Made by a program: the position numbers and the translations under genes
The notes under the pieces: model-generated
What the model was told of the DNA's origin: nothing
What the model saw: only the letters and a program-made list of their open reading frames with translations
Databases searched by the model: none
Shown: positions 1 through 64,000 of the stretch, one piece after another
How the letters are laid out: each line of letters opens with the position of its first letter
Position numbering within the stretch: position 1 is the first letter of the stretch
Assembly: GCA_035221665.1 (NCBI GenBank)
Contig: CM069147.1
Coordinates: forward strand, 20,398,001 to 20,462,000
Origin: Okamejei kenojei
Lineage: Eukaryota
Length of the DNA stretch: 64,000 bases
Direction: 5' to 3'

Positions 1-7
1 TTCTTAC

Positions 8-109
8 CCTGTTGCGCCTTTAATTTGAATCTTGTGAAAAATATAATCAGAATTACAATTAACAGTCCGCCCACTATACATCCAAGAATTTGTGTTTTGT
101 CAGTGGTTT
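8..109 (-). pseudogene. TM exon of paralog C of the V-C1 receptor family (ETTDKTQILGCIVGGLLIVILIIFFTRFKLKAQQG); upstream ectodomain exons missing, tail exons would lie left of the window
   Basis: 102-nt phase 1-1 exon flanked by ccag| and |gtaag, clearly homologous to the TM exons at 20969-21070 and 48592-48693. Confidence 0.8.
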
Positions 110-1829
110 CTGGATCTGGCGAAACATAGGACAATCTGCCACCGTGTGTGTGATTTGTTCCTTCGATAAATTCCAATATTACCTTACAATTCATGGACAA
201 TGGAGGACCGGCGTGGGGAGACCGCCGTGTCCTCCATTGTCCATGATAATGTGATTGTCCATAGGATAATGTGAACCATATGAACACATATTCAGGAATA
301 GGGAGACAAGAAAGCAGAGCATTTTAAGGTATCTATCCACCATGCTGCATAAAATATGCAATAAACACCAGATTCAATACTTCGTCGTCACATGTGACAC
401 GTCACAGTGAAATTATTTGCCTGCATACCCAGGGTAGCAAATAGTCGCCCATAAAGGACGCTTACAAAGTTACAAAGTACCCCCGCGCCAGGTCCCCATT
501 TGTTCTCTTCCCTTCCCTTCCACACGGCGGTCTCCCCACGCCGGGTCCTCCATTGTCCATGAATTGTAAGGTAATATTGGAATTTATCGAAGGAACAAAT
601 CACACACACGGTGGCAGATTGTAAAGAGGTTTGCTTATTAAGATAAAAGGATTGTATTTATTTTTGCAACGTAGCGCCCGGTACTTTGGCCCCAAGTTCA
701 AAATGTCCATGATCAATAAATGAACGTAAAAGTTCATTTATTTCATACTATCGGCTGAATTTCCCTGTTCTATCAGCCATATCCACGATAATGCACCGAG
801 CTTCGCCCACGAAATTCACCGCTGCTTTTTTGTAGTGTGCGTAGGACGTGCGAATGTGCGGGGATGGTTGTGCGGTGCGGGCTCGGTGGGCCGAAGGGCC
901 TGATTCCGGGATGTATCTCTAAACTAAACTATAAAGAAGGGCGAATTGGCATGAGACCTATGATTAATTCAACAAACAAAAGGTGATACGAATTGATAAA
1001 AGTAAAAGCTGGGAGTGTTAGAAAGGGAATCAATTATGAAAAAAACGTAAATATGTCAAGAGACTTTAGATTTTAAAAATCTGTTGAATTCCTGGAGATT
1101 CGTCTTAAACTACAATTGTAACGTCTTTTCATTTATTCCTCTATATCTAGTCACTCAATTCCTTTAAGTGTCCGAACTTTGAAAGCCACAGGCAAGAGTG
1201 AAACAAATTACAGATGTATTTTTAGTTTGGACTGCCTTATCATCTGAGTGACTTTAGTGTATAATCAAACCTATTCAAATATGGACATGAAATTAAGTGC
1301 ACAAGTAACTGACAGCTCTTCATGCGTTTTGTTCTCTTTCATGTGAAGATCATGTATCAGTTTCAGTGTATTACCTGACATTTTGTAGAGAAGTGCCAAA
1401 AGTCAGGCATTATAACATCATCTCTTTCAGATCAAAATAGTTGACTTTTTTTTCCCAGTGGCCCCATGATGTATCCGATTATGTTGGAAGGTCAGGTTGA
1501 ACGAAAATGTTTTCCTGACATCCTCTTTATAATATTATTTGGATGCATAGACTTTGCAGAGCAACTTTATGTGCAATTGCCTCAAAGAAACAGACTTTCT
1601 AATACATTGCTCAAATTACATTTTTATGGCCAGGTTAAGCATCGAACGTAATAAGGCGAGCATTCTGCAAATAGATTGTCTGAGCACAGCGCAACTTAAC
1701 TTTTAACCACAGAGTGTACGATATCATCAGCATGCCCGCGAGTGCAATTCTATTCTCTGCTGTTTGAGACTTTCCATTTGCTCGAGCTACAAACACACTG
1801 AAGGAAAAATGGAGACATGCAGCATCAAA

Positions 1830-2260
1830 CAAAAAACATTCGGCCCGGCTAGCCTTTGGAGAACGAGATACCTATCTACATTCACGCCATTTTCCTGCCC
1901 TTATCCTTTTATTCATTTTCTATTCGTGTATCTTCCTAAATTCGTTTAAAACTGTGATTATATCTACCTCTGACACCTTCTCTGGCAGATTGTTCCATAT
2001 CTTCACCACCCTCTGCATGAAAACCTCCCTCGAAGGCATCCTTTAAATATTTACCTCTTCCCTTTATACATATCTCTTCTAGTTTTAGACCCTTCCGCCC
2101 CTTTGGATAAAGACTGTGACTATCTTCCCTGTTTATGAGGGTCATAATTTCATAAACCTCAATAAGGTCACTACGCAACCGCCTATGTTTCAGTTTGAAC
2201 AATCCCAGCCCATCCAACCTCTTCTTGTATCTATAGCCCGCCCATTCCAGGCAAGAGGTG
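1830..2260 (-). mobile_element. Decayed CR1 LINE 3' fragment
   Basis: ORF 1936-2313 contains LGLFKLKHRRLRSDLIEVYEIM, the CR1 ORF2 C-terminal motif. Confidence 0.7.
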
Positions 2261-4872
2261 AACAAATGTGTAGGAAGGAAAAGCAGATGCTGGTTTAAAC
2301 TGAAGATAAACACAACAAGTCTGAAGAAGGATCTGGGCCCGAAACGTCACCCATTCCTTCTCTCCAGAGATGCTGCATGTCCCGCTGAGTTACACCAGCC
2401 TTTTGCATCAAGCTCAAACCGCGAACAAATCTCTTCTGTACTCTTCTAGCGTGACCAAAACGTTTCAATAGTGTTGTGAGCAGAACAAACATAATATTTC
2501 AAGAGTGTCCTAGCCAACGGCTAGTAGTGAAGCAACATAATGACCTAAATCTTATACTAAATAACATGCCTCTGAATGCAAGCATGTTTTACACAGCCCT
2601 GGGCCAGATGTCATGTTCTGTGCTGTGCCGTTCTTTGTGTGTAGAGATATGCACGTCTTGCAAAACATGTGAAATATTCCCTGCATTTCACAATTGTCTG
2701 CTTCACTGATCTCTTGTTATGTAGTTGGCGTTAACTGAAATGGCATTTTAATGCTTGCGTTCCTTTTATGGGTTACCGGGTAAGTGAGAACACTACGATC
2801 TAATAATCCAGCAATAAAATTACATTGCTCAATTTGATTGGAAAACTGATGTGAATGTGAATGTGAATCTTCCTTTCAATGCATATTCGAAACCTGCATA
2901 TTTTCTGATCGTGTGGTGAAATGTGCCGGAAAATGTGTTTTGATTTGTAATGGGATCTGAAATGCATTTCTTATTTGGCCTGATAAGTAACAGCTCTATA
3001 TTTTCTCTGGATGCAATAAATGAAACGAAGCAATACTTTGGACCTATACTTACTAATAGTTCACAACAACAAACTCTATTTCAAATATTAATTTCTCGCT
3101 TTCCTTTAAGGATTTGTACTCGCGTAAACTGCGTTTTTGCCTTAATGCGTGGATGCTGCTGTTTTATTGGAGTTGGGATGCTGAAGAAAGACGCGAGTTT
3201 TCATTTACTCCCTGAATGCAATTCAATACGGCCATCAGTACATTATCTTGTGATGCACAACACAACCAATTTGAAAATAAAATAACAATATATTTATCAA
3301 TGCTCAATGAACAAGAGTTTGGCTTGGGCTTCAAAATGAACGCCTCTCTTGACAGATCTTGGTGCCGAATAAGAACAATTTGTTTTTTTCACTGTGGTTT
3401 TATCATATGAATTCCTCACAATACATTTTACTGGAGTATTCATAATCATAATTTTATATTAGGACAGATGACCTAATGCAACATGAAAATGAAGAGTTGA
3501 ATTAGCATATTAAGAAGTGGTAATGTGGCTGCCGAAATCATAGTACGATTACAAAGTTTATAGATTGGGCAGCTGAAGAAGCGGTGTTAGAGAATGGGTG
3601 AACGTAATAACATTCAAGACTGTAGGATGTAAATAAAAGGATGTTTAAGAGTGGAGGATACTTACAAAAAATGGATACATTTATGAAACATAAATGGGAT
3701 TTATTATTTATCCCATTGGTCAATTGTGACTAATCCTCTACTGATATTATACTTATCGACCCGACGTTTGTATTCCATAATTTTCTGACTGGCCATATAC
3801 CAGATTCTTATTGACTACACGCGTGCGCACGCGCACACACACACGTGCTCCAGGCCACAGAAGACAAAGATTCACATACCCAGAGTAAAGACATTTCTCC
3901 TCATCCAAGTCTTGCGGAGCTGGTCAGTAATCGTCACTATAGACAGGGTTTAGGCCACAACGTGCAGACACGTAACATCGCGCCCGGGAATCTATGTTTC
4001 AGTGAGAACATCATCTTATCTTCTTTGTTCCAGTGAGATGACACACATTTCTCTCAACGACACGTCGGAAAATAGCATGGCACAGATATTCGAATAGCCG
4101 ATTGAACCTACAGAGTAGCACCTTCAAGTCAAAACCATCCTTCTGTACGTACCGATACCATATCTGCACACTCAACTCCTAGATTTGTCTGAGCAACTGA
4201 TGGACAATTGCAATAATGTGGAATCCCAGTGACACGGAGGGCTCTTGTAATGCAACCCATGTTTTAATTTGCTTACTGAATTGCATACTGTAAGTGCATG
4301 TTTTGGATTGATACATGCACCCTCAACTCTCTATACATCATTTATAATCCTCAAAACATTTTTGTAAAACCCTTTTCTATTTTGCTGGTTATGCCTATTC
4401 TACCGGTACTACCCGGCAACATGCATCACTCAAGCAAAGACTCAATTCATTCATCACGTCTGTACTTGCTCCTTCATATTCAGGATTGGGTAAACGGATA
4501 CTATAGCTTCAATTCGGACCACTTGATTACCATCAACACATTCTCTTCACGAGGCAATTAAACTCTTAGGTTTCTGAAATTTATATTCAAAATGTGTCAT
4601 CGTTATCCCGCAGTCTGGATATCAGGGCTCAATATATTCTTGTGCGGACTGGGTTTCAGGATTTGCTCCCTATGGGGTATGCTAATTGCCCTGGTAGTTT
4701 GATACGTTGCAGACACGATGTACATTTGTTTTTTATATTAACCTTACTCCGTTCTTTTTTGTAAAAGTGACAGAGTATGATGTATCAGCTTTTGAATTAT
4801 TCGCTTGACACTGTGAATAAATAATGTTCACATTTCACTTTCTCATCGTATTTGAACAGCTTTCCAACTATC

Positions 4873-5838
4873 CTGTCGCTGCAATTACAGCTGCAAGTCT
4901 TTTGGGGTATGTCTCTACCAGCTTTGCACATCTAGAGACTGAAATGTTTGCCCATTCCTCTTTTCAAAATAGCTCAAGCTCAGTCAGATTGGATGAAGAG
5001 CATCTGTGAACTGCAATTTTCAAGTCTTGCCAGGGATTCTCAATTGGATTTAGGTCTGGACTTTGACTGGGCCATTCTAACATATGAATATGCTTTGATC
5101 TAAACCATTTCATTGTAGCTCTGGATGTATGTTTAGGGTCGTTGTCCTGCTGGAAGGTGAACCTCCGCCCCTCTCAAGCCTTTTGCAGACTCTAACAGGT
5201 TTTCTTCCAAGATTGCCCTGTATTTGGCTCCATCCATCTTCCCATCAACTCTGACCAGCTTCCCTGTCTCTGCTGAAGAAAGGCATCCCCACAGCATGAT
5301 GCTGCCACCACTATGTTTCACAGTGGGGATGGTGTGTTCAGGGTAATGTGCATTGCTAGTTTTCCGCCACACATAGCGTTTTGCATTTATGCCAAAATCT
5401 TCAATTTTGGTCTCATCAGACCAGAGCACCTTCCTCCACATGTTTGCTGGAAGATGCTGATGCTGTTTGTTCACTAATGTTCTCTAACAAACCTCTGAGG
5501 CTTTCACAGAACAGTTGTATTTATACTGAGATTAAATTACATACAAGTAGACTCTATTTACTAATTAGGTAACTTCTGAAGGCAATTGGTTGCACTGGAT
5601 TTTATTTAGGGGTATCAGAGTAAAGGGGGCTGAATACCTTTGCACACCACACTTTTCAGTTTTTTATTTTGTAAAAAAAATTGAAAACTATGTATTATTT
5701 TCCTTCCACTTCACAATTATGCGCCACTTTGTGTTGGTCTATCACATAAAATCCCAATAAAATACATTTACGTTTGTGGTTGTAATGTGACAAAATGTGG
5801 AAAAGTTCAAGGGGTATGAAAACTTTTGCAAGCCACTG
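4873..5838 (-). mobile_element. Tc1-family transposon, truncated and internally deleted
   Basis: WRKVLWSDETKIE...PTVKHSGGSIMLWGC transposase motifs; end ...gcaagccactg followed by TA; same family as 28607-31290. Confidence 0.9.
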
Positions 5839-6754
5839 TACATGTAAATAAATCAGCATCTACTGCTAATTATAATTAAATATAGGTGTGATGCTCCAAT
5901 TTCAATCTACCTGAAGAAAATCATGATCTTGATTTTTTAAAGATTTTTAAAAAATAAAATCAATTTAAATGTTGTACGAATTATGCTTGAGGAAGCTTTA
6001 AATGGATGTTCTTACTCAAATCAAATACTAGTACGCATTCTATCAGCCCACACTGTGTAGTCTTATGTGTGATTATAGTTTTGTGAACATTTCACAAATG
6101 AAAATAAAAGTACCATACATGCCACGACATATTGACCATTAGCAATTATATTAGTCTGGATACAATTTTTTCATATTTAGCCAAAGTGAGAGAATATATT
6201 TTATTTTAAAAATTACTCGCCTCTTTGCTGTTTTTAAGGCGTTGGTGAGGATGGGAGGTTTTCATTCTTCCTCTTGAGTAACCTGCGTTGGGAAGACAGA
6301 CGTTTCAGCGGGTTAGGAATGTCAAAGAGCGTTGGAACTGCATTTCAATTTAGCCTGTTCATGGTCTGCTTGTTGGAAAACTGCTTTAGTTGAAAGTGTA
6401 AAGAGCAAAGACAACAGTTGGCTGACAAGTACTCCGGAGTTCGGTGCAGGAGATCTTGTCGACGAGTATTCTGGACCCACTGTTGAAATTACAGAAAATA
6501 TAATTTGGATTAACTAATAAGAAAAAAAAAAGATTATAACCACATTCCTGCAGAATGGATGATGTATCACTTAAGTGCAATTGTTTTCAGTTGTGTGGAG
6601 AGACCTGTATATTGAAGATGCTTTTTGCCACTAATACGTCAATTTACCTTAAATGTAGAAGAGTTTATAAAAAAACTTCTTACAAAGACCATTAAGTATT
6701 TTCTTTCTATCCTCTTTTGGACCTAAGGCATAGCAGGGCTGCCAACTCTCATAT

Positions 6755-7726
6755 GGAAGGAAGGGAGGGAGAGAGGGAAGGGGAGGGAGAGAGGGAAGGG
6801 GGAGAGAGGAAGAGGGAGAGGGAAGGAGAAGAGGGAGAAGGGAGGGAGGGAGAGAGGGGAAAGGGAGAGGAGTGAGAGAAGGGGAAGGGAGGAGAGAGAG
6901 AGAGAGGAAGGGAGAGAGAGAAGGGAGGAGGGGAGAGAGGGGGGGGAGGGAGAGAGAGGGAAGGGAAGGGAGCCTGGCCTGCGTTAGGAGAGGGACAGGA
7001 GGCGGGAGAGAGGGAAGGGAGGGAGGGAAGGGAGGGAGGGGAGGGAAGATATGGAGGGGCGGAAGGGAGGGAGGGGAGGGGAGGGTGGGAGGGAGGGAGG
7101 GGGAGGGAGTGAGATCGAGAGAAGAGAGGGTGAGGAGAGAGCGATCGAGAGAAGAGAAGAGGAGAGAGAGATCGAGAGGGAGAAAGAGCTCGGGAGCCCG
7201 AAAGAGATCGAGGGGGAGAGAGATCGAGAGAAGATAGGGGAGAGAGATATTGAGAGAGGAGAGGGGGGGAGAGAGAGCGAGAGAAGAGAGGGGGAGAGAG
7301 AGATCGAGAGAAAGGGGGAAGAGAGATCGAGGAAGAGAGGGGAGAGAGAGATCGAGAGAAGAGAGGGGAGAGAGAGACGATCGAGAGAGAGAGGGGAGAG
7401 AGAGAGATCGAGAGAAGAGAGTGGAGAGAGAGATCAAGAGAAGGGGAGAGAGAATGAGATCGAAAGGGGAGAGAGAGAGAGAGATCGAGAAGGGAGGGGA
7501 GAGAGAGATCGAGAGAAGATAGGGGAAGAGAGATATCGAGAGAAGAGAGAGAGAGAGAACGAGAGAAGAGAGGGGAGAGAAAGAGATCGAGAAGGGAGGG
7601 GAAGAGAGAGACCAAGAGAAGAGAGGGAAGAGAGAGATCGAAAGAGAGGGGAGAGAGAGATTGAGAGAAGAGATGGGAGAGAGAGATCGAGAGAAGAGAG
7701 GGTAGAGAGAGATCGAGAGAAGAGAG
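6755..7726. repeat. Polypurine GA-rich low-complexity tract with a recurring GAGATCGAGA unit, ending at an assembly gap
   Basis: Almost exclusively G/A on the + strand; N run follows. Confidence 0.95.
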
Positions 7727-7864
7727 NNNNNNNNNNNNNNNNNNNNNNNNNNNNNNNNNNNNNNNNNNNNNNNNNNNNNNNNNNNNNNNNNNNNNNNNNN
7801 NNNNNNNNNNNNNNNNNNNNNNNNNNNNNNNNNNNNNNNNNNNNNNNNNNNNNNNNNNNNNNNN
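7727..7864. other. Assembly gap
   Basis: N run. Confidence 1.
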
Positions 7865-8524
7865 AGGGGAGAGTGAGAGTGGAAAGGTGGCACGTCAGCC
7901 GTCCCATTCCGACCAAAGATTATAGAGCAGAGCTCCTCTAGGACCTTTGATTCCGACCGCCGCCGCCAAACCGCCCACCCCACCATTGCACCCAAAGATT
8001 ATTGAGCGAAGTTCTATAATCTTTGATTGCACCCTTCTTCACGGCTGGCTTGTGATCTTTGCTTGTGATGTCTGGACAATTCGAGGGACATAACTGGTAT
8101 CTGCCGCCGCGTTCCCGGACTCGAATCTGAGCTCGAAAAAGCTCGTGGTCACTGGGCATAATGTGTCCCACGGGCCATATTTTGGAGACCCCTGCCTTAC
8201 AAGAACAAAACCAAAACCGTTCAGAAGTGTTACAATTATTGACTTTATTATTGTGGTAAGTAAAGATCCATTACAAATAATTCTAATAACTTTCTAATGA
8301 AACCTAGTTTCCCAATGACCGTTGATGTGAGAACAGAAAATAACATTTTAAGTTCAGAATAATATCGACAGAAAATAATAATATTTTCTCACCTTTCTTT
8401 TTTATTGGGGAACCTAAAGAAAGACAGGTCGGGTCGTCTAGATTGACAATTAGAGCAATTAATAGCAGAGCAGTAAAATGAAGATTTAGATGTAGATGCC
8501 ATCTTTGGTCGAGGCTTCCTGGTA

Positions 8525-9965
8525 AAGAAAGAAAGGTGGAGCCAGTGGACTGAGGAAGAGCTGAGAAGGGGAGGAGAAAGTAAGGACTATCTGAAATTAG
8601 AGAAGTCAATGTTCATATCGCTGAGGTGCAAACTGCCCAAGCGAAACATGAGGTGCTGCTCCTCCACTTCACAGTGATCCTCACTCTGGCCATGGAGGAT
8701 GCCCAGGACACAAAGATCGGATTCGGAATGGGAGGGGGAGTTGAAGTGCTGAGCCACTGTGAGATCAGGTTGGTTATTGCGAACCAAGCGGAGGCTTTCG
8801 GTGAAGTGATCGCCAAGCCTACGCTTGGTCTCAACGATGTAGAACAGCTGACATCTAGAGCAGTGGATGCAATAGGTGAGGTTCAAGGAAGTGCAGGTGA
8901 ACCTTTGCCACACCTGGAAATATTGCCTGGGTCCGTGAATGGAGTCAAGGGGGGAGGTGAAGCATTTCTTGCGGTTGCAAGGGAAAGTGCCCGGAGAGGG
9001 TGTGGTTCGGGAGGGAGCGGTCTCTGCGGAAACCAGACAAGGGAGGAGTTGGAAAGCTGTGGCAAGTGGTGGGATCACATTAGAGGTGTCCCTTCTATAC
9101 CCCGTGACGCTGCTCTCAGTCCCCATCCCCCTACTCATTACAAGTGCACAGTCCCCCTTGTCATCACCTTCCACCCTACCAGTCGTCACAGACAACAAAT
9201 AATCCTCCGACATTTTCGTCACCTCCAACGTGATCCCACCACTTGCCTCATCTTCCCATCTCCTCCCCTGTCTGCTTTCCGCAGAGACCGCTCCGTAAGT
9301 CCCTGGTCCATTCGTCCCTTCCCACCCGAACCACCCCCTTTCCGGTCACTTTCCCTGGCAACCACAAGAAATGCTACACTTGTCGCTTCACCTCCCCCTG
9401 GACTCCATTCAAGGACCCAAGCAGTCTTTCCGGGTGTGGCAGAGGTTCACCTGCACCTCCTCCCCTCATCTATTGCATCCGCTGCTCTAAATGTCAGCTG
9501 CTTTACATCGTAGGCTTGGTGATCGCTTCACTGAACACTTCCGCTTGGTTCGCAATAACCAACCTGATCTCCCGGTGGCTCAGCACTTCAACTCCCCCTC
9601 CCATTCCGAATCCGTCCTTTGTGTCCTGGGCCTCCTCCATGGCCAGAGTGAGGACCACCGTAAATTGGAGGAGCAGCACCTCATATTTTGCTAGGGCATT
9701 TTGCACCCCAGTGGTATGAACATTGACTTTTCTAATTTCAGGTAGTCCTTACTTTCTCCTCCCCTTCTCAGCTCTCCCTCAGCCCACTGGCTCCACCTCT
9801 TCCTTTCTTCTTCCCGCCCCCTCTCATGCTTACATCAGTCTGAAGAAGGGTTTCGACCCGAAACGTTGCCTATTTCGTTTGCTCCATATTGCTGCCTCGC
9901 ACGCTAGGTTTCTCCAGCATTTTTTGTCTACCTTCGATTTTCCAGCATCTGCAGTTCCTACTTAA
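8525..9965. mobile_element. Penelope-like element(s) in inverted arrangement (minus arm ~8525-9088, plus arm ~9089-9965)
   Basis: GIY-YIG-like YCIHCSRCQLFYIVETKRRLGDHF on both strands; the arms are reverse complements. Confidence 0.85.
9840..9870 (+). ncRNA. Minimal hammerhead-ribozyme-like motif in the Penelope terminal repeat
   Basis: CTGAAGA-A-GGGT ttcg ACCC-GAAA-CGTT: CUGANGA and GAAA cores, helix II, palindromic minimal helix III. Confidence 0.55.
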
Positions 9966-10184
9966 ACAGATGTATGCAACATTTGCTCACAAAGTGGTCC
10001 ATGGTGTCATTGGCAGCCTCACGAATGACGCGCTGATGTTCTGCTGTGTGCTATCTCCTTGTTTTCTTTTCTGAGGGAAGTTTGAGGGGCATATGGGGAG
10101 AATTATATGCTATTCGCTTACGATTAGTGTACATAGGTATTTGGTGGCTAATGTGAATTTGTGAGCCAATAGTCTCTATCTGGA

Positions 10185-11315
10185 TTAGACACAAAAAGCT
10201 GGAGTAACTCAGCGGGACAGGCAGCATCTCTGGAGAGACGGGTCAGGTCGGGTTGGGTCGGGTCGAGACCTTTCTTCAGACGGCTTGGGGATAAGGGAAA
10301 CGAGAGATATAGACGGTGACATGGAGAGATAAAGAACAATGAATGAAAGATATGTCAAAAAGTAATGATTATAAAGGAAACATTGTAAAGGTTCATTGTA
10401 AGCTGTGTGTAGGGTGAAAATGCAAAGCCATTTGGGTGGGAATACTGGGGCTACCTGAAGTGAGATAAATCAATATTCATACCACTGGGCTGTAAGTTGC
10501 CCAAGCAAAATATGAGATGCTGTTCCTCCAATTTGCGTTTAGCCTCACTCTGACTATGGAAGAGACTGAGGGCAGAAAGGTCTGGGAAAGAATAAGAAGG
10601 AACATTAAAGTGTCCAGCAACCAGGAAATCAGGTTGGTTCACGCGGGCTGAGCGAAGGTGTTCCGTAAAACGATCGCCCAGTCTGCGTTTGGTCTCGCCA
10701 TTGTAGAAGAATCCACATCTTGAACAACAGATAGTAGATGAGGTTGGAGGAGGTGCAAGTGACCCTCTGCCTAACCTGAAAGGATTGTCGGGGTCACCGC
10801 ACAGAAATGATGGAGGAGGTATAGCGATGGGTGTTGCATCTTTTGCGGTTGCAGAGTACGGTACCTGGGGTTTGAGAGGGAAGAGACGAGTTATCCAGGG
10901 AGTTGCGGAGGGAACGGTCTCTGCAGAAGGTGGAAAGGGGTGGAGATGGAAAAATGTAGCTAGTGGTGGGATCCTGTTGGAGGTGACGGAAATTTGGGTT
11001 GATTATGTGTTGCATGCGACGGCTGATGGGGTGGAAGGTAAAGAATAGGGGGGTCTCTGTTTCTGTTGCGACGAGGGGATGGGGCGAGGGCAGAGCTGCG
11101 GGGTACCGAGGAGACAAAGGTGAGGGCCTCATCTATGATGGGAGAAGGGATCCCCCATTCCGTAAAGAATGAGGACATCTCGGATGTTCTGGTATGGAAC
11201 ACTTTATGTTGGGTGCAGATGCGGTGTAGACGGAGGAATTGGGAGTGGGCCATAGAGTCTTTGCAGGAAGCAGGGTGGGAAGATGTGTAGTCGAGATAGT
11301 TGTGGGAGTCAGTGT
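10185..11315 (-). mobile_element. Penelope-like element fragment (RT C-terminus, GIY-YIG, terminal repeat)
   Basis: KHTDSHNYLDYTSSHPASCKDS...SQFLRLHRIC; KLEEQHLIFCLG. Confidence 0.85.
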
Positions 11316-11989
11316 GTTTGAAAAGTTTGCAATAGATAAGAAATAGAGTTATTGACTGATGTCTCACAAACCCTGAAATCCCACGTGGCAATCCAAGGTG
11401 CAGAATTATATTGGTTGTTCGTTTCTTTCTCATCAGAAATTGACATTTCCGGGATTGTCTGTGAATAAAATTTACGTAACATTTATCGCTTTACTTCATT
11501 AGTCCAAATACGAGACTCGTGAAACATTGGTTATATGTTCGAGTATTGCATGATGCTTTGGCTAACTGTTGCTATTAATAATCTGCAACAGTAACCTGCA
11601 TGGACTTGAAAGCATTAGTAGATTTAGTTGGTCGAGGCAGAACTGAAGATTTCTAAACAGAAATTACTGAATAATGCAAGCAAGGAAGTAGCTCAGGAGC
11701 TTGCATGTGGACGAGTGATCTTAAAATGCCAGGCACGTCACTGGGATGTCGATTTGTCTCTGTTGAACCTCTCGCTATGATACTTATTGAAGACACTATT
11801 CTTCAAATTTTAATTGGACTCCGATGTAGGAAGATTTGATATTTATAAGGAAAATTAGTCATGAAATTAAGCATGATGGGAAAAATGGGCAACATAGGGA
11901 ATTTAAGTAGTGAGGCAATAAATAGATTGATCGTAATTTTTACACTCCACGGAATAACCGGTTGAGTTAAAATAATCATTAGAGGTTGT

Positions 11990-13800
11990 AAACTAAGCTG
12001 ATGGCAACACAATCAAAGAGGGAGAAGTAACATTTATTGCACCCATTTGTTCGACAAATAGGGTTTCTATCGACCTTCTGTTCAAAGTGAGCACAACATG
12101 CATTTAGCTGATTGGGGAGGGACCCGTTATCACCAGCAATACTGCTGATCTTCGCCTTGTAACATATCATAACACGCAAGCCTTCACACAATCCACGGAT
12201 GTCTATGCCATTGCCCTAGGACTCTAGCATGGCCCCCAATTTCCTCTTGGCATTCTAAATGGCTTTGTTAGTGTCGTAGATTAAGGGTTCCCAATCTGGG
12301 GTCAATTTACCACAGGAAGTAAATTTTGCCTACCCAAGGGGTAGATTTCTTGATTCTGGATTTTACATATTTATTCTCATTGACTGACTGTGTTTGGTTC
12401 TGGTATTCCGGTATCTGTTCATCATTCGTTGTTCATAAATAAGTGAAATAACATTGTTATGTGCTATTAAAGTTGCCAGTGGTAAACGGGACGAAAAAGG
12501 TTGGGTACCTCTACCTCCTCAGAAGATTGTGAAAATTCAATATGTGTATGAATACTCTCCTGAACTTATACACATGTATCTCATAGAGTATATTTACAGG
12601 TTGCATCATAGCCTGGTTTGACAACTCTAATGCTCAGGAAGTAAGGAGATCACAAAGAGTAGTGGACATTGCCTGGTGTATCATGGGTACTGGCCTGCTC
12701 ACTTCAAAGGGATCTACAGGAGGCATTGCCTCAAAGAGGTAACCATCATCGCAAAAGACCCACTGTACCCTGCCATGCTCTCATTTCATTTCACTCCTAC
12801 CATCAGGAGGAATGAATAGAAGTCTGAAACCCGTGACTGCCTGGTTCAAGAACAGATCCTTCCCAACTGTAATCAAGCTCTTGAACACTACACAACACCA
12901 TCCTCAGCCATGGACTACAGAAGATCTTTGGTTGCATGAAGGACTTCTGGCCTTTTGTACTGGTATTGGAGTGATTCATTTATTGAGATTTTACTAATTA
13001 TATTATCTATGTTTATTGTGCTTGAAGTCTTCATTGAGGCCTGTTACACAGCTGCAAGTAATAATGTAATCATTCCATTGTTGATTCTTATGACAATTGA
13101 CTCATGACTCTCTTGACCCCTTGAATATGGACCAGTCCACAGACTCAAAATAGTAGTTAAGAATCTCATCTGCGTCTTCAGACCAGCATTGCAGAACGTC
13201 TGTTCTGGATCACCTGGTGTCAATTTCGGCATGTAGGTTGGGGGCAGAAGCACAGCCAGTTGGTTGGATTTACCAAGGTTCAGTGCAGAATGAAGCACGG
13301 GTTATCTTTTATGGTTGTGTACCAGTGGTCGAAGGTGATTGGATCTCAGGTTGGTCAGGAAATGCACTGATAGCATTTTAGTAGCAGGCTCTTAAGGTTG
13401 CTCTGATTGAAGTCCATGGGCATTACGAACAAGGCCTTAGCGTACTTCCTTTCAAGGCTATCGGTGAATGTGTGTAGTTCCATGAGTGCAAGATTAGCAT
13501 TAGCATGTGGTGGGATGCAGTCAGCTAACAGGATAGTCAATCTGATTTCCGGTGGATGGTAGTATTCACGAAGGTTCACGGTAAAATATTCCAGGTCAGG
13601 GAAGCAGGAGCTTGACAGGACCTCAGAGTCCAAGCACCAAGTTGTGCTAATTAGGAAGCAGACCCCTCCACACTTCTAGCCTTGCCCAATGGCGCCTTGA
13701 GGCCCATCTGGTGTGGAGAGAAAGCCTCATGTTGACGCGGTGGTTCGCCATGTTTCTGTTAATCGGAGCATGCAGTAGCCTTAACATTTATCAAGTCTTT
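11990..13800. mobile_element. Rex1/Babar-like LINE fragments, scrambled, both strands
   Basis: ORF 13355-13633 (CFPDLEYFTV...CIPPHANANLAL...DFNQSNLK) is endonuclease-like; 3' ORF2 remnants at 12520-12900 on +. Confidence 0.65.
12282..12513. mobile_element. hAT/Charlie-like MITE
   Basis: Imperfect TIRs agggttcccaa / ttgggtacct. Confidence 0.5.
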
Positions 13801-13904
13801 CCTTAAACTAATATATTTATATTTAGGTTCATAGAGACCGATTAGTACAGGTCTCATTGTGCCATCTTCAATCAATTGTGCTCATTAGAGTTCGAACGGT
13901 GGAG

Positions 13905-14690
13905 CTGTGAGAACATCTCAGATGTCCTGGTATGGGGCGCCTCATCTTAGGCACACATGCGGTGTCGATGGAGTTGGGATTAGGGGATTGAGTCTTTGCA
14001 GGAGGCAGGGTGGGGATAAGGGTAGTCTAGACGGCTGTGGGAGTCCCTCATCTTTAGGGAACCGGGGTTGCACTCTTCCATTATAGATGAGGCCCTCACA
14101 TGGGTCTCCTCGGTATCCCGCAGCTCCGTCATTGTTCCACCTCCCCCTAGTCGCAACAGGACCAGAGTCCCCCTAGTCCTCACCTTTCACCCCACCAGCC
14201 ATCAGTGCAGCATATAATCCTCCAACATTTTCGGCGCATTCAACGGGATCCCACTATTAACCACATCTTCTCATCTTCACCCTTTTCCACTTTCCATAGA
14301 GGCGTTCCCTCCACAGTGCAGGTTCACGTGCACTTCCTCCCATCTCATCTGCTGTACGCGCTGCTCCAGGTGTGGACTAGAATATAATGGCGAGTCCAAG
14401 CGCATGCTCGGCGATCGTTTCGCTGAGCACCTTCGCTTAATCCGCCTAGGCCGACTCAATCTCCCAATTGCTAAAGACTTTAAGTCTCCCTCCCATTCCC
14501 ATACTGATCTTTCTCTGTTGGAAACCACTCAGAAGGAGGCCCAACTCAAGTTGTGTCTGTCATTTTCACACCTTACCTATCATATATCTTGTCTCCCTCC
14601 CCCCGCCTCTCAATCTCAAGAAGGGTCTTGACTCGAAACTTTCCCTGTCCAACTAAATTACTGCAGCATTTTGTGTCTACCAATATTGGG
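13905..14690. mobile_element. Penelope-like fragment with internal inversion
   Basis: DSHSRLDYPYPHPASCKDSIP on minus; QHIILQHFRRIQRDPT and LGDRFAEHLR on plus. Confidence 0.75.
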
Positions 14691-15800
14691 TAAGAATGAA
14701 AAAAGCCAATAGGGGAGTTGCATAAGGTAATCGGGTCGAAGGGCGTGACACGCGAAGCACCTCAATCCTTCTGGAGGGCATGGCAGTCTCCTATTAATCA
14801 AAGATATTACAGGATCTTTGCTGTTAACACACGAAACGAATACTTTTTTACCTGTTAAAAACCGCCGAAATGGTGATTTTTTGCAGTGTAAATAATTGTG
14901 GAGGGTGATTGAGCACTCTGAGCCAAATTCTCTAGTATCTTTGCTCTGAATCAGAGCACTAATGTGTAGGCGGCCGAAGGAGCACATCCCTCGGGACAGC
15001 CCCCACTCTCCGCCTGGGGTCAGCGCTGTCCGGCCACGGCCGCTCTCCGCCCACCCTCCCCCTGTGCGACCGCACTGTCATGGGCTGCGGGTCGGCAACG
15101 CTCACACACGGGGCCGGGTGGAGCGGGACCGCGGCTTCGGGCACGGACGCACGGGGGCGAAAACCCGGCAATTTCCCCGTCGGCTGCAGCAGAGTTGGGA
15201 ACAGCTTCCGTCCACCCGGAGACACTGACCGAGCTGCACCGGCACCGACACCCCGACTCCCCCACCGGCACCATCGAACACCCACCCACCCCGACCACCA
15301 CCACACCCCCCCGATCACCCCCACACCCCCCCCCCGACCACCCGACCACCCGGCAACGTCCCCGTCAGCTGCAACAGAGTTGGGAAGAGTCTGGTCCTTC
15401 CGCCCACCCAGTCACTGACCGCACTGCACCGGCACCGGCACCGGCACCCCTCCCCTCACCACAGGCACCACGACCCCCCTCCCACCGACGCTTCCCCATC
15501 GACCTCCCCGACCAACCCCCACCCCCCCCCCCCCGACCAACCCCAGCCCCCCGCGACCACCCCCCAACCGCCGACAGAACTTAGTAACATGGCGCATAGA
15601 TAAGCAATCGCGCTAATGTCAGTAAGCGGAAGAAACTACTTATGGATTTTAGGAAGTTTCGTGGAGTACATGGTCCAATCAGCGCCAATTGTGCAAAGTG
15701 AAATTATTGAGTGCTTCAAGTTCCTTGGCGTTTATATTACCAACGATCTTGGTGAACCAACTATGTTGAACCAACCATGTTGAGGCGACAGTCGAGATGC

Positions 15801-17110
15801 CCATATAACCATATAACCATATAACAATTACAGCACGGAAACAGGCCCTCTCGGCCCTTTCGGTCCGTGCCGACCATTTATTTTCCCCTAGTCCCATCTA
15901 CTTGCACTCAGACCATACCCCTCCATTCCCTTCACGTCCATATACCTATCCACTTTACTTTTAAATGTTAAAATCGATCCTGCCTCCACCACTTCTGCTG
16001 GAAGCTCATTCCACACAGCCACCACCCTCTGAGTAAAGAAGTTCCCCCTCACGTTACCCCTAAACTTCTGTCCCTTAATTCTCATGTCATGCCCTCTTGT
16101 TTGAATCTTCCCTACCCTCAATGGGAAAAACGTATCCACGTCAACTCTGTCTATCCCTTTCATCATTTTAAAGACCTCAATCAAGTCCCCCCTTAACCTT
16201 CTGCGCTCCAAAGAATAAAGACCTAACTTGTTCAACCTTTCTCTGTAACATAGTTGCTGGAACCCTGGCAACATTCAAGTAAATCTCATCTGTACTCTCT
16301 CTATTTTGTTAACATCCTTCCTATAATTAGGCGACCAAAATTGTACACCATACTCCAGAATTGGTCTTACCAATGCCTTGTACAATTTTAACATTACTTC
16401 CCTACTCCTATATTCAATGCTCTGATTTATAAAGGCCAGCACACTAAAGGCTTTCTTTACCACCCTATCTACATGCAATTCCACCTTCAGGGAACTATGC
16501 ACAGTTATTCCTAGATCCCTCTGTTCCACAGCTTTCCTCAATTCCCTACCATTTACCATGTATGTCCTATTTTGATTTGTCCTGCCAAGATGTAGCACTT
16601 CACACTTAACAGCATTAAACTCCATCTGCCATCTTTCAGCCCACTTTTCCAAATGGCCCAAATCTCTCTGTAGACTTTGAACATCTACTTCATTATCCAC
16701 AACACCACCTATCTTAGTATCATCTGCATACTTACTTACTTATGCAATTTTCCACCCCATCATCCAGATCATTGATGTACATGACAAACAACAGTGGACC
16801 CAACACAGATCCCTGAGGCACCCCACTGGTCACCGGCTTCCAACCTGACAAACAGCCATCCACCATTACTCTCTGACATCTCCCATTCAGCCACTGTTAA
16901 ATCCATCTTGCTACTTCGCCATTAACACCCAAAGATTGAACCTTCTTAACCAACCTTCCATGGGGAACCTTGTCAAAGGCCTTACTGAAATCCATATGGA
17001 CAACATCCACTGCTTTACCCTCATCAATTTCCCTAGTTACCGCTTCAAAAAATTCAAGAAGGTTTGTCAAACATGACCTTCCAGGCACAAATCCATGTTG
17101 ACTGTTCCTG
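15801..17110 (-). mobile_element. 5'-truncated CR1 LINE (RT and 3' end)
   Basis: SCLTNLLEFFE, DFSKAFDKVPH, LERRRLRGDLIEVFK; (ATATGGTT)n tail at ~15801-15825. Confidence 0.92.
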
Positions 17111-18468
17111 TTCCTGATGACACAGCTAGGCCTTTTTTGGAGGCAGACATAAAATGCTGGAGTAACTCAGCGGGTCAGGTAGCATCTCTGGAGAGAAGGA
17201 ATGAATGGGGTTCAGGCCATTTATTCAGGCTATGAATTGATCTCATGCCTTTTTAGGAGATTGAGGGAATGCGGCCTGTCTCCAAGCAAATCTCATTGGA
17301 TAACATGCAAAATAAAGCTTTTCACTGTACCTCGGCACACATGAGAATAATAAACCTAAACAAAACCTAAACCGAAACATTTTATATCAACGTTAATATA
17401 ATCGAGGGAAAGGGCAGGTAAATACTTAAGATAGCACTTAATGAACTTCGAATTTGAAATACCAACGTTACAATGCGCCGTTTGACTGATTGACAATCGT
17501 TTTGATTAAACAACAATATCTTTCATAAGGTTCATAAAGTTAATTTATTGTCACATACACCAATTGGTGTAGTGAATTTTCACTGGCCAGGTCAGTCATA
17601 CAAGTTAAAAAAAAAGCAACAGACTCAAAAAACACATTTTAACATGAACATCCATCACAGTGACTCCTACACATTCCTCACCGTGATGGAAGGCGAAATA
17701 AAGTTCAGGTCCTTCCCTTTTTGTTGTTCCTTGGTCGGGGGCCTCGAGCCCCCCGTTGACGGGACGGACTTGACTCCCGTAGCCGGCGGTGTTCGGGCCC
17801 TCCGCTGGCAAGTCCGCGCCCTACGGTGGGGCTCACGACAGTCCTAAGCGACTTTTCAACCCCATCGATGGTGGGCCGCAGAGCCCGGAGAATATGATCC
17901 GAAACTTGATCACCTCTCCGGGAAGGTAATAACCTGAAAAAAAAAGCTTCCCCGACCCCCCCCCCCCCCCACACCCCCCACATAAAATATACAAATGAAC
18001 ATTAAAACAAACTTTAAACAGACGCTAAAAATAACAAAAGGATGAAAAAACGAACAGACTGCCGGCGAGGACGTCATCTCCCTCCTCCGGCGCCACATAC
18101 TATTTAAATAATTGCATAACGTGGCATTAACTTTGAGACATTGTTCGTGAAGAAAAGTTATCACTAGAGGACATTGCGATGCTTTGATGATATTTTGCCA
18201 CTTGCAAACTTTTGTATTGAATAAAATGACATATGTAAGCAAAACCACATGTTTACTTTTTAAAAATCGGGTTTAAACCGCTTGCTCCGCTTTCCGCATC
18301 AAAACACGGACCATTTAGAGCGTCAACAACAATTTCCGACAACTAATCACAATATGCAAAGTGGAAGTGAGGACTGTCTTTGCGCGTGCATTTTATTGTG
18401 ATCATTGCTCCTTGATGTGCAGACCGTGGAATAAAAAGTTCTCAATCCACGGAAGCGTCTTTCGCTTC

Positions 18469-18606
18469 TCAACTTCTCGCTTTCCTTGAAACCTTTACAC
18501 CCGCGTACACTGAGTGTTTGTCATTCTGCTTAGATAGCGATGTTTCCTTGGAGTTGGAAAGCTGCAGCGAGGCGTAAGTCAGCTTGTCATCTCCGCCTTG
18601 TTTGGT
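18469..18606 (-). CDS. Copy A last exon, ITIMs LTYASL and SVYAGV
   Basis: acag|TKQGGDDKLTYASLQLSNSKETSLSKQNDKHSVYAGVKVSRKARS*; candidate AATAAA at 18397-18392. Confidence 0.88.
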   Translation of the reverse strand, partial: TKQGGDDKLTYASLQLSNSKETSLSKQNDKHSVYAGVKVSRKARS

Positions 18607-21600
18607 CTGTGAAATAAATTCAATATTGCCCGTTAACCCATTGTACAGTGACTCAGGAAAGCAATCGCTGTTTCAATACGATTGGAATATAACCAACAAT
18701 AAATATTTCCAGATTGCAGATTACGTATCAGAGTTTATGTTCATATGATTTATCCAGTCTTCTGCGGAGCCTGTCTTGGTCTAGCGAACAGTAGTGAATA
18801 TTCAATTTTATTCTCTCCACATTGCCATCAACACTTCGCTCACTCCTAGTACTACTTGCCTAAACACGGGACATTTTAAATGTCTAGTTAGCCTACAACC
18901 CCTCACGTGATTCGGGATGTGCGAAGAATTCGGAGCACCTCGGGAAACCCGCGAGGATGTAACAAAAAACGTTCAAACTTCACACTGACAGCACATAAGG
19001 CCAGAATTTGTTTTACTTTGTGGTTGGATATACGAGGAGAAGCCATAATAACTATCTCACTGTGTGATCTTCGTTAGATAATGTGGAAAAACTGTCAAGA
19101 GTGCTTGTCATATGTCCCAGATAGAACTCTGAAATTCTTACTTGCACCAGCACAACAGAATAAGTAAACATAGTACTCTGTAAATAATATAACAAACCTC
19201 TCTGAGGTCCAGCGCCATCCGGCCACCTGTCCCCTATTAAGGTGGATTTCCTGAATTCAGATTTCAATCTGTTCCTCTTGTCATTGTCTGAATTTATCAT
19301 ATTTCGTGGCGCTGGATATGCCCGCTGGATGGAAAAGCCTGTTGGCTGTTCCTTACCTTTCTTAATTTCCCATTAATTTTGGACAGCATTCTACATTAAA
19401 CCCGGGAACAGCGATAAGGGTAATTTGCATTGGGATGGCGTCGTGCAGCCGAATGTGCTGTTCGGCTCTATCTGGTTTCAACGTCACAATTGGAAATCGC
19501 CAATACGGCTTTTCCACAGTCGTACAAGGTCAAAATTATGTTCACGTTACTTCATAATCAACAGAAATTATTTCCTTTAATCTGATATTTACTTGGAATT
19601 ATTTTCGTGCAAATACTTTGCCCTTACCTCGGCATAGACAACATGCTCTTCCTTTCGTCGATATTTGGTAATTTTTTTGCCCTCACTCAAATTTATTGTT
19701 GCGTAGGCAGAGGCATCTTCACTTGACGCTTGTCGAACCTATTAGAAAGTGATATTCAACAAAGGTTAGCGGAGTGTCCGATGTAGTTCTTTAAAGAGTG
19801 AGTCTGAAACATAAACATACAGAATGATTGCAAAAAAAGGGGCACGATATCATTTGAACTGCATTCAATTATATTTCTCAGAATGTCATTCCCGAGAGGA
19901 TTCAAAGTGCCAGTGTTCAACTTGTTTACTAATTTTGTAGCTTGCGATTCATTTGAATAATTTCTCCTCCAAATGCGATCCATTTCTCACTTCCCGCCAA
20001 ATTATTCAGTCTCTGTTGTCGCCGTTTCCCACATCCCTATATCCCAGGCAACCTGGCTTATTTGAGCACTTGGTAGTGGGACGAGTTTGTCGTCTGCCCT
20101 TATGCGCTTACATGTACTTTCATTCTTAGGTCGCAATTTATAGTAGCGAAGTAACCGAGCAATCCGCATCACTTTGGGGTACAAGGGGAGTGGAGTATCT
20201 GGCCGAAAAGCACGCAAGAATAAACTACAAATCACCCGCAGGTACCGTTGGAGATTGGAATTGAACCCGATCAGGACGGAACTATGAGACTGCAGGTTTG
20301 CTCGTTGCGCCCCTTCCAATTTTAGAGGCGACAGGCAAAATGGTTTCCTTCTGCGCTGCAATGTTCTAAAATTATATGGAATGAAACTGATATATTCTCT
20401 GCTGATCGTATAATTTCTGTACTCGTCCATCCCTCTTGGAAACAAGAACAATAGCTTCACCTACCGGTTGTACGCTATGACTTGCTTCCACGGAGTTTGC
20501 ATTAATTCCTACATGGAAAAAAAATAAATCTCGAATAACATTTTAATGTCAGGAAAATGTAAGTTACGCATTAGATTATAATCACATCTACTGCCTATGG
20601 ACCCTTGAAGGCAGGCGACAATCCCGTATACTATCGGTGTACCACCGCCACAATGTAATATGTTGTACATTCATATATACCATCCGCGTTAGATCTGCAC
20701 AACCGGAGGAAGCGAATGTCTAAACCAAATAACTCATGCTTCAAATTTTGACGTTAAAGCTAATCAACACGCTATTAATACAGTTGTTTGAAAAACACAC
20801 ACTCGATCGATGATTGAATAATTCGAAAGGGCAGGGGAAATAATTGTAGTTTAACTTACAACTAATAACTAGTATTGCTTTGGCTTCTTGTTTCAATGAT
20901 TCTCAGAATGCACCAACCGCTTTTCTATCAACGGTTGTATGAAATGAAAAATGATGCAAGGTTCTTACCTCGTTGTGCCTTTAATGCGAATCTTGTCAAA
21001 ATTATAAGCAGAACTACAAATGACAGTCCGCCCGCGACACATCCGAGAATTAGAGTTTTGTCCGTGGTTTCTGGATATGGCGAAAAATGAGAACAGTGAA
21101 ACATAAATACACACAGGGACCGGGAGACAAGAAGGCAGAGCAACCGTTCAATATTTTCTGTACAAATAATTTATGACTGCCCCATGGCACGCATTGTACG
21201 GTAATGGCGAATTTATAGAACAGATCACATTATACGGTGGCTCTTTGCAGAGGTTTGGTTATTAAGTTGAGATGACTGTTCAATTTCATGTTTACAAAAC
21301 TACGCCCGGTAGTTTGACAACAGTTTAAAAAGTCAGAATGCATTCTATATTCTGGACCTGACACCCTGGACCCGCCACCGCAGGTTCCAGTAAATATGAA
21401 AAAGAACTGGATTTTTGTGTTTGCACAACTATCTAATTGTATTAGAAAATAGACACAAAAGTGCTGGAGTAACTCAGCGGGACAGGCAACATTCCTGGAG
21501 AGAGGAATGGGAGTCGTTTCTGATCGAAACCCTTGTTCAGATTGTATTTCTCGGCAGGCTGGAGTCAGCGTTAAATGCCTCCCGGCTTACCTTGCTCGAC

Positions 21601-23697
21601 AATGTAGCTGAAACTGGCAGGGACTGTAAGAGTTACGTGTGATACCAGGCAGGTGTAAACAGTTTTGCCTGGAGCAGGCTGCGTATCGCGCAAAAAACTG
21701 GAAGCCTCGTAAAGTCCATCCGCTGTTCTGTTTCTCACGGTTTCAATGCCGGTCAAAATTTCCACGTAGTTTCTTTGCCAGATGACTTTTAATTCCTCCG
21801 GATAAAACGCAGCCGTTTTACACACGAGTTGCGGCAAATGCGGCGCGCTTCCTTCAATAGCGACAATTTTCAATGGAGTTGGGGGAGCTGGAACAAAAAA
21901 AAGCGTGAAACTGCAAAATATATTTTATTTCAATGAACATTTGTCGCTGCCTCATGTTATCCGTGTGGTTGTTTGTTGAGTTTATACTTTTGTTAAAAAT
22001 TATTTTATGGAGGTTATCATGGTAAGTAGTGCAATTGAAACAAAGCACGAACTGCTGCCTCGCGGGGTTCACGCGATTATTAAGAAATAATGTGACACGG
22101 GTATTGCTTGGTAAGATTCCGTGACAGTGCTTTATGTTGAATTCAAAATCACGCGTTTCTTCTGAACATTTGCTCTTTCTTATCTGCAGATGGTAGTTAC
22201 AGAAAATGGACTGCACTGAATGGCAGAAGTACATCGGCGACAACAGTTGATTTTCTCGAAAAGCACGCAAGGATGAACCGAGCAAACTCTGTTTCTCATT
22301 CCATATATGTTATTAACAAGACATTAACGAGCATGGTTCCATTTGTGCTGGAGCCACTGTCAGTAATATTTACCGAGCGGGAGAGTTAATTGTACTTTAT
22401 TTTGTCAATGCATTGCGTAATCTCCTTAATGTCGTTTGTGTTTAAGCATTTTTACTTTCCTTAATTGATGTAATAACATCTTAGTGTACTATTATTATTA
22501 TTAATTAATAAAGCGATATCACCTTTTACTCCCTGTGCCATATAAATGATTACCAAGCAAACCTCTATTCCATACGATGATATAACCGTGGATCTATTTT
22601 GAAATAAGAAGTAATATCGGAGAATTGCAGTTGTAGTTCCTTTTTTTCTTTTTTCATTCCACGAACTTTCCTGGAGACTGTGAAAGTGTAAACAAAATTA
22701 TCCACCTCAAAACTGTGAGATCCATTTCTCCTCCGCTTTTAGTTGATGGGAAAGTTTGTCGGGTGGAAAATTTTGGAACTTTCTGGAAATTCAGAGTAAC
22801 GTGAATTTGGATGGGCATTTGAAAAGCTGGAGGTCAAAATATAATTGGACCTGCCAATTTACAAGAGCCACAACCATGGTAATGTCACTATGCCTTTGTA
22901 AGATAACCCGGAGTAATAAAAAAACAAAACTATAACAGAACTCTCGCTGCACGTATATTGACCGACGGATAGAATATTTTTGTTTGTTCCCTTTATTTCA
23001 GATTTCCATCTCGGAAGTAACCATTAAAATTATAGAACTAGATAAGATTAATATTTCCTCCACCAGCAAGCTTTAGTTACATTTGCAACAGATGAACATA
23101 TCCCACTACCCGTAACAAAGAGACACTTACTAACACAATTAGCTGGGAGCCAGTTCCATTGCCGATAATGTGCAGTTGGTGTTTCACTCGACAGTAATAT
23201 ATCCCGACGTCTGCGACACTCACATTCAGCAAAGTAAATGTACTGCTTCCCTTGTCTACTTTGAATTGTTTTCTGTCGTCCGGTTCCATAAATGTCTTCT
23301 CGCCCTCTCTCCACCAAGAAACGTCAGCGGTTTCTTTTAATATTGGAAATTTGCAGAACATGGACACACGGCTGCCCCTTGAGACCCTCAGGAATGCGGG
23401 GAATTGTTCCACTTTGCTCGAAGTTGCTTTTGTCAGAGGCAGAAATAAGTAAATATGATGAAAACAGTTGCACATACAGCACCAAGAAAAAGAGCCAATG
23501 GATACACAAATACAAAACAATTAGGAAATAATGGTTAGCCAATTGCAGAAACGTTGTAAATGTAATTTGCTGTGGCATACTAGTGTAAAATATTGACAAA
23601 TATGATTTGCTTAGCGAAATCGGTTCAGAAACTAAGCATACCTTGACAAACCAAAGCAAGAAGACCCATTGTACCGAAACCATTGCTTTCACGGCAT
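18469..23697 (-). CDS. Receptor copy A: inhibitory-type VJ-C1-TM-ITIM IgSF receptor (SIRP/NKp30-like); frame-disrupting 1-nt indels in this assembly
   Basis: Exons: leader 23642-23669 (homologous start 23697), V 23131-23426, C1 21591-21887, TM 20969-21070, cyt1 20465-20508, cyt2 19628-19738, cyt3 18469-18606. All GT-AG; phases match except at the V donor (296 nt). Confidence 0.85.
19628..19738 (-). CDS. Copy A cytoplasmic exon 2 (SAYATI, VVYAE)
   Basis: tag|VRQASSEDASAYATINLSEGKKITKYRRKEEHVVYAE|gtaag, phase 0-0. Confidence 0.85.
20465..20508 (-). CDS. Copy A cytoplasmic exon 1
   Basis: Polypyrimidine tract, gtag|GINANSVEASHSVQP|gtaggt; phase 1-0 bridges the TM and cyt2 exons exactly. Confidence 0.8.
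20969..21070 (-). CDS. Copy A TM exon (uncharged)
   Basis: ETTDKTLILGCVAGGLSFVVLLIILTRFALKAQR|gtaag. Confidence 0.9.
21591..21887 (-). CDS. Copy A Ig C1-set exon
   Basis: LVCKTAAFYPEELKVIW...YTCLVSHVTL, C1 signature; phase 1-1. Confidence 0.93.
23131..23426 (-). CDS. Copy A Ig V-set exon with germline J-like motif
   Basis: MFCKF...VSWWR...DVGIYYCRV...GNGTGSQLIV. Confidence 0.92.
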
Positions 23698-24187
23698 ACT
23701 GCAAAAGAGAAGGGTTTGCATAAGAAATAGGTTTTCATAGAATGCCTGAAGCGTGTGACTCCGACGCCGTAAATCACATGACTAAGGCATCGTGATGCAT
23801 TTTGAGTATATTTTTTGTTTCAGCGAGTATGATCTAGGAAATATGTTTTCTTCGATTTCTTACGCCAAAATGATTTCTCTCCCAGCCATTGTTGGTGCAC
23901 CGCGTTTGGACAACACGTATTTAAATCCATTTACCTCAACCTCGTTCTCAAATTGAGACTTTGTCCTACGGGAGCATATAGATACAAGGGCAGTCAAATA
24001 TTCAGCCTCGTATATTTCGTGCTTACGATCACAGATTATCCCACCTTTAATGCAGAAGGGTGTGATGACCTTTGACTTAGTCACGCTGCGAATTTATTAC
24101 ATTGCAGCCAAAAACCCCAAGCCTCAATTGCAGCATTTAAATGAGATACATTATAGCCAAGTGATGTGTTGATAAGGATTTGATCAT

Positions 24188-24201
24188 CCACTAGATGGCA
24201 G
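24188..24201 (+). promoter_or_regulatory. CTCF-consensus site upstream of copy A
   Basis: CCACTAGATGGCAG, ~500 bp upstream of the leader exon; conserved in copy B. Confidence 0.5.
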
Positions 24202-25609
24202 TTCGACGGCGTACCACTGAGAGTTTTCGCTATTGATTCGGATCATCTAATTCCTCACGCAAGGAATTTAGAAAGGGAAACCCATAGTCAGTTTGATTGC
24301 ATTATTTTTCGCTTACAATATATTGTGCATCTGTTACCTTTATCCGTGGTACCATAAGTGACTATAAGCAAAAATGTTATAACCTCTTTCCATAGTTAAA
24401 ATTCAGGAATTAACTAGCCTCTTGCTCCCAAGTTTAATCTGTTACCTTCGCAGATATTTGCAACAGCAACTTTAGCGCAAAGGTATTCAAGGGCCAAATG
24501 TGCATTACAAAACCCGATACTGAAGAGAAGGGGACCCGATCGGCACAAGACTAAAGTTAATTCAACAAACAAAAGGACGATGCGAGTTTATTAAAGTAAA
24601 CGCTTGGATTGTTAGAAATAGAATCAATTATCCAAAAAAAAAAAACGGAACTACGTCCAAGACCACAAACGGTTTCAGAGACAAAAAATATTATTCTTTA
24701 CAGTATGAATGTTAACTTAAAATTGTTGCATTCTTGGAGATTTGAGCACTTGACAACTTGTGATGCCTAATTTAAAAAGACCAGCATGAGCAAGGTATAT
24801 AGTCCATGGACTTTGTTCCCGATCAATGCAAGTTGCGATGTAACTTTTTAAACGTTATAATTGTTCAAGCATCATCTTTGCAAATGTGGTTCCTTTTGGT
24901 TATTTCAGGTTCACATTTTCAACACACAAAGAATAGTTATTATGGTAGGATGAATAACAAAACGTGAATCAAAAAAGGTGACTTGTGTGAAGGAACATAA
25001 GATGCTCATATGTACAAACGTAAGAAGTTTAAGTAAGTGGGGGGGCGACGGGAGTAGAGGGGAGAAGGGGGAAGAAGAGGGGAAGGGGGAGAAGGGGGAG
25101 AAGAGGGAGAAGGGGAGAAGGGGAGAAGGGGGAGAAGGCGTGGAGACACTTTTAAGAAGCCAGACAACTTTTAATAAGCCAGAGATACACCTCCGTGAAA
25201 TTCGGCGGGCATTTAACATTACCGTTGGGTTATCCTTGGTTCTGAAAATTGGTGCTTACGTTTTTTTCCCCCCCAGTGAGCCAATGAAAATGACTGGTCA
25301 GCAAAGGCGATTAACTAAACCTACCTGCGACCACCTCGACTGCCTATAACTACATGGCAACCCAACTACAACTGCACCTAGGACTACAGGATTTTCGATT
25401 TTCTCCATGGCACGCAATTTTTGGTCGCAGAACATTTTTCACCATGTTGAAAATTTTGCGGCGACTATACTGAGGTCGCGACTAGTTCTCAGAATGCGGG
25501 AACTTTTCGCGACCATGAAGGAGACTTACCAGAGACCATCAGCGAATATGTGGCGACCATATGGTGAGCGCAGATTAGAGTCTCCTGCACACGCCTAAAA
25601 AGTCACCTA

Positions 25610-25676
25610 AAGGGACTGTCCCACTGCGGCGACCTAATCTCTCCCCCCCTCCACACTCTCTAAAAGACTTACTATA

Positions 25677-25742
<66 letters not shown>

Positions 25743-25870
25743 ACGGTCAGTCGATCCAGCTCACGGTTTCATTGCTGACGGTCAATCCAGCTTGAGGTTT
25801 TTCAGGAGAGTGCCCTTGAGCTTGAAAGGTCACGTTAGTGGGACAGGCCCTTAAGTGGGACAGACCCTTA
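25610..25870. mobile_element. PIF/Harbinger-like MITE containing a (GT)n microsatellite (25679-25740)
   Basis: Ends gggactgtcccact / agtgggacaggccc; a longer version is at ~54243-54933. Confidence 0.55.
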
Positions 25871-25979
25871 TTGGACTGGCAGTCTCTTATCATAACTGAA
25901 AAAATAATTCCATGAAAAAAATCTGATGTATATACGCTTCTCATTTTATTTCTAGCCAGAGAACAGAAAGGAGATGAGG

Positions 25980-26560
25980 AACCTTCAAGACAACAACTTT
26001 TCCCTCAATGTCAGCCAGACAAAGGAGAGACAAATGAGATTGTGATTGAATTCAGCAAGAGAAACAGTGCCCACCCCACTTATGCATTGATGGCGCTGAA
26101 GCAGAAATGGTCGAAAGGTTCAAGTTCCTTAGAATAAATATCACCAGCAATTTGTCCTGGACCAGCCACGTCGAAGCTATAGCGAGAAATGCACATGAAT
26201 GCCTCTACGAACTGAGAAGGATTATGAATTTCGGCATGACACCAATAACCTCACCAACTTCAACAGGGGCATTGTAAACAACTTTTTGAGGATGCATTAT
26301 AGACAGATTTGAAAACAGCTCCATCCAAGACCACAAGAAATTGCAGAGAGTTGTGGACGTAGCTCTGACCATCGCACAAACTAACTTCCCATCCATTGAC
26401 TCCATCTGCTGCGGCAAGGCCGTCAGGATAATCAAGGACCAGCCTTATATGGGCCATCACTCTTCTCCCCTCGCACATGAGGCATGACGTACAGACGTTT
26501 CCGAATGCATATCTCCAGAATCAGGGACAATTTCCACCCAGCTGTAATCAGGCAAGTGAA
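25980..26560 (+). mobile_element. Decayed Rex1/Babar-like LINE 3' region; empty site of the BEL insertion at 26199-26203
   Basis: Remnant reading QDNNFSLNVSQTK; colinear with both BEL flanks in copy B. Confidence 0.6.
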
Positions 26561-28606
26561 CAAATGGTCCTCTCATCAGCTGGAGTGTGGTCCTCATCTA
26601 CCTCATCCATCTCACATAAGACCTTTGAACCATCTTTCATTGGCCTTTATCTTGCACTAAATTTTGTGACCTTACAATTTCTCTGTGCATTGTGGATGGC
26701 TTGGTTGTATTTCACTTTCGGAGTCACGTGAGTGACTACGTGAAGAACCCCATCTAGCTGCACGCGCGTCATTATGTCAGACGCATGGCGCAGCGACGGT
26801 TGGAGTAGCAGAGCTCCTCCAGCGGTAAGTTTAAAAAACCTCGAGGTAAGTGCCAAACTTAGTTTGGAGGTTGCTTTCTGTAGGTACACTTGGTTTTCAC
26901 AGCGCTAGTACTAAAATGTAGAAAGCTACAAAGGTGACGGGGAGGCGAGCCGCTAGTAAAAGTTTGGACGACCGCGGGAGTGCGGGTAGCGGGTGCTCGC
27001 CTAGCTCACATATCATCGTTAACAAGGGGGTTAGCGACTGCAGACACGTTGCCTGAGAGCGGCGTCGCCGTGCCGGTGGGGCGTAATGCCACTTCGAAGT
27101 CTGCTAGGCCCATTGACTCCGAGTCGGGCCAGGAGGAGTCATTTCCGCAAGGGGAGACCATTTCTAAACGGCTAAATGAAATCGAGGTCCGGTTGGAGAG
27201 GGTACGCGGAAAGGATGCACTCCGGGAGTCCGAGTGGTGTCCACGCCGGACTGATGGAGAGCCTGTGCCAGCAGCGTCTGCAATATGGCTGCTTGATCAC
27301 TCCCTCATGGAGGAGGAGAGCTTGACGGGTCAGGGGTATACTGACGCCGAACCAGTGGGTGAACAGAGCCCAGGGGATGAAGGGCATGGGGTTACAATAC
27401 CTGATTTGGCTGAAAAGTTTCCCATTCCCACAGAAGCAGGAGAGCCATTGGGGCAGCAGTTGTTCACAAGTATAAATTATTTGCTCTCCCATCAGCTCCA
27501 AGAGCTGGTATTGGATGACACTATAAAGAAGTATGAAACCCCGGTTGACTGTGTCTTATTGAAGGTGCCGGTGGTGAACCATGTTACATGGGGACAAATG
27601 GGGATTGCAGTTCGGGCACAAGAGCTAAAACTCCAGCGGGTGATGAAATTGCTTGCTGCAGGTATTACTGCGTTTGCCAGAATGGTGGACGAGGGGCACC
27701 TATAAGAAGCACATCAGGATGCTTTGGGGCTTCTGTGCAGTGCACATTTTGAGGTGAACTGCTTAAGAAAAAGTGCCATACGCCCAAATATTCACCCTAA
27801 GTTTGCATCGCTCTGCAAGCCTAGCAATGTACAGTTGCCTAACCTGCTATTTGCGGAGGACCTCGCAAAGCGAGTTAAAGAACTTGATGATGAGGCGAAA
27901 ACTGTGGGGTTAATAAAAGTGCTGACGAGCAGCAAAATGGGTTGGAGGCAATTCCCCTATCGACGGGGTGCAATGACTGGGGCTGGTGAAGAGACGAGCC
28001 GTTCATTCCCGAACATACGAAGCTGGCACACTGACACAGCCACATGGGGAAGAATTAATTTTCCCACGAGGAACAGGGGGCAACAAGTGCCATCGGTCAA
28101 CATGCAGGTTAATGGTTTTGCTCCTGATAGAATCAAATTAAATATGTTCAAGTTGGGGGCAGGTTACATTTGTTCCTAAAAGAATGGCAGGAGATAACAT
28201 CAGATCCATTTGTGCTGTGCAGTATAGAACGGTTTTGAATTGAATTCTACCCTAAATTGTGTTCACCAACTCAGCATGTTCCAAGTCGGACACTCGTTTT
28301 TGCACACAAAGGGAATATGCAGATACAGGCAGAACTTGAAGTATTGTGCAGTAAAGGGGTGATTGAGAAGTCAGTTCATCAACTCCACCAGTTTGTGTCA
28401 AATATATTTCCTCGGTCTCAAAAGGATGGGGGCTGTAGAATCATTCTGGTCCTGACGAGCCTTAACCCTTTTGTACAGCATAGACACTTCAAAATGAAGA
28501 CTTTTCTGATGGCTAAACAGCTGATTTCCAAATGGTGTTATATGGCAAGCATAGATCTTAAAGATGCAAATTACCCAGTATCTGTTCATTGTGATGATAG
28601 GAGATA

Positions 28607-31290
28607 CAGTGGCTTGCAAAAGTTTTCATACCCCTTGAACTTTTCCACATTTTGTCACGTTACAACCACAAAATGTAAATGTATTTTATTGGGGTTTTAT
28701 GTGATAGACCAACACAAAGTGGCATATAATTGTGAAGTGGAAGGAAAATGATACATGGTTTTCAAGTATTTTTTACAAATAAAATACTGAAAAGTGAGGC
28801 GTGCAAAAGTATTCAGCCCCCTTTACTCTGATACCCATAAATAAAATCCAGTGCAACCAATTGGCTTCAGAAGTTACCTAATTAGTAAATAGAGTCCACT
28901 TGTGTGTAATCTAATCTCAGTATAAATACAGCTGTTCTGTGAAGGCCTCAGAGGTTTGTTAGAGAACATTAGTGAACAAACAGCATCATGAAGCCCAAGG
29001 AACACACCAGACAGGTCAGGGATAAAGTTGTGTAGAAGTTTAAAGCAGGGTTAGGTTATAAAAAATATCCCAAGCTATGAACATCTTATGGAGCACTGTT
29101 CAATCCATCATCCGAAAATGGAAAGAGTATGGCACAACTGCAAACCTACCAAGACATTCTTTGTAATTCTGTGATTTTTACATTGTAAAAAACCTTGATC
29201 CATCATTGAGGGTTTAAATGTAGGGTTGTTTACAAAATGGGAAGTAGTGGCAAATTATCCAATTTTAGTGTCTTTTCTAATTGTTTCCAAATGTGTATTC
29301 CACTATTATGGGGTTTTCACTATAGGTTTTTTTTTTTTTGCTTAATTTCGTAATAGCAAATAAGATCGAACCAATTTCAAAAGGTAAACAGTCTTCCTTT
29401 TCCATTTTTAACCCATCTGGTTGTTGGTGCAGTTCTACCAACCAAAAATTCATATTTTTAATGTTAACTGCCCAAAAATAGAGCATAAAATTCGGTAGGG
29501 CTAAACCTCCATTTATTTTTGATTTACATAATTGCTTTTTATTTATTCTGTGATTCTTATAATCCCAGATAAAATTAGTGACTATAGAGTCAACCTTTTT
29601 AAAAAAAGTTTTTGGGAGATATATCGGGATTGATTGAAAGAGGTACAATAATTGCGGGAGAAAAATCATTTTTATTGCATTAATTCTACCAAACATAAGA
29701 ATATTTTATATTGGAAAGAATTACCTATGTGTAATTTGTTCAATAAAGGCGGAAAGTTAAGTTTAAATAAAGAAGTACATGTCTTTGTTACATAAATTCC
29801 AAGATATTTAAATTTTTCATTTACTATTTTGAATGGAAATTGTTGTAATATATGTTGATTACTTTCCATTATTGGCATGATTTCACTTTTATTCCAATTA
29901 ATTCTGTATCCTGAAAACGAGCCATATTGAGTTAAATTTAATAAGTTTGGGATACTAACTTCAGGTTTTGTAATGTAGATGAATACATCGTCTGCATATG
30001 AAGACATTTTATTCTCAGTATCTTTAGTATTATACCCATATATTTCAGGATGGGACCTCACGATTTCTGCTAGTGGCTCTATTGCGAGTGTGAATAATAG
30101 CGGAGTTAACAGACATCCTTGTCTACAGCCTCAAGATAAATTAAATTTAGCTGATAACATTTAATTTGTCAATATTCTAGCTGTTGGATTAGTATATAAA
30201 AGTTTTAGCCATGTACTAAACTTCTTGCCCAATTGAAAATTTTTCATAACCAAAAATAAATAGGGCGATTCCACCTGGTCGAATGCTTTCTCATCATCTA
30301 ACAAAATAATTGCTAGATCTTCATTAGTACTTCTCTTTGAATATATAATATTGAATAATCGTCTCAGGTTATATGAAGAGAGGCTTTATCATAAGAGCCT
30401 CTATGGAAGAGTGGCAAGAAGAAAGCCATTGTTGAAACAAAGCCATAAGAAGTCCCGTTTGCAGTTTGCCACAAGCCATGTGGGGGGCACAGCAAACATA
30501 TGGAGGAAGGTGCTCTGGTCTGATAAGACCAAAATTGAAGTTTTTGGCCTAAATGCAAAACTCTATGTGTGGCGGAAAACTAACACTGCACATCACCCTG
30601 AACACACCATCCCCACTGTGAAACATGGTGGTGGCAGCATCATGCTGTGGGGATGCTTTTCTTCAGCAGGGACAGGGAAGCTGGTCAGAGTTGATGGGAA
30701 GATGGATGCAGCCAAATACAGGACAATCTTGGAAGAAAACCTATTACAGTCTGCAAAAGACTTGAGACTGGGGCGTAGGTTCACGACCCTAAACATACAG
30801 TCAGAGCTACAATGGAATAGTTTAGATCAAAGCATATTCATGTGTTAGAATGGCCCAGTCAAAGTCCAGACCTAAATCCAATTGAGAATCTCTGGCAAGA
30901 CTTGAAAATTGCTGTTCACAGATGCTCTCCATCCAATCTGACTGAGCTTGAGCTATTTTGAAAAGAAGAATGGGCAAAAATTTCAGTCTCGAGATGTGCA
31001 AAGCTGGTAGAGACATACGCCAAAAGACTTGCAGCTGTAATTGCAACGAAAGGTGGTTCTACAAAGTATTGACTCAGGGGGGCAGAATACTTTTGCATGC
31101 CACACTTTTCAGTTTTTTAGTTGTAATAAAATTTGGAAACCATGTATCATTTTCCTTCCACTTCACAATTATGCACCACTTTGTGTTGGTCTATTACATA
31201 AAATCCCAATAAAATACATTTACGTGTGTGGTTGTAACGTGACAAAATGTGGAAAAGTTCAAGGGGTATGGAAACTTTTGCAAGCCACTG
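28607..31290 (+). mobile_element. Tc1 transposon with long (~200 bp) TIRs and TA TSD, nested in the DIRS RT
   Basis: ta|cagtggcttgcaaaag ... cttttgcaagccactg|ta; transposase [28 protein letters not shown]; excision restores RRYLKFSW. Confidence 0.95.
29157..30397 (-). mobile_element. L1/Tx1-clade ORF2 internal fragment inside the Tc1
   Basis: SYADD, FSGYRINWNKSE, GRINAIKMIFLPQLLYLFQSIP, GGLALPNF. Confidence 0.85.
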
Positions 31291-34022
31291 TATTTGAAGT
31301 TTAGCTGGATGAGTCAGTTACGGCAATTCAAAGCACTGTCTAATGGATTAACCTCAGCTCCTAGATTGTTTACCAAATTGTTAAAACCAATTCTAGGGCT
31401 GCTCCGAGCTCAGGATCATGTTGTAATGGCCTATTTAGTTGATATCTTAATTGTAGGAAATACCCGGGATGCAGCTGAATTATCTGTTCGTATTAGCTCG
31501 AGGTGCAGATACATTCGCTTAAAGGGAAAACGGAGACATGCAGCATAAGACAAAAACATTCGACCCGACTTGCCCACGCCGACAATATGCCTATCTAGGT
31601 GAATGCCATTTTCCTACCCATATTCTTCTATCCCTTTCCTATTCACGCATTTTCCCAAATGCTTTTTAAACTGTGTGATTAGACCTGCCCCTAACTTATC
31701 CAGGCAGATTACTCCGTGTACTCACCAAATATATCCATTTTCGTTTTAAACGTTCACCTTCTAGTTTTAGACTCCCCTACACTTTGCAAAAAGACTTTTA
31801 ACTTTCTTCCCTGTCTATGAACCTCATAATTTCATAAACTTCTATGGCGTCACCATGCCCCACAAGAACATGTAGATAACATGCATGAAAATACACACAT
31901 TTGCACAAACACATATTCGCATCAATTTCCTTTTTAAATAAGTTATCTTTCAAATTATAAATAATGTCCACGCTGTTTTGCAGAAATATATGATTTGGAC
32001 ACTGGGGTAAAATCAGTCGTTCTGGTGGGGTGGGAGATTGCAACCTTCATGTGGTCCACCCTGTTTCGAGTAATGCAATTAACCCGATGTGTGCAAACGT
32101 TTAGATCAAATAGGACAAGTTAATCCACAACTTTAGGCTGTGCACGCCATACGCAAGAAGAAGAAGTCGTTCTGGTAAGTGGTTGAAAAGAAAATTTAGG
32201 TTTTAAAGCACATCCTGCATGATGAAAGAGACAGAATGGTTCGGGAGAAGAAATTGGACAGTTAAGGATCAATAAGATTAGCAGCAGCGAATTGCAGGCG
32301 TTTTGGATTGTCCGAAGACGATATTGAGAAGCAGCTAGAGTTGTGAGCACGAATAATGATACAAGGATAGGGATGAGTGAAGCAAAGCAGGTATTTGAAA
32401 GCATGGATGACATATGTAAGGTTGGTATCTTGCTGGGCCAGATGTCGTACAGTCAGCCAGCAACCACGTGATGGGTAAACGTGATGGCCAAGGACATGTA
32501 TACATAGCATACGTTCACAAATATCTACATACGCCCATCGCTGCGATATGTTAGGCAAGGTAACTTCATATTTTTCCAGCACCTCTGCTCTGGGCGCTTC
32601 ACCTCCTGAACAAAGTGATAAGAGATCCAATGGTTTTAATTCCACCCTGGCTGTTTCAAAGGGCCATTTTTCCCAATTACCGACGATCACGATAATGCTC
32701 CAGCACCTTTCGAATGGGTCACTCCGTTTAAGACAATCGGGCCTGCTCTTTCTCCCCCATATATTTTGCTCACGCCTCCTTGAAATACTCGAAATGGTAG
32801 GTCTTTCCATCTCACATTCTGGGACCGAAATAATCTTCCCCGATGAAGCAGCGATTCCCTTGCATTTATTCCGATCTAGCGTATCGTATTCAGTTTTCGC
32901 AACATAACCTCCTTCAGATTGAAGAAACCAGACGTGGATTGGATGATTTGCCTTCGGGAATCAATGTAACATTTTCAACTTTAGATAATTTGCTTTATCT
33001 TCCGGTCACTTAAGAATCGGTGTTGATTGTGTCTGCCACAGCTCCTTCATTCCACTTCTGTCCCAGAGGCAGAATCAAATTAGCATCAATTACATGGCCA
33101 TGGTATGTTCATCAAATCTAACCATGATTTTATTAGAGAATTCTCTTTTATTCCACCCATCATCCTCTTCAAAATCTTGGTATTCAATAGGCTAACACCT
33201 TTCTCTATTTCACAGTTCTGATCAGGAATCCTCGTCTGAAATATTAAACTTTTTTCATCCAAAGTTGCAGTCTGACCTTTTTATCTATCCAACTGTTTTC
33301 ATTTCCAATTTTTACTTCGTTTTGCCTCATTTTCTATTTCCCATGTCTCATGAAAGGTTATAGGCGAACTATTAATTTATTAGTTTGCAAAATGTAGAAT
33401 ATTACAACATTCGTGATGTATAGAGTCAAGTAGAATTTATTGATATATGCAAAATTTTGTAGGGTACAGGACCAAATTAAAGTTTGTATCCAGCAGCACC
33501 ACAGGCACATTCACTCAAACAATCTTAATCTTAGGCCCCTTTCGGTCGTGGCTGACCATGGGTGTCTCCAGGGTACTATATGGAGGAAACCTGTGCGTAA
33601 CTTTGTTTAACGTGGGGAGACTGATGCACAGACAGCCACCCCACGATCCTTGACAGATCAGGGCCAGGATCCAGTGTCATGGAGTCACTAAACAATTTAC
33701 ACAAACCAATTATGGAATGAGGTTCACAAACAATTAATGTGTTAATACAGAGCCTTCGTGAAAGAACAGCTAAAGCACGATGCTGTTTTTCTGAAGCGAT
33801 CTGAGCTGATTAAAACAATCAGGGCTTATTTTTACTTACCATCAGATACCCTCTACTTTTCAAAGTCGTTCTTCATCATGCTGGTTGCAACCGAAGAGCC
33901 CCGTGCAAGAGCCTTCACCTTTTTTTAATATGACCTCATTGCTGACCATCATCCAAACTTTGTAAACTTGCTTTGCCCTCATACCTGTAAACAGATCTGT
34001 TGATATTGGATTTTAAAGTAAA

Positions 34023-37000
34023 CTATACCAAGTGGGACACGTTGGGTCCCTTTCCGCGATATTCCATCACTCACCCATAGGCGCCAACTGCGCACACGCA
34101 TCTGACATTTTTAAACTTCAAAACTTGTAATAAATAAGATCAATGTGAATGCATCTGACTCTCCCTCTCCAGTCTCCTATTCCTCCATTATCCTCACTCT
34201 CCCCAGCCTCCACCAACCCTCCTCTGCTTCCTCTCCTCACCCCCTCTCTCCCCGCCTCTTTCTTCCCCCTCCCCTCCTCCATTACTTTACCATCCATCTT
34301 CCTACCCCAATCCTCCTCCCTTCCCCCTCAGCCCCGGCACTACCTCGCCCTCCTCTTCACCCTCTACTTTCCTCTACTTTTCTCTCTCCTCCTCCTCTCC
34401 CCACTCCCTCCCTCACTTATCCCTCCGTCTCCTTTCCCCTACCCTCAGTCATTCCCTCCCTCCATAAACCCTCTCCTCTCCCTCCCCCCCCCCCTCCTCC
34501 CCTCTATCCCCTCCTCCCCAACTCCTCAATTACCGTACTCTCCCTCCTCACCTCCCCAGGATCTCGATGTAAACCCAGGCCGGCCCCGTTTTGTCCACCA
34601 TGTTGGTGACAAAGTTGTATTTGAGGTAGGGGCTGCGGAGGGAAGGGGGGGTGGGGGTGGGGAGTGGCCTGGAGCCGGGGGAGGGGGAGGGAGAGGCCGA
34701 AGCTGTGGCCTACCCCTTGCCCCGGGTACCACTCCTCTCACTCCCCACGGGCCCAGAGCAGCACCAGTGCCGCCTCCAGACCCAGACCCAGCCCCGTGTC
34801 CGCGAGTCGGCCTCTCCCTCGGACCCGCCGCAGTGTGGATACTGGACCCATTGCGCACGCGTGGGGCTGACAGGCCTCCCTCAACTGGGCTGGCAGATTA
34901 TAACTTTTTTAAAGTTTTAAATGTCAATCACTTGTAAAATATACCATCAATCTGAAGGAAACATAGAAACATAGAAAATAGGTGCAGTAGGCCATTCGAC
35001 CCTTTGAGCCTGCACCGCCATTCAATATGATCATGGCTGATCATCCAACTCAGTATCCTGTACCTGCCTTCTCTCCATACCCCCTGATCCCTTCAGCCAC
35101 AAGGTCTACATCTAACTCCCTCTTAAATATAGCCAATGAACTGGCCTCAACTACTTTCTGTGGCAGAGAATTCCACAGATTCACCACTCTCTGTGTGAAA
35201 AAAAAATTCTCATCTCGGTCCTAAAAGACTTCCCCCTTATCCTTAAAGTGCGACCCCTTGTTCTGGACTTCCCCAACATCGGGAACAATCTTCCTGCATC
35301 TAGCCCGTCCAACCCCTTAAGAATGTTGTAAGTTTCTATAAGATCCCCCCTCAATCTTCTAAATTCTAGTGAGTAGAAGCCGAGTCTATCCAGTCTTTCT
35401 TCACACGAAAGTCCTGCCATCCCAGGAATCAGTCTGGTGAACTTTCTCTGTGCTCCCTCTATGGCAAGAATTTCTTTCCTCAGATTAGGAGACCAAAACT
35501 GTACGCAATACTCCAGGTGTGGTTTCATCAAGGCCCTGTACAACTACATTAGAACCTCCCTGCTCCTATACTTAAATCCTTTTGCTATGAATGCTAACAT
35601 ACCATTTGCTTTCTTCACTGCCTGCTGCACCTGCATGCCTACTTTCAATGACTGGTACCATGACACCCATGTCTCGTTGCATCTCCCCTTTTCCTAATCG
35701 GCCACCATTCAGATAACAACTTACTTTCCTGTTCTTGCCACCAAAGTGGATAACCTCACATTTATTCACATTATACTGCATCTGTCATGCATTTGCCCAC
35801 TCACCCAACCTATCCAAGTCACCTTGCAGCCTCCTAGCATCCTCCTCACTGCTAACACTGCCCCCCTGCTTCGTGTCATCTGCAAACTTGAAGATGTTAC
35901 ATTCAATTCCCTTGTCCAAATCATTAATATATATTGTAAATAGCTGGGGTCCCAGCACTGAGCCTTGCGATACCCCACTAGTCACTGTCTGCCATTCTGA
36001 AAAGGACCTGTTTACTCCTACCCTTTGCTTCCTGTCTGCCAGCCAGTTCTCTATCCACATCAATACTGAACCCCCAATACCGTGTGCTTTACGTTTGCAC
36101 ACTAATCTCTTATGTGGGAACTTGTCGAAAGCCTTCTGAATGTCCAGATACAACACATCCACTGGTTCTCCCTTATCCACTCTACTAGTTTCATCCTCGA
36201 AAAATTCTATAAGATTTGTCAGACATGATTCACCTTTCATAAACCCATGCTGACTTTGTCCAATGATTTCACCACTTTCCAAATGTGCTGCTATCCCATC
36301 TTTAGTAACTGCCTCTAGCATTTTCTCCACTACCCATGTTAGACTAACTGGTCTGTAATTCCCCGTTTTCTCTCTCTCTCCCTCCCTTTTTAAAAAGCGG
36401 TGTTACATTAGGCACCCTCCAATCCTCAGGAACTACTCCAGAATCTAAAGAGTTTTGAAAAATTATCACTAATGCAGCCACTATTTCTGGGGCTACTTCC
36501 TTAAGCACTCTGGGTTGCAACCTATTTGGCCCTGGGGATTTATCGGTCTTTAATCCATTCAATTTACCTAACGCTACTTCCCGACCAACCTGGATTTCAC
36601 TCAGTTCCACCATCTCATTTGACCCCCAGTTCCCTGCTATTTCCAGCAGATTACTTATGTCTTCCTTAGTGAAGACAGAACCAAATGAGTTATTCAATTG
36701 GTCTGCCATGTCCTTGTTCCCCATGATCAATTCACCTGTTTCTGACTGCAAGGGACCTACATTTGTTTTAACTAATCTTTTTCTCTTCACATATCTATAA
36801 AAGCTTTTGCAGTCAGTTTTTATGTTCCCTGCCAGTTTTCTTTCATAATCTATTTTCCCTTTCCTAATTAAGCCCTTTGTCCACCTCTGCTGCACCCCCA
36901 ACACAACCCGTTCCACCAACACAATATTCCAGCACTAACCCATAGCCCCTAACTGCACAGATGCGGCTCATTTCTCCAAATCCCACAGCATCCTCCTGTG

Positions 37001-37990
37001 TGGGAGGGGAGGAGGGGATTTGCGGAGGTGGGGTGGGAGGGGAGGAGGGGAGGGCGTGTGTGTGCGTGCAGGGAGATGTACGGTGGGAGAGGGAGGTGTG
37101 GTGGAAAGGGGGATGTGGGGTAGGGGGGTGTGTGGCGGTGGTGTATGGGGTGGGAGAGGAGTGTGTATCTGGGTGGGAGGGGAGTGGGAGGGGGAGGAGG
37201 TTGTGGGGTGGGTGTTGTGGGGGGAGGGCGGTGTCAGGGGTGGGTGTGGGCAGGTTGTGGGTGGAGGGGGTTGTGTGGTTGGGGTGGGTTGTGGGGGGAG
37301 TGGTTGTGTGGGCGGGGGGGGGGGGGGGGGGGGGTTGAGGGGGGGGGGAGATCTTGGAGAAAAGTCGAGGAAGACCATAGGGGAGACGGGGCATCACGGG
37401 GGAGGGGGGCAGCAGCCAGCGAGGGGGACCAGAGTGGAAGAAGCTGGAGCTGGCGATGCGATGGGGACTCACAGCGGGCCCTGGTTGCTGGTCGTTCTCC
37501 TCTGCCGGGATCAGAGTCTCCGTTTTCCATTTGGAGACATCGACCAGATCTCCATCTCCGCACCGGGCTGGGCCACTTCTGGTCCCTGCGAAAATTGTGT
37601 CTGGTTCAAGACCTCCAACGGCCATCCAGAGCGTCCTTCAGATCCAGTAAAGGAGCAGGAAGGTGCGGACTGTCCCATGGAGTGACAGGAGAAGAGACAA
37701 ATCTGTGCGGCGTTGACTGGCAGGAGAGGAGATGCATCTGCGCACGCACGGTTTTAAGATTTTGAAACCTCGCTAACTTTTACATTATGGCACCGATCGG
37801 AACCTAACTTGGTGCACTCGCAGTACAAGAGAACGGGGAATGAGCTGGCGAAAAATCGTAGCGCTATCCGTACCGTTTTTGCACAAATAGAAAAACCGCG
37901 CAAACCAGAAGATAACAAGTTCGGAGTTTTAGAGATAGATAGATGGATGGATAGATGGATGGATGGATGGATGGAAAGAAAGAAAGATAA
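34023..37990 (-). mobile_element. Non-autonomous Helitron-like element(s) with low-complexity interior, interrupted by CR1
   Basis: Subterminal hairpin GGGAC..GTCCC (34034-34050) near a decayed CTAG end; (TCTA/TCCA)n at the other end. Confidence 0.45.
34961..36892 (-). mobile_element. 5'-truncated CR1 LINE
   Basis: SGVSQGSVLGP, FADDTK; (TTTCTATG)n tail. Confidence 0.93.
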
Positions 37991-38849
37991 GAACAAGTGG
38001 TTCACCAACACAATATCACACCACTCACCCGTTTCAGTTGTGATGCCAGGGATCCCCGTTGTCACGCGAGTCACGGCATCCCCTCCACCAACTGCGCCTC
38101 GCCATCCCTCTTCCTACCCCTATCCTCCTCTTTTCCCCCTCATCCATCTCTCCATCCCTCTCCTTTCTGACATTGATTATTTTCGATTGATCTTGTGAGA
38201 TAATGAGATAATGGTGAGATACAGTACAGAAAAGTTACTTTGTAATGACAACATTTTCTTTTCATCTTGGAGGTACCTTTTCGAAGTACCATCCACGAAC
38301 AAACTGTAAATGACCATGGATTCAGTTCAGTACCACAATGTGAATCATAAAGGTCGTGCATAAATTATACAGTGTAATTATTGAGGAGCTGCGAGCATGT
38401 TTTATAATTGGGCTATACACTGTTGGAGCGGTTCTTTTCGGGGTGACAAATACACCTAATTATAACATTGCCTTGAGTTATTTTAAAATCTGGCTGTTAC
38501 TTTTTATATGTTAATATATTTTATATATTACAGCTACAGACGCTAATGATTTTTTTACAATGGCATATAATTTGGACCATACCTATAGGTTTTGTAAAAC
38601 ACCAAAACATTGATTTCATTTTTTGTTTATTAAACAGAACATGCACAATTTAAATATGCAAGACGCTGTTGATTCAGGACTTGGTGAGACATTATGCAGT
38701 TGGGTTCGCCAGGCATTCAAATTAAAGATGGAATGTCAACACCTGAAACCAGAACCTTGTTCCTCCAACCAGCCACCAGCTTCACCCACTTGCATCCGAA
38801 GCCATTGCGCAGAAAAATTAAAAACGAATAAAAAAACGAATCGGCTATA

Positions 38850-39899
38850 AGTAGGTATGTTATAAACGTACTTTTAGCGGCGCTGTAGTTCTGTCACTGG
38901 CCGTGTGCGCGACTTTGGCGCCTTTGAGGGGGTGGGGGCGGGGTTAAAATGCGGTTTTCCCTTGCCTTCCGGAATTATATTTTCTCAGAGTGCAAGATTA
39001 TTCTAGAGATTCGTTCCGACTGCCGGTAAGTGACTTTTTTTTTTTTAATCGCCTGAGTATTTCAGCGCTGGAGTAAAATAAAAAATATCTTCTAATGCCG
39101 TGAACGCCGACAACGGGGACTGATTTTACGTAGGGGACAGGTAAAGGAAATCAGTTTATTTTTACATATAAACTTGTTTGTTAAGATGACCTTAATCCAA
39201 ATTTCATGTTGTGAAATGGTGATTGATTCCCCATACGAATCAGCAGTATTTTTTCTGCCGATATGGGGTTTAAATTCACCACAACCACAACGTTCCAATC
39301 CATCGCATTCAATAAAATCCCACTCGCAAGTTGATTTAAATGGCCATTAATTTACGGGCATTAAACACTAAATTCCTTCAATTTGGCCTATAAATTCATA
39401 ACAATGAGATTTAAAAATCATGTTATATTGTGAACTCTTGTGTGAATGTTATTTGGACACTTAGGCTTTTTAATTTTTTTTAAATATTTTCTTAAGAAAT
39501 GGATAGATGTTTAGATCTAGTAATTGAATTTTGTAATTAGCTACAATTGGGTAACTAACTAATTATATGCTTTTATTTCAGGTCATCCAAGTAAGATTGT
39601 TTCATATTTGTTTCAGAATGCTTCAATCTATAATAACTGAAAATTTCTTTTAGTTCTCTTAATTTTTAAGAAAGGTATGGGCTTTTGACTGTCCTCGATC
39701 ACAACTTTTGTGTTAAGTCAATGAAAAAGCAATAGAGAACACGATGCTAATTTCCAAGTATGCAAATGGCCAACACTTTTTTAATACTGAAGATATGAAA
39801 GTGAATTAGGTGTCAAATTAAACTTCTTTTTTGCTTTATCTGATGGGATAAATTGCAGGCTTGATTTTTTAAATCTCAAAATGTTGTAACATTGCTACT
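38850..39899. mobile_element. Non-autonomous DNA transposon
   Basis: Imperfect TIRs agtaggtatgttataa / ttgtaacattgctact with flanking ATA duplication. Confidence 0.55.
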
Positions 39900-40242
39900 A
39901 TAAGCAATTAAATTTGTTCCTGGTGAATAATATCGAACATTCAGAAAAGGGACGATTTTTGGTTCAGATACGTTATCGCCCTTTTTCGGCTGCCTTTGCG
40001 AAGTTTTGATGAATTAAAGATACAACATGGGAATAGGTCCGTTGGCCCACCGAGTCCACGCGGACCACGAATCACCCGTTTATGTTATCCCGTTGACTTC
40101 GTGTTGATTTCCTGCACGCTCGCGGTAATTCATAGAGGCCAATTAACTTACAACCCTGCAGGTTTTGTGGATCTGGGAGGAAACAGAGCACACACGTGGC
40201 TACTGGGAGAACGTTGTAAACTCCAGACAGATAACACCATAA

Positions 40243-40657
40243 TGCCCCTGTCCCACTTAGGAAACCTGAACGGAAACCTCTGGTGACCTTGCGCCCCACC
40301 CAAGGTGTCCATGAGTCGCCAGAGGTGTTGGTCACTTGCCTGGAAAGCCACCACTGAAGCGCGAGCTGCATCTACTGACCAAAGATCCCACAGGATCTTT
40401 GCTACTGACCACACACACACACACACACACCGTGAAGGTGGGGGCCAAGGACAGCGGAGGAATGCTGTATGTGTGGTGAAGAGGAAGGTAAACGGCTGCC
40501 ACAAAGCACGGAACATAGAAGAAGCCTCAACTACGCGGAAACCACTTTTTACCGTTAGGGAGAGTGAACAAAACCTCCGGGAACCTCACGGAAACCTTGG
40601 GTGAGGCGCAAGGTCTCCAGAGATTTCCGTTCAGGTTTCCTAAGTGGGACAGGGGCA
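40243..40657. mobile_element. PIF/Harbinger-like MITE
   Basis: Long near-perfect TIRs tgcccctgtcccacttaggaaacctgaacggaaa...; TAA TSD. Confidence 0.85.
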
Positions 40658-41424
40658 TAACTCAGGATCGAACCCGGTCACTGGCGCAGTGAGGTATCTG
40701 CAACTCTACCAGCTGCGCTACTGTTGCTGTAGGTTGCTATCTGTAGGTCGTGGAATATGAAATATGGAGGTTCCAGTACTAATGTTGTTGCTTATCCACT
40801 TTACATTTTTTTTGTCTTAATTGATTACATTTAACAATGCAAAATGTCACGGAACGATTTGTTACTTTTCTCGGTGTAAACACATTTCCAATTGTTTGAT
40901 TTTAGTCGAAGCAACTTCTAGCGACGAGTTAGAATTTGGAGTACAGTCATCATAAAGATAGTGGTAATTAGAGGAGACTTTCTCTCCTGGCTTGCTCAAC
41001 TACAAACAAATATAGTTAACGTTTCATGCGACAATGTTCAAGTTGTATACGACTCTATGACCTTGAAGAAAATTAAGTTCTTGATTCCATTACCATTATA
41101 CATCAGTATGTTATTTATTTTTTGTCGTTCCCGTTTATTATACCAATGTATCGATTCAAATAAATGATAAAGAGTCACACAGAAATGCTTCAGTTACGGG
41201 ATTTCTGTACTGTATGGTATTTTGCTCTCTGCAAGTATTTGTTAGCAAGCAAAGGTGCAGTAATATTGAGGTGAGGCTGAAAAGGAGAAGTAGTAAAAAG
41301 CACAGTGGAAATTATCACTTGCATTTTGCACGGATCTACTGCATTGGTGTGCTGCAGTGACTTTGCTAAGCAATGATAAGACAAACAGCTATCTTTTTTT
41401 CATGGGTAAGCCAATCAATGATCA

Positions 41425-42639
41425 GGAAAAGCTGCAGGGAGGTATGTCATCTTGTCATCTCCGCCTCGTTTGGTCTGTGAAAGAAATGCAATATTGCCTG
41501 TTAGTACATTGTCCAGTGATCAAGGAAAGCAATCAATTTTTCAACACAATTGGAATGTAGTCAACAATTATAATTTCCAAATTGCAGATAACGTGTAAGA
41601 GTTTATGTTCATATTATTTATCCAGTCTTCTGCGGATCCTTTCATGGTCCAACACAACAAATTCGTGGTAACACAAATATCCATTAAAAATATTCCCATT
41701 TTATTCTCTCTGCATTGCCATCAACACTTCGCTCACTCCTAGATTATACCACTTGCCTAAACATGGGGCATTTTAAATCTCTAATTAGCCTACCACCCCT
41801 CACGTGATTCGGGATGTGCAAAGTATTCGGAGCACCTCAGGAAACCTGCGAGGACGCACCAAATAACGTTCAACCTTCACACTGACAGCACCGAAAGCCA
41901 GGATTTGTTTTACCTTGTGTATAGACAAGGAGAAGCCATAATATCTCTGTCACTGTGTGATCTTCGTAGATAAAATGGAAACACTGTCAAGAGTCAAGAG
42001 TGCTTCTCATATGTCCCAGATAGAACTAAGATATTCTTAGCTGCAGCAGCACAACAGAATAAGTAAACATAGTACTCTTTAAATAATATAGTAAACCTCT
42101 CTGAGGTCCTGTGCCATCCTGTCACCTGTCCCCTTTGAGGTGGATTTCCTAAATGCAGATTTCACTCTGTTCCTCCTGTCATTGTCTGAATTTCTCATAT
42201 TTCCTGGCACTGAATATGACCGCTGGGTGTAAAAACCTGTTGCCGGTTACCTTGTCTGTTTCTTAATTTTGCATTTATATTGGACAGCATTCTACGTTAA
42301 AATCCGAGAACAAAGATAAAGGTAAATTTGCAGTGGGATGTATCGTGCAGCTGAATTTGTTGTCTGCTCTATCTGGTTTCATGCCACAATTCAAAATTCG
42401 TCATTACGCGCTTTTCCGTAGTCGTACAAGATCAAAATTTTGTTCACGTAACTTCATAATCAACAAAAATAAATCCCTTTAACCTGATGTTTACTTGGAA
42501 TGCATTTCGTGCAAACACTCTGCCTTTACCTCGACATGAACAACATGCTCTTCGTTGCATCGATATTTGGTTTTTTTTTTCCTCTCACTCAAGTTTAGTG
42601 TTGCTAGGCAGAGGCAGCTTCACTTGACGTTTCCCGAAC
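41425..42639 (-). pseudogene. Orphaned, decayed ITIM exons of copy B (42530-42639 and ~41425-41474)
   Basis: Homologous to A cyt2/cyt3; TAC->TAG by 1-nt deletion, Tyr->His, 2-nt deletion after the LTY-equivalent, last exon truncated. Confidence 0.88.
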
Positions 42640-42643
42640 ATAT

Positions 42644-45600
42644 TGTAGTGGCCATTTGGGCTTGTTTTGTGTGTCATTAATGATGGCATGTGTCTTTAAA
42701 TTTTAGACTGCCAGTTATATTGTGGATGGGATTTATGACGTATTTTAGGGCGTGTTTGGAGCTGGGTTTCTTGCGCAGAAGCTTAGTTTTTAGTTTAGTT
42801 TTGGACCAGCATGGGGGAGGAGGCATATGCTTTGACCATGTGAAGTGTAACGGAGACACGAGGTGTTTTCTAACCTTTAAAGCAATATGCTGGAGTTCGA
42901 TGAAGATTATAGTGTGTGAGACGGAAGAAGCTGGGATGTACCTTATTGTTTTTAATCAACAATAAATATTCTATTGATCAAAAGACTGTGTTGTGAAGAT
43001 GTATCTGTGAAGAAGCTCTGAAGGTCTCTGACGGAGAGCGCGCATGAGTATAACATTCTCCTTAATTATAGAAACATAGAAACATAGAAATTAGGTGCAG
43101 GAGCAGGCCATTCGGCCCTTCGAGCCTGCACCGCCATTCAATATGATCATGGCTATTCATCCACCTCAGTATCCTGTACCTGCCTTCTCTCCATACCCCC
43201 TGATCCCTTCAGCCACAAGGGCCACATCCAACTCCCTCTTAAATATGGCCAACGAACTGGCCTCAACTACCTTCTGTGGCAGAGAATTCCACAGATTCAC
43301 GACTCTCTCTGTGAAAAACGATTTTCTCATCTCGGTCCTAAAAGACTTCCCCATTATCCTTAAACTGTGACCCCTTGTCCTGGACTTCCCCAACATCGGG
43401 AACAATCTTCCTGCATCTAGCCTGTCCAACCCCTTAAGAATTTTGTAAGTCTCTATGAGATCACCCCTCAATCAGCGAGTACAAGCCAAGTCTATCCATA
43501 TGTTCTTCATATGGAAGTCGAGCCATCCCAGAAATCAGTCTGGTGAACCTTCTCTGTACTCCCTCTATGGCAAGAATGTCTTTCCTCAGGTTAGGAGACC
43601 AAAACTGTACGCAATACTCCAGGTGTGGCCTCACCAAGACCCTGTACAACTGCAGTAGAACCTCCCTGGTCTTGTACTCAAATCCTTTTGTGATGAATGC
43701 CAACATACCATTTGCTTTCTTCACAGCCTGCTGCACCTGCATGCCTACTTTCAATGACTGGTGTACCATGACACCCAGGTCTCGCTGTATCTCCCCTTTT
43801 CCTAATCGGTCACCATTCAAATAATAGTCTACCTTCCTATTTTTGCCACCAAAGTGGATAACCTCACATTTATCCACATTATACTGCATCTGCCATGCAT
43901 TTGCCCACTCACCCAGTCTATCCAAGTCATCCTGCAGCCTCCTAGCATCCTCCTCACAGCTAACACTGCCCCCAGCTTCGTGTCATCCGCAAACTTCGAG
44001 ATGTTGCATTTAATTCCCTCGTCCAAATCATGAATGTATATTGTAAATAGCTGGGGTCCCAGCACTGAGCCTTGCGGCACCCCACTAGTCACTGTCTGCC
44101 ATCCTGAAAAGGACCTGTTCACTCCTACTCTTTGCTTCCTGTCTGCCAGCCAGTTCTCTATCCACATCAATACTGAACCACCAATACCGTGTGCTTTAAG
44201 TTTGTTTACCAACCTCTTGTGTGGGTCCTTGTCGAAAGCCTTCTGAAAGTCCAGATACAACACATCCACTGCTTCTCCCTTATCCACTCTACTAGTTACA
44301 TCCTCAAAAAATTCAATAAGATCCGTCACACATGATTTACCCTTGGTAAATCCATGCTGACTTTGTCCAATGATTTCACCACTTTCCAAATGCGCTGCTA
44401 TCCCATCTTTAATAATTGACTCTAGCAGTTTCCCCACTACCGATGTTAGACTAACTGGTCTGTAATTCCCCGTTTTCTCTCTCCCTCCCTTTCTAAAAAG
44501 TGGGGTTACATTATCTACCCTCCAATCCTCAGGAACTATTCCAGAATCTAAAGAGTTTTGAAAAATTATCACTAAGGCATCTGCTATTTCTGGGGCTACT
44601 TCCTTAAGTACCCTGGGATGCAGCCTATCTGGCCCTGGGGATTTATCAGCCTTTAATCCATTCAATTTACATAACACCACTTTCTGGCTAACCTGGATTT
44701 CACTCATTTCCTCCATCTCATTTGACCCGCGATCCCCTGCTATTTCCGCCAAATTATTTATGTCTTCCTTAGTGAAGACAGAACCAAAGTAGTTATTCAA
44801 TTGGCATGCCATGTCCTTGTTCCCCATGATCAATTCACCCGTTTCTGACTGCAAGGGACCTACATTTGTTTTAACTAATCTTTTGCGCTTTACATATCGA
44901 TAAAAACCTTTGCAGTCAGTTTTTATGTTTCCTGCCAGTTTTCTTTCATACTCCATTTTCCCTTTCCTAATTAAGCCCTTTGTCCTCCTCTGTTGGTCTC
45001 TGAATTTCTCCCAGTCCTCTTGTAGGCTGCTTTTTCTGGCTAGTTTGTACGCTTCATCTTTTTCTTTGATACTATCCCTGATTTCCTCGTTATCCACGGA
45101 TGCGCCACCTTCCCTGATTTATTCTTTTGCCATACTGGGATGAACAATTGTTGTAGTTCATCCATGCAGTCTTTAAATTCCTTCCATTGCATATCCACCG
45201 TCAACCCTTCAAGAATCAATTGCAGTCGATCTTGGCCAATTCACTTCACATACCCTCAAAGTTACCTTTCTTTAAATTCAGGACCCGTGTTTCTGAATTA
45301 GCAATGTCACTCTCCATCCTAATGAAGAACTCAACCATATTATGGTCACTCTTGCCCAAGGGGCCACGTACAACAAGGCTGCTAACTAACCCTTCCTCAT
45401 TACTCAATATCCAGTCTAGAATAGCCTGCTCTCTCGTTGGTTTCTCCACATGCTGGTTTAGAAAAACTATCCCACATACATTCCAAGAAATACTCTTCCT
45501 CAGCACCCCTGCCAATTTGATTCACCCAATCTATATGTAGATTGAAGTCACCCATTATAACGGTTTTACCTTTGTTGCACGCATTTCTAATTTCCTGTTT

Positions 45601-47345
45601 GATGCCATCCCCAACTCCACTACTACTATTAGGAGGCCTGTACACAACTCCCACTAGCGTTTTCTGCCCCTTGGTGTTTCGCAGCTCCACCCATATCGAT
45701 TCCACATCCTCCAAGCTAATGTAATTCCTTTATATTGCATTAATCTCCGCTCTAACCAGCAACGCTACCCCACCTCCTTTTCCTCTCTGTCTATCCTTCC
45801 TGAATATTGAATATCCCTGGATGTTCAGCTCCCAGCCTTGGTCCCTCTGGAGCCATGTCTCCGTGATCCCAACTATATCATAATTATTAATAGCTATCTG
45901 CACATTCAACTCATCCACCTTATTACGAATGCTCCTTGCATTGAGACACAAAGCCTTCAGGCTTGTTTTTACAACACTCTTGGCCCTTTTACAATGATGT
46001 TGAAAAGTGGCTCTTTTAGATTTTTGCCCTGGATTTGTTTTCCTGCCACTTTTCACCTTGCTACCTATTGCTCCTATCCTCATTTTACACCCCTCTGTCT
46101 CTCTGCTCACACATTAAGAAACCCTCCACTTCTTATTCTCCGTTTGTTATTTATTTCTTCTTTCCTCCCTACGTGTTGCATCTGGCTGCTTCTCTTCTCT
46201 GCCTCCTGCCTCACAAACAGACTACTTGCCTTCTCTATTTGAGTCCCTCCCCCCAACCGATCTAGTTTAAAGTCTTCCCAGTAGCCTTTGCAAATCTCCC
46301 CGCCAGGATATTGGTTCCCCTCGGGTTCAAGTGCAACCCATCCTTTTTGTACAGGTCGCACCTTCCCCAAAAGAGGTCCCAATGATCAGGAAACTTGAAT
46401 CTCTGCGCTCTGCACCAGTCCTTTAGCCATGCATTGATCCTCCACCTTGCTCCATTCCTACTCTCACTGTCGCGTGGTACAGGCAGTAATCCCGAGATTG
46501 TAACCTTTGCGGTCCTTCTCCTTAACACTCTTCCTAACTCCCTAAATTCTCCTTTCAGGACCTCCTCTCTTTTTCTACCTATGTCATTGGTACCTATATG
46601 TACCACGACCTCTGGCTCTTCTCCCTCCCATTTCAAGATATCTTGGACACGTTCAGTCACATCCCGGATCCTGCCACCAGGGAGGCAAACTACCATCTGG
46701 GTCTCCTGACTGCGTCCACAGAATCGCCTATCTGACCCCCTAACTATAGAGTCCCCTATTACTGCTGACCTCCTCTTCTTTTCCTTACCCTTCTGAGCAA
46801 CAGGGCCGGTCATTGTACCGGAGGCCCGGTTGCTGTTGCTACCCCCAGGTAGGCTGTGCCCCCCAACAGTACTCAAACAGGAGTACTTATTGCCAAGGTG
46901 TACAGCCATCGGGGTACTCTCTAGTCCCTGCCTCTGCCCCATGCCTCTCCTAACCGTGACCCACTTTTCTGCCTCCTGTGGTTTTGGAGTGACCACCTGT
47001 CTGTAGCTCCTCTCTCTGACTTCTTCACTCTCCCTGACCAGACGGAGGTCATCGAGATGCTGCTCCAGGTACCGAATACGGTCCATTTGGAGCGCCATCT
47101 TGACGCACCTGGCGCAGATGTGGACGTCTGGAGAGCTATCTGACTGCATGACCTCCCACATCTGACATCCAGAACAGTAGACTGCCCTGGCACTCATCCT
47201 CCCCCTTACCCTGGATACAATACAATATACAATACAATACAAAGCAAGGATTTTAGCTGATTATGTAGATTATGTAAGGATTATGTAGTCCATTTAGCGG
47301 CTAGAGGGAGTAATCTCTTGAACGATATAAAAACCTGCCGCTACA
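42644..47345 (+). mobile_element. Solo LTR (~0.5 kb excluding the nested CR1) inserted in the copy B splice acceptor
   Basis: TGTAGTGG...CCGCTACA termini, AATAAA at 42961, TSD catat (42639-42643) / cctat (47346-47350) matching the single cctat in A (19738-19742). Confidence 0.8.
43068..47245 (-). mobile_element. Near full-length CR1 LINE nested in the solo LTR (open ORF1 with SGNH esterase; ORF2 frameshifted)
   Basis: ORF1 46262-47242 GDSIVR/HIGTND/DGLHL; APE motifs NARS, ETW, GDFN, SDH; RT FADD; (TTTCTATG)n tail. Confidence 0.95.
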
Positions 47346-50300
47346 CCTATTAGAAAGTGATACTCAACACAGTTAGCAGAGGGTCTGATGTAGTTCTTTA
47401 AAGAGTGAGTCTGAAACATAAACATACAGAATGATTGCAAAAAAGGGGCACGATACCATTTGAACTGCATTCAATTACATTTCTCAAAATGTCATTCCCG
47501 AGAGGATTCAAAGTGCCAGTGTTCAACTTGTTTATTAATATTGTAGCTTGCGATTAATTTGAAAAATCTCTCTTCCAAATGCGATCCATTTCTCACTTCC
47601 CGCCACCTTATTCCGTCTCCGTTATCGCCGTTTCCGGCTTCCCCATAGATTTCATCAGCGATAGCAGGGCCCTCTGTATATCCCCGGCAACCTGGCTAAT
47701 TTGAGGACTTGCTAGTGGGACGAGTTTGTCGTCTGCCCTTATGCACTTACATGTACTTTCATTCTTAGGTCGCAATTTATTGTAGCGAAGTAACCGAGCA
47801 ATCCGCATCACTTTGGGGTACAAGGGGAGTAGAGCATCCGGCGGACAAGCACACAAGAATAAGCTGCAAATCACACATTCTTGGAGATTAGGATTGAACC
47901 CGATCAGGACGGAACTGTGAGTGCACCCCTTCCAATTTTAGAGGCGACAGGCAAAATGGTTTCCTTCTGCGCTGCAATGTTCTAAAATTATATGGAATTA
48001 AACTGATATATTCTCTGCTGATCGTATAATTTCTGTACTCGTCCATCCCTCTTGCAAACAAGAACAATAGCTTCACCTACCGGTTGTACGCTATGACACG
48101 CTTCCACGGAGTTTGCATTAATTCCTACATGGAAAAAAAAGAAATCTCGAATAACATTTTAATGTCAGGAAAATGTAAGTTACGCATTAGATTATAATCA
48201 CATCTACTGCCTATGGACCCTTGAAGGCAGGCGACAATCCCGTATACTATCGGATTACCACCGCCACAATGTAATGTGTTGTTCATTATACCTTCATATA
48301 TACAATCCACGTTAGATCTGCACAACCGGAGGAAGCGAGGGTCTAAACCAAATAACTCATGCTTCAAATTTTGACGTTAAAGCTAATCAACACGCTATTA
48401 ATATAGATGTTTGAAAAACACACACTCGATGGATGATTGAATAATTCGAAAGGGCAGGGGAAATAATTGTAGTTTAACTTACAACTAATAACTAGTATTG
48501 CTTTGGCTTCTTGTTTCAATGATTCTCAGAATGCACCAACCGCTTTTCTATCAACGGTTGTATGAAATAGAAAATGATGCAAGGTTCTTACCTCGTTGTG
48601 CCTTTAATGCGAATCTTGTCAAAATTATAAGCAGAACTACAAATGATAGTCCGCCCACGACCCATCGGATAATTAGAGTTTTGTCCGTGGTTTCTGGATA
48701 TGGCGAAAAATGAGAACAGTGAAACATACATACACACACAGGGACCGGGAGATAAGAAGGCAGAGCAACCGTTCAATATTTTCTGTACAAATAATTTATG
48801 ACTGCCCCATGGCACGCATTGTACGGTAATGGCGAATTTATAGAACAGATCACATTATACGGTGGCTCTTTGCAGAGGTTTGGTTATTAAGTTGAGATGA
48901 CTGTTCAATTTCATGTTTACAAAACTACGCCCGGTAGTTTGACAACAGTTTAAAAAGTCAGAATGCATTCTATATTCTGGATCTGCCACCGCAGGTTCCA
49001 GTAAATATGAAAAGGAACTGGATTTTTGTGTTTGCACAACTATCGAATTGTATTAGAAAATAGACACAAAAGTGCTGGAGTAATTCAGCGGGACATGCAA
49101 CAACTCTAGAGAGAGGAATGGGAGACGTTTCTGATCGAGACCCTTGTTCAGATTGTATTTCTCGGCAGGCTGGAATCTGCGTTAAATGCCTCCCGGCTTA
49201 CCTTGCTCGACAATGTAGCTGAAACTGGCAGGGACTGTAAGAGTTACGTGTGATACCAGGCAGGTGTAAACAGTTTTGCCTGGAGCAGGCTGCGTATCGC
49301 GCAAAAAACTGGAAGCCTCGTAAAGTCCATCCGCTGTTCTGTTTCTCACGGTTTCAATGCCGGTCAAAATTTCCACGTAGTTTCTTTGCCAGATGACTTT
49401 TAATTCCTCCGGATAAAACGCAGCCGTTTTACACACGAGTTGCGGCACACTTCCTTCAATAGCGACAATTGTCAATGGAGTTGGGGGAGCTGGAACAAAA
49501 AAAAGCGTGAAAAAATATATTTTATTTCAATGAACATAATTGTCGCTGCCTCATGTTATCCATGTGGTTGTTTATTGAGTTTATACTTTTGTTAAAAATT
49601 ATTTTATGGATGTTATCATGGTAAGTAGTGCAATTGAAACAAAGCACGAACTGCTGCCTCGCGGGGTTCGCGCGATTATTAAGAAATAATGTGACACGGG
49701 TATTGCTTGGTAAGATTCCGTGACAGTACTTTGGTGAATTCAAAATCACGCGTTTCTTCTGAACATTTGCTCTTTCTTATCTGCAGATGGTAGTTACAGA
49801 AAATGGACTGCACTGAATGGCAGAAGTACATCGGCGATTTTCTCGAAAAGCACGCAAGGATGAACCGAGCAAACTCTGTTTCTCATTCCATATATGTTAT
49901 TAACAAGACATTAACGAGCATGGTTCCATTTGTGCTGGAGCCACTGTCAGTAATATTTAGCGAGCGGGAGAGTTAATTGTACTTTATTTTGTCAATGCAT
50001 TGCGTAATCTCATTAATGTCGTTTGTGTTTAAGCATTTTTACTTTCCTTAATTGATGTAATAACATCTTAGTGTACTATTATTATTAATTAATAAAGCGA
50101 TATCACCCTTTACTCCCTGTGCCATATAAATGATTACCAAGCAAACCTTTATTCCATACGATGATATAACCGTGGATCTATTTTAAATAAGAAGTAATAT
50201 CGGAGAATTGCAGTTGTAGTTCCTTTTTTTCTTTTTTCATTCCACGAACTTTCCTGGAGACTGTGAAAGTGTAAACAAAATTATCCACCTCAAAACTGTG

Positions 50301-51279
50301 AGATCCATTTCTCCTCCGCTTTTAGTTGATGGGAAAGTTTGTCGGGTGGAAAATTTTGGAACTTTCTGGAAATTCAGAGTAACGTGAATTTGGATGGGCA
50401 TTTGAAAAGCTGGAGGTCAAAATATAATTGGACCTGCCAATTTACAAGAGCCACAACCATGGTAATGTCACTATGCCTTTGTAAGATAACCCGGAGTAAT
50501 AAAAAAACAAAACTATAACAGAACTCTCGCTGCACGTATATTGACCGACGGATAGAATATTTTTCAGTTTGTTCCCTTTATTTCAGATTTCCATCTCGGA
50601 AGTAACCATTAAAATTATAGAACTAGATAAGATTAATATTTCCTCCACCAGCAAGCTTTAGTTACATTGCAACAGATGAACATATCCCACTACCCGTAAC
50701 AAAGAGACTTACTTAACACAATTAGCTGGGAGCCAGTTCCATTACCGATAATGTGCAGTTGGTGTTTCACTCGACAGTAATATATCCCGGCGTCTGCGAC
50801 ACTCACATTCAGCAAAGTAAATGTACTGCTTCCCTTGTCTACTTTGAATTGTTTTCTGTCGTCCGGTTCCATAAATGTCTTCTCGCCCTCTCTCCACCAA
50901 GAAACGTCAGCGGTTTCTTTTAATATTGGAAATTTGCAGAACATGGACACATGGCTGCCCCTTGAGGCCCTCAGGAATGCGGGGAATTGTTCCACTTTGC
51001 TCGAAGTTGCTTTTGTCAGAGGCAGAAATAAGTAAATATGATGAAAACAGTTGCACATACAGCACCAAGAAAAAGAGCCAATGGATACACAAATACAAAA
51101 CAATTAGGAAATAATGGTTAGCCAATTGCAGAAACGTTGTAAATGTAATTTGCTGTGGCATACTAGTGTAAAATATTGACAAATATGATTTGCTTAGCGA
51201 AATCGGTTCAGAAACGAAGCATACCTTGACAAACCAAAGCAAGAAGACCCATGTACCGAACCATTGCTTTCACCGGCAT
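47341..51279 (-). CDS. Receptor copy B: activating-type VJ-C1-TM(Arg) IgSF receptor with short Tyr-free tail, ~263 aa
   Basis: Exons 51225-51279, 50713-51009, 49202-49489, 48592-48693, 48081-48124, 47341-47346 (GTG TAG); total 792 nt, all phases consistent. Confidence 0.87.
48081..48124 (-). CDS. Copy B cytoplasmic exon 1
   Basis: GINANSVEACHSVQP, phase 1-0. Confidence 0.8.
48592..48693 (-). CDS. Copy B TM exon with Arg
   Basis: ETTDKTLIIRWVVGGLSFVVLLIILTRFALKAQR; CGA at 48667-48665. Confidence 0.9.
49202..49489 (-). CDS. Copy B Ig C1-set exon
   Basis: Same C1 motifs as A; 9 nt shorter, in frame. Confidence 0.93.
50713..51009 (-). CDS. Copy B Ig V-set exon with J-like motif
   Basis: 297 nt, phase 1-1; DAGIYYCRVKHQLHIIGNGTGSQLIVL. 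Confidence 0.93.
51225..51279 (-). CDS. Copy B leader exon
   Basis: MPVKAMVRYMGLLALVCQ|gtatgc, phase 1; the start Met is uncertain. Confidence 0.7.
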
Positions 51280-51769
51280 ACTGCAAAAGAGAAGGGTTTG
51301 CATAAGAAATAGGTTTTCATAGAATGCCTGAAGCGTGTGACTCCGACGCCGTAAATCACATGACTAAGGCAACGTGATGCATTTTGAGTATATTTTTTGT
51401 TTCAGCGAGTATGATCTAGCAAATATGTTTTCTTCGATTTCTTCCGCCAAAATGATTTCTCTCCCAGCCATTGTTGGTGCACCGCGTTTGGACAACACGT
51501 ATTTAAATCAATTTACCTGTACCTCGTTCTCAAATTGAGACTTTGTCCTACGGGAGCATATAGATACAAGGGCAGTCAAATATTCAGCCTCGTATATTTC
51601 GTGCTTACGATCACAGATTATCCCACCTTTAATGCAGAAGGGTGTGATGACCTTTGACTTAGTCACGCTGCGAATTTATTACATTGCAGCCAAAAACCCC
51701 AAGCCCCAACTGCAGCATTTAAATGAGATACATTATAGCCAAGTGATGTGTTGATAAGGATTTGATCAT

Positions 51770-51783
51770 CCACTAGATGGCAG
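51770..51783 (+). promoter_or_regulatory. CTCF-consensus site upstream of copy B
   Basis: CCACTAGATGGCAG. Confidence 0.5.
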
Positions 51784-51967
51784 TTCGACGGCGTACCACT
51801 GAGAGTTTTCGCTATTGATTCGGATCATCTAATTCCTCGCGCAAGGAATTTAGAAAGGGAAACCCATAGTCAGTTTGATTACATTATTTTTCGCTTACAA
51901 TATATTGCGCATTCCTCTGTTACCTTTCTCCGTGGTACCATAAGTGACTATAAGCAAAAATGTTATA

Positions 51968-52016
51968 ATGAGGGAATTGAATGCAACATCTCCAGGTTTG
52001 CGGATGACACGAAGCT

Positions 52017-52087
<71 letters not shown>

Positions 52088-52987
52088 TTAGCTATGAGGA
52101 GGATGCTAGGAGGCTGCAAGGTGACTTGGATAGTTTGGGTGAGTGGGCAAATGCATGGCAGATGCAGTATAATGTGGATAAATGTGAGGTTATCCACTTT
52201 GGCGGCAAAAACAGGAAAGTAGACTATTATCTGAATGGTGGCCGATTAGGAAAGGGGTAGATGCAACGAGACCTGGGTGTCATGGTACACCAGTAATTGA
52301 AAGTAGGCATGCAGGTGCAGCAGGCAGAGAAGAAAGAGAATGGTATGTTGGCATTCGTAGCAAAAGGATTTGAGTACAAGAGCAGGGAGGTTCTACTGCA
52401 GTTGTACAGGGTCTTGGTGAGGCCACAGCTGGAGTATTGCGTACAGTTTTGGTCTCCAAATCTGAGGAAAGACATTCTTGCCATAGAGGGAGTACAGAGA
52501 AGGTTCACCAGAATGATATCTGGGATGGCAGGAATTTCATATGAAGAAAGACTGGATAGACTCGGCTTGTACTCGCTGGAATTTAGGATATTGAGGGGGG
52601 ATCTTATACAGACTTACAAAATTCTTAAGGGGGTTGGACAGGCTAGATGCAGGAATTTTGTTCCCGATGTTGGGGAACTCCAGAACAAGGGTTACAGTTT
52701 AAGGATAAGGGGGAAGTCTTTTAGGACCGAGATGAGAAGATCATTTTTCACACAGAGAGTGGCGAGTCTATGGAATTCTCTGCCAGAGAAGGTAGTTGAG
52801 GCCAGTTAATTGGCTATATTTAAGAGGTAGTTAGATGTGACCCTTGAGGCGAAAGGGATCAGGCGGTATGGAGAGAAGGCAGGTACAGGATACTGAGTTG
52901 GATGATCAGCCATGATCATGTTGATTGGCAGTGCAGGCTCGAAGGGCCGAATGGCCTACTCCTGCACCTATTTTCTATGATTCAATG
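51968..52987 (+). mobile_element. 5'-truncated CR1 specific to the copy B upstream region
   Basis: FADDTK to 3' tail; empty site in A near 24380. Confidence 0.9.
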
Positions 52988-53659
52988 AACATCTTTCCAT
53001 TGTTAAAATTCAGGAATTAACTAGCCTCTTGCTCGCAAGTTTAATCTGTTACCTTCGCAGATATTTGCAACAGCTACTTTCGCGCAAAGGTATTCAAGGG
53101 CCAAATGTGCATTACAAAACCCGATTACTGAAGAGAAGGGGACCAGATCGGCACAAGACTAACGTTAATTCAACAAACAAAAGATGATGCGAGTTTATTA
53201 AAGTAAAAGGTTGGATTGTTAGAAATAGAATCAATTATCAAAAAAAAGCGAAAATACGTCCAAGACCACAAACAAGAGACAAAAAATAGAATTCTTTACA
53301 GTATGAATGTTAACTTAAAATTGTTGCATTCTTGGAGAGTTGAGCACTTGACAACTTGTGATGCCTAATTTAAAAAGACCAGCATGAGCAAGGTATATAG
53401 TCCATGGACTTTGTTCCCGATCAATGCAAGTTGCGATGTAACTTTTTAAACGTTATAATTGTTCAAGCATCATCTTTGCAAATGTGTTTCCTTTTAGTTA
53501 TTTCAGGTTCACATTTTCAATACACAAATAATAGTTATTATGGTAGGATGAATAACAAAACATGAATCAAAAAAGGTGACTTCTGTGAAGAAACATAAGA
53601 TGCTCATATGTACAAACGTAAGAAGTTTAAATAAGGGGAGGGGGAGGGGAGAAGAGGGG

Positions 53660-53789
53660 NNNNNNNNNNNNNNNNNNNNNNNNNNNNNNNNNNNNNNNNN
53701 NNNNNNNNNNNNNNNNNNNNNNNNNNNNNNNNNNNNNNNNNNNNNNNNNNNNNNNNNNNNNNNNNNNNNNNNNNNNNNNNNNNNNNNNN
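53660..53789. other. Assembly gap
   Basis: N run within a GA-rich tract (the equivalent tract in A is ~25050-25140). Confidence 1.
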
Positions 53790-55263
53790 TTAAGAAGCCA
53801 GACAACTTTTAATAAGCCAGAGATACACAGCTGTGAAATTCGGCAGGCATTTAACATTACCGGTAAGGTTATCCTTGGTTCTGAAGATTCCTGCTTACGT
53901 TTTTTTCCCCCCAATGAGCCAATGAAAATGATTGGTCAGCAAAGGCGATTAACTAAAACAACATACCTCTACCTCGACTACCTATAACTAAATGGCGACC
54001 CAACTACAACTGCACCTACGACTACAGGATTATCAATTTTCTCCATGGCGACCAATTTTTGGTCGCGGAAAATTTTTCACCAAGCTGAATATTTTGCGCC
54101 GGCCATACTGCGGCCGCGACTAGTTCTCAGAATGCAGGAACCTCTCGCGACCATGAAGGAGACTCACCAGAGACCATCAGCGAATATGTGGCAACCATGT
54201 GGTGAGCACAGAGTCTCCTGCTCTTGCCCAAAGTCACGTAAAGGGGCTGTCACACTGCGGCGACCTAATCTGCGTGTTTAGAAGAGTTTGCCCTGGACTC
54301 AAAATCGCAGCATGGTCGACACGTAGTCCAAGGCGGTCCTATGAGGTCACTGAAACTCTCCTTCATGCTGGAGGGAAGTTCCCGCGTACTTGCAGCCTCA
54401 GTTTGGTCGAGGAAAATGTTTCAGCATGTTGAAAATTTTACCGCGAGTAAAAATTGGTCGGCATGGTTCTTTTGAACTCATAGTGCAGTGGAGTGTGGTC
54501 GCTATGTAGTTATATGCAGTCGAGAGCAGCCATAGGCAATCTCCTTTGCTGACCGGGCATTTTAATTGGCTCATTGGAGTTTTCAGGTCCAAGGAAAACC
54601 AGCCGGTAGAATAAATGCCCGCTGAACCTTATTAAAAGTTGTCTGGTTGATTAAAAGTGTCTCCACTCCTTCTTTCCCCTTCTCCCCTCCCTCTCTCTAA
54701 AGGACTTACCGTACACTGTGCACCCATCTTTTACCTTCCTGTTCATCATGGGTGTAAATTTCAGACAGCCCTCCCCCACTTTCCTGGCCCCCTCCTTTGC
54801 GATGTGCGTGTGCGTGTGCGTGTGTGTGTGCGTGTGCTGATGGTCAATCCAGCTCGAGGTTTTTCAGGAGTGCGCCCTCGAGCTTGAAGGTTGAAGACAG
54901 TCGCTGAAAGGTCGCGTTAGTGGGACAGGCCCTTATGGGACAGGCAGCCTTCCCAGTCTCTCATCATAACTGAAAAATTCATTCCATGTATATACTCTTC
55001 TCATTTTATTTCTGGCCAGAGAACAGAAAGCAGATTGCGAACTTTCAAGACAACAACTTTCCCCTCAATGTCAGCCAGACAAAGGAGAAATAAAGGAGAT
55101 TGTGATTGATTTCAGCAAGAGAAACAGTGCCCACCCCACTTACGCATTGATGGTGCTGAAGCAGAAATGTTTGAAAGGTTCAAGTTCCTTAGAATAAATA
55201 TCACCAGCAATTTGTCCTGGACTAGCCACGTCGAAGCTATAGCGAGAAATGCACACGAATGCC

Positions 55264-58200
55264 TGTCAAGTCAAACTGAAATGAAAGGACAGGTGCAGAG
55301 AAATGCTAAATTGAAATCACAAGACAGTGATTAAAGTGGGCGGAACCCCAGCCTGCCGGGTTCTGCCCGGGGCTTTTTAAAGGGGCACACAGCACCAGAA
55401 GCCAGGAAAGAAGATGGAAGAGACTTGCGGGCGGCAAAACTTGAACAGTAAATCAAAAGGACTGCCCGAAAAGACTGCCGCGATAGCCAGAAGAGGCAAG
55501 CAGGACTGATTTTCTACAGACCTGATTGGCAGCCGGTTTTTCAGCTGCTAAAGACTAAAACTGCTAAAGACTAGAACTGCTAAAACAGCTAAAGACTAGT
55601 CTGCCAAAATAAAAGGTGGAAAAGAAGTATTTGGTCTGAGTGAATCCAGTTCATCATTTCGGGGTAGATAAATCAAATCCCTTTCAAGCGGGGAAACTGC
55701 AAAAACATTAGAAGACTTGACAATGAAAAACCATCGTGGGGCCAGGAGATCTGGAAACCTGGAAAAGAGACCGTTAAGTCAGGATAAAACATGGCTGATT
55801 AAGTTACTGGAAAGTCAGCTGAGCAGCTCAAGGTGGAGAGGACAACAGCAAAACGGGCATTCTCTCGTCTTGTTAACAACATCATTAGGAACCATGAAGA
55901 AATGTCTGGAGGGGAGCTCAGGAACAATTTCAACAACTCATGCAGGAGGCCGAAAAAGTCATGGAAGCCAATGGCGATGTGGAGGCGGGACTCATTGCAG
56001 AGCTGGAGGCGGAGCTGGTGCAGGTGAGGAAACTGTGTTAACTGAACAGCAAACAGCTGACCTGGCAAAAACTGCAAAGGAGTGCGAGTCAAAACTAAAA
56101 AAGGTCAAAGGGCTCATCCAGGACACTCTATGGGCAAACCTTGGGAATTTTGAATTATCCATCTCACTACAGACAGCAGATGGTGCATGTGAACTTGCTG
56201 CTGCCAGAAAAACCTAAGAACACTCGAGCTTCTCGTCCCCAAGCTGGTTTCCAGGAAGGCTGACTTCATACAGGGAAGAATAAAGAAGGACACTGAAGGA
56301 TTAGCACAAGCGGCAAATGCTTTCAATTATCCTTCACCAGCCATCAGACTGAGACCCATGGCCCTTCCTAAGTTTACTGGAAACAAGCGTGACTTTTATA
56401 GATGGAGGAAGGATTGGGAAGCACTGCAAAAGCAAGGTGAACCCACTGGGTCAAAGGAGGTGAAGAAGGTTCAATTGCTGGACAGTCTGGAGGACACAAT
56501 TACAAGAGACCTCCGCCTCACAAGTTAGAACACTAACGATGATATCTTTCGTGTCCTAGAGAACCAGTTTGGAAATCAAACAGCTATTGCTATTGAGATA
56601 GTGGAGGAGCTTCAAAGAATCCCACCGGTCAGAGGACATCAGCCACGGAAAATAGTGGAATTAATTCAAGCTGTGGAAAAGGCGCTCAAGGACTTGAGCG
56701 ATCTCGGAGACACAGGCGCTATTAAAAATCCACTGATGACAAAATCAATTGAAATTAAGCTACCAGTAACCCTCAAAAAGGAATGTCTGGTTTATGTAGC
56801 AGACAAGTAGAATGCTGTGGCACCAGAGAAATAGTTTGACAGTCTCTTGTCATTCCTCAAAGAGCAGGAGAGCATATATGAACAGCTCGAGCAACTGGGG
56901 GACGAGGAGCCGAGTAGAAAGGAAATTTGGACTGAACCAAGACATGCCAGAACCAGGTCCACCAAGTTAGGAAATGACCACACAGGTTGTGTAGTCTGTG
57001 GTGACGTAAAGCATAAAAGAAAGCTGTACTTCTGCAAGCAGTTTCGAGGGCTAAAGCTGACAGAGAAAAGAGCTGCAGTAAAGAAGTTGGGAGCATGCAA
57101 AAAGTGTCTTGAAGTTCATGATGATGATGGTTCACACTGCAAACCTGCATATCTCTGTAAAAATCAAATCTGCAAGGATGAACAGACTCCTGAGCATCAT
57201 TATTATCTGTGCCCAAACCAAGAGATGAGGAAAAGCAGTGTGGATCAGAGAAGGAATAAATTTGGTCCAGAGGAAGATAAAAGCAAGAAGAAATATAGTG
57301 GACCAAGCGGAGTTTTTCAGCAAACTTCCACCAGAGTTGGCAAAACAATGTGTTCTCCAACACTGCATCAAGAGCCTTCAACACTGCAAAGCATCAGCCA
57401 AGCCTCCTAAAGGAAGGTGGACTGCAAGAGCACCCAGTGATTATGATGCTTCTGGAGGTCGTAGCAAATGCTGGACAAAAGGTTGGGACATTAATTGACT
57501 TGGCTTCAGATACCAAGTATCTATGCCTCGGAGGATTAGAACTGTTGGAGATCTCATTCTGTGGGATGGACCACTGGGAAAGACTGTTGGAGGTTGGAGG
57601 TTGTCATCCTGAGCTGTTTGAGGGGCTTACCATGTCAGCCCACATGTCCAAAACACTCTTCGCGCGATCAATGAGAGCAGCTGCTTTAAAGTATGAGGAG
57701 CTCACTGACGCAGTCCCTGAGGAACTTTCACCAAACGGACAGATCGCCGTCAAAGTCCAGAAGTCAAGTACATCTGCCGCAAATCGGGACTTCTTGGATT
57801 GGTGGAAGTGGGATAGCATTGGATCAGCATGCGAGCCAAAGTGCGGGGGTTGCCACTGTGGAAACTGCCAGCCAGGAAAAGAAATGACTCTTACAGAAGA
57901 GAGAGAGCACGAGGTGGTAAGGGAAGGCCTCACCTACGTGACTGGAGACCATCACAGTAAAGACCCACATTGGCATGCTAGCTATCCTTGGTTGGAAGGC
58001 CCGGCTTCTCTACCAAGTAATAAAAGGACAGTGGAAGCCACATTTCTCAGGACGGAGAGGCAGCAATCCAGAGAACCTGAATGGAAAAGTGCCTACACAG
58101 CTCAGGTGCACGACATGGTGGACCGAAAGGCTGCAATCAAATTGTCCGAAGACATGATTGCAAACTGGAAGGGACCAGTGTGGTATGTGAGTCACCTTAT

Positions 58201-61200
58201 TGCTCCAAACCCCCACTCTGTCACGACCCCAGTGAGACTAGTGTGGAACAGCAGCCAAAAGTGCAATGGTGTCAGCTTAAATGATTTGCTGATGAAAGGT
58301 CCAGACGTCCTCAACCAAATTCGTGCGGTCTCCTCAGATTCAGGGGCGGAATCTATGATGCTGCTCTGGGAGACATAAAGAAGATGTATGGTTGGAGGAC
58401 TGTGAAGTACACTTACACAGATTCCTTTGGCGAGATTCCGAGGACGAGGAGCTGGGAGAGTATGCTATCACAAGAGTGAACATCGGAGACAAACTTGCGG
58501 GGTGCATTGCACAGTTGGCAATGCGTGAGACTGCTAATCTTCCTTCTTTTACCAACCTCAAGGATGAGCAGCAAGTACTCCAGAAAGACAGCTATGTTGA
58601 CGACATCCTCACACCTCACAACAGCCTCGACCAGTTGAGAATCATCACAGTAAATGTGGAACGAATCCTAAAAGCTGGTGGGTTTGAGCTCAAGCCTTGG
58701 GTTCTGTCTGGCCAAAGTGGGAGGAAGGAGGACAGTGATGCTTTAAAGAAAAGCAAAACAAAAAGCATGATCTACCAAACCAAATGCATGATGATGATAA
58801 CAAGCCACTTGGTCTGGGCTACATTGTTGAAGAGGACATGCTCCACGTTATAGTGGGAATCAATTTCTCCAAGAGAAAGAAAAAGATGCGGCTTGGTCAA
58901 GGCCTTCTACAAGAGCAAATCAAAACTCAGGCGCCAAATCCCCTAACAAGAAGAGAGCTTCTCAGCCGGGTAGCAGGGCTATATGACCCCATCGGCATAG
59001 TGGCTCCTATTAAGCAAAAGGGAGCGATCCTAGTACGCAGAGCTTTCCAAGAAGCAAAAGAGGGAAGCTGTTTGGTCAGATACACATGGGATATGGCACT
59101 CTCAGATGGACTCAGGGAGGATGCAATAAAGCCCTTTGAAGAGTACGTACAACTTGGAAAAGTCAAGTTCGTCAGGGCACTGACTCCCTCTTGCTCCTCA
59201 ACTGAACCCTTGGGAATCACCTTTTCTGACAGAAGTGAGCACACCTACGGGGCAGCGATGTATCTGAGATGGGATTCAGACCATGGCCCAATTGTCAGAC
59301 TTGTGGAATCCAAGGCCAAGTTAACTCCCTTGGACCACAGAGGAGACACTATCAAAGCGGAGATGTGAAGCAGTGTTCGCCTCACGCTTAAAGAAGTATT
59401 TTGAGCTACACAGTCAAATTCAAGTGGAGAAGTGGTATCATCTTGTGGATAGCCAAACTATCCTTGGTGCAATACAGCGAGAAAGCTACGGAATTAAGAC
59501 ATTCTTCGCCAATCGGATTGGAGAGATTCAAACAAGCACCAATATTCAGGACTGGCGGTGGATTCCTGGCCCAGAAAACATCGCTGATGTAATCACCAGA
59601 GGTGTCAGCCCTCAAGACCTTGATCAGTATTCGGAGTGGCAAAATGGACCGAAGTTCCTGGTATTGCCTGTGAGTGAGTGGCCAATAAAATCAGTAAAGA
59701 ACTGGCTGCCACTGCCAGAGAGAACATCAACAAGTTACAGAAGAAAGCTTTTGTTGCAGCACTATCAAGAGCCAAGGTAGTGAACCAAGAACCGGAACCA
59801 ACAAACCCAAAGAGACCACCTGCAGGGTCAGCTATTCAGAACCTTGTTGATGTCAAGTGGTTCAGCATTCTAACTCGACTGATCAAGACAGTCGCATGGA
59901 TTTGGAGAGCAGCGAAGAGGTTTCTTGGCAAGAACAAAGCCCTAAACAATCCAAAGTGGGAGGCCATCTCTTTGACAGGAGTCATTACAGTAAGAGAAGG
60001 AGAAAATGCTCTAAAAGACATTTTTTGTGCTCTGCAATTGGGCATGACTTTCCCAAGCACCACAACAGATCGACTGGTAGCCTATAAAGACCAAGATTCT
60101 GGGCTGATGGTTTGTGGTGGCAGAGTGCAGAGCTTTGAAGAGGATAAAGTTGCTGTTCCCATCCTGCCCGTTGATGCCTGGGTGTCCATGCTGCTAGCTC
60201 GGGAGGCTCACAGGGAGAGTCATGACAGAGTGGCTGGGACCTTGCTTAAAATGCGAAGAAAGGCTTGGGTCATAAAAACGAGAATTGCTAAAAAAGTTGT
60301 TGATCACTGCATAATCTGCAAGAAAGCAAACCAAAGAAATGTCAACAAGTAATGAGTGATCTACCGCCTGAAAGAACTGAACCTGCTGCTCCTTTTGAGT
60401 TTACAACAGTAGACCTCTTTGGACCCTACCACGTACACGATGACGTCAAGAAGAGGGTAAAACTCAAAGTCTGGGGAGTTGTCTTCTGCTGTATGGCCAG
60501 CAGAGCCATCCACACAGAGTTAGTCAACACCTTATCAAGTGAAGGGTTTCTGATGGCTTATCAAAAATTCACAGCAATCCGTGGGCACCCCAAGAAGATC
60601 TGGTCAGATCCAGGCACAAATTTTATTGGCGCAAAACCAGTCTTAGAGAAACTATATAGATTTTTGGACAACCTGGACAGAGCAGCTTTGGGGGAGAACA
60701 CAGCTAAAAATGGACAGAGTGGATGTGGAAAATCCATCCTGCTGATTCTCCACACAGGAATGGCGCTGCGGAAGCTGCTGTGCGTGTTGTGAAGAGAGCG
60801 CTCCAAAGTTTTGGAAAAGAATCGTCACTCAGTTATAGTGCGTTTCAGACAGCTCTTTACATAGCAGCAAACCTGTCAAATGAACGTCCAATCGACGCCA
60901 GGATACAAAGCCGGGAAGACTGCATTCAGTACATTACACCAAATACGCTTCTGCTTGGCCAAGCATCTCAGTGCGGAGATATTAAGTGTTTTGACTTTTC
61001 CAGCTACCCCTACAAAAGACTTAGAACAATGCAGTCAGAGGTGAACAAGTTTTGGAAGAGCTGGAGCCAACTCGCTGGTCCTAACTTGTTTATAAGGAGC
61101 AAGTGGCACACCACTCAGAGAAATGTCACTGCCGGAGATATTGTCTGGTTAAGTGACCAAAATGCACTGACGGGGCAATTCAAGCTGGGCAGAGTCATCA

Positions 61201-61939
61201 GCTCCAATCCAGATCGCAAAGGCATTGTGAGAGACGTTAATGTACGGATCTTCCCAAGTTACTCCATTCCTCTGACAAGGGCTTTGAAGGGAAGAGCAAT
61301 GCATTTCACTCAGGGGAAGGAGAGGATCCAAGCCACGATTGTTCACAGGGACGTTAGGCGGCTGGTTGATTACTTCCAGTAGAAGAACAAGACAGAAATG
61401 CATCAGGAGACCAAGTTCAAACCCAGACTTCAAAGTTTGACTTTAAAGCGTCGATCTCCCAAGTGGTTCCATTGGAAGATCGAGTGGGAGGTGTCAAGTC
61501 AAACTGAAATGAAAGAGAAATGCTAAATTGAAATCACAAGACAGTGATTAAAGTGGGCGGAACCCCAGCCTGCCGGGTTCTGCCCGGGGCTTTTTAAAGG
61601 GGCACACAGCACAAGAAGCCAGGAAAGAAGATGGAAGAGACTTGCGGGCGGCAAAACTTGAACAGCAAATCAAAAGGACTGTCCGAAAAGACTGCCGCGA
61701 TAGCCAGAAGAGGCAAGCAGGACTGATTTTCTACAGACCCGATTGGCAGCCAGTTTTTCAGCTGCTAAAGACTAAAATTGCTGAAGACTGAAACTGCTAA
61801 AACAGCTAAAGACTAATCTGCCAAAATAAAAGGTGAAAAATAAGTATTTGGTCTGAGTGAATCCAGTTCATCATTTCGGGGTAGATAAATCAAATCCCTT
61901 TCAAACGGAGAAACTGCAAAAACATTAGAAGACTTGACA
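55264..61939 (+). mobile_element. BEL/Pao LTR retrotransposon with both LTRs, degenerate; LTRs 55264-55722 and 61492-61939
   Basis: TG..CA LTRs, ATGCC TSD, PPT gagtgggagg; Cys/His knuckles, LIDLAS protease, YVDD RT, LYDPIG RNase H region, VDLFGP/SDPGTNF integrase; multiple stops and frameshifts. Confidence 0.95.
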
Positions 61940-64000
61940 ATGCCCCTATGAACTGAGAAGGATTAGGAATTTCAGCATGACACTAATAATCCTCACCAAC
62001 TTCAACAGAGGCATTGTAAACAGCTTTTTTTAGGATGCAATATAGACAGTTTGGAAACAGCTTCATCCAAGACCACAAGAAATTGCAGAGAGTTGTGGAC
62101 GTAGCTCAGACCATCACACAAACTAACTTCCCATCCATTGACTCCATCTGCACGTCATCTGCTGCAGCAAGGCCGTCAGGATAATCAAGGACCAGCCTTA
62201 TACTGGCCATCATTCTTCTCCCCTCTCACATGAGGCATGACGTACAGACATTTCCGATTGCATATCTCCAGAATCAGGGACAATTTCATCCCAGCTGTAA
62301 TCAGGCAAGTGAACGAACGGTCCTCTGATCAGCTGGAGTGTGGTCCTCATCAACCTCATCCATCTCACATAAGACCTTTGAACCATCTTTCATTGGCCTT
62401 TATCTTGCACTAAATGTTTTACCCTTACAATTTCTCTGTGCATTGTGGATGGCTTGATTGTATTAATGTATAGCCTTTTCTTTGACAGGATAGCACGCAC
62501 TCAAATGTTTTTAATTGTATAACGGTAAACGTGACATTAGCTGAAGTAAACTAAACTAAACACATGACATGAAATTGAAACACAGACTTTGCGGAGCAAC
62601 CTTACATAAATTTGTCACAACAAAACAAGCTATTCCATAATTTGCTCAAATCGCCGTTCAGATCTGTAACGTAAGAAGGCGACTTTTTGCTTTTAACCAC
62701 AAAGTCTTTCCACGACGTCATCAGCAGGTTTGCGAGCACAATTCTGTTCTCTATTATTTGTGAATTTCTTATTAGCTCGAGCTACAGATGCATTCGCTTA
62801 AAGGGAAAACGTAAACGTGCAGCATGAGACAAAAACATTCGACCCGACTCGCCCACGCCGACAATATGCCTATCAAGGTGAATGCCATTTTCCTACCCAT
62901 ATTCTTCTATTCCTTTCCTATTCACGTATCATACCAAATGCTTTTTAAACGGTGTGATTAGACCTGCCCCTAACTTATACAGGCAGATTACTCCATGTAC
63001 TCACCAAATATATCCATTTTTGTTTTAAACATGCACCTTCTAGTTTTAGTCACGCCTACCCTTTGACAAAATAATTATGATTATCTTCCCTGTCTATGAA
63101 CCTCATAATTTCATGAACCTCTATAGAGTCATCATGCCCCACAAGAACATGTAGATAATGTGCATAAATATACACATATTGGTGCAATTTTCTCGAACGC
63201 ATATCTCATCAATTTCCGTTTTAAATAAGTTATTTTTCAAATAATAAACTAAAGTCCACGCTGTTTTGCAAAAATATATGATTTGGACACTGGGGTAAAA
63301 TCAGTCGTTCTGGTGGGGTGGGAGATTGCAACCTTCACGTGGTCCACCCTGTTTCGACTATTGCAATCAACCCGACGTGTGCAAACAATTAGATCAAATA
63401 TATCAAGTGAACCTACAACTTTAGGCTGTGCACGCCATACGCAAGACAAAATCGTTCTGGTAAGTGGTGGAAAAGAAAAATTTGCTTTTAAAGCACATCC
63501 TGCATGATGAAAGAGACAGAATGGTTCGGGAGAAGAAATTAGACAGTTAAGGATCAATAAGATTAGCAGCCGCGAAATGCAAACATTTTGGATTGTCCAA
63601 AGACCATATTGAGAAGCAGCTAGAGTTGTGAGCACGAATAATGATACAAGGATAGGGATGAGTGAAGCAAAGCAGGCATTTGAAAGCATGGATGATATAT
63701 GTAAGGTTGGTATCTTGCTGGACAAGATATCGTACAGGCAGCCAGCAACCATGTGATGGGTAAACATGATGGCCAAGGAGATGTATACATAGCACACACA
63801 CATCGTTGCGATAGGTTAGGCAAGGTAACCATATTTTTCCCGCACCTCTGCTCTGGGTGCTTCACCTCCTGAACAAAGTGATAAGAGATCCGATGGTTTT
63901 AATGCCACCCTGGCTGTATCAACGGGCCATTCTTCCCAATTACCGCCGACCACGAAAATGCTCCAGCACCTTAATACATTCCTCTGTGCACTTTTACAGA

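Follow-up and report, generated by a model that had tools for sequence, protein, structure and literature searches.

Do two neighbouring receptor genes of the cartilaginous fish Okamejei kenojei form an inhibitory and activating pair, and by what steps would the second have departed from the first? Much is known of paired receptors in mammals, birds and bony fish, and very little has been described of them in the oldest jawed vertebrates. The window that we analysed is a stretch of 64,000 nt (assembly GCA_035221665.1, contig CM069147.1, positions 20,398,001 to 20,462,000), and all coordinates below count from its first letter. Gene A (23669-18469) and gene B (51279-47341) lie in tandem, both on the minus strand, and encode V(J)-C1-transmembrane (TM) receptors whose exons all have AG/GT borders. 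They have the anatomy of paired receptors, that is, neighbouring genes with near-identical ectodomains, one ending in an ITIM tail and the other in a short tail below a TM Arg. A V(J)-C1 layout is also that of antigen-receptor chains, and the family of these genes therefore bears on the form and signalling of non-rearranging precursors. The preliminary description, made from the letters alone, had read the locus as an ITIM-bearing partner beside a short-tailed partner with a charged TM. Each of these features was confirmed in the sequence, and its interpretation gained support from the family to which both genes belong and from similar forms in further species; the signalling part is argued below as a prediction.

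The V and C1 domains were searched as separate references, and the TM and tail exons were compared by script. A J-like G-strand motif, G-x-G-(T/S)-x-L-x-V, lies inside the V exon (NGTGSQLIVL at the exon end). The V domain is a short one: 53 residues separate its cysteines. An AF2 model of the B V domain (pLDDT 94.9) had its nearest folds in CD79b, lambda V, TCR V-alpha, IgNAR V and NKp30 (3noi), and no C'' strand was assigned in it, as in IgNAR V. PDB matches of C1 were Ig constant domains, UrIg2, MHC class II beta and the IgC domain of CD276, and Pfam PF07654 is recorded for homologues. These data support an ectodomain in which a V of the antigen-receptor type, its G strand J-like, is joined to a C1-set domain, as the preliminary description had proposed from the exons. 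Its claim of near-identical ectodomains also held: the V translations of A and B differ at 3 of 98 residues, and the C1 domains in two residues (K/T and A/V) and a 3-residue indel.

Gene A would be the inhibitory partner. Its leader exon (23642..23697, minus strand, as are all exons of both genes; donor after 23642, phase 1) carries three 1-nt indels relative to B in this assembly, because of which the first ATG (23697) meets a TGA after two codons. The usable start is the third ATG at 23669, yielding a 10-residue leader. The V(J) exon (23127..23426) can end at either of two donors. The strong one, TTA/GTAAGT after 23131, has phase 0, and splicing at it would throw C1 out of frame, with a stop 5 codons into that exon; the weak one, GTAA/GTGTCT after 23127, lies 4 nt further on and keeps the frame. 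With these leader indels and the shifted V donor, an open frame of A requires both the third ATG and the weak donor. The C1-set exon (21591..21887) is 3 residues longer than that of B, and the TM exon (20969..21070) encodes the uncharged type I motif of the family, LILGCVAGG. Cytoplasmic exon 1 (20465..20508) is followed by exon 2 (19628..19738), with the ITIM SAYATI and VVYAE/T at the exon border, and by exon 3 (18469..18606), with the ITIMs LTYASL and SVYAGV and then the stop; an AATAAA stands 71 nt downstream. Three of the four tyrosine motifs of the tail are thus canonical ITIMs. In their longer form (SAYATINL, VVYAETKQ, LTYASLQL and SVYAGVKV) the four fit, together with the TM, the type I form of the family; TM and motifs all lie where they had been placed before.

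In gene B the exons are open throughout in this assembly, the lesions sitting in A instead. The leader exon (51225..51279) begins MPVKAMVRYMGLLALVCQ and matches the conserved family leader; the V(J) exon (50713..51009) ends in a phase-1 donor (A/GTAAGT), and the C1-set exon (49202..49489), the TM exon (48592..48693) and cytoplasmic exon 1 (48081..48124; donor kept) follow. The TM reads LIIRWVVGG, and its Arg is encoded by CGA at 48667-48665, TM position 4. Beyond cytoplasmic exon 1, the acceptor AG of the former ITIM exon is kept and is followed by GTG TAG (47341..47348, the two codons at 47346-47341), the predicted end of the B frame. The predicted tail is Tyr-less, as had been noted, and counts 25 residues rather than about 24. 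The tail was lost because a LINE (non-LTR retrotransposon) of 4.7 kb (42640..47344, oriented like B) interrupts the first ITIM exon after 2 nt and makes the kept acceptor read GTG TAG. It contains an esterase-type ORF1, an endonuclease and a reverse transcriptase (RT), with frameshifts, and is about 10% diverged from its sister copies. These ORFs, and the match of the RT ORF to LINE-1 ORF2p and R2, ruled out a solo LTR as the insert. The B stop lies in a terminal exon derived from the LINE, and the first AATAAA is 1.2 kb away. Behind the element, the pseudo-exon of cytoplasmic exon 2 (42530..42639) has lost its acceptor, and a 1-nt deletion converts its first ITIM Tyr codon to TAG. The pseudo-exon of cytoplasmic exon 3 (41415..41474) has lost its LTYASL motif to a 2-nt deletion, and homology to A stops a short way beyond it; if used, this exon would add one Tyr, outside any ITIM. 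Given the LINE insertion, the stop codon and the decayed pseudo-exons, the predicted loss of all ITIMs from B is robust.

The window also contains an orphan third TM exon of the family (9..107, minus strand), with the uncharged motif ILGCIVGG. A family profile search of the window gave no complete third gene copy, and a third gene there was rejected. By comparison, the Arg of B is a derived residue, standing where the family as a whole has the conserved G of a G-C motif, because this third TM exon and homologues of about 15 species keep G-C. Read depth over the V-C1 region, set against that of the unique tail, hints at more copies, depth being no measure of copy number.

Judged by their sequences, A and B are members of a chondrichthyan multigene V-C1-TM family that extends from chimaeras to rays. 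The databases searched contained no protein from Okamejei kenojei. All family matches with a named source (61/61) were chondrichthyan V-C1-TM proteins, and no non-chondrichthyan protein was found among the close matches of the family search. The B V exon is 62-63% identical to models of Narcine, Mobula and Hypanus, and the family profile matched the V and C1 exons of the window at E = 1e-44 to 1e-45. The family signature runs from a leader through a short V with WW-x-GE, YYC and GNG(T/S)GS-L-V, followed by PPTPL, to a C1 exon with CKTAAFYPE and VYTCLVSH; A and B fit this family (alignments A1 and A2), and most homologues are V-C1, as they are. RefSeq models of the family bear automatic names such as SIRP-alpha-like, PTPNS1-like and NCR3LG1-like. 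The preliminary description had left to a database search whether the family was already described. Our searches returned these automatically named models, and a literature search for a description of the chondrichthyan V-C1-TM family found nothing specific, which is not proof of absence. A whole V-C1 family, from chimaeras to rays and so far under automatic database names, shows the paired design.

Within this family, the type I form combines a TM of the form LI-x-GC-x-GG with a tail carrying xAYATLNL, VYAQTKQ, LTYAALQL and VYAEV, and the tail of A matches this four-tyrosine consensus. Short-tailed members with type II TMs (R...D/E-H) occur in Scyliorhinus, Chiloscyllium, Carcharodon and Heptranchias. 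A catshark protein, P0171 (a RefSeq XP_ model), has a type I TM with an Arg (LIIGRVGG) and a 26-residue tail that ends after cytoplasmic exon 1, which is the layout of B; in the ectodomain it shares 91.4% identity with P0173, a protein with the other TM type. The Arg residues of P0171 and B occupy different helical positions. Other short-tailed members have an uncharged TM (P0176 of Pristis, P0178 and P0179 of Mobula). These models support a recurrence, in other species of the family, of the apparent split between long-tailed members and short-tailed members with a TM Arg.

Divergence between A and B falls from the tail towards the 5' end through 12.8%, 6.5% and 3% to 0.4-1.6%, the lowest values being those of V, C1 and the 5' flank, and the TM exon sits in the 3% zone. 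This gradient in the aligned sequences points to gene conversion. In the TM exon, 24 nt contain 5 substitutions between A and B, of which 4 are nonsynonymous. For those 24 nt the Poisson probability at the mean rate of the tract is P = 3e-4; a cluster of at least 5 substitutions anywhere in the tract has P = 0.14 and is not rare under a uniform model. Coding changes between A and B number 10 nonsynonymous and 3 synonymous, and divergence in coding sequence (1.7%) is close to that in non-coding sequence (2.5%). The 10:3 count and the similar coding and non-coding rates do not suggest that purifying selection has acted since the two genes were last homogenised.

These features fit the birth of a putative activating receptor from an inhibitory gene. 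We consider it somewhat probable that A is the inhibitory form and B a putative activating partner that arose by loss of the tail to the LINE, gain of the Arg and conversion. On this pair reading, A and B would be neighbours in tandem within an old family, that of the non-rearranging V(J)-C1-TM receptors of cartilaginous fish. A would keep the standard inhibitory form of that family, with its uncharged TM and four-tyrosine tail containing three canonical ITIMs, and the phosphorylated tail should recruit SHP-1/2. B would have started as the same kind of gene. A LINE would then have landed 2 nt into its first ITIM exon, so that splicing to the preserved acceptor gave Val-stop, and the former ITIM exons on the far side of the LINE would have decayed. 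The two most conserved TM residues, G-C, would have become R-W, which would put an Arg into the outer third of the TM. Gene conversion would meanwhile have held promoter, leader, V and C1 at 98.4-99.6% A/B identity, the old tail being 12.8% diverged. If both genes are expressed and assembled at the surface, as the pair reading presumes, B most likely binds the ligand of A, which the two would share, without an inhibitory signal, and its Arg probably docks an ITAM dimer with an Asp pair (zeta-zeta or an FcR-gamma-type chain), which would make it the activating partner. The A/B pair would thus preserve the successive steps from an inhibitory to a putative activating receptor: a retrotransposon at the acceptor, decay of the ITIMs, gain of the Arg, and conversion.

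In CD89, NKp30, NKp46 and TCR-alpha, gamma or zeta dimers are bound by an Arg close to the upper end of the TM (PMC13107469), and the route to FcR-gamma or zeta on which the preliminary description relied is accordingly an established rule. In CD89 even a one-residue shift of the Arg is not tolerated (PMC13107469), and this, with the different position of the Arg in B and in the catshark protein, counts against the pair reading. So do the LINE-derived terminal exon with its AATAAA 1.2 kb off and the 2014 survey in which FcR-gamma was not found in sharks (PMC4016189). Further points against it are the 10:3 count, the open exons of B that conversion from A could maintain passively, the lesions of A in this assembly, and the searches in which neither an RNA run containing A or B nor a protein of the species turned up. 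Because of that survey, zeta is the safer adaptor candidate for B. A literature search on shark adaptors found nothing specific, and A and B offer concrete constructs for adaptor tests in sharks and rays.

B can also be read as a dead or dying copy, in which the LINE killed the gene, R-W is decay, and conversion from A or from paralogues keeps the exons open. Several observations favour this reading: the excess of nonsynonymous changes at a coding rate close to the non-coding one; the steep identity gradient, a mark of active conversion that could passively maintain open exons; and the age of the LINE, whose distance of about 10% from its sister copies implies that B has long been tail-less. 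An unpaired TM Arg, moreover, leads as a rule to retention in the ER (PMC13107469). A search of sequencing runs gave no RNA run containing A or B; the only RNA-labelled runs of the species (X21 and X22) contained two high-copy repeats only and are probably DNA, so that the absence of both genes from them adds to the case in that measure. However, it is B that is intact in this assembly and A that is lesioned. Conversion is weaker in the 3% zone, to which the TM exon belongs, yet this exon, the splice sites and cytoplasmic exon 1 are all intact, and the same layout is found in the catshark RefSeq model of a family in which short-tailed members with a TM Arg are common. We regard a dying B as a real but minor possibility. 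Quite improbable, in our estimate, is a B that serves as a tail-less decoy or modulator, taking up the ligand of A without signalling, its Arg incidental or needed for dimerisation or retention only. The short-tailed members with an uncharged TM, such as those of Pristis and Mobula, speak for such a role, and loss of the ITIMs is certain where adaptor coupling is a conjecture. Against this, a buried Arg is costly unless paired, 4 of the 5 clustered TM changes are nonsynonymous and fall in the most conserved TM motif, and an outer-TM Arg recurs in short-tailed members across species.

The lesions of A raise the further prospect that this animal has no working pair, A being a pseudogene and B or other paralogues alone functioning. 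The TGA two codons after the first ATG and the stop that follows use of the strong V donor suggest as much. DNA contigs from runs X1 and X5 (different samples), placed on A, tell against it. They keep 20 A-lineage differences, including indels of 9, 5, 10 and 3 nt, yet have the B-type intact state at 9/9 small indels, those of the leader and V donor included. The ITIM exons of A are open in both and match the family consensus, and exon 3 is intact without gaps in each. This pattern implies either that intact A-lineage copies exist or that the assembly contains small-indel errors. The contigs are unlikely to be bubble-popped mosaics of A and B, because both samples share one pattern together with a private variant at 22246. 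We consider the absence of a working pair highly improbable.

Among known systems, the SIRP family is alike in its N-terminal V, which has a J-like G strand and precedes a C1-set domain, and in pairing an inhibitory member with four tail tyrosines with an activating member whose tail is short and whose TM contains a basic residue. SIRP-alpha (2wng) was the best non-antibody mammalian match of the V+C1 family profile (E = 1.4e-26, 96 bits), outscored by UrIg2 and antibody chains. The order and spacing of the A tail motifs presumably resemble those of SIRP-alpha as well, a likeness that we take as a lead only. Unlike SIRP, which is V-C1-C1, A and B have one C1 exon between V and TM; the Arg stands high in the B TM, in contrast to the DAP12-type Lys of SIRP; and the A/B family has a short V and chondrichthyan close matches. 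NKp30 (NCR3) has a VJ-type V, a structural neighbour of the B V model, and an upper-TM Arg that engages zeta or gamma, but it is a single-domain, MHC-linked receptor with no C1 and no inhibitory twin. UrIg and UrIg2 are likewise non-rearranging VJ and C1 proteins of elasmobranchs, and UrIg2 (9dmx) ranked second among the PDB matches of the family profile. UrIg2 carries nine C1 domains and dimerises in an Fc-like manner, and ITIM or charged-TM pairing is not described for it (PMC12227049). Membership of A and B in UrIg was rejected, UrIg proteins having many C1 domains and no ITIM.

It is conceivable, if unlikely, that the family is the cartilaginous-fish branch of an ancestral non-rearranging VJ-C1 lineage, of the grade of SIRP, PRARP and antigen-receptor precursors, with both signalling solutions present. 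If so, ITIM tails and the docking of an upper-TM Arg on a zeta- or gamma-type Asp pair, as in TCR-alpha, would already have been in use in it, and the A/B pair would record how that site evolved de novo out of an inhibitory gene. PRARPs, reportedly described by Fu et al. in 2019 (cited in PMC10751288) from chicken and other bony vertebrates, are said to consist of a non-rearranging VJ exon, C1, TM and an ITIM tail; compared by description alone, A is alike in all four. To our knowledge PRARPs have been reported from bony fish to birds, and neither from cartilaginous fish nor as charged-TM partners. The NITRs of teleosts are a multigene family with J motifs in V, ITIM-bearing members and short-tailed activating members with a charged TM. 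This inhibitory and activating V(J) multigene design is like that of A and B, but C1 is present in A and B and absent from NITRs, which, as far as we know, consist of V or of V and an I-type domain and occur in bony fish only. Activating KIR, Ly49 and Siglec-14 arose from inhibitory genes by tail truncation, a basic TM residue and conversion of the ligand-binding domains. The proposed route to B is the same, but those receptors have C2 or lectin folds and belong to another lineage, and in B the truncation came from a LINE at a splice acceptor.

Two tandem genes occupy the minus strand of the window: A, which encodes a V(J)-C1-TM protein with an ITIM-bearing tail (23669-18469), and B, its short-tailed twin with an arginine in the TM (51279-47341). 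Comparison of the window with itself revealed that A (18558-24382) was duplicated as B in two blocks, 19737-24382 versus 47345-51968 with 95% identity (indels counted) and 18558-19743 versus 41428-42644 with 82.7% identity, between which B carries 4.7 kb of additional DNA. The exon chains were obtained by base-by-base alignment and string searches, and every exon of A and B has canonical AG/GT borders and follows the phase-1 arrangement common among Ig-domain genes. Exons were translated singly, and V and C1 were used as separate search queries. The preliminary description had proposed near-identical ectodomains, and indeed only 3 of 98 V residues distinguish the two genes, while the C1 differences are K/T, A/V and an indel of 3 residues. 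The single-exon translations also reproduced the TM contrast that it had claimed (LILGCVAGG in A versus LIIRWVVGG in B) and the motifs SAYATI, VVYAE/T, LTYASL and SVYAGV in the A tail. The frame of B, said to end in a Tyr-less tail of ~24 aa, ends in a tail of 25 residues that contains no tyrosine.

B keeps the acceptor of the first ITIM exon (ctttctaatag followed by GT); foreign DNA begins after two exon bases, so that the frame reads GTG TAG. The insert (42640-47344, same strand as B) contains an esterase-type ORF1, an endonuclease ORF and a reverse-transcriptase ORF that matches LINE-1 ORF2p and R2 proteins, and is thus a nearly full-length LINE; these ORFs and the reverse-transcriptase match exclude a solo LTR. 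Sister copies at 34958-36892 (-) and 52078-52987 (+) are ~90% identical to the insert, indicating that the insertion is old. The latter copy is extra in the 5' flank of B relative to A. Past the LINE, the former ITIM exons of B are still recognisable but dead. The second tail exon (pseudo-cyto2, 42639-42530) no longer has an acceptor, and deletion of 1 nt makes its ITIM tyrosine codon TAG; the third (pseudo-cyto3, 41474-41415) has a 2-nt deletion within LTYASL, and homology stops shortly beyond. Even a hypothetical splice from the first tail exon to pseudo-cyto3 would give no ITIM. At the level of DNA, B has thus certainly lost inhibitory signalling.

We then placed the pair among its homologues. 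A full HMMER scan with the B V exon retrieved giant multi-Ig proteins and, in addition, a set of single-V proteins of 250-400 residues with identities reaching 63%, and all 61 source-named hits were from cartilaginous fish of the genera Narcine, Mobula, Hypanus, Hemitrygon, Pristis, Amblyraja, Heterodontus, Heptranchias, Scyliorhinus, Chiloscyllium, Hemiscyllium, Carcharodon, Mustelus and Callorhinchus. The nearest relatives are batoid; the protein collection searched contained no protein of Okamejei kenojei itself. Family genes lie several per species on one chromosome, under inconsistent automatic names (PTPNS1-like, that is SIRP-alpha-like, SIRP-beta1-like, NCR3LG1-like, tapasin-related-like, TCR-beta-like and Ig-lambda-like). 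In the family alignment the leader, V, PPTPL-C1, TM and tail are all conserved, and the A tail agrees with the family tail consensus motif for motif. Two TM types were distinguished: type I (LI-x-GC-x-GG) is uncharged and accompanied by 3-4 tail tyrosines, and type II, found in Scyliorhinus, Chiloscyllium, Carcharodon and Heptranchias, carries an Arg close to its outer end and D/E-H at its inner end, followed by a short tail. The closest parallel to B is the catshark (Scyliorhinus canicula) model P0171, whose type I TM contains an Arg (LIIGRVGG) and whose 26-residue tail stops past the equivalent of the first tail exon; its ectodomain is 91.4% identical to that of P0173, which has a type II TM. 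The paired design is thus a property of the family, and the path followed by B appears to have arisen on more than one occasion. The catshark pair combines two unlike Arg-bearing TM modules with a shared ectodomain, and a Hypanus sabinus model (P0198) has an Asp within a type I TM (LIIAYTVDGLS).

The C1 exon matched Ig constant domains, UrIg2, MHC class II beta-2 and class I alpha-3, and the best matches of the V+C1 family profile were antibody chains, UrIg2 (9dmx) and SIRP-alpha (2wng). An AlphaFold2 model of the B V exon (pLDDT 94.9) lay nearest to CD79b, V-lambda, TCR V-alpha, IgNAR V and NKp30. The domain is short, with 53 residues between cysteines, and its model, like IgNAR V, has no assigned C'' strand; it terminates in a J-like G strand (NGTGSQLIVL). 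Together with the C1 matches and model neighbours, this makes the earlier label 'VJ-C1' a fair one.

Substitution divergence between A and B is 12.8% in the old tail region, 6.5% at 20000-20499, about 3% around the TM exon and 0.4-1.6% in C1, V, leader and 5' flank, a gradient characteristic of conversion that recurred in the 5' part following an old duplication. B could accordingly be viewed as a relic maintained by conversion, a possible but doubtful reading. Coding differences number 10 nonsynonymous versus 3 synonymous, and coding divergence (1.7%) is near the non-coding value (2.5%), so this comparison detected no purifying selection since the last homogenisation. The TM exon has 5 substitutions within 24 nt, 4 of them nonsynonymous (L>I, G>R, C>W and A/V). 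At the mean rate of the tract, the Poisson probability for these particular 24 nt is 3e-4. Under a uniform model an equal-sized cluster is not unusual somewhere along the tract (P = 0.14), and the one observed is only suggestive. A third, orphan TM exon at 107-9 (-) is uncharged and reads ILGCIVGG; since G-C is retained here both by this exon and by homologues from many species, the Arg and Trp of B are derived. No V or C1 exon lies between the orphan exon and A. A cyto3-like piece with many stops (3091-3186 (-)) and a short V-like fragment (NVSIFCKY, about 3649-3681 (-)) lie nearby, and all three are probably relics of further family members.

It is more likely than not that B works as a partner of A that is non-inhibitory and probably activating. 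A decoy role for B appears unlikely. CD89 binds the FcR-gamma dimer via an Arg near the top of its TM, NKp30 and NKp46 use the same mode with zeta/gamma dimers, and TCR-alpha uses it with the zeta dimer (PMC13107469). In CD89, a one-residue displacement of the Arg prevents assembly (PMC13107469), so position matters, and the Arg of B is one residue off the catshark position. FcR-gamma was not found in sharks in a 2014 survey (PMC4016189). The zeta chain is expected wherever an animal has T-cell receptors. That A is instead the dead partner of the pair is highly improbable. In the assembly, its leader exon has three 1-nt indels, so that the family-conserved start, kept in B (MPVKAMVRY…), meets TGA, and two paired indels at the V donor shift the strong GTAAGT site into the wrong phase; the 339-codon open frame depends on the third ATG, which gives a leader of 10 residues, and on a weak donor lying 4 nt further on. 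When DNA contigs of two runs, each from another sample, were aligned to A, they showed the A state at 20 lineage-specific differences, including 9-, 5-, 10- and 3-nt indels, whereas all nine indels of 1-2 nt, leader and donor included, were B-type. Either A-lineage copies with an intact leader and in-frame donor exist, or the assembly has small-indel errors; a mosaic made by the contig builder is an unlikely source of the pattern. A variant at 22246 is common to both runs and present in neither A nor B. The ITIM exons of A have gap-free coverage in both runs, and the two amino-acid changes there in the second sample are outside the motifs.

One DNA run (X5) has a contig over the A TM exon (20796-21360) with 15 differences from A, no gaps and no B-type pattern, which may point to an additional allele or paralogue whose TM sequence differs. 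None of the RNA runs searched contains the A/B stretch; two RNA-labelled runs match two high-copy repeats only. A short interspersed repeat (21443-21503, 19116-19294, 17145-17203, 10186-10241 and 2352-2405) reaches enormous depth in all four runs examined, RNA-labelled ones included, and sits within the C1-TM intron and the tail intron of A.

Paired receptors, with activating forms arising from inhibitory ones, are of a well-known kind. Gene models of the relatives are already public but unnamed, and the literature searched yielded no description of this family. The window also has N runs at 7727-7864 and 53660-53789, and ORFs at 30351-30848 (+) and 5133-5474 (-) resemble Tc1/mariner transposase fragments. 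GC-rich, strongly skewed low-complexity blocks (6649-7995, 14959-15600, 34145-34937 and 36864-37765) give rise on both strands to long ORFs of Pro/Ser/Leu or Gly/Arg/Glu type.

Follow-up and report, generated by a model that had tools for sequence, protein, structure and literature searches.

How two neighbouring receptor genes can keep nearly identical ligand-binding domains while their signalling ends differ is the question raised by this locus. The window, that is, the whole 64,000-nucleotide stretch analysed (C17:20398001-20462000), carries two such genes, A and B, both on the minus strand and both ordered as leader, V(J), C1, transmembrane (TM) and three tail exons. Their V exon is a single-exon VJ domain with a G-x-G-T J-type motif at its end. 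Judged by sequence, the two genes qualify as paired opposing receptors with homogenised ligand-binding domains: their linked ectodomains differ by 0.78% in DNA, A combines ITIM-type motifs with an uncharged TM helix (frame errors in its assembly are treated below), and B has a TM arginine and no ITIM, with a Val-stop at an LTR. Our preferred reading, with a probability of roughly 0.7, is that A is likely inhibitory and B likely activating, and that the near-identical ectodomains of this old tandem pair have been kept alike by repeated misaligned recombination. Adaptor coupling, opposite signalling, a shared ligand and co-expression would be expected of such a pair.

Self-comparison revealed one tandem duplication (unit A, 18558-41431; unit B, 41428-71418), and A and B are thus the old tandem duplicate of a VJ-C1-TM receptor gene. 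The junction is exact to the base, shows a short microhomology and lies inside the last exon, so that B started without most of that exon. A tail taken by B from a different paralog was considered and rejected, as the tail was found only in A and B in a genome search and the duplication is clean.

In gene A (all exons on the minus strand), the signal exon (23644..23699) is followed by the V exon (23131..23426) with its J-type end, the C1-set exon (21591..21887), a TM exon (20969..21070; a stretch at 21005..21052 is marked within it) whose helix is without a charged residue, tail exon 1 (20465..20508), tail exon 2 (19628..19738) with one ITIM-type motif and, at its end, another tyrosine, and the last exon (18469..18606) with two ITIM-type motifs and the stop, the duplication breakpoint (~18558) lying inside it. 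The tail thus holds three ITIM-type motifs, which we take to fit the ITIM consensus, plus a fourth tyrosine, and on these motifs A is likely an inhibitory receptor. As assembled, the V exon is one base short at its donor and the signal exon has three single-base indels relative to B. Among the contigs listed, the missing donor base occurs in all 4 short-read runs, and the C-terminus of A is closely like that of the electric-ray homolog P0006; these breaks are therefore read as assembly errors, which is likely for both the leader and the V donor, judging from contigs that are collapsed over that region. An apparent count of nine substitutions in the signal exon under global alignment was discarded, as it arose from misalignment of the three single-base indels, and local alignment gives none.

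Gene B (minus strand) is in frame from leader to stop. Its signal exon (51225..51279) is intact and resembles the leaders of ray and shark homologs; the V exon (50713..51009) is in frame, the C1-set exon (49202..49489) has a 9-base in-frame deletion relative to A, and the TM exon (48592..48693) encodes an arginine at about helix position 4. Tail exon 1 (48081..48124) is the last intact tail exon. Tail exon 2 (42530..42640) is dead, with its acceptor lost, a stop at the tyrosine codon and a one-base frameshift, and of the last exon only a remnant (41428..41474), cut at the duplication junction through the first motif of the exon, is left. A solo LTR (42645..47346), split by a nested CR1-type LINE (~43071-47230), has inserted into the splice acceptor of exon 2 and duplicated 5 bases of target; the upstream target copy retains the acceptor and the first bases of the LTR, as read from the assembly, then give an in-frame Val-stop, whereas the downstream copy has no acceptor. 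The two ends of this LTR occur ~485-620 bp apart at other genomic sites. The resulting tail is tyrosine-free, and splice skipping to the clipped last exon would likewise yield no ITIM. From the TM arginine and the tyrosine-free tail, B is predicted to be an activating receptor, which we consider likely. A and B apparently share lost acceptors, those of the paralogs' V and TM exons (window 23427-23445 and 21071-21080 and the B equivalents), and would for these exons use in-frame acceptors 15 and 6 bases downstream. Upstream of B lies a B-specific 1-kb CR1 fragment (51969..52987), in which a 66-G run at window 52017-52082 is possibly a sequencing artefact.

The divergence between A and B is very uneven along the unit. 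In the V-C1 intron, 4 of 775 aligned bases are substituted in 22321-23100 (0.52%) and 10 of 1219 over the whole intron (0.82%), whereas in the tail intron at 18607-19628 the figure is 137 of 1013 (13.5%; Fisher P = 1e-43 between the introns); a preliminary description, counting by eye, had put about 4 substitutions in ~780 bp of the former and far more in the tail-side introns, and both counts are borne out. By change-point analysis, the innermost homogenised tract (21568..23789; 17 substitutions in 2187 aligned bases, 0.78%) spans the C1, V and signal exons, and its change points at 21568 and 23790 closely bracket the C1-to-leader exons. On the tail side it is followed by segments of 3.1% (20260-21567, containing the TM exon and the first tail exon), 10% (19934-20259), 2.6% (19780-19933) and 13.4% (18558-19779), and on the upstream side by 2.7% (23790-24888) and then 6-13%, the far-upstream baseline being 8.2-8.7%. 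A run of 557 identical bases (22566-23124) is the longest, whereas none of 10000 permutations of the 6413 columns gave one above 282 (P<1e-4). Uniform divergence along the unit, the outcome that the description had named as fatal to its claim, was rejected by this permutation test and by the change-point analysis (0.78% in the core versus 13.4% in the tail). At the protein level, A and B agree in 94 of 97 V residues and 93 of 95 C1 residues. The tail divergence exceeds the upstream baseline (P=2e-6), which suggests that the tail has gone without exchange for longer than the rest of the unit.

The identity gradient proposed earlier is thus real, but its shape is a stepped peak with two flanks and not a one-sided slope. 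Restriction to the ectodomain holds for the innermost tract, but not for the 3% shoulder, which runs through the TM and first tail exons to 20260. The LTR/CR1 insertion had been offered as the tract boundary; the strongest tail-side step, however, is at 20260 (LR 146), beside small indels and ~520 bp inside the LTR site, and what lies near the LTR is a weaker step at 19780 (LR 12; 83/595 versus 43/557, P=0.0009). A further step is found across the upstream CR1 insertion (12/683 versus 29/669, P=0.007). The clearer role of the LTR is in severing the tyrosine-bearing tail exons of B, not in marking the tract boundary.

A B-specific BEL-type LTR element (55264..61939, plus strand) had been used to date the homogenisation. 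Its LTRs (55264-55722 and 61492-61939) are 3.1% apart, with 14 of 448 aligned bases different (only 2 of the 14 in CpG context) plus one 11-base gap, in agreement with the earlier ~14 in ~450 bp. In line with insertion after the duplication, it is confined to B and flanked by a target duplication of 5 bases, and the corresponding site in A, near 26200, is empty; its LTRs are indeed more diverged than the V-C1 intron (14/448 versus 10/1219, Fisher P = 0.0017). However, LTRs of one element can differ from the start, and the 8-13% flanks thus make a better case than the LTR clock.

Short-read contigs from 4 of 24 runs were aligned to A, among which X1 and X5 are of the same species from two studies and X6 and X8 of two other species. 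In 4 of 4 runs the tail assembles as two contig classes while the core collapses. For the core, X1 has a single contig, 2947 bases long, whose depth of 22.4 is close to the summed depth, and the dominant core contig of X5 (depth 160) has 2 substitutions relative to A over 22072-23365 (1.3 kb). Since two tail types and a near-identical core are seen in the X1 and X5 contigs, polishing is not the source of the near-identity, and the homogenisation is real rather than the product of cross-mapped reads, a doubt that the preliminary description had itself raised. In the other species, A-type tails are 4.7-5.7% from A (4 records among those listed), a second tail class is, like B, 11-13% from A (3 records among those listed), and core contigs are 3.5-5.6% from A (3 records among those listed; X6 record 21, with 53 differences over 21568-21947 at depth 68, was excluded from this ortholog range as a probable other paralog), versus 0.8% between A and B within the species. 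With both tail types in two other species and their core 3.5-5.6% away, the duplication predates the speciations and the homogenisation postdates them, and the claim of recent homogenisation is upheld; a duplication older than speciation with younger homogenisation is the standard test for concerted evolution. Ectodomains group by species and tails by paralog, as had been anticipated, here in contig difference counts against A in two other species and not in trees.

Depths of the contigs, a rough guide rather than true copy number, stand for A tail, B tail, core, A upstream and B upstream at 1:1.7:2.6:2.1:0.9 in X1 and 1:6:6:5:0.9 in X5 (the B-upstream figure being the bin total minus the main contig), with a single-copy yardstick, the paralog TM, at 1.1 (X1) and 0.8 (X5) relative to the A tail. 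Unequal crossover in the core predicts 1:n:n+1:n:1, which the X1 and X5 depths fit, and this suggests that the array expands and contracts by crossovers at ~21050-24380. The high-depth upstream contig of X5 crosses 24381 without the CR1 insertion of B, and X8 exhibits no excess of B-type tail depth. The contig depths thus suggest an array of one A tail and about 2-6 B-type units, and unequal crossing-over that acts besides, or in place of, pure conversion; conversion from the same misalignment probably adds the shoulders. Gene conversion, the mechanism put forward earlier, accordingly survives as recent homogenisation but not as the sole process, since the depths indicate expansion of B-type units. 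The two processes are not separable with these data, as was concluded also for mammalian pairs (PMC3210942). The assembly probably under-counts copies at this locus; no extra assembled copies of B were found elsewhere in the genome by genome searches, whose counts are lower bounds. What seemed to be another TM variant, at depth 9 in X1 and 24 in X5, was rejected as an allele, as it matches a paralog TM ~60 kb before the window, and this is the TM that serves as the yardstick above.

The start of the TM exon forms a divergent island. Between the TM exons of B and A there are four amino-acid-changing differences and one silent difference within 24 bases, including Gly to Arg, and the clustering of these five alone is marginal after correction (P about 0.08). 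In a 565-base contig of X5, 9 of 15 differences fall within a 48-base stretch at the TM start (P=4e-7) and 7 of the 9 change residues; across the copies the island changes are mostly residue-altering (4/5, 7/9, 5/6). Two arginines are carried by the dominant TM contig of X5. One Gly-to-Arg change is found at depth 183 in X5 and at depth 168 in the other species X6, where an Arg-free TM (depth 97) exists beside it; X8 yields a single TM contig, without arginine. Arginine-bearing TM exons are thus confirmed as a class, but the arginine codon of the assembled B itself was not seen in the 4 runs: no X1 contig covers the island, and the arginines of X5 and X6 are elsewhere in the helix, the positions differing between copies (~4, 5 and 8). 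Possibly, a TM arginine was regained after conversion from A had erased an older one. Partners of FcR-gamma have an arginine in the N-terminal TM segment (PMC1440944), and the genome holds two TM exons of the zeta/FcR-gamma family.

Homologs from databases, labelled NCR3LG1-like, SIRP-like or tapasin-related-like, were found in cartilaginous fish (Mobula, Hypanus, Narcine, Heterodontus, Scyliorhinus and Mustelus), with rays nearest; they have the same V-C1-TM-tail layout as A and B, and their names are automatic labels rather than tested functions. The V domains of A and B group with ray proteins. For the homolog tree 21 of 24 were used, the other three being two isoforms that lack a TM exon and a partial model. 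ITIM-type motifs occur in 0 of 7 homologs with a TM arginine and in 7 of 14 without (P=0.047, the homologs not being independent and their tails, from automatic annotation, possibly cut short), and in homologs from manta and catshark a TM arginine accompanies short tails. The C1 domains of catshark, like those of horn shark, cluster by species, and two catshark proteins, P0014 and P0016, are 93% alike over V and C1 against 24% over the TM region. Among horn shark and catshark paralogs (P0010, P0012, P0017; P0014, P0016, P0019), C1 is 86-93% alike while V is 44-51% alike or the TM unrelated, a mosaic that amounts to exon-wise exchange across the family. A PDB sequence search matched generic Ig domains only.

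The surroundings of the pair are rich in relatives. In the 264 kb around the window, seven V exons on the minus strand are close relatives, and the plus strand adds a V-C1 gene that is more distant. At least 23 related V exons are found on C17; these VJ-type exons, at 17.2, 20.4-20.8 and 25.4-25.9 Mb, form a larger receptor complex away from the MHC. MHC class I matches fall on another chromosome, C30 (15 of 15), whereas the A/B cluster is on C17. A second tandem duplication, of ~23 kb and with a divergence that varies between patches from 0.3 to 7%, lies about 59 to 13 kb before the window and includes V and C1 exons but not the TM exon; two V-C1 sets there lack their own TM exon and may be dead or encode secreted or multi-domain proteins. 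At window 6-128 and 3091-3198 there are an isolated TM exon, 85% like that of A, and a broken remnant of a last exon, in an unexpected order and with no V or C1 match upstream of this TM before A. A paralog with its V exon at about window+151 kb has an acidic residue in the C-terminal part of its TM region.

Other explanations were weighed against misaligned recombination between opposing receptors. A neutral course, in which homogenisation is without function and B is a non-signalling decoy or a decaying copy whose arginines sit at the membrane edge without adaptor coupling, would suit the death of B's tail exons 2 and 3, the shifting helix position of the arginine, and introns as homogenised as exons; we consider it rather unlikely, in view of the intact frame of B from leader to stop, the predominance of residue-altering changes in the island, one arginine shared across species, and the company that TM arginines keep with short tails in manta and catshark.

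It appears quite unlikely that the two copies are fixed in number and have exchanged DNA by non-crossover conversion alone, with the LTR insertion as its boundary. Short tracts would more easily produce the stepped, patchy identity and a divergent island within homogenised DNA, and there are weak steps at 19780, near the LTR site, and on crossing the upstream CR1 insertion. Yet the depths point to additional B-type units that carry A-type upstream DNA, which conversion would not create by itself, and the main step at 20260 is beside small indels, not at the LTR. Far less probable still is an assembly artefact, be it collapse, cross-polishing or two haplotypes joined in tandem, which for the identity peak is largely refuted: contigs of two samples from two studies show both tail types with a near-identical core, both tail types recur in two other species, and the junction is base-exact with microhomology. 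The single-base indels of A are typical of long-read error, but cross-polishing would tend to erase them rather than leave them; as the reads suggest more units than the two assembled, the assembled B may itself be a mosaic of copies.

Among known systems, Siglec-5/14 reportedly shows the same ectodomain homogenisation as Siglec-11/16, and the analogy drawn earlier to these pairs is right in kind, although A and B are not Siglecs, their second domain being C1-set and not C2-set. In Siglec-11/Siglec-16 (PMC5701461), a ~2-kb tract over the 5' exons is 97-99% identical, with lower identity beyond, and recurs per lineage, much like A/B; Siglecs are V-set plus C2-set sialic-acid lectins, whereas A and B are VJ plus C1-set. 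PIR-A/PIR-B and other 'merohomogenized' receptors (PMC3210942) have several arginine-TM, ITIM-less copies beside one ITIM gene, with ligand-binding domains clustering by species and signalling parts by paralog, as here, and both conversion and unequal crossing-over have been invoked; they differ in being mammalian, with six Ig domains instead of one VJ and one C1, and the tail loss described here traces to a duplication breakpoint and an LTR-supplied stop. LILRA6/LILRB3, of a different protein family, is a tandem pair whose activating partner varies in copy number while the inhibitory one is constant, for which unequal crossing-over has been proposed (PMC3894450); there 1-4 copies are reported per diploid human genome, versus the 2-6 B-type units per A suggested here. 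Nearest in domain structure are the elasmobranch UrIg/UrIg2 and NCR3 (PMC12227049, PMC10751288), which likewise have a single-exon VJ domain followed by C1, and within-species conversion is reported for UrIg2 C domains; A and B differ in having one C1 only, then TM and ITIM tail, and are not MHC-linked. By analogy, A/B would be a further instance of the pattern of PIR-A/B, LILRA6/B3 and Siglec-11/16, in an old lineage. No description of the A/B cluster was found in the literature, in which subscription papers were thinly covered; a paper on the shark NCR3 family could cover related genes.

How the pair may have reached its present state can be sketched as follows. The duplication junction clipped the last exon of B, and the solo LTR in the next splice acceptor supplies an immediate stop. 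Misaligned units would cross over inside the ectodomain, multiplying a unit of B tail, core and A-type upstream DNA, so that each array would end up with a single A tail and some 2-6 B-type units, while the stepped shoulders would be explained by conversion without crossover, starting from the same misalignment. Selection would discard exchanges that erase the arginine or move the ITIMs, leaving the divergent island at the TM start and the unexchanged tail. B is predicted to couple to an adaptor of FcR-gamma or CD3-zeta type, and A and B to bind the same ligand. The full account, that is, a cartilaginous-fish paired activating/inhibitory system of germline-joined VJ-C1 receptors, built like antigen receptors, whose activating partner arose by the clipping of the last ITIM exon and the LTR stop, was amplified by ectodomain crossing-over and gained its TM arginine repeatedly and at differing positions in the helix, is put forward tentatively.

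Published paired receptors with homogenised ectodomains were located in mammals and Xenopus only. If our reading is true, the same solution is at work in cartilaginous fishes too, built on a VJ-C1 scaffold near to what has been proposed as the precursor of antibodies and T-cell receptors. This locus would then record the steps from an inhibitory to an activating receptor (breakpoint, LTR stop and TM arginine), and would offer a clear example of a small divergent island that persists inside a homogenised tract.

What the first reader, a model, noticed from the sequence alone, without database searches (positions are those of the whole stretch)
42639..47350. A solo LTR inserted exactly in a splice acceptor removed B's ITIM tail
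Seen: the 5-mer cctat spanning A's cyt2 acceptor (19738-19742) is duplicated around a TGTAG...CTACA element in B. On the minus strand the upstream copy keeps the acceptor (TAG|G) and reads into the LTR as GTG TAG (Val, stop; 47346-47341). The downstream copy mutated ATAGG->ATATG, which destroys the AG that could have restored the ITIM exon. Inference: a retroelement supplied the stop that turned an inhibitory receptor into a tailless one, so the birth of an activating receptor can be traced to the nucleotide.
Basis: partly seen in the sequence, partly recalled or inferred. Interest (0 to 1): 0.9.

Follow-up and report, generated by a model that had tools for sequence, protein, structure and literature searches.

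The report
Retrotransposon stop in tailless immune receptor
In a cartilaginous-fish immune gene cluster, a leftover retrotransposon end sits exactly on a splice site and probably supplies the stop codon of a likely activating receptor, but it is one of several hits that removed the inhibitory tail and probably not the first.

Summary
The insertion is real. It is a solo LTR of a dispersed ~485-bp BEL/Pao-type family, with a 5-bp target duplication on B's cyt2 acceptor, later split by a young 4.2-kb LINE. If cyt1 splices to 47346, B is an open 263-aa V-C1-TM receptor ending Val-stop, with a derived TM Arg. Its ectodomain is ~99% identical to the ITIM gene A.

The causal claim is too simple. (1) B is the upstream half of a tandem duplication whose breakpoint lies inside the last ITIM exon (41428-41431), so B lost its distal motif and 3' end at birth. 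(2) Relatives skip cyt2 in frame, so the LTR alone need not remove the LTYASL ITIM; a separate 2-bp deletion does. (3) Relic cyt2 has a stop exactly on the proximal ITIM Tyr, as in activating KIR. Clocks put the duplication at ~0.075 and the LTR at ~0.05 (0.03-0.08) substitutions per site, so the order is unresolved.

An Arg at this position with a short tail recurs in 14 of 82 relatives, including a catshark pair. No transcript evidence was obtained. A donor in the LINE could cause NMD, and A is frameshifted as assembled. New variant of a known kind.

The parts
42639..42643 (.). Target-site duplicate, gene-downstream copy (catat, one mismatch; AG lost on the minus strand)
42644..43067 (+). 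Solo LTR, 5' arm (BEL/Pao-type family, antisense to gene B); a change at 42954 found in 0 of 29 other copies gives ATTAAA on B's strand at 42956-42951
43068..47260 (-). Young CR1/L2-type LINE nested in the LTR (GDSL ORF1, endonuclease, RT; about 3% from nearest copies); carries a consensus-like donor at 47209 and AATAAA at 46155 and 45123
47261..47279 (.). Filler at the LINE 5' junction: tandem copies of the target sequence (boundaries approximate)
47280..47345 (+). Solo LTR, 3' arm; its terminal CTACA read on the minus strand supplies TG TAG
47341..47346 (-). Predicted new last coding codons of B: GTG TAG (Val, stop)
   Evidence: splice predicted, not observed
47346..47350 (.). Target-site duplicate, gene-upstream copy (cctat); keeps the native cyt2 acceptor
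48081..48124 (-). B cytoplasmic exon 1 (weak donor, identical to A's)
48592..48693 (-). B transmembrane exon; derived Gly>Arg codon at 48667-48665, inside a 24-nt island of 5 A/B differences
49202..49489 (-). B C1-set exon
50713..51009 (-). B V-set exon with J-like end
51225..51279 (-). B leader exon, open
42530..42639 (-). B relic cyt2: 1-bp deletion puts TAG on the proximal ITIM Tyr (42606-42604); second Tyr changed to His
41428..41474 (-). B relic last exon: acceptor intact, 2-bp deletion at the ITIM Tyr, cut off at the duplication breakpoint (4-bp microhomology, 41431-41428)
26198..41431 (.). Second copy of the intergenic block; colinear with 61939 onward into L035 (the 3' flank of upstream gene D) at about 8% difference; AATAAA at 41139 and 41119 could end a cyt2-skipping isoform
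18469..23700 (-). Gene A, the ITIM-tailed partner (cyt2 19628-19738, last exon 18606-18469); four 1-bp frame-affecting indels relative to B in the leader and at the V-exon end, as assembled

Best explanation
B is the activating half of a paired V-C1 Ig receptor, and it lost its tail stepwise. Step 1 (shown by sequence): a tandem duplication with a microhomology junction inside the last exon made the upstream copy B without the distal tyrosine motif, stop and 3' UTR. Step 2 (shown, order inferred): the two remaining ITIMs were removed by several lesions, namely a stop on the proximal ITIM Tyr, a frameshift at the LTYASL core, and a solo BEL/Pao LTR that landed on the cyt2 acceptor. The LTR's TSD kept the acceptor and its terminal TGTAG supplies an immediate stop, which is probably the stop used today (inferred). 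Step 3 (shown, undated): B gained a TM Arg at the family's recurrent position. Step 4 (inferred from the identity gradient): recombination or gene conversion keeps the leader, V and C1 about 99% like A, fades toward the LTR, and has not overwritten the Arg island or crossed into the tail. Function (inferred): B sees A's ligand and signals through an FcR-gamma or CD3-zeta adaptor.
For: Junction: sequence after B's cut exon has 1 other match among 2 genome-wide, in D's 3' flank, and the whole intergenic block is colinear. Skip isoforms are annotated in P0010, P0015 and P0027. All four B isoforms I could predict lack an ITIM. Of 21 A/B substitutions in the tail exons, 16 fall on B, 3 on A and 2 are unresolved, using D as outgroup (p=0.004). 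That is more than expected if the exons were freed only at LTR age 0.05 (p=0.018) and fits freedom from the start (p=0.14). Identity gradient: V-C intron 0.8%, V 1.4%, C1 0.7%, TM introns 3%, cyt1-cyt2 intron 6.6%, tail 13.5%. Arg is derived against 4 paralogous TM exons. 15 of 82 TM-bearing relatives have a basic residue within one column (13 exact); 1 of 15 against 48 of 67 have a tail of 60 aa or more (p=4e-6). A catshark pair, P0020 and P0180, is 93% identical with the same design. Two zeta/gamma-type TM exons with Asp are in this genome.
Against: No transcript shows any B splice. The LTR age interval (0.034-0.080) overlaps the tail split (0.075), so the LTR may have come almost at once. 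The intergenic copies differ by only 8.0% (379/4727) against 13.5% for the tail (p=3e-8), so my dating needs a later homogenisation of the intergenic block, which is assumed. The ITIM-centred position of the two indels (p about 0.01-0.02) and the TM island (p=0.009 within the exon, 0.11 anywhere) are post hoc tests. B lacks the NxxR motif of LRC receptors. The relatives are automatic gene models and are not independent. A is frameshifted as assembled.
Confidence: 0.5

Rival explanations
1. One reading: the LTR inserted very soon after (or on an allele before) the duplication and was the decisive event. All relic-exon lesions are neutral decay afterwards.
For: The LTR's terminal branch is 0.057, with an interval reaching 0.080. 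It is older than the intergenic clock of about 0.043 per lineage. Relic exons differ from A at about the intron rate (14.5% against 13.5%). Two indels in 156 nt is not an excess in number.
Against: The breakpoint in the last exon is independent of the LTR. In-frame skipping to an intact acceptor at 41474 could keep LTYASL. Three two-LTR elements date the family to only 0.03-0.044 per lineage. An allele-first history does not explain why only the block 3' of the LTR is deeply diverged.
Confidence: 0.22
2. The LTR is a passenger. B mRNA skips to the relic last exon (ending in a short ITIM-less peptide before AATAAA at 41139/41119) or reads through the weak cyt1 donor, so the LTR stop is seldom used.
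For: The relic last-exon acceptor is intact and pyrimidine-rich (13 of 17). Poly(A) signals lie about 300 nt on. Skip and read-through models exist in relatives (P0010, P0015, P0027; P0020 and P0034 end like a cyt1 read-through).
Against: The acceptor at 47346 is as good as A's native one (same counts) and lies only 734 nt from the donor, against 6.6 kb for the relic exon.
Confidence: 0.15
3. B is now silent or degraded. The young LINE put a donor 137 nt into the new exon, so splicing on to 41474 leaves the stop about 130 nt upstream of a junction (NMD). A younger BEL element and a LINE also sit upstream of the gene.
For: Donor at 47209; LINE about 3% from its kin; B-only insertions at 51969-52987 and 55264-61942.
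Against: All five B coding exons are open with intact splice sites, while its partner and other relics in the cluster carry lesions. The Arg island has survived conversions that left the flanking introns only 3% apart.
Confidence: 0.13

Closest known systems
Activating short-tailed KIR and activating Ly49 (Abi-Rached & Parham 2005, PMC2213150; abstract and section 5 read)
   Same: Derived from an inhibitory homologue by a TM basic residue plus a stop within the membrane-proximal ITIM; formed recurrently; the order of the two changes could not be resolved there either.
   Different: There Lys/DAP12 and point substitutions. Here Arg, a V-C1 ectodomain in a cartilaginous fish, a duplication break in the last exon, and an LTR-supplied stop.
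Merohomogenised paired receptors KLRC, KLRI, KLRB, KLRA, PIR (Fossum et al. 2011, PMC3210942; abstract read); Siglec-11/16 (PMC5701461; search listing only)
   Same: Ligand-binding exons homogenised between opposing partners while signalling parts stay distinct.
   Different: Here the boundary of homogenisation coincides with a retroelement insertion.
Retroelement-exonised truncated receptors: IL13RA1-LOR1a (PMC7617988; abstract and passages read), and transposon-exonised interferon and IL-18 receptor isoforms (PMC10515820, PMC13232192; search listing only)
   Same: A transposon-derived terminal exon cuts the cytoplasmic tail.
   Different: IL13RA1-LOR1a is a facultative isoform of one gene that acts as an antagonist. 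Here a duplicate gene is affected, the acceptor is the host's own (kept by the TSD), and the predicted outcome is an activating receptor.
Arg-bearing FcR-gamma-coupled LRC receptors (LILRA, NCR1, Fc-alpha-R, GPVI, OSCAR; PMC6557307; passages read)
   Same: Arg near the outer end of the TM and a short tail.
   Different: B lacks the NxxR motif and has unrelated Ig domains.
Chondrichthyan V-C1-TM receptors auto-named SIRP-alpha-like or B7-H6-like (e.g. XP_069757173.1, XP_038661931.1, XP_038662960.1)
   Same: Same domains, exon phases and tyrosine motifs; 62% V identity to the electric-ray protein; catshark has an Arg/short-tail and ITIM pair.
   Different: The names are automatic and inconsistent; orthology to SIRP, B7-H6, NKp30 or PRARP was not tested.

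Membership tests
Solo LTR of an LTR retrotransposon | TG...CA ends with short inverted repeat | tested here: met
   TGTAGTGGC / GCCGCTACA
Solo LTR of an LTR retrotransposon | 4-6 bp target-site duplication | tested here: met
   5 bp with one mismatch, empty site in A; 15 of 18 solo-type copies have 5-bp TSDs
Solo LTR of an LTR retrotransposon | Same repeat flanks longer internal elements elsewhere | tested here: met
   3 of 6 stretches fetched for this show two LTRs about 4.4-5.1 kb apart (L072, L073, L075); L073 has an outer 5-bp TSD
BEL/Pao (Belpaoviridae-type) elements | DUF1759-type gag and Pao-type pol in the internal region | tested here: inconclusive
   DUF1759 above cut-off in L076, below in L072; weak RT hit in L075; Peptidase_A17 not seen in the 5 internal ORFs scanned. 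Copies are decayed; the link of DUF1759 to BEL/Pao is recalled.
CR1/L2-clade LINE | Esterase ORF1, endonuclease-RT ORF2, short tandem-repeat 3' end | tested here: met
   Lipase_GDSL_2, Exo_endo_phos_2 (below cut-off), RVT_1; 8-nt tandem tail near 43070. The clade name is recalled; no tree was built.
Activating paired Ig receptor | Near-identical ectodomain to an ITIM receptor | tested here: met
   3 aa differences in V; C1 0.7% plus a 9-nt indel
Activating paired Ig receptor | Basic TM residue and no ITIM | tested here: met
   Derived Arg; no ITIM in any of 4 predicted isoforms
Activating paired Ig receptor | Expressed and coupled to an ITAM adaptor | not testable with these tools
   Adaptor TM exons exist; expression and binding need experiments
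Activating paired Ig receptor | Functional inhibitory partner | tested here: inconclusive
   A has an intact tail but four 1-bp indels in the leader and at the V end; assembly error or real
LRC-type FcR-gamma receptors | NxxR TM motif | tested here: not met
   B reads LIIR at that place; motif per PMC6557307
SIRP family | V plus two C1 domains and orthology to SIRP-alpha | tested here: not met
   One V and one C1 exon. SIRP-alpha (2wng) scores no better than Ig light chains against P0002. The V-C1-C1 layout of SIRP is recalled; no tree was built.

The most novel reading that the evidence does not exclude
The LTR was exapted in two ways. First, as a ready-made terminal exon: the host acceptor kept by the TSD, a stop from the element's own inverted end (which reads TGTAG in either orientation), and a poly(A) signal gained by one change about 175 nt on before the LINE arrived. 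This would rescue a transcript whose ITIM-Tyr stop lay 75 nt before the last junction. Second, as a fence that stops conversion from A from restoring the tail. A retroelement would then have fixed an inhibitory-to-activating switch in a shark/ray paired-receptor family that none of my eight answered searches found described.
Probability: 0.25. Interest if true: 0.75.

Novelty: new variant of a known kind. Interest (0 to 1): 0.52.

Why it matters
How activating immune receptors arise from inhibitory ones is known mainly from mammals, where the order of 'gain a TM charge' and 'lose the ITIM' could not be resolved. Here the steps left datable marks: a duplication junction, an LTR with TSD, a nested LINE and conversion tracts. 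Sister species could therefore order them. The locus also shows that a large chondrichthyan V-C1 receptor family forms Arg-bearing, short-tailed members repeatedly. The outcome itself is a known pattern, and function is not shown.

Tried and rejected
RNA: no RNA holder was listed for 47346-51400. The three same-species runs, laid as contigs, covered essentially only repeats and none of B's exons; this says nothing about expression. They did show contigs joining the two LTR arms without the LINE, from other family copies.

L023/L024 looked like the two ends of one full-length element but are duplicates of one solo LTR with the same TSD.

I expected the sequence after B's cut exon to be a repeat; it has only one other genomic match.

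False tandem assembly of two alleles was rejected: flanks differ by 8-13%, the junction is mid-exon with microhomology, and each copy has its own insertions.

The alternative cyt1 donor 4 nt on, and a candidate extra 34-nt exon in A, were rejected: a weaker score for the donor and no support for either in homologue tails.

A loose ITIM regex gave no Arg/ITIM association (5 of 15 against 38 of 67, p=0.15), because it counts juxtamembrane hits. A tighter pattern chosen afterwards gave 1 of 15 against 34 of 67 (p=0.001).

The private ATTAAA is only a hint: 10 of 29 other copies have some antisense AATAAA/ATTAAA.

One intergenic block (37083-37983, 16.8%, probably a repeat pairing) and four shorter colinear blocks under 250 bp were left out of the 8.0% figure. 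The cyt3 alignment started one base late; translations were redone. The donor scores use a crude table of recalled frequencies.

No orthologue of B from a close relative was found; the closest hit, P0066, covers C1 only. No complex or fold prediction was run. The earlier-findings look-up was empty.
Full report
SETTING. The window is G000:C17:20398001-20462000 of a 2.76-Gb genome. All named homologues are from sharks, rays or chimaeras, so the host is inferred to be a cartilaginous fish. A and B are minus-strand genes with leader, V, C1, TM and three cytoplasmic exons. The V exon has 24 matches among 48 scored candidates, all on C17. Of the five neighbouring V-C1 genes examined, three have a detectable TM exon and none of those has the Arg; for two, no TM exon was found.

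OBSERVATION. The pre-insertion site in A and both junctions in B are as described. The element is a dispersed family: 1993 candidates, 39 other scored copies at 87-90%, length 472-491 bp, and a 5-bp TSD in 15 of 18 solo-type copies. Five copies are preceded by a purine-rich run and six are followed by a shared internal flank. Three of six stretches fetched for the purpose hold two LTRs about 4.4-5.1 kb apart, with decayed DUF1759 and RT-like frames. This points to BEL/Pao but does not prove it. Those frames lie on the same strand as the LTR's + orientation, so B's copy is antisense to the gene. The right arm is 47280-47345. The 4.2 kb between the arms is a LINE with 39 other scored copies at 96-97% among 3963 candidates and a mean distance of 3.2% to 11 of them, so it is much younger than the LTR.

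WHAT B ENCODES. Leader, V, C1, TM and cyt1 are open with canonical junctions. Splicing to 47346 gives 263 aa ending Val-stop. Exon phases agree with annotated relatives and paralogue D. The stop comes from the LTR's inverted end; 23 of 29 copies carry CTACA in their last 20 nt, and the other end reads TGTAG as well. Three other isoforms are possible, all without an ITIM: skipping to the relic last exon, read-through of the weak cyt1 donor, and a 137-nt internal exon ending at a donor in the LINE, which would be an NMD candidate.

WHY THE LTR IS NOT THE WHOLE STORY. First, B's last exon stops after about 45 nt. What follows (41050-41430) has one other match in the genome, about 1.5 kb past the stop of upstream gene D. 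From there the whole B-A intergenic block is colinear with the D-B block, and the junction has 4 bp of microhomology. This is a tandem duplication whose breakpoint lies inside the last ITIM exon, so B lost its distal motif and 3' end when it was made. Second, cyt2 is phase 0 at both ends and is absent from annotated isoforms P0010, P0015 and P0027. B's last-exon acceptor is intact, so blocking cyt2 need not remove LTYASL; a 2-bp deletion at that Tyr does. Third, in relic cyt2 a 1-bp deletion turns the proximal ITIM Tyr codon into TAG, and the next Tyr is His. A stop inside the proximal ITIM is the lesion reconstructed for activating KIR (PMC2213150, section 5). That both indels hit ITIM cores has a post hoc chance of about 1-2%. 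Both sites are TACGC in A, so a mutational bias is possible.

CLOCKS. The A/B tail block differs at 158/1173 sites (K2P 0.149, or 0.075 per lineage). By my reading of a 110-bp three-way intron alignment, the changes are about even between A and B. B's LTR is on average 0.103 (minimum 0.088) from 29 nearest copies, with a terminal branch of 0.057 against a median of 0.047 (interval 0.034-0.080). Two-LTR elements give 0.059-0.087 between their ends. The intergenic copies differ at 379/4727 sites in six blocks (8.0%), significantly less than the tail. I read this as an old duplication with later homogenisation of everything 5' of the LTR, while the 1.2-kb tail block, fenced by the LTR and the breakpoint, kept the old distance. 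That reading is an inference; an allele-first history fits the clocks but not the asymmetry around the LTR. With D as outgroup, 16 tail-exon substitutions fall on B, 3 on A and 2 are unresolved. This fits release from constraint at the start (p=0.14) better than at 0.05 (p=0.018). The order duplication break, then LTR and ITIM lesions (mutually unordered), then LINE is favoured but not settled.

PAIRED-RECEPTOR SIGNATURE. Differences fall from 13.5% in the tail to 6.6% in the cyt1-cyt2 intron, 3% around the TM and about 1% over V-C1, then rise again to 4-11% upstream. This is the pattern called merohomogenisation (PMC3210942, abstract). All 5 TM-exon differences lie in 24 nt around the Arg (post hoc p=0.009 within the exon, 0.11 anywhere in the 1.1 kb tested). 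Gly>Arg and Cys>Trp are derived in B. Among 106 family-like proteins of up to 520 aa (four isoforms of one gene dropped), 82 have a TM. Of these, 15 carry a basic residue within one column of B's Arg, and only 1 of those 15, against 48 of 67 others, has a tail of 60 aa or more. These are automatic models, partly related, some truncated. Catshark P0020 (Arg one position on, tail ending after cyt1) and P0180 (no Arg, full ITIM tail) are 93% identical, an independent pair of the same design. Two TM exons of the zeta/gamma adaptor family, each with Asp, are in this genome. B does not have the NxxR motif of LRC receptors (PMC6557307 passages), so the adaptor choice is inferred by analogy.

CAVEATS. 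No expression evidence was obtained. A carries four 1-bp indels in two-base runs within 560 bp (three in the leader, one at the V end). Indels are about as common as substitutions there, which suggests assembly error, but A may be a pseudogene in this haplotype.

LITERATURE. Eight answered full-text searches listed no paper on this receptor family in cartilaginous fish and none on an LTR-made activating paired receptor. The library lacks most subscription papers, and I read no supplements. Passages of PMC10751288 and PMC12227049 concern other non-rearranging VJ-C1 genes (UrIg, NKp30, PRARP). PMC3501640 passages list a SINE-made NKG2D promoter isoform. Retroelement-truncated receptor isoforms are known (PMC7617988).

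VERDICT. New variant of a known kind; interest 0.52.

Noticed in passing
window 55264-61942: A second, younger BEL/Pao element (Peptidase_A17, DUF5641; LTRs 3.1% apart; 5-bp TSD ATGCC) about 4 kb upstream of B, absent from A's copy.
   Followed up: partly
window 51969-52987 and 34958-36892: Two further CR1/L2-type fragments, each present in only one copy of the duplicated unit, 8-9% from the LINE nested in the LTR.
   Followed up: partly
window 23130-23691: Gene A has four frame-affecting 1-bp indels relative to B and to homologues; assembly error or pseudogene.
   Followed up: partly
window 9-116, 3088-3198, 3649-3681: Scattered relics of further family genes: an open TM exon with no V or C1 exon upstream in the window, a broken last exon upstream of it, and a possible V fragment.
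   Followed up: no
L065:1040-1260 (G000:C17 about 20503100): Neighbouring gene E appears to have a damaged last exon (no ITIM in frame with its acceptor, early stop) without a TM Arg.
   Followed up: no
L032:719-1476 with L033:8090-8374; L063:5723-9186: Two closely related V-C1 genes for which no TM exon was found in the fetched DNA; possibly secreted forms or distant TM exons.
   Followed up: no
P0018, P0036, P0118, P0094, P0059, P0069, P0058: A distinct Arg-bearing TM type with a conserved Asp-His at the inner end occurs in several relatives, suggesting an old activating lineage in the family beside the recurrent Gly>Arg gains.
   Followed up: partly
window 47261-47279: The LINE's 5' junction holds about three tandem copies of the target sequence, as if second-strand priming was repeated.
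   Followed up: no
L031 (G000:C2:105433500-105443000): Two copies of one solo LTR with identical flanks 6.4 kb apart, 1.9% different: a local duplication.
   Followed up: partly

Follow-up and report, generated by a model that had tools for sequence, protein, structure and literature searches.

The window analysed here, a stretch of 64,000 nt from Okamejei kenojei (CM069147.1), contains three paralogs, which we call A, B and C and which are all read on the minus strand. Judging from their exons, A and B encode type I immunoglobulin (Ig) receptors arranged in tandem, and each combines a V-set and a C1-set exon with a transmembrane (TM) exon. Gene B begins with an intact leader exon of phase 1 (51225..51279) that resembles the leader of the Narcine protein P0002. 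It continues with a V exon (50713..51009; Pfam V-set) that holds a J-like, Gly-rich last strand within the same exon, a C1-set exon (49202..49489; Pfam C1-set), a TM exon (48592..48693) and tail exon 5 (48081..48124), which is intact and lacks tyrosine. The gene is predicted to end at 47341..47346, where the acceptor of exon 6 is followed by GTG TAG (Val-stop). The model is open from leader to stop, with intact splice sites and matching phases, and encodes 263 aa.

The V and C1 exons of gene A differ from those of B by two to four substitutions. Its leader and V exons lie at 23131..23697, its C1-set exon at 21591..21887 (Pfam C1-set) and its TM exon, uncharged and with the residues LGCVA, at 20969..21070. 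The tail exons of A were located by a search with the tails of homologs: exon 5 at 20465..20508, exon 6 at 19628..19738, with SAYATI and a second tyrosine motif at the exon end, and the last exon at 18469..18606, with the ITIM LTYASL and the ITIM-like SVYAGV before the stop. The tail of A thus has three motif matches (LTYASL, SVYAGV and SAYATI). Close to its start, the C1 exon of A holds three codons that B lacks (49448 in B, 21837-21845 in A), and homologs have the longer form. In both genes the acceptor of the TM exon is changed from AG to AT (48694-48699 and 21071-21076), and C retains AG; the next AG lies six bases further on and preserves the frame, at the cost of two residues.

Paralog C consists of an orphan TM exon (8..115; LGCIV) with some intron similarity, and no V or C1 exon for it was found in window positions 1-18300. 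Upstream of it, at 3090-3198, a last tail exon survives as an isolated relic, with stops and 73% like that of A; it appears to be a further decayed member of the family. An LTR retrotransposon occupies 55264-61942 upstream of B and is missing at the matching place of A; its 460-bp LTRs differ by 3%, its reading frames are broken, and we take it to be Bel/Pao-like. Several copies of transposase fragments, presumably Tc1/mariner-like to go by the text of their open reading frames, are found at 4872-5840 and 28605-31293.

The most conspicuous difference between A and B, which an earlier note on this DNA had missed, appears to be in their tails, with ITIM-type exons in A and a tail cut by an insertion in B. 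The insertion (42644..47345; 4.7 kb) is bounded by TG...CA and by short inverted termini, and a target duplication of 5 bp flanks it, with one mismatch between ATAGG at 47350-47346 and ATATG at 42643-42639. The insertion sits at the acceptor, one base into tail exon 6. Presumably it is an LTR-like element, and the element nested within it at about 43071-47260 is LINE-like, which we take to be LINE/CR1. The first base of the final GTG TAG of B comes from the old exon 6 and the remaining bases from the insertion. Downstream, at 42639-42643, the second copy of the target duplication has AT for AG, so that the duplicated acceptor before the old exon is abolished. The relic of exon 6 (42530..42639) further has a 1-bp deletion in its first Tyr codon that leads to a stop, and its second Tyr codon now reads His; in the relic of exon 7 (41428..41474) frame and similarity are gone past the ITIM tyrosine. 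Because the insertion lies one base into exon 6 and exons 6 and 7 are broken, B is predicted to carry a tail of 25 residues without tyrosine, the splice itself being a prediction. Cryptic tyrosine-bearing frames in intron 4 were considered as tail sequence and dropped, as the actual tail exons match homologs.

The ectodomains of A and B are 97% identical over 190 columns; A bears ITIM exons yet is frameshifted as assembled. Divergence between the two genes is 1.2% from upstream of the leader through V and C1, rises to 3.0% between intron 3 and the proximal part of intron 5 and to 8.1% in the distal part, and reaches about 15-16% across the tail region; it amounts to 4.3, 10.6, 10.3, 6.0 and 8.9% in five upstream blocks. 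A trough of low divergence between higher flanks fits gene conversion or repeated unequal exchange, and this profile supports the conversion-like homogenisation that the earlier note had claimed. Pairs of opposing receptors show similar homogenisation, with conversion that spares the signalling exons documented in the sections of the source on such pairs (PMC3210942). The Phe codon at 48643 is common to A and B, is lacking in C and is mostly or wholly lacking in the contigs of three other sequencing runs (X5, X6 and X7, described below). At 48643 and 49300 A and B share letters that are absent or minor in contigs of other runs, which may be a sign of very recent exchange between them. We also considered that A and B are alleles set side by side in the assembly, a reading disfavoured by the 4-16% divergence of their flanks and by their different insertions.

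Within the homogenised tract the TM exon stands out. A and B differ there at 5 of 102 bases, all inside 24 bp (48647..48670, minus strand). The five codons at 48670-48656 in B read ATC CGA TGG GTC GTG (IRWVV) and those at 21047-21033 in A read CTC GGA TGT GTC GCG (LGCVA); the corresponding residues of C are LGCIV. These are the codons that the earlier note had given, with four nonsynonymous differences in five codons: Leu>Ile at 48670, Gly>Arg at 48667, Cys>Trp at 48662 and Ala/Val at 48657. The fifth difference in the exon is synonymous (CTG>CTA at 48647) and lies 10 bases beyond the fourth. With C as the outgroup, four changes are derived in B (Ile, Arg, Trp and the silent one) and one in A (Ala). 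The view that the differences arose in B therefore stands for Ile, Arg and Trp and falls for Ala, which is derived in A since C has Val as B does. As had also been proposed, the GxxxG motif (G-C-V-A-G) is present in A and missing from B, and Gly-Cys is ancestral and Arg derived, given C, the predominance of Gly and Ala over Arg in this column of the family (detailed below) and the contig depth of four runs.

The clustering of the differences moderately exceeds chance. With the 67 substitutions in the 4011 aligned columns of the homogenised tract as background, P is 0.028 for five in 24 bp at any place in the tract, 0.005 for any of the exons and 0.0005 for the TM exon; the local background is higher (38 in 1262) and gives 0.11 anywhere and 0.007 in the TM exon. 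One further cluster of equal size occurs in the tract, inside a repeat in intron 3. No donor for the island closer than A was found within the window, with the exception of one chance match with three or four mismatches at 4056, and none was found among the best 40 of 536 rows from the run contigs. The Arg is residue 4 of the best 19-residue membrane window. On a rough, position-independent scale it lowers the predicted membrane insertion score of B (-1.5 versus -3.3).

Contigs from four sequencing runs were aligned to 47300-51400. Two runs (X1 and X5) share one species label and two (X6 and X7) are from relatives, for three species labels altogether. X6 and X7 are runs with small shares, and the analysis makes no use of the other small-share runs. 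The search for sequencing runs listed no RNA run, which carries no weight as to expression. At 48667 and 48662 the entire contig depth is Gly-Cys in all four runs, and Arg and Trp occur in none of them. Logan contigs are described, in the part of the source concerned, as simplified graphs (10.1101/2024.07.30.605881), and since simplification drops minority variants, the contigs show only that Arg is not the majority form. X5 carries the Ile without the Arg. Among the best 40 of 536 rows there are eight sites at which the letter of B is missing from all runs, and at seven of them A has the other letter. Three of these seven B-only sites among the rows listed, one of them silent, are in the island and span no more than 21 bp (clustering P=0.002), which looks like a single tract or multi-base event; four other B-only letters among the rows listed lie outside the island in 47931-51400. 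In distal intron 5 of X1, the pieces exactly like B have depths of 12-16 against 9 for the A-type arm, yet Gly-Cys is what the TM contig shows; the depth is only a hint. Piece 23 of X7 extends 24 bases into the insertion, below the 31 needed for bridging, and hints that a relative may share the insertion. In X5 the depth of A/B-type contigs is about sixfold that of the contigs of other paralogs, and in X1, X6 and X7 it is two- to threefold, a hint of possible copy-number variation.

The runs also bear on gene A. As assembled, A has four 1-bp indels relative to B, three in the leader (23642-23697) and one at the V donor (23131), where the V exon is one base short (296 nt). Among the pieces listed, the leader pieces of X1, X5 and X7 are ungapped against B, and those listed for X6 do not cover the leader. 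The frameshifts are either the mark of a dead inhibitory copy in this haplotype or assembly errors.

To place the Arg in its family we assembled 185 rows, comprising 183 fetched proteins and two window models, of which 81 passed our filters (a length of no more than 520 aa, presence of a C1 motif, and a TM window within 60 residues of the motif; nine isoforms or cluster members were removed by hand). The TM-distance filter removed at least one Arg protein (P0068). In the column of the Arg of B the 81 rows have 36 Gly, 17 Ala and 14 Arg, the last being 13 of the 79 homologs and B. Two or more tyrosine motifs are found in none of the 14 Arg rows versus 35 of the 67 others (Fisher p=1.7e-4), although short tails may partly reflect incomplete gene models; tails longer than 60 aa occur in 1 of 14 versus 45 of 67, counts that incomplete models may likewise affect. 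In a tree of the 62 rows with a full ectodomain, the 12 Arg rows require 10 changes, which is not below what shuffling yields (102 of 500 shuffles are as low). Several Arg rows are sister to ITIM-tailed rows in this tree, and among 10 independent pairs 5.6 go with the association, none against it and 4.4 are tied (median p=0.03, range 0.016-0.125). The tree places A and B in a supported group of 15 rows; its named members come from rays and sawfishes, which makes a batoid the most likely source. All 10 Arg proteins that were looked up are from sharks or rays, and 7 of the 10 lie on contigs equal in size to ones that bear non-Arg members. The automatic names on the homologs include 'SIRPA-like', 'NCR3LG1-like' and 'tapasin-related-like'. 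A protein search returned no near-identical full-length ortholog: the best named match has 67% identity in C1, and one unnamed single-exon product without a TM has 88%. A PDB search gave generic Ig matches only.

SIRP receptors have a V-C1-C1 ectodomain, and an activating member has a central TM Lys for DAP12. The family shares with them V and C1-set domains and the presence of both ITIM-tailed and charged-TM members. B itself was rejected as a SIRP, having a single C1 domain rather than two and an N-terminal Arg without a TM Lys; in the PDB search SIRPalpha (2wng) scored no better than Ig light chains. In NKp30 (NCR3) a single V domain is followed immediately by a TM with an Arg, and B was rejected as a counterpart, as a C1 exon stands between its V and TM exons. 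It was also rejected as UrIg or UrIg2, which are multi-domain chains, as opposed to two Ig domains in B; UrIg2 has ten in the source passages. The non-rearranging VJ-C1 genes PRARP, tetrapod VJC1 and UrIg, as far as the passages on them go (PMC10751288, PMC12227049), are like A and B in having a single-exon V with a J-like last strand followed by a C1-set domain; those VJ-C1 passages contain no Arg/ITIM pairs, and the likeness to PRARP rests on domain layout.

Several known receptor systems come close to A and B. Receptors of the FcalphaRI type share with B an N-terminal Arg in a type I TM helix and a short tail, whereas their ectodomain is unrelated to the V + C1 of B and the adaptor of B is putative (PMC1440944). 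In partners of FcR-gamma, according to the same passages, the Arg lies in the N-terminal TM segment, at position 3 in FcalphaRI, and the flanking sequence matters little. Activating KIR and Ly49 receptors resemble B in combining a basic TM residue with truncation of an ITIM tail and in arising recurrently within their family (PMC2213150). KIR2DS differs in its central Lys for DAP12 and its point stop, where B has an N-terminal Arg, a stop made by an insertion and decayed tail exons still in place; for KIR2DS the order of Lys gain and tail stop was held to be indeterminable (Abi-Rached and Parham 2005, PMC2213150). As in KLRC, KLRI and PIR, where the passages at hand describe it (PMC3210942), the ectodomain exons of A and B are far closer than their signalling exons and flanks. 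Unlike in those systems, homogenisation here spans the TM exon and the first tail exon, leaving just a 24-bp island. The inhibitory-to-activating switch is thus an already-known mechanism and a textbook principle, and our surprise at it is moderate. In the literature searched, whose coverage is partial, the cluster is nowhere described as paired receptors, and the supplements of PMC10751288 and PMC12227049 may list it.

B probably behaves as the activating partner in a receptor pair, whichever of two histories, described next, produced it. Among the features of an activating receptor, B has a TM Arg in the same column as 13 homologs and a predicted short tail without ITIMs. A signalling role is better supported than the earlier note could show, because of the loss of the tail in B and the family-wide tie of Arg with ITIM-less tails. 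As to history, the best explanation, which we hold tentatively and with somewhat less than even confidence, is that B, an activating-type receptor, derives from the inhibitory A, having lost its tail first and acquired the Arg tract later. Long ago, an LTR-like element would have entered tail exon 6 one base in, so that splicing from exon 5 would give Val-stop, and the ITIM exons of B would then have decayed. Conversion or unequal exchange would meanwhile have kept leader, V, C1 and TM near-identical to A, and with near-identical ectodomains the same ligand would be expected for both. Later, or in some copies only, a short tract of change would have brought in the Arg, close to where the membrane helix ends on the outer side, and eliminated the Cys and the GxxxG motif. 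Speculatively, that loss may release the helix from pairing with itself. The Arg would find its partners in the two Asp of an ITAM dimer of the zeta family, either CD3zeta/CD247 or, if rays have one, FcR-gamma. FcR-gamma was not found in sharks in the relevant part of a 2014 survey (PMC4016189), and another study reports cd247 from T cells of the bamboo shark (PMC11372145); for this reason CD3zeta would be an equally likely partner of B. What the data show is the anatomy of the sequence, the divergence profile and the family pattern; splicing, expression, adaptor binding and the order of the steps are inferred. A late arrival of the Arg is favoured by the contigs of the four runs, which have neither Arg nor Trp, by the Ile without Arg in X5 and by the clustering of the B-only sites. 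Points that weigh against this scheme are that no donor of the tract was found in the window or among the contig rows listed, that A is frameshifted as assembled, that incomplete gene models may account for many of the short tails among homologs and that the Arg lowers the predicted insertion score. A minority Arg copy hidden in all four runs could leave the order of the steps undecided.

The alternative that survives best, though we regard it as rather doubtful, is the history proposed by the earlier note, in which B is an old activating paralog and conversion from A overwrote everything but an Arg island kept by selection; function would be the same and the timing different. The density of the island, 5 in 24, is what a tail divergence of 15-16% would give, the tail relics of B are old, and the shared Phe codon at 48643 puts homogenisation four bases from the island. 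In known paired receptors, moreover, the signalling exons are spared by conversion, as the passages on them report (PMC3210942). However, no contig in four runs with three species labels has Arg or Trp, the TM contig of X1 is Gly-Cys despite the deeper B-type pieces of its intron (depth being only a hint), and the B side holds four of the five changes. That selection preserved an old island is not supported, given that Arg and Trp are the majority form in none of the four runs, the silent B-derived change within the island, the Ile without Arg in X5 and a count of five differences in 24 bp that an unconverted patch at 15% divergence would often show as well (binomial P=0.29).

B may instead be a tail-less decoy or a decaying copy, with Arg-Trp a private, unselected multi-base mutation that has no adaptor role, which we consider unlikely. 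The pair is unseen in the contigs of four runs and comes with a silent change, four more B-only letters lie outside the island in 47931-51400 among the rows listed, and fewer than two tyrosine motifs are also found in 32 of the 67 non-Arg rows. However, the change falls in the exact column in which 13 homologs without ITIM tails have their Arg, and the frame and splice sites of B are intact from leader to stop, with V and C1 separated from A by so few substitutions. That the assembly consensus is in error at Arg and Trp is very improbable: they are uncorroborated, and the four 1-bp indels of A lie beside short runs and are missing from the listed leader pieces of X1, X5 and X7, so local errors are possible, but Arg and Trp are substitutions rather than indels, the adjacent Ile is present in X5 and the Val in C, the transition/transversion ratio of the tract (34:33) matches that of the flanks (87:90 and 56:50), and a match to the family Arg column would be a coincidence. 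The transition/transversion balance thus bears no signature of error.

Taken more broadly, and with less confidence than our reading of B itself, the large VJ-C1 cluster of elasmobranchs and chimaeras, laid out like an antigen-receptor chain that does not rearrange, might be a paired-receptor system in which Arg has entered one TM position many times, and the switch might here be caught in order, with the transposon first, tail-less Gly-Cys copies persisting in relatives, and the Arg later and still segregating; CD3zeta would be a possible partner, FcR-gamma being reported absent from the lineage. We consider this broad version possible but somewhat unlikely. If true, it would show the switch at work in a family that resembles antigen receptors and belongs to the oldest lineage of jawed vertebrates, make the order of tail loss and charge gain readable from haplotypes and provide a clear test of the adaptor used by Arg-type receptors in cartilaginous fish.

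By eye, the Arg-bearing TMs fall into two kinds, a distinct type with Asp-His at its end and the common TM with Gly changed to Arg, to which B belongs. The distinct TM, with an N-terminal Arg and an inner Asp/Glu-His pair, is found in P0018, P0035, P0057, P0058, P0068, P0093, P0117, P0185 and P0189, which are shark proteins with unrelated ectodomains. It is possibly an old activating module spread by exon shuffling.
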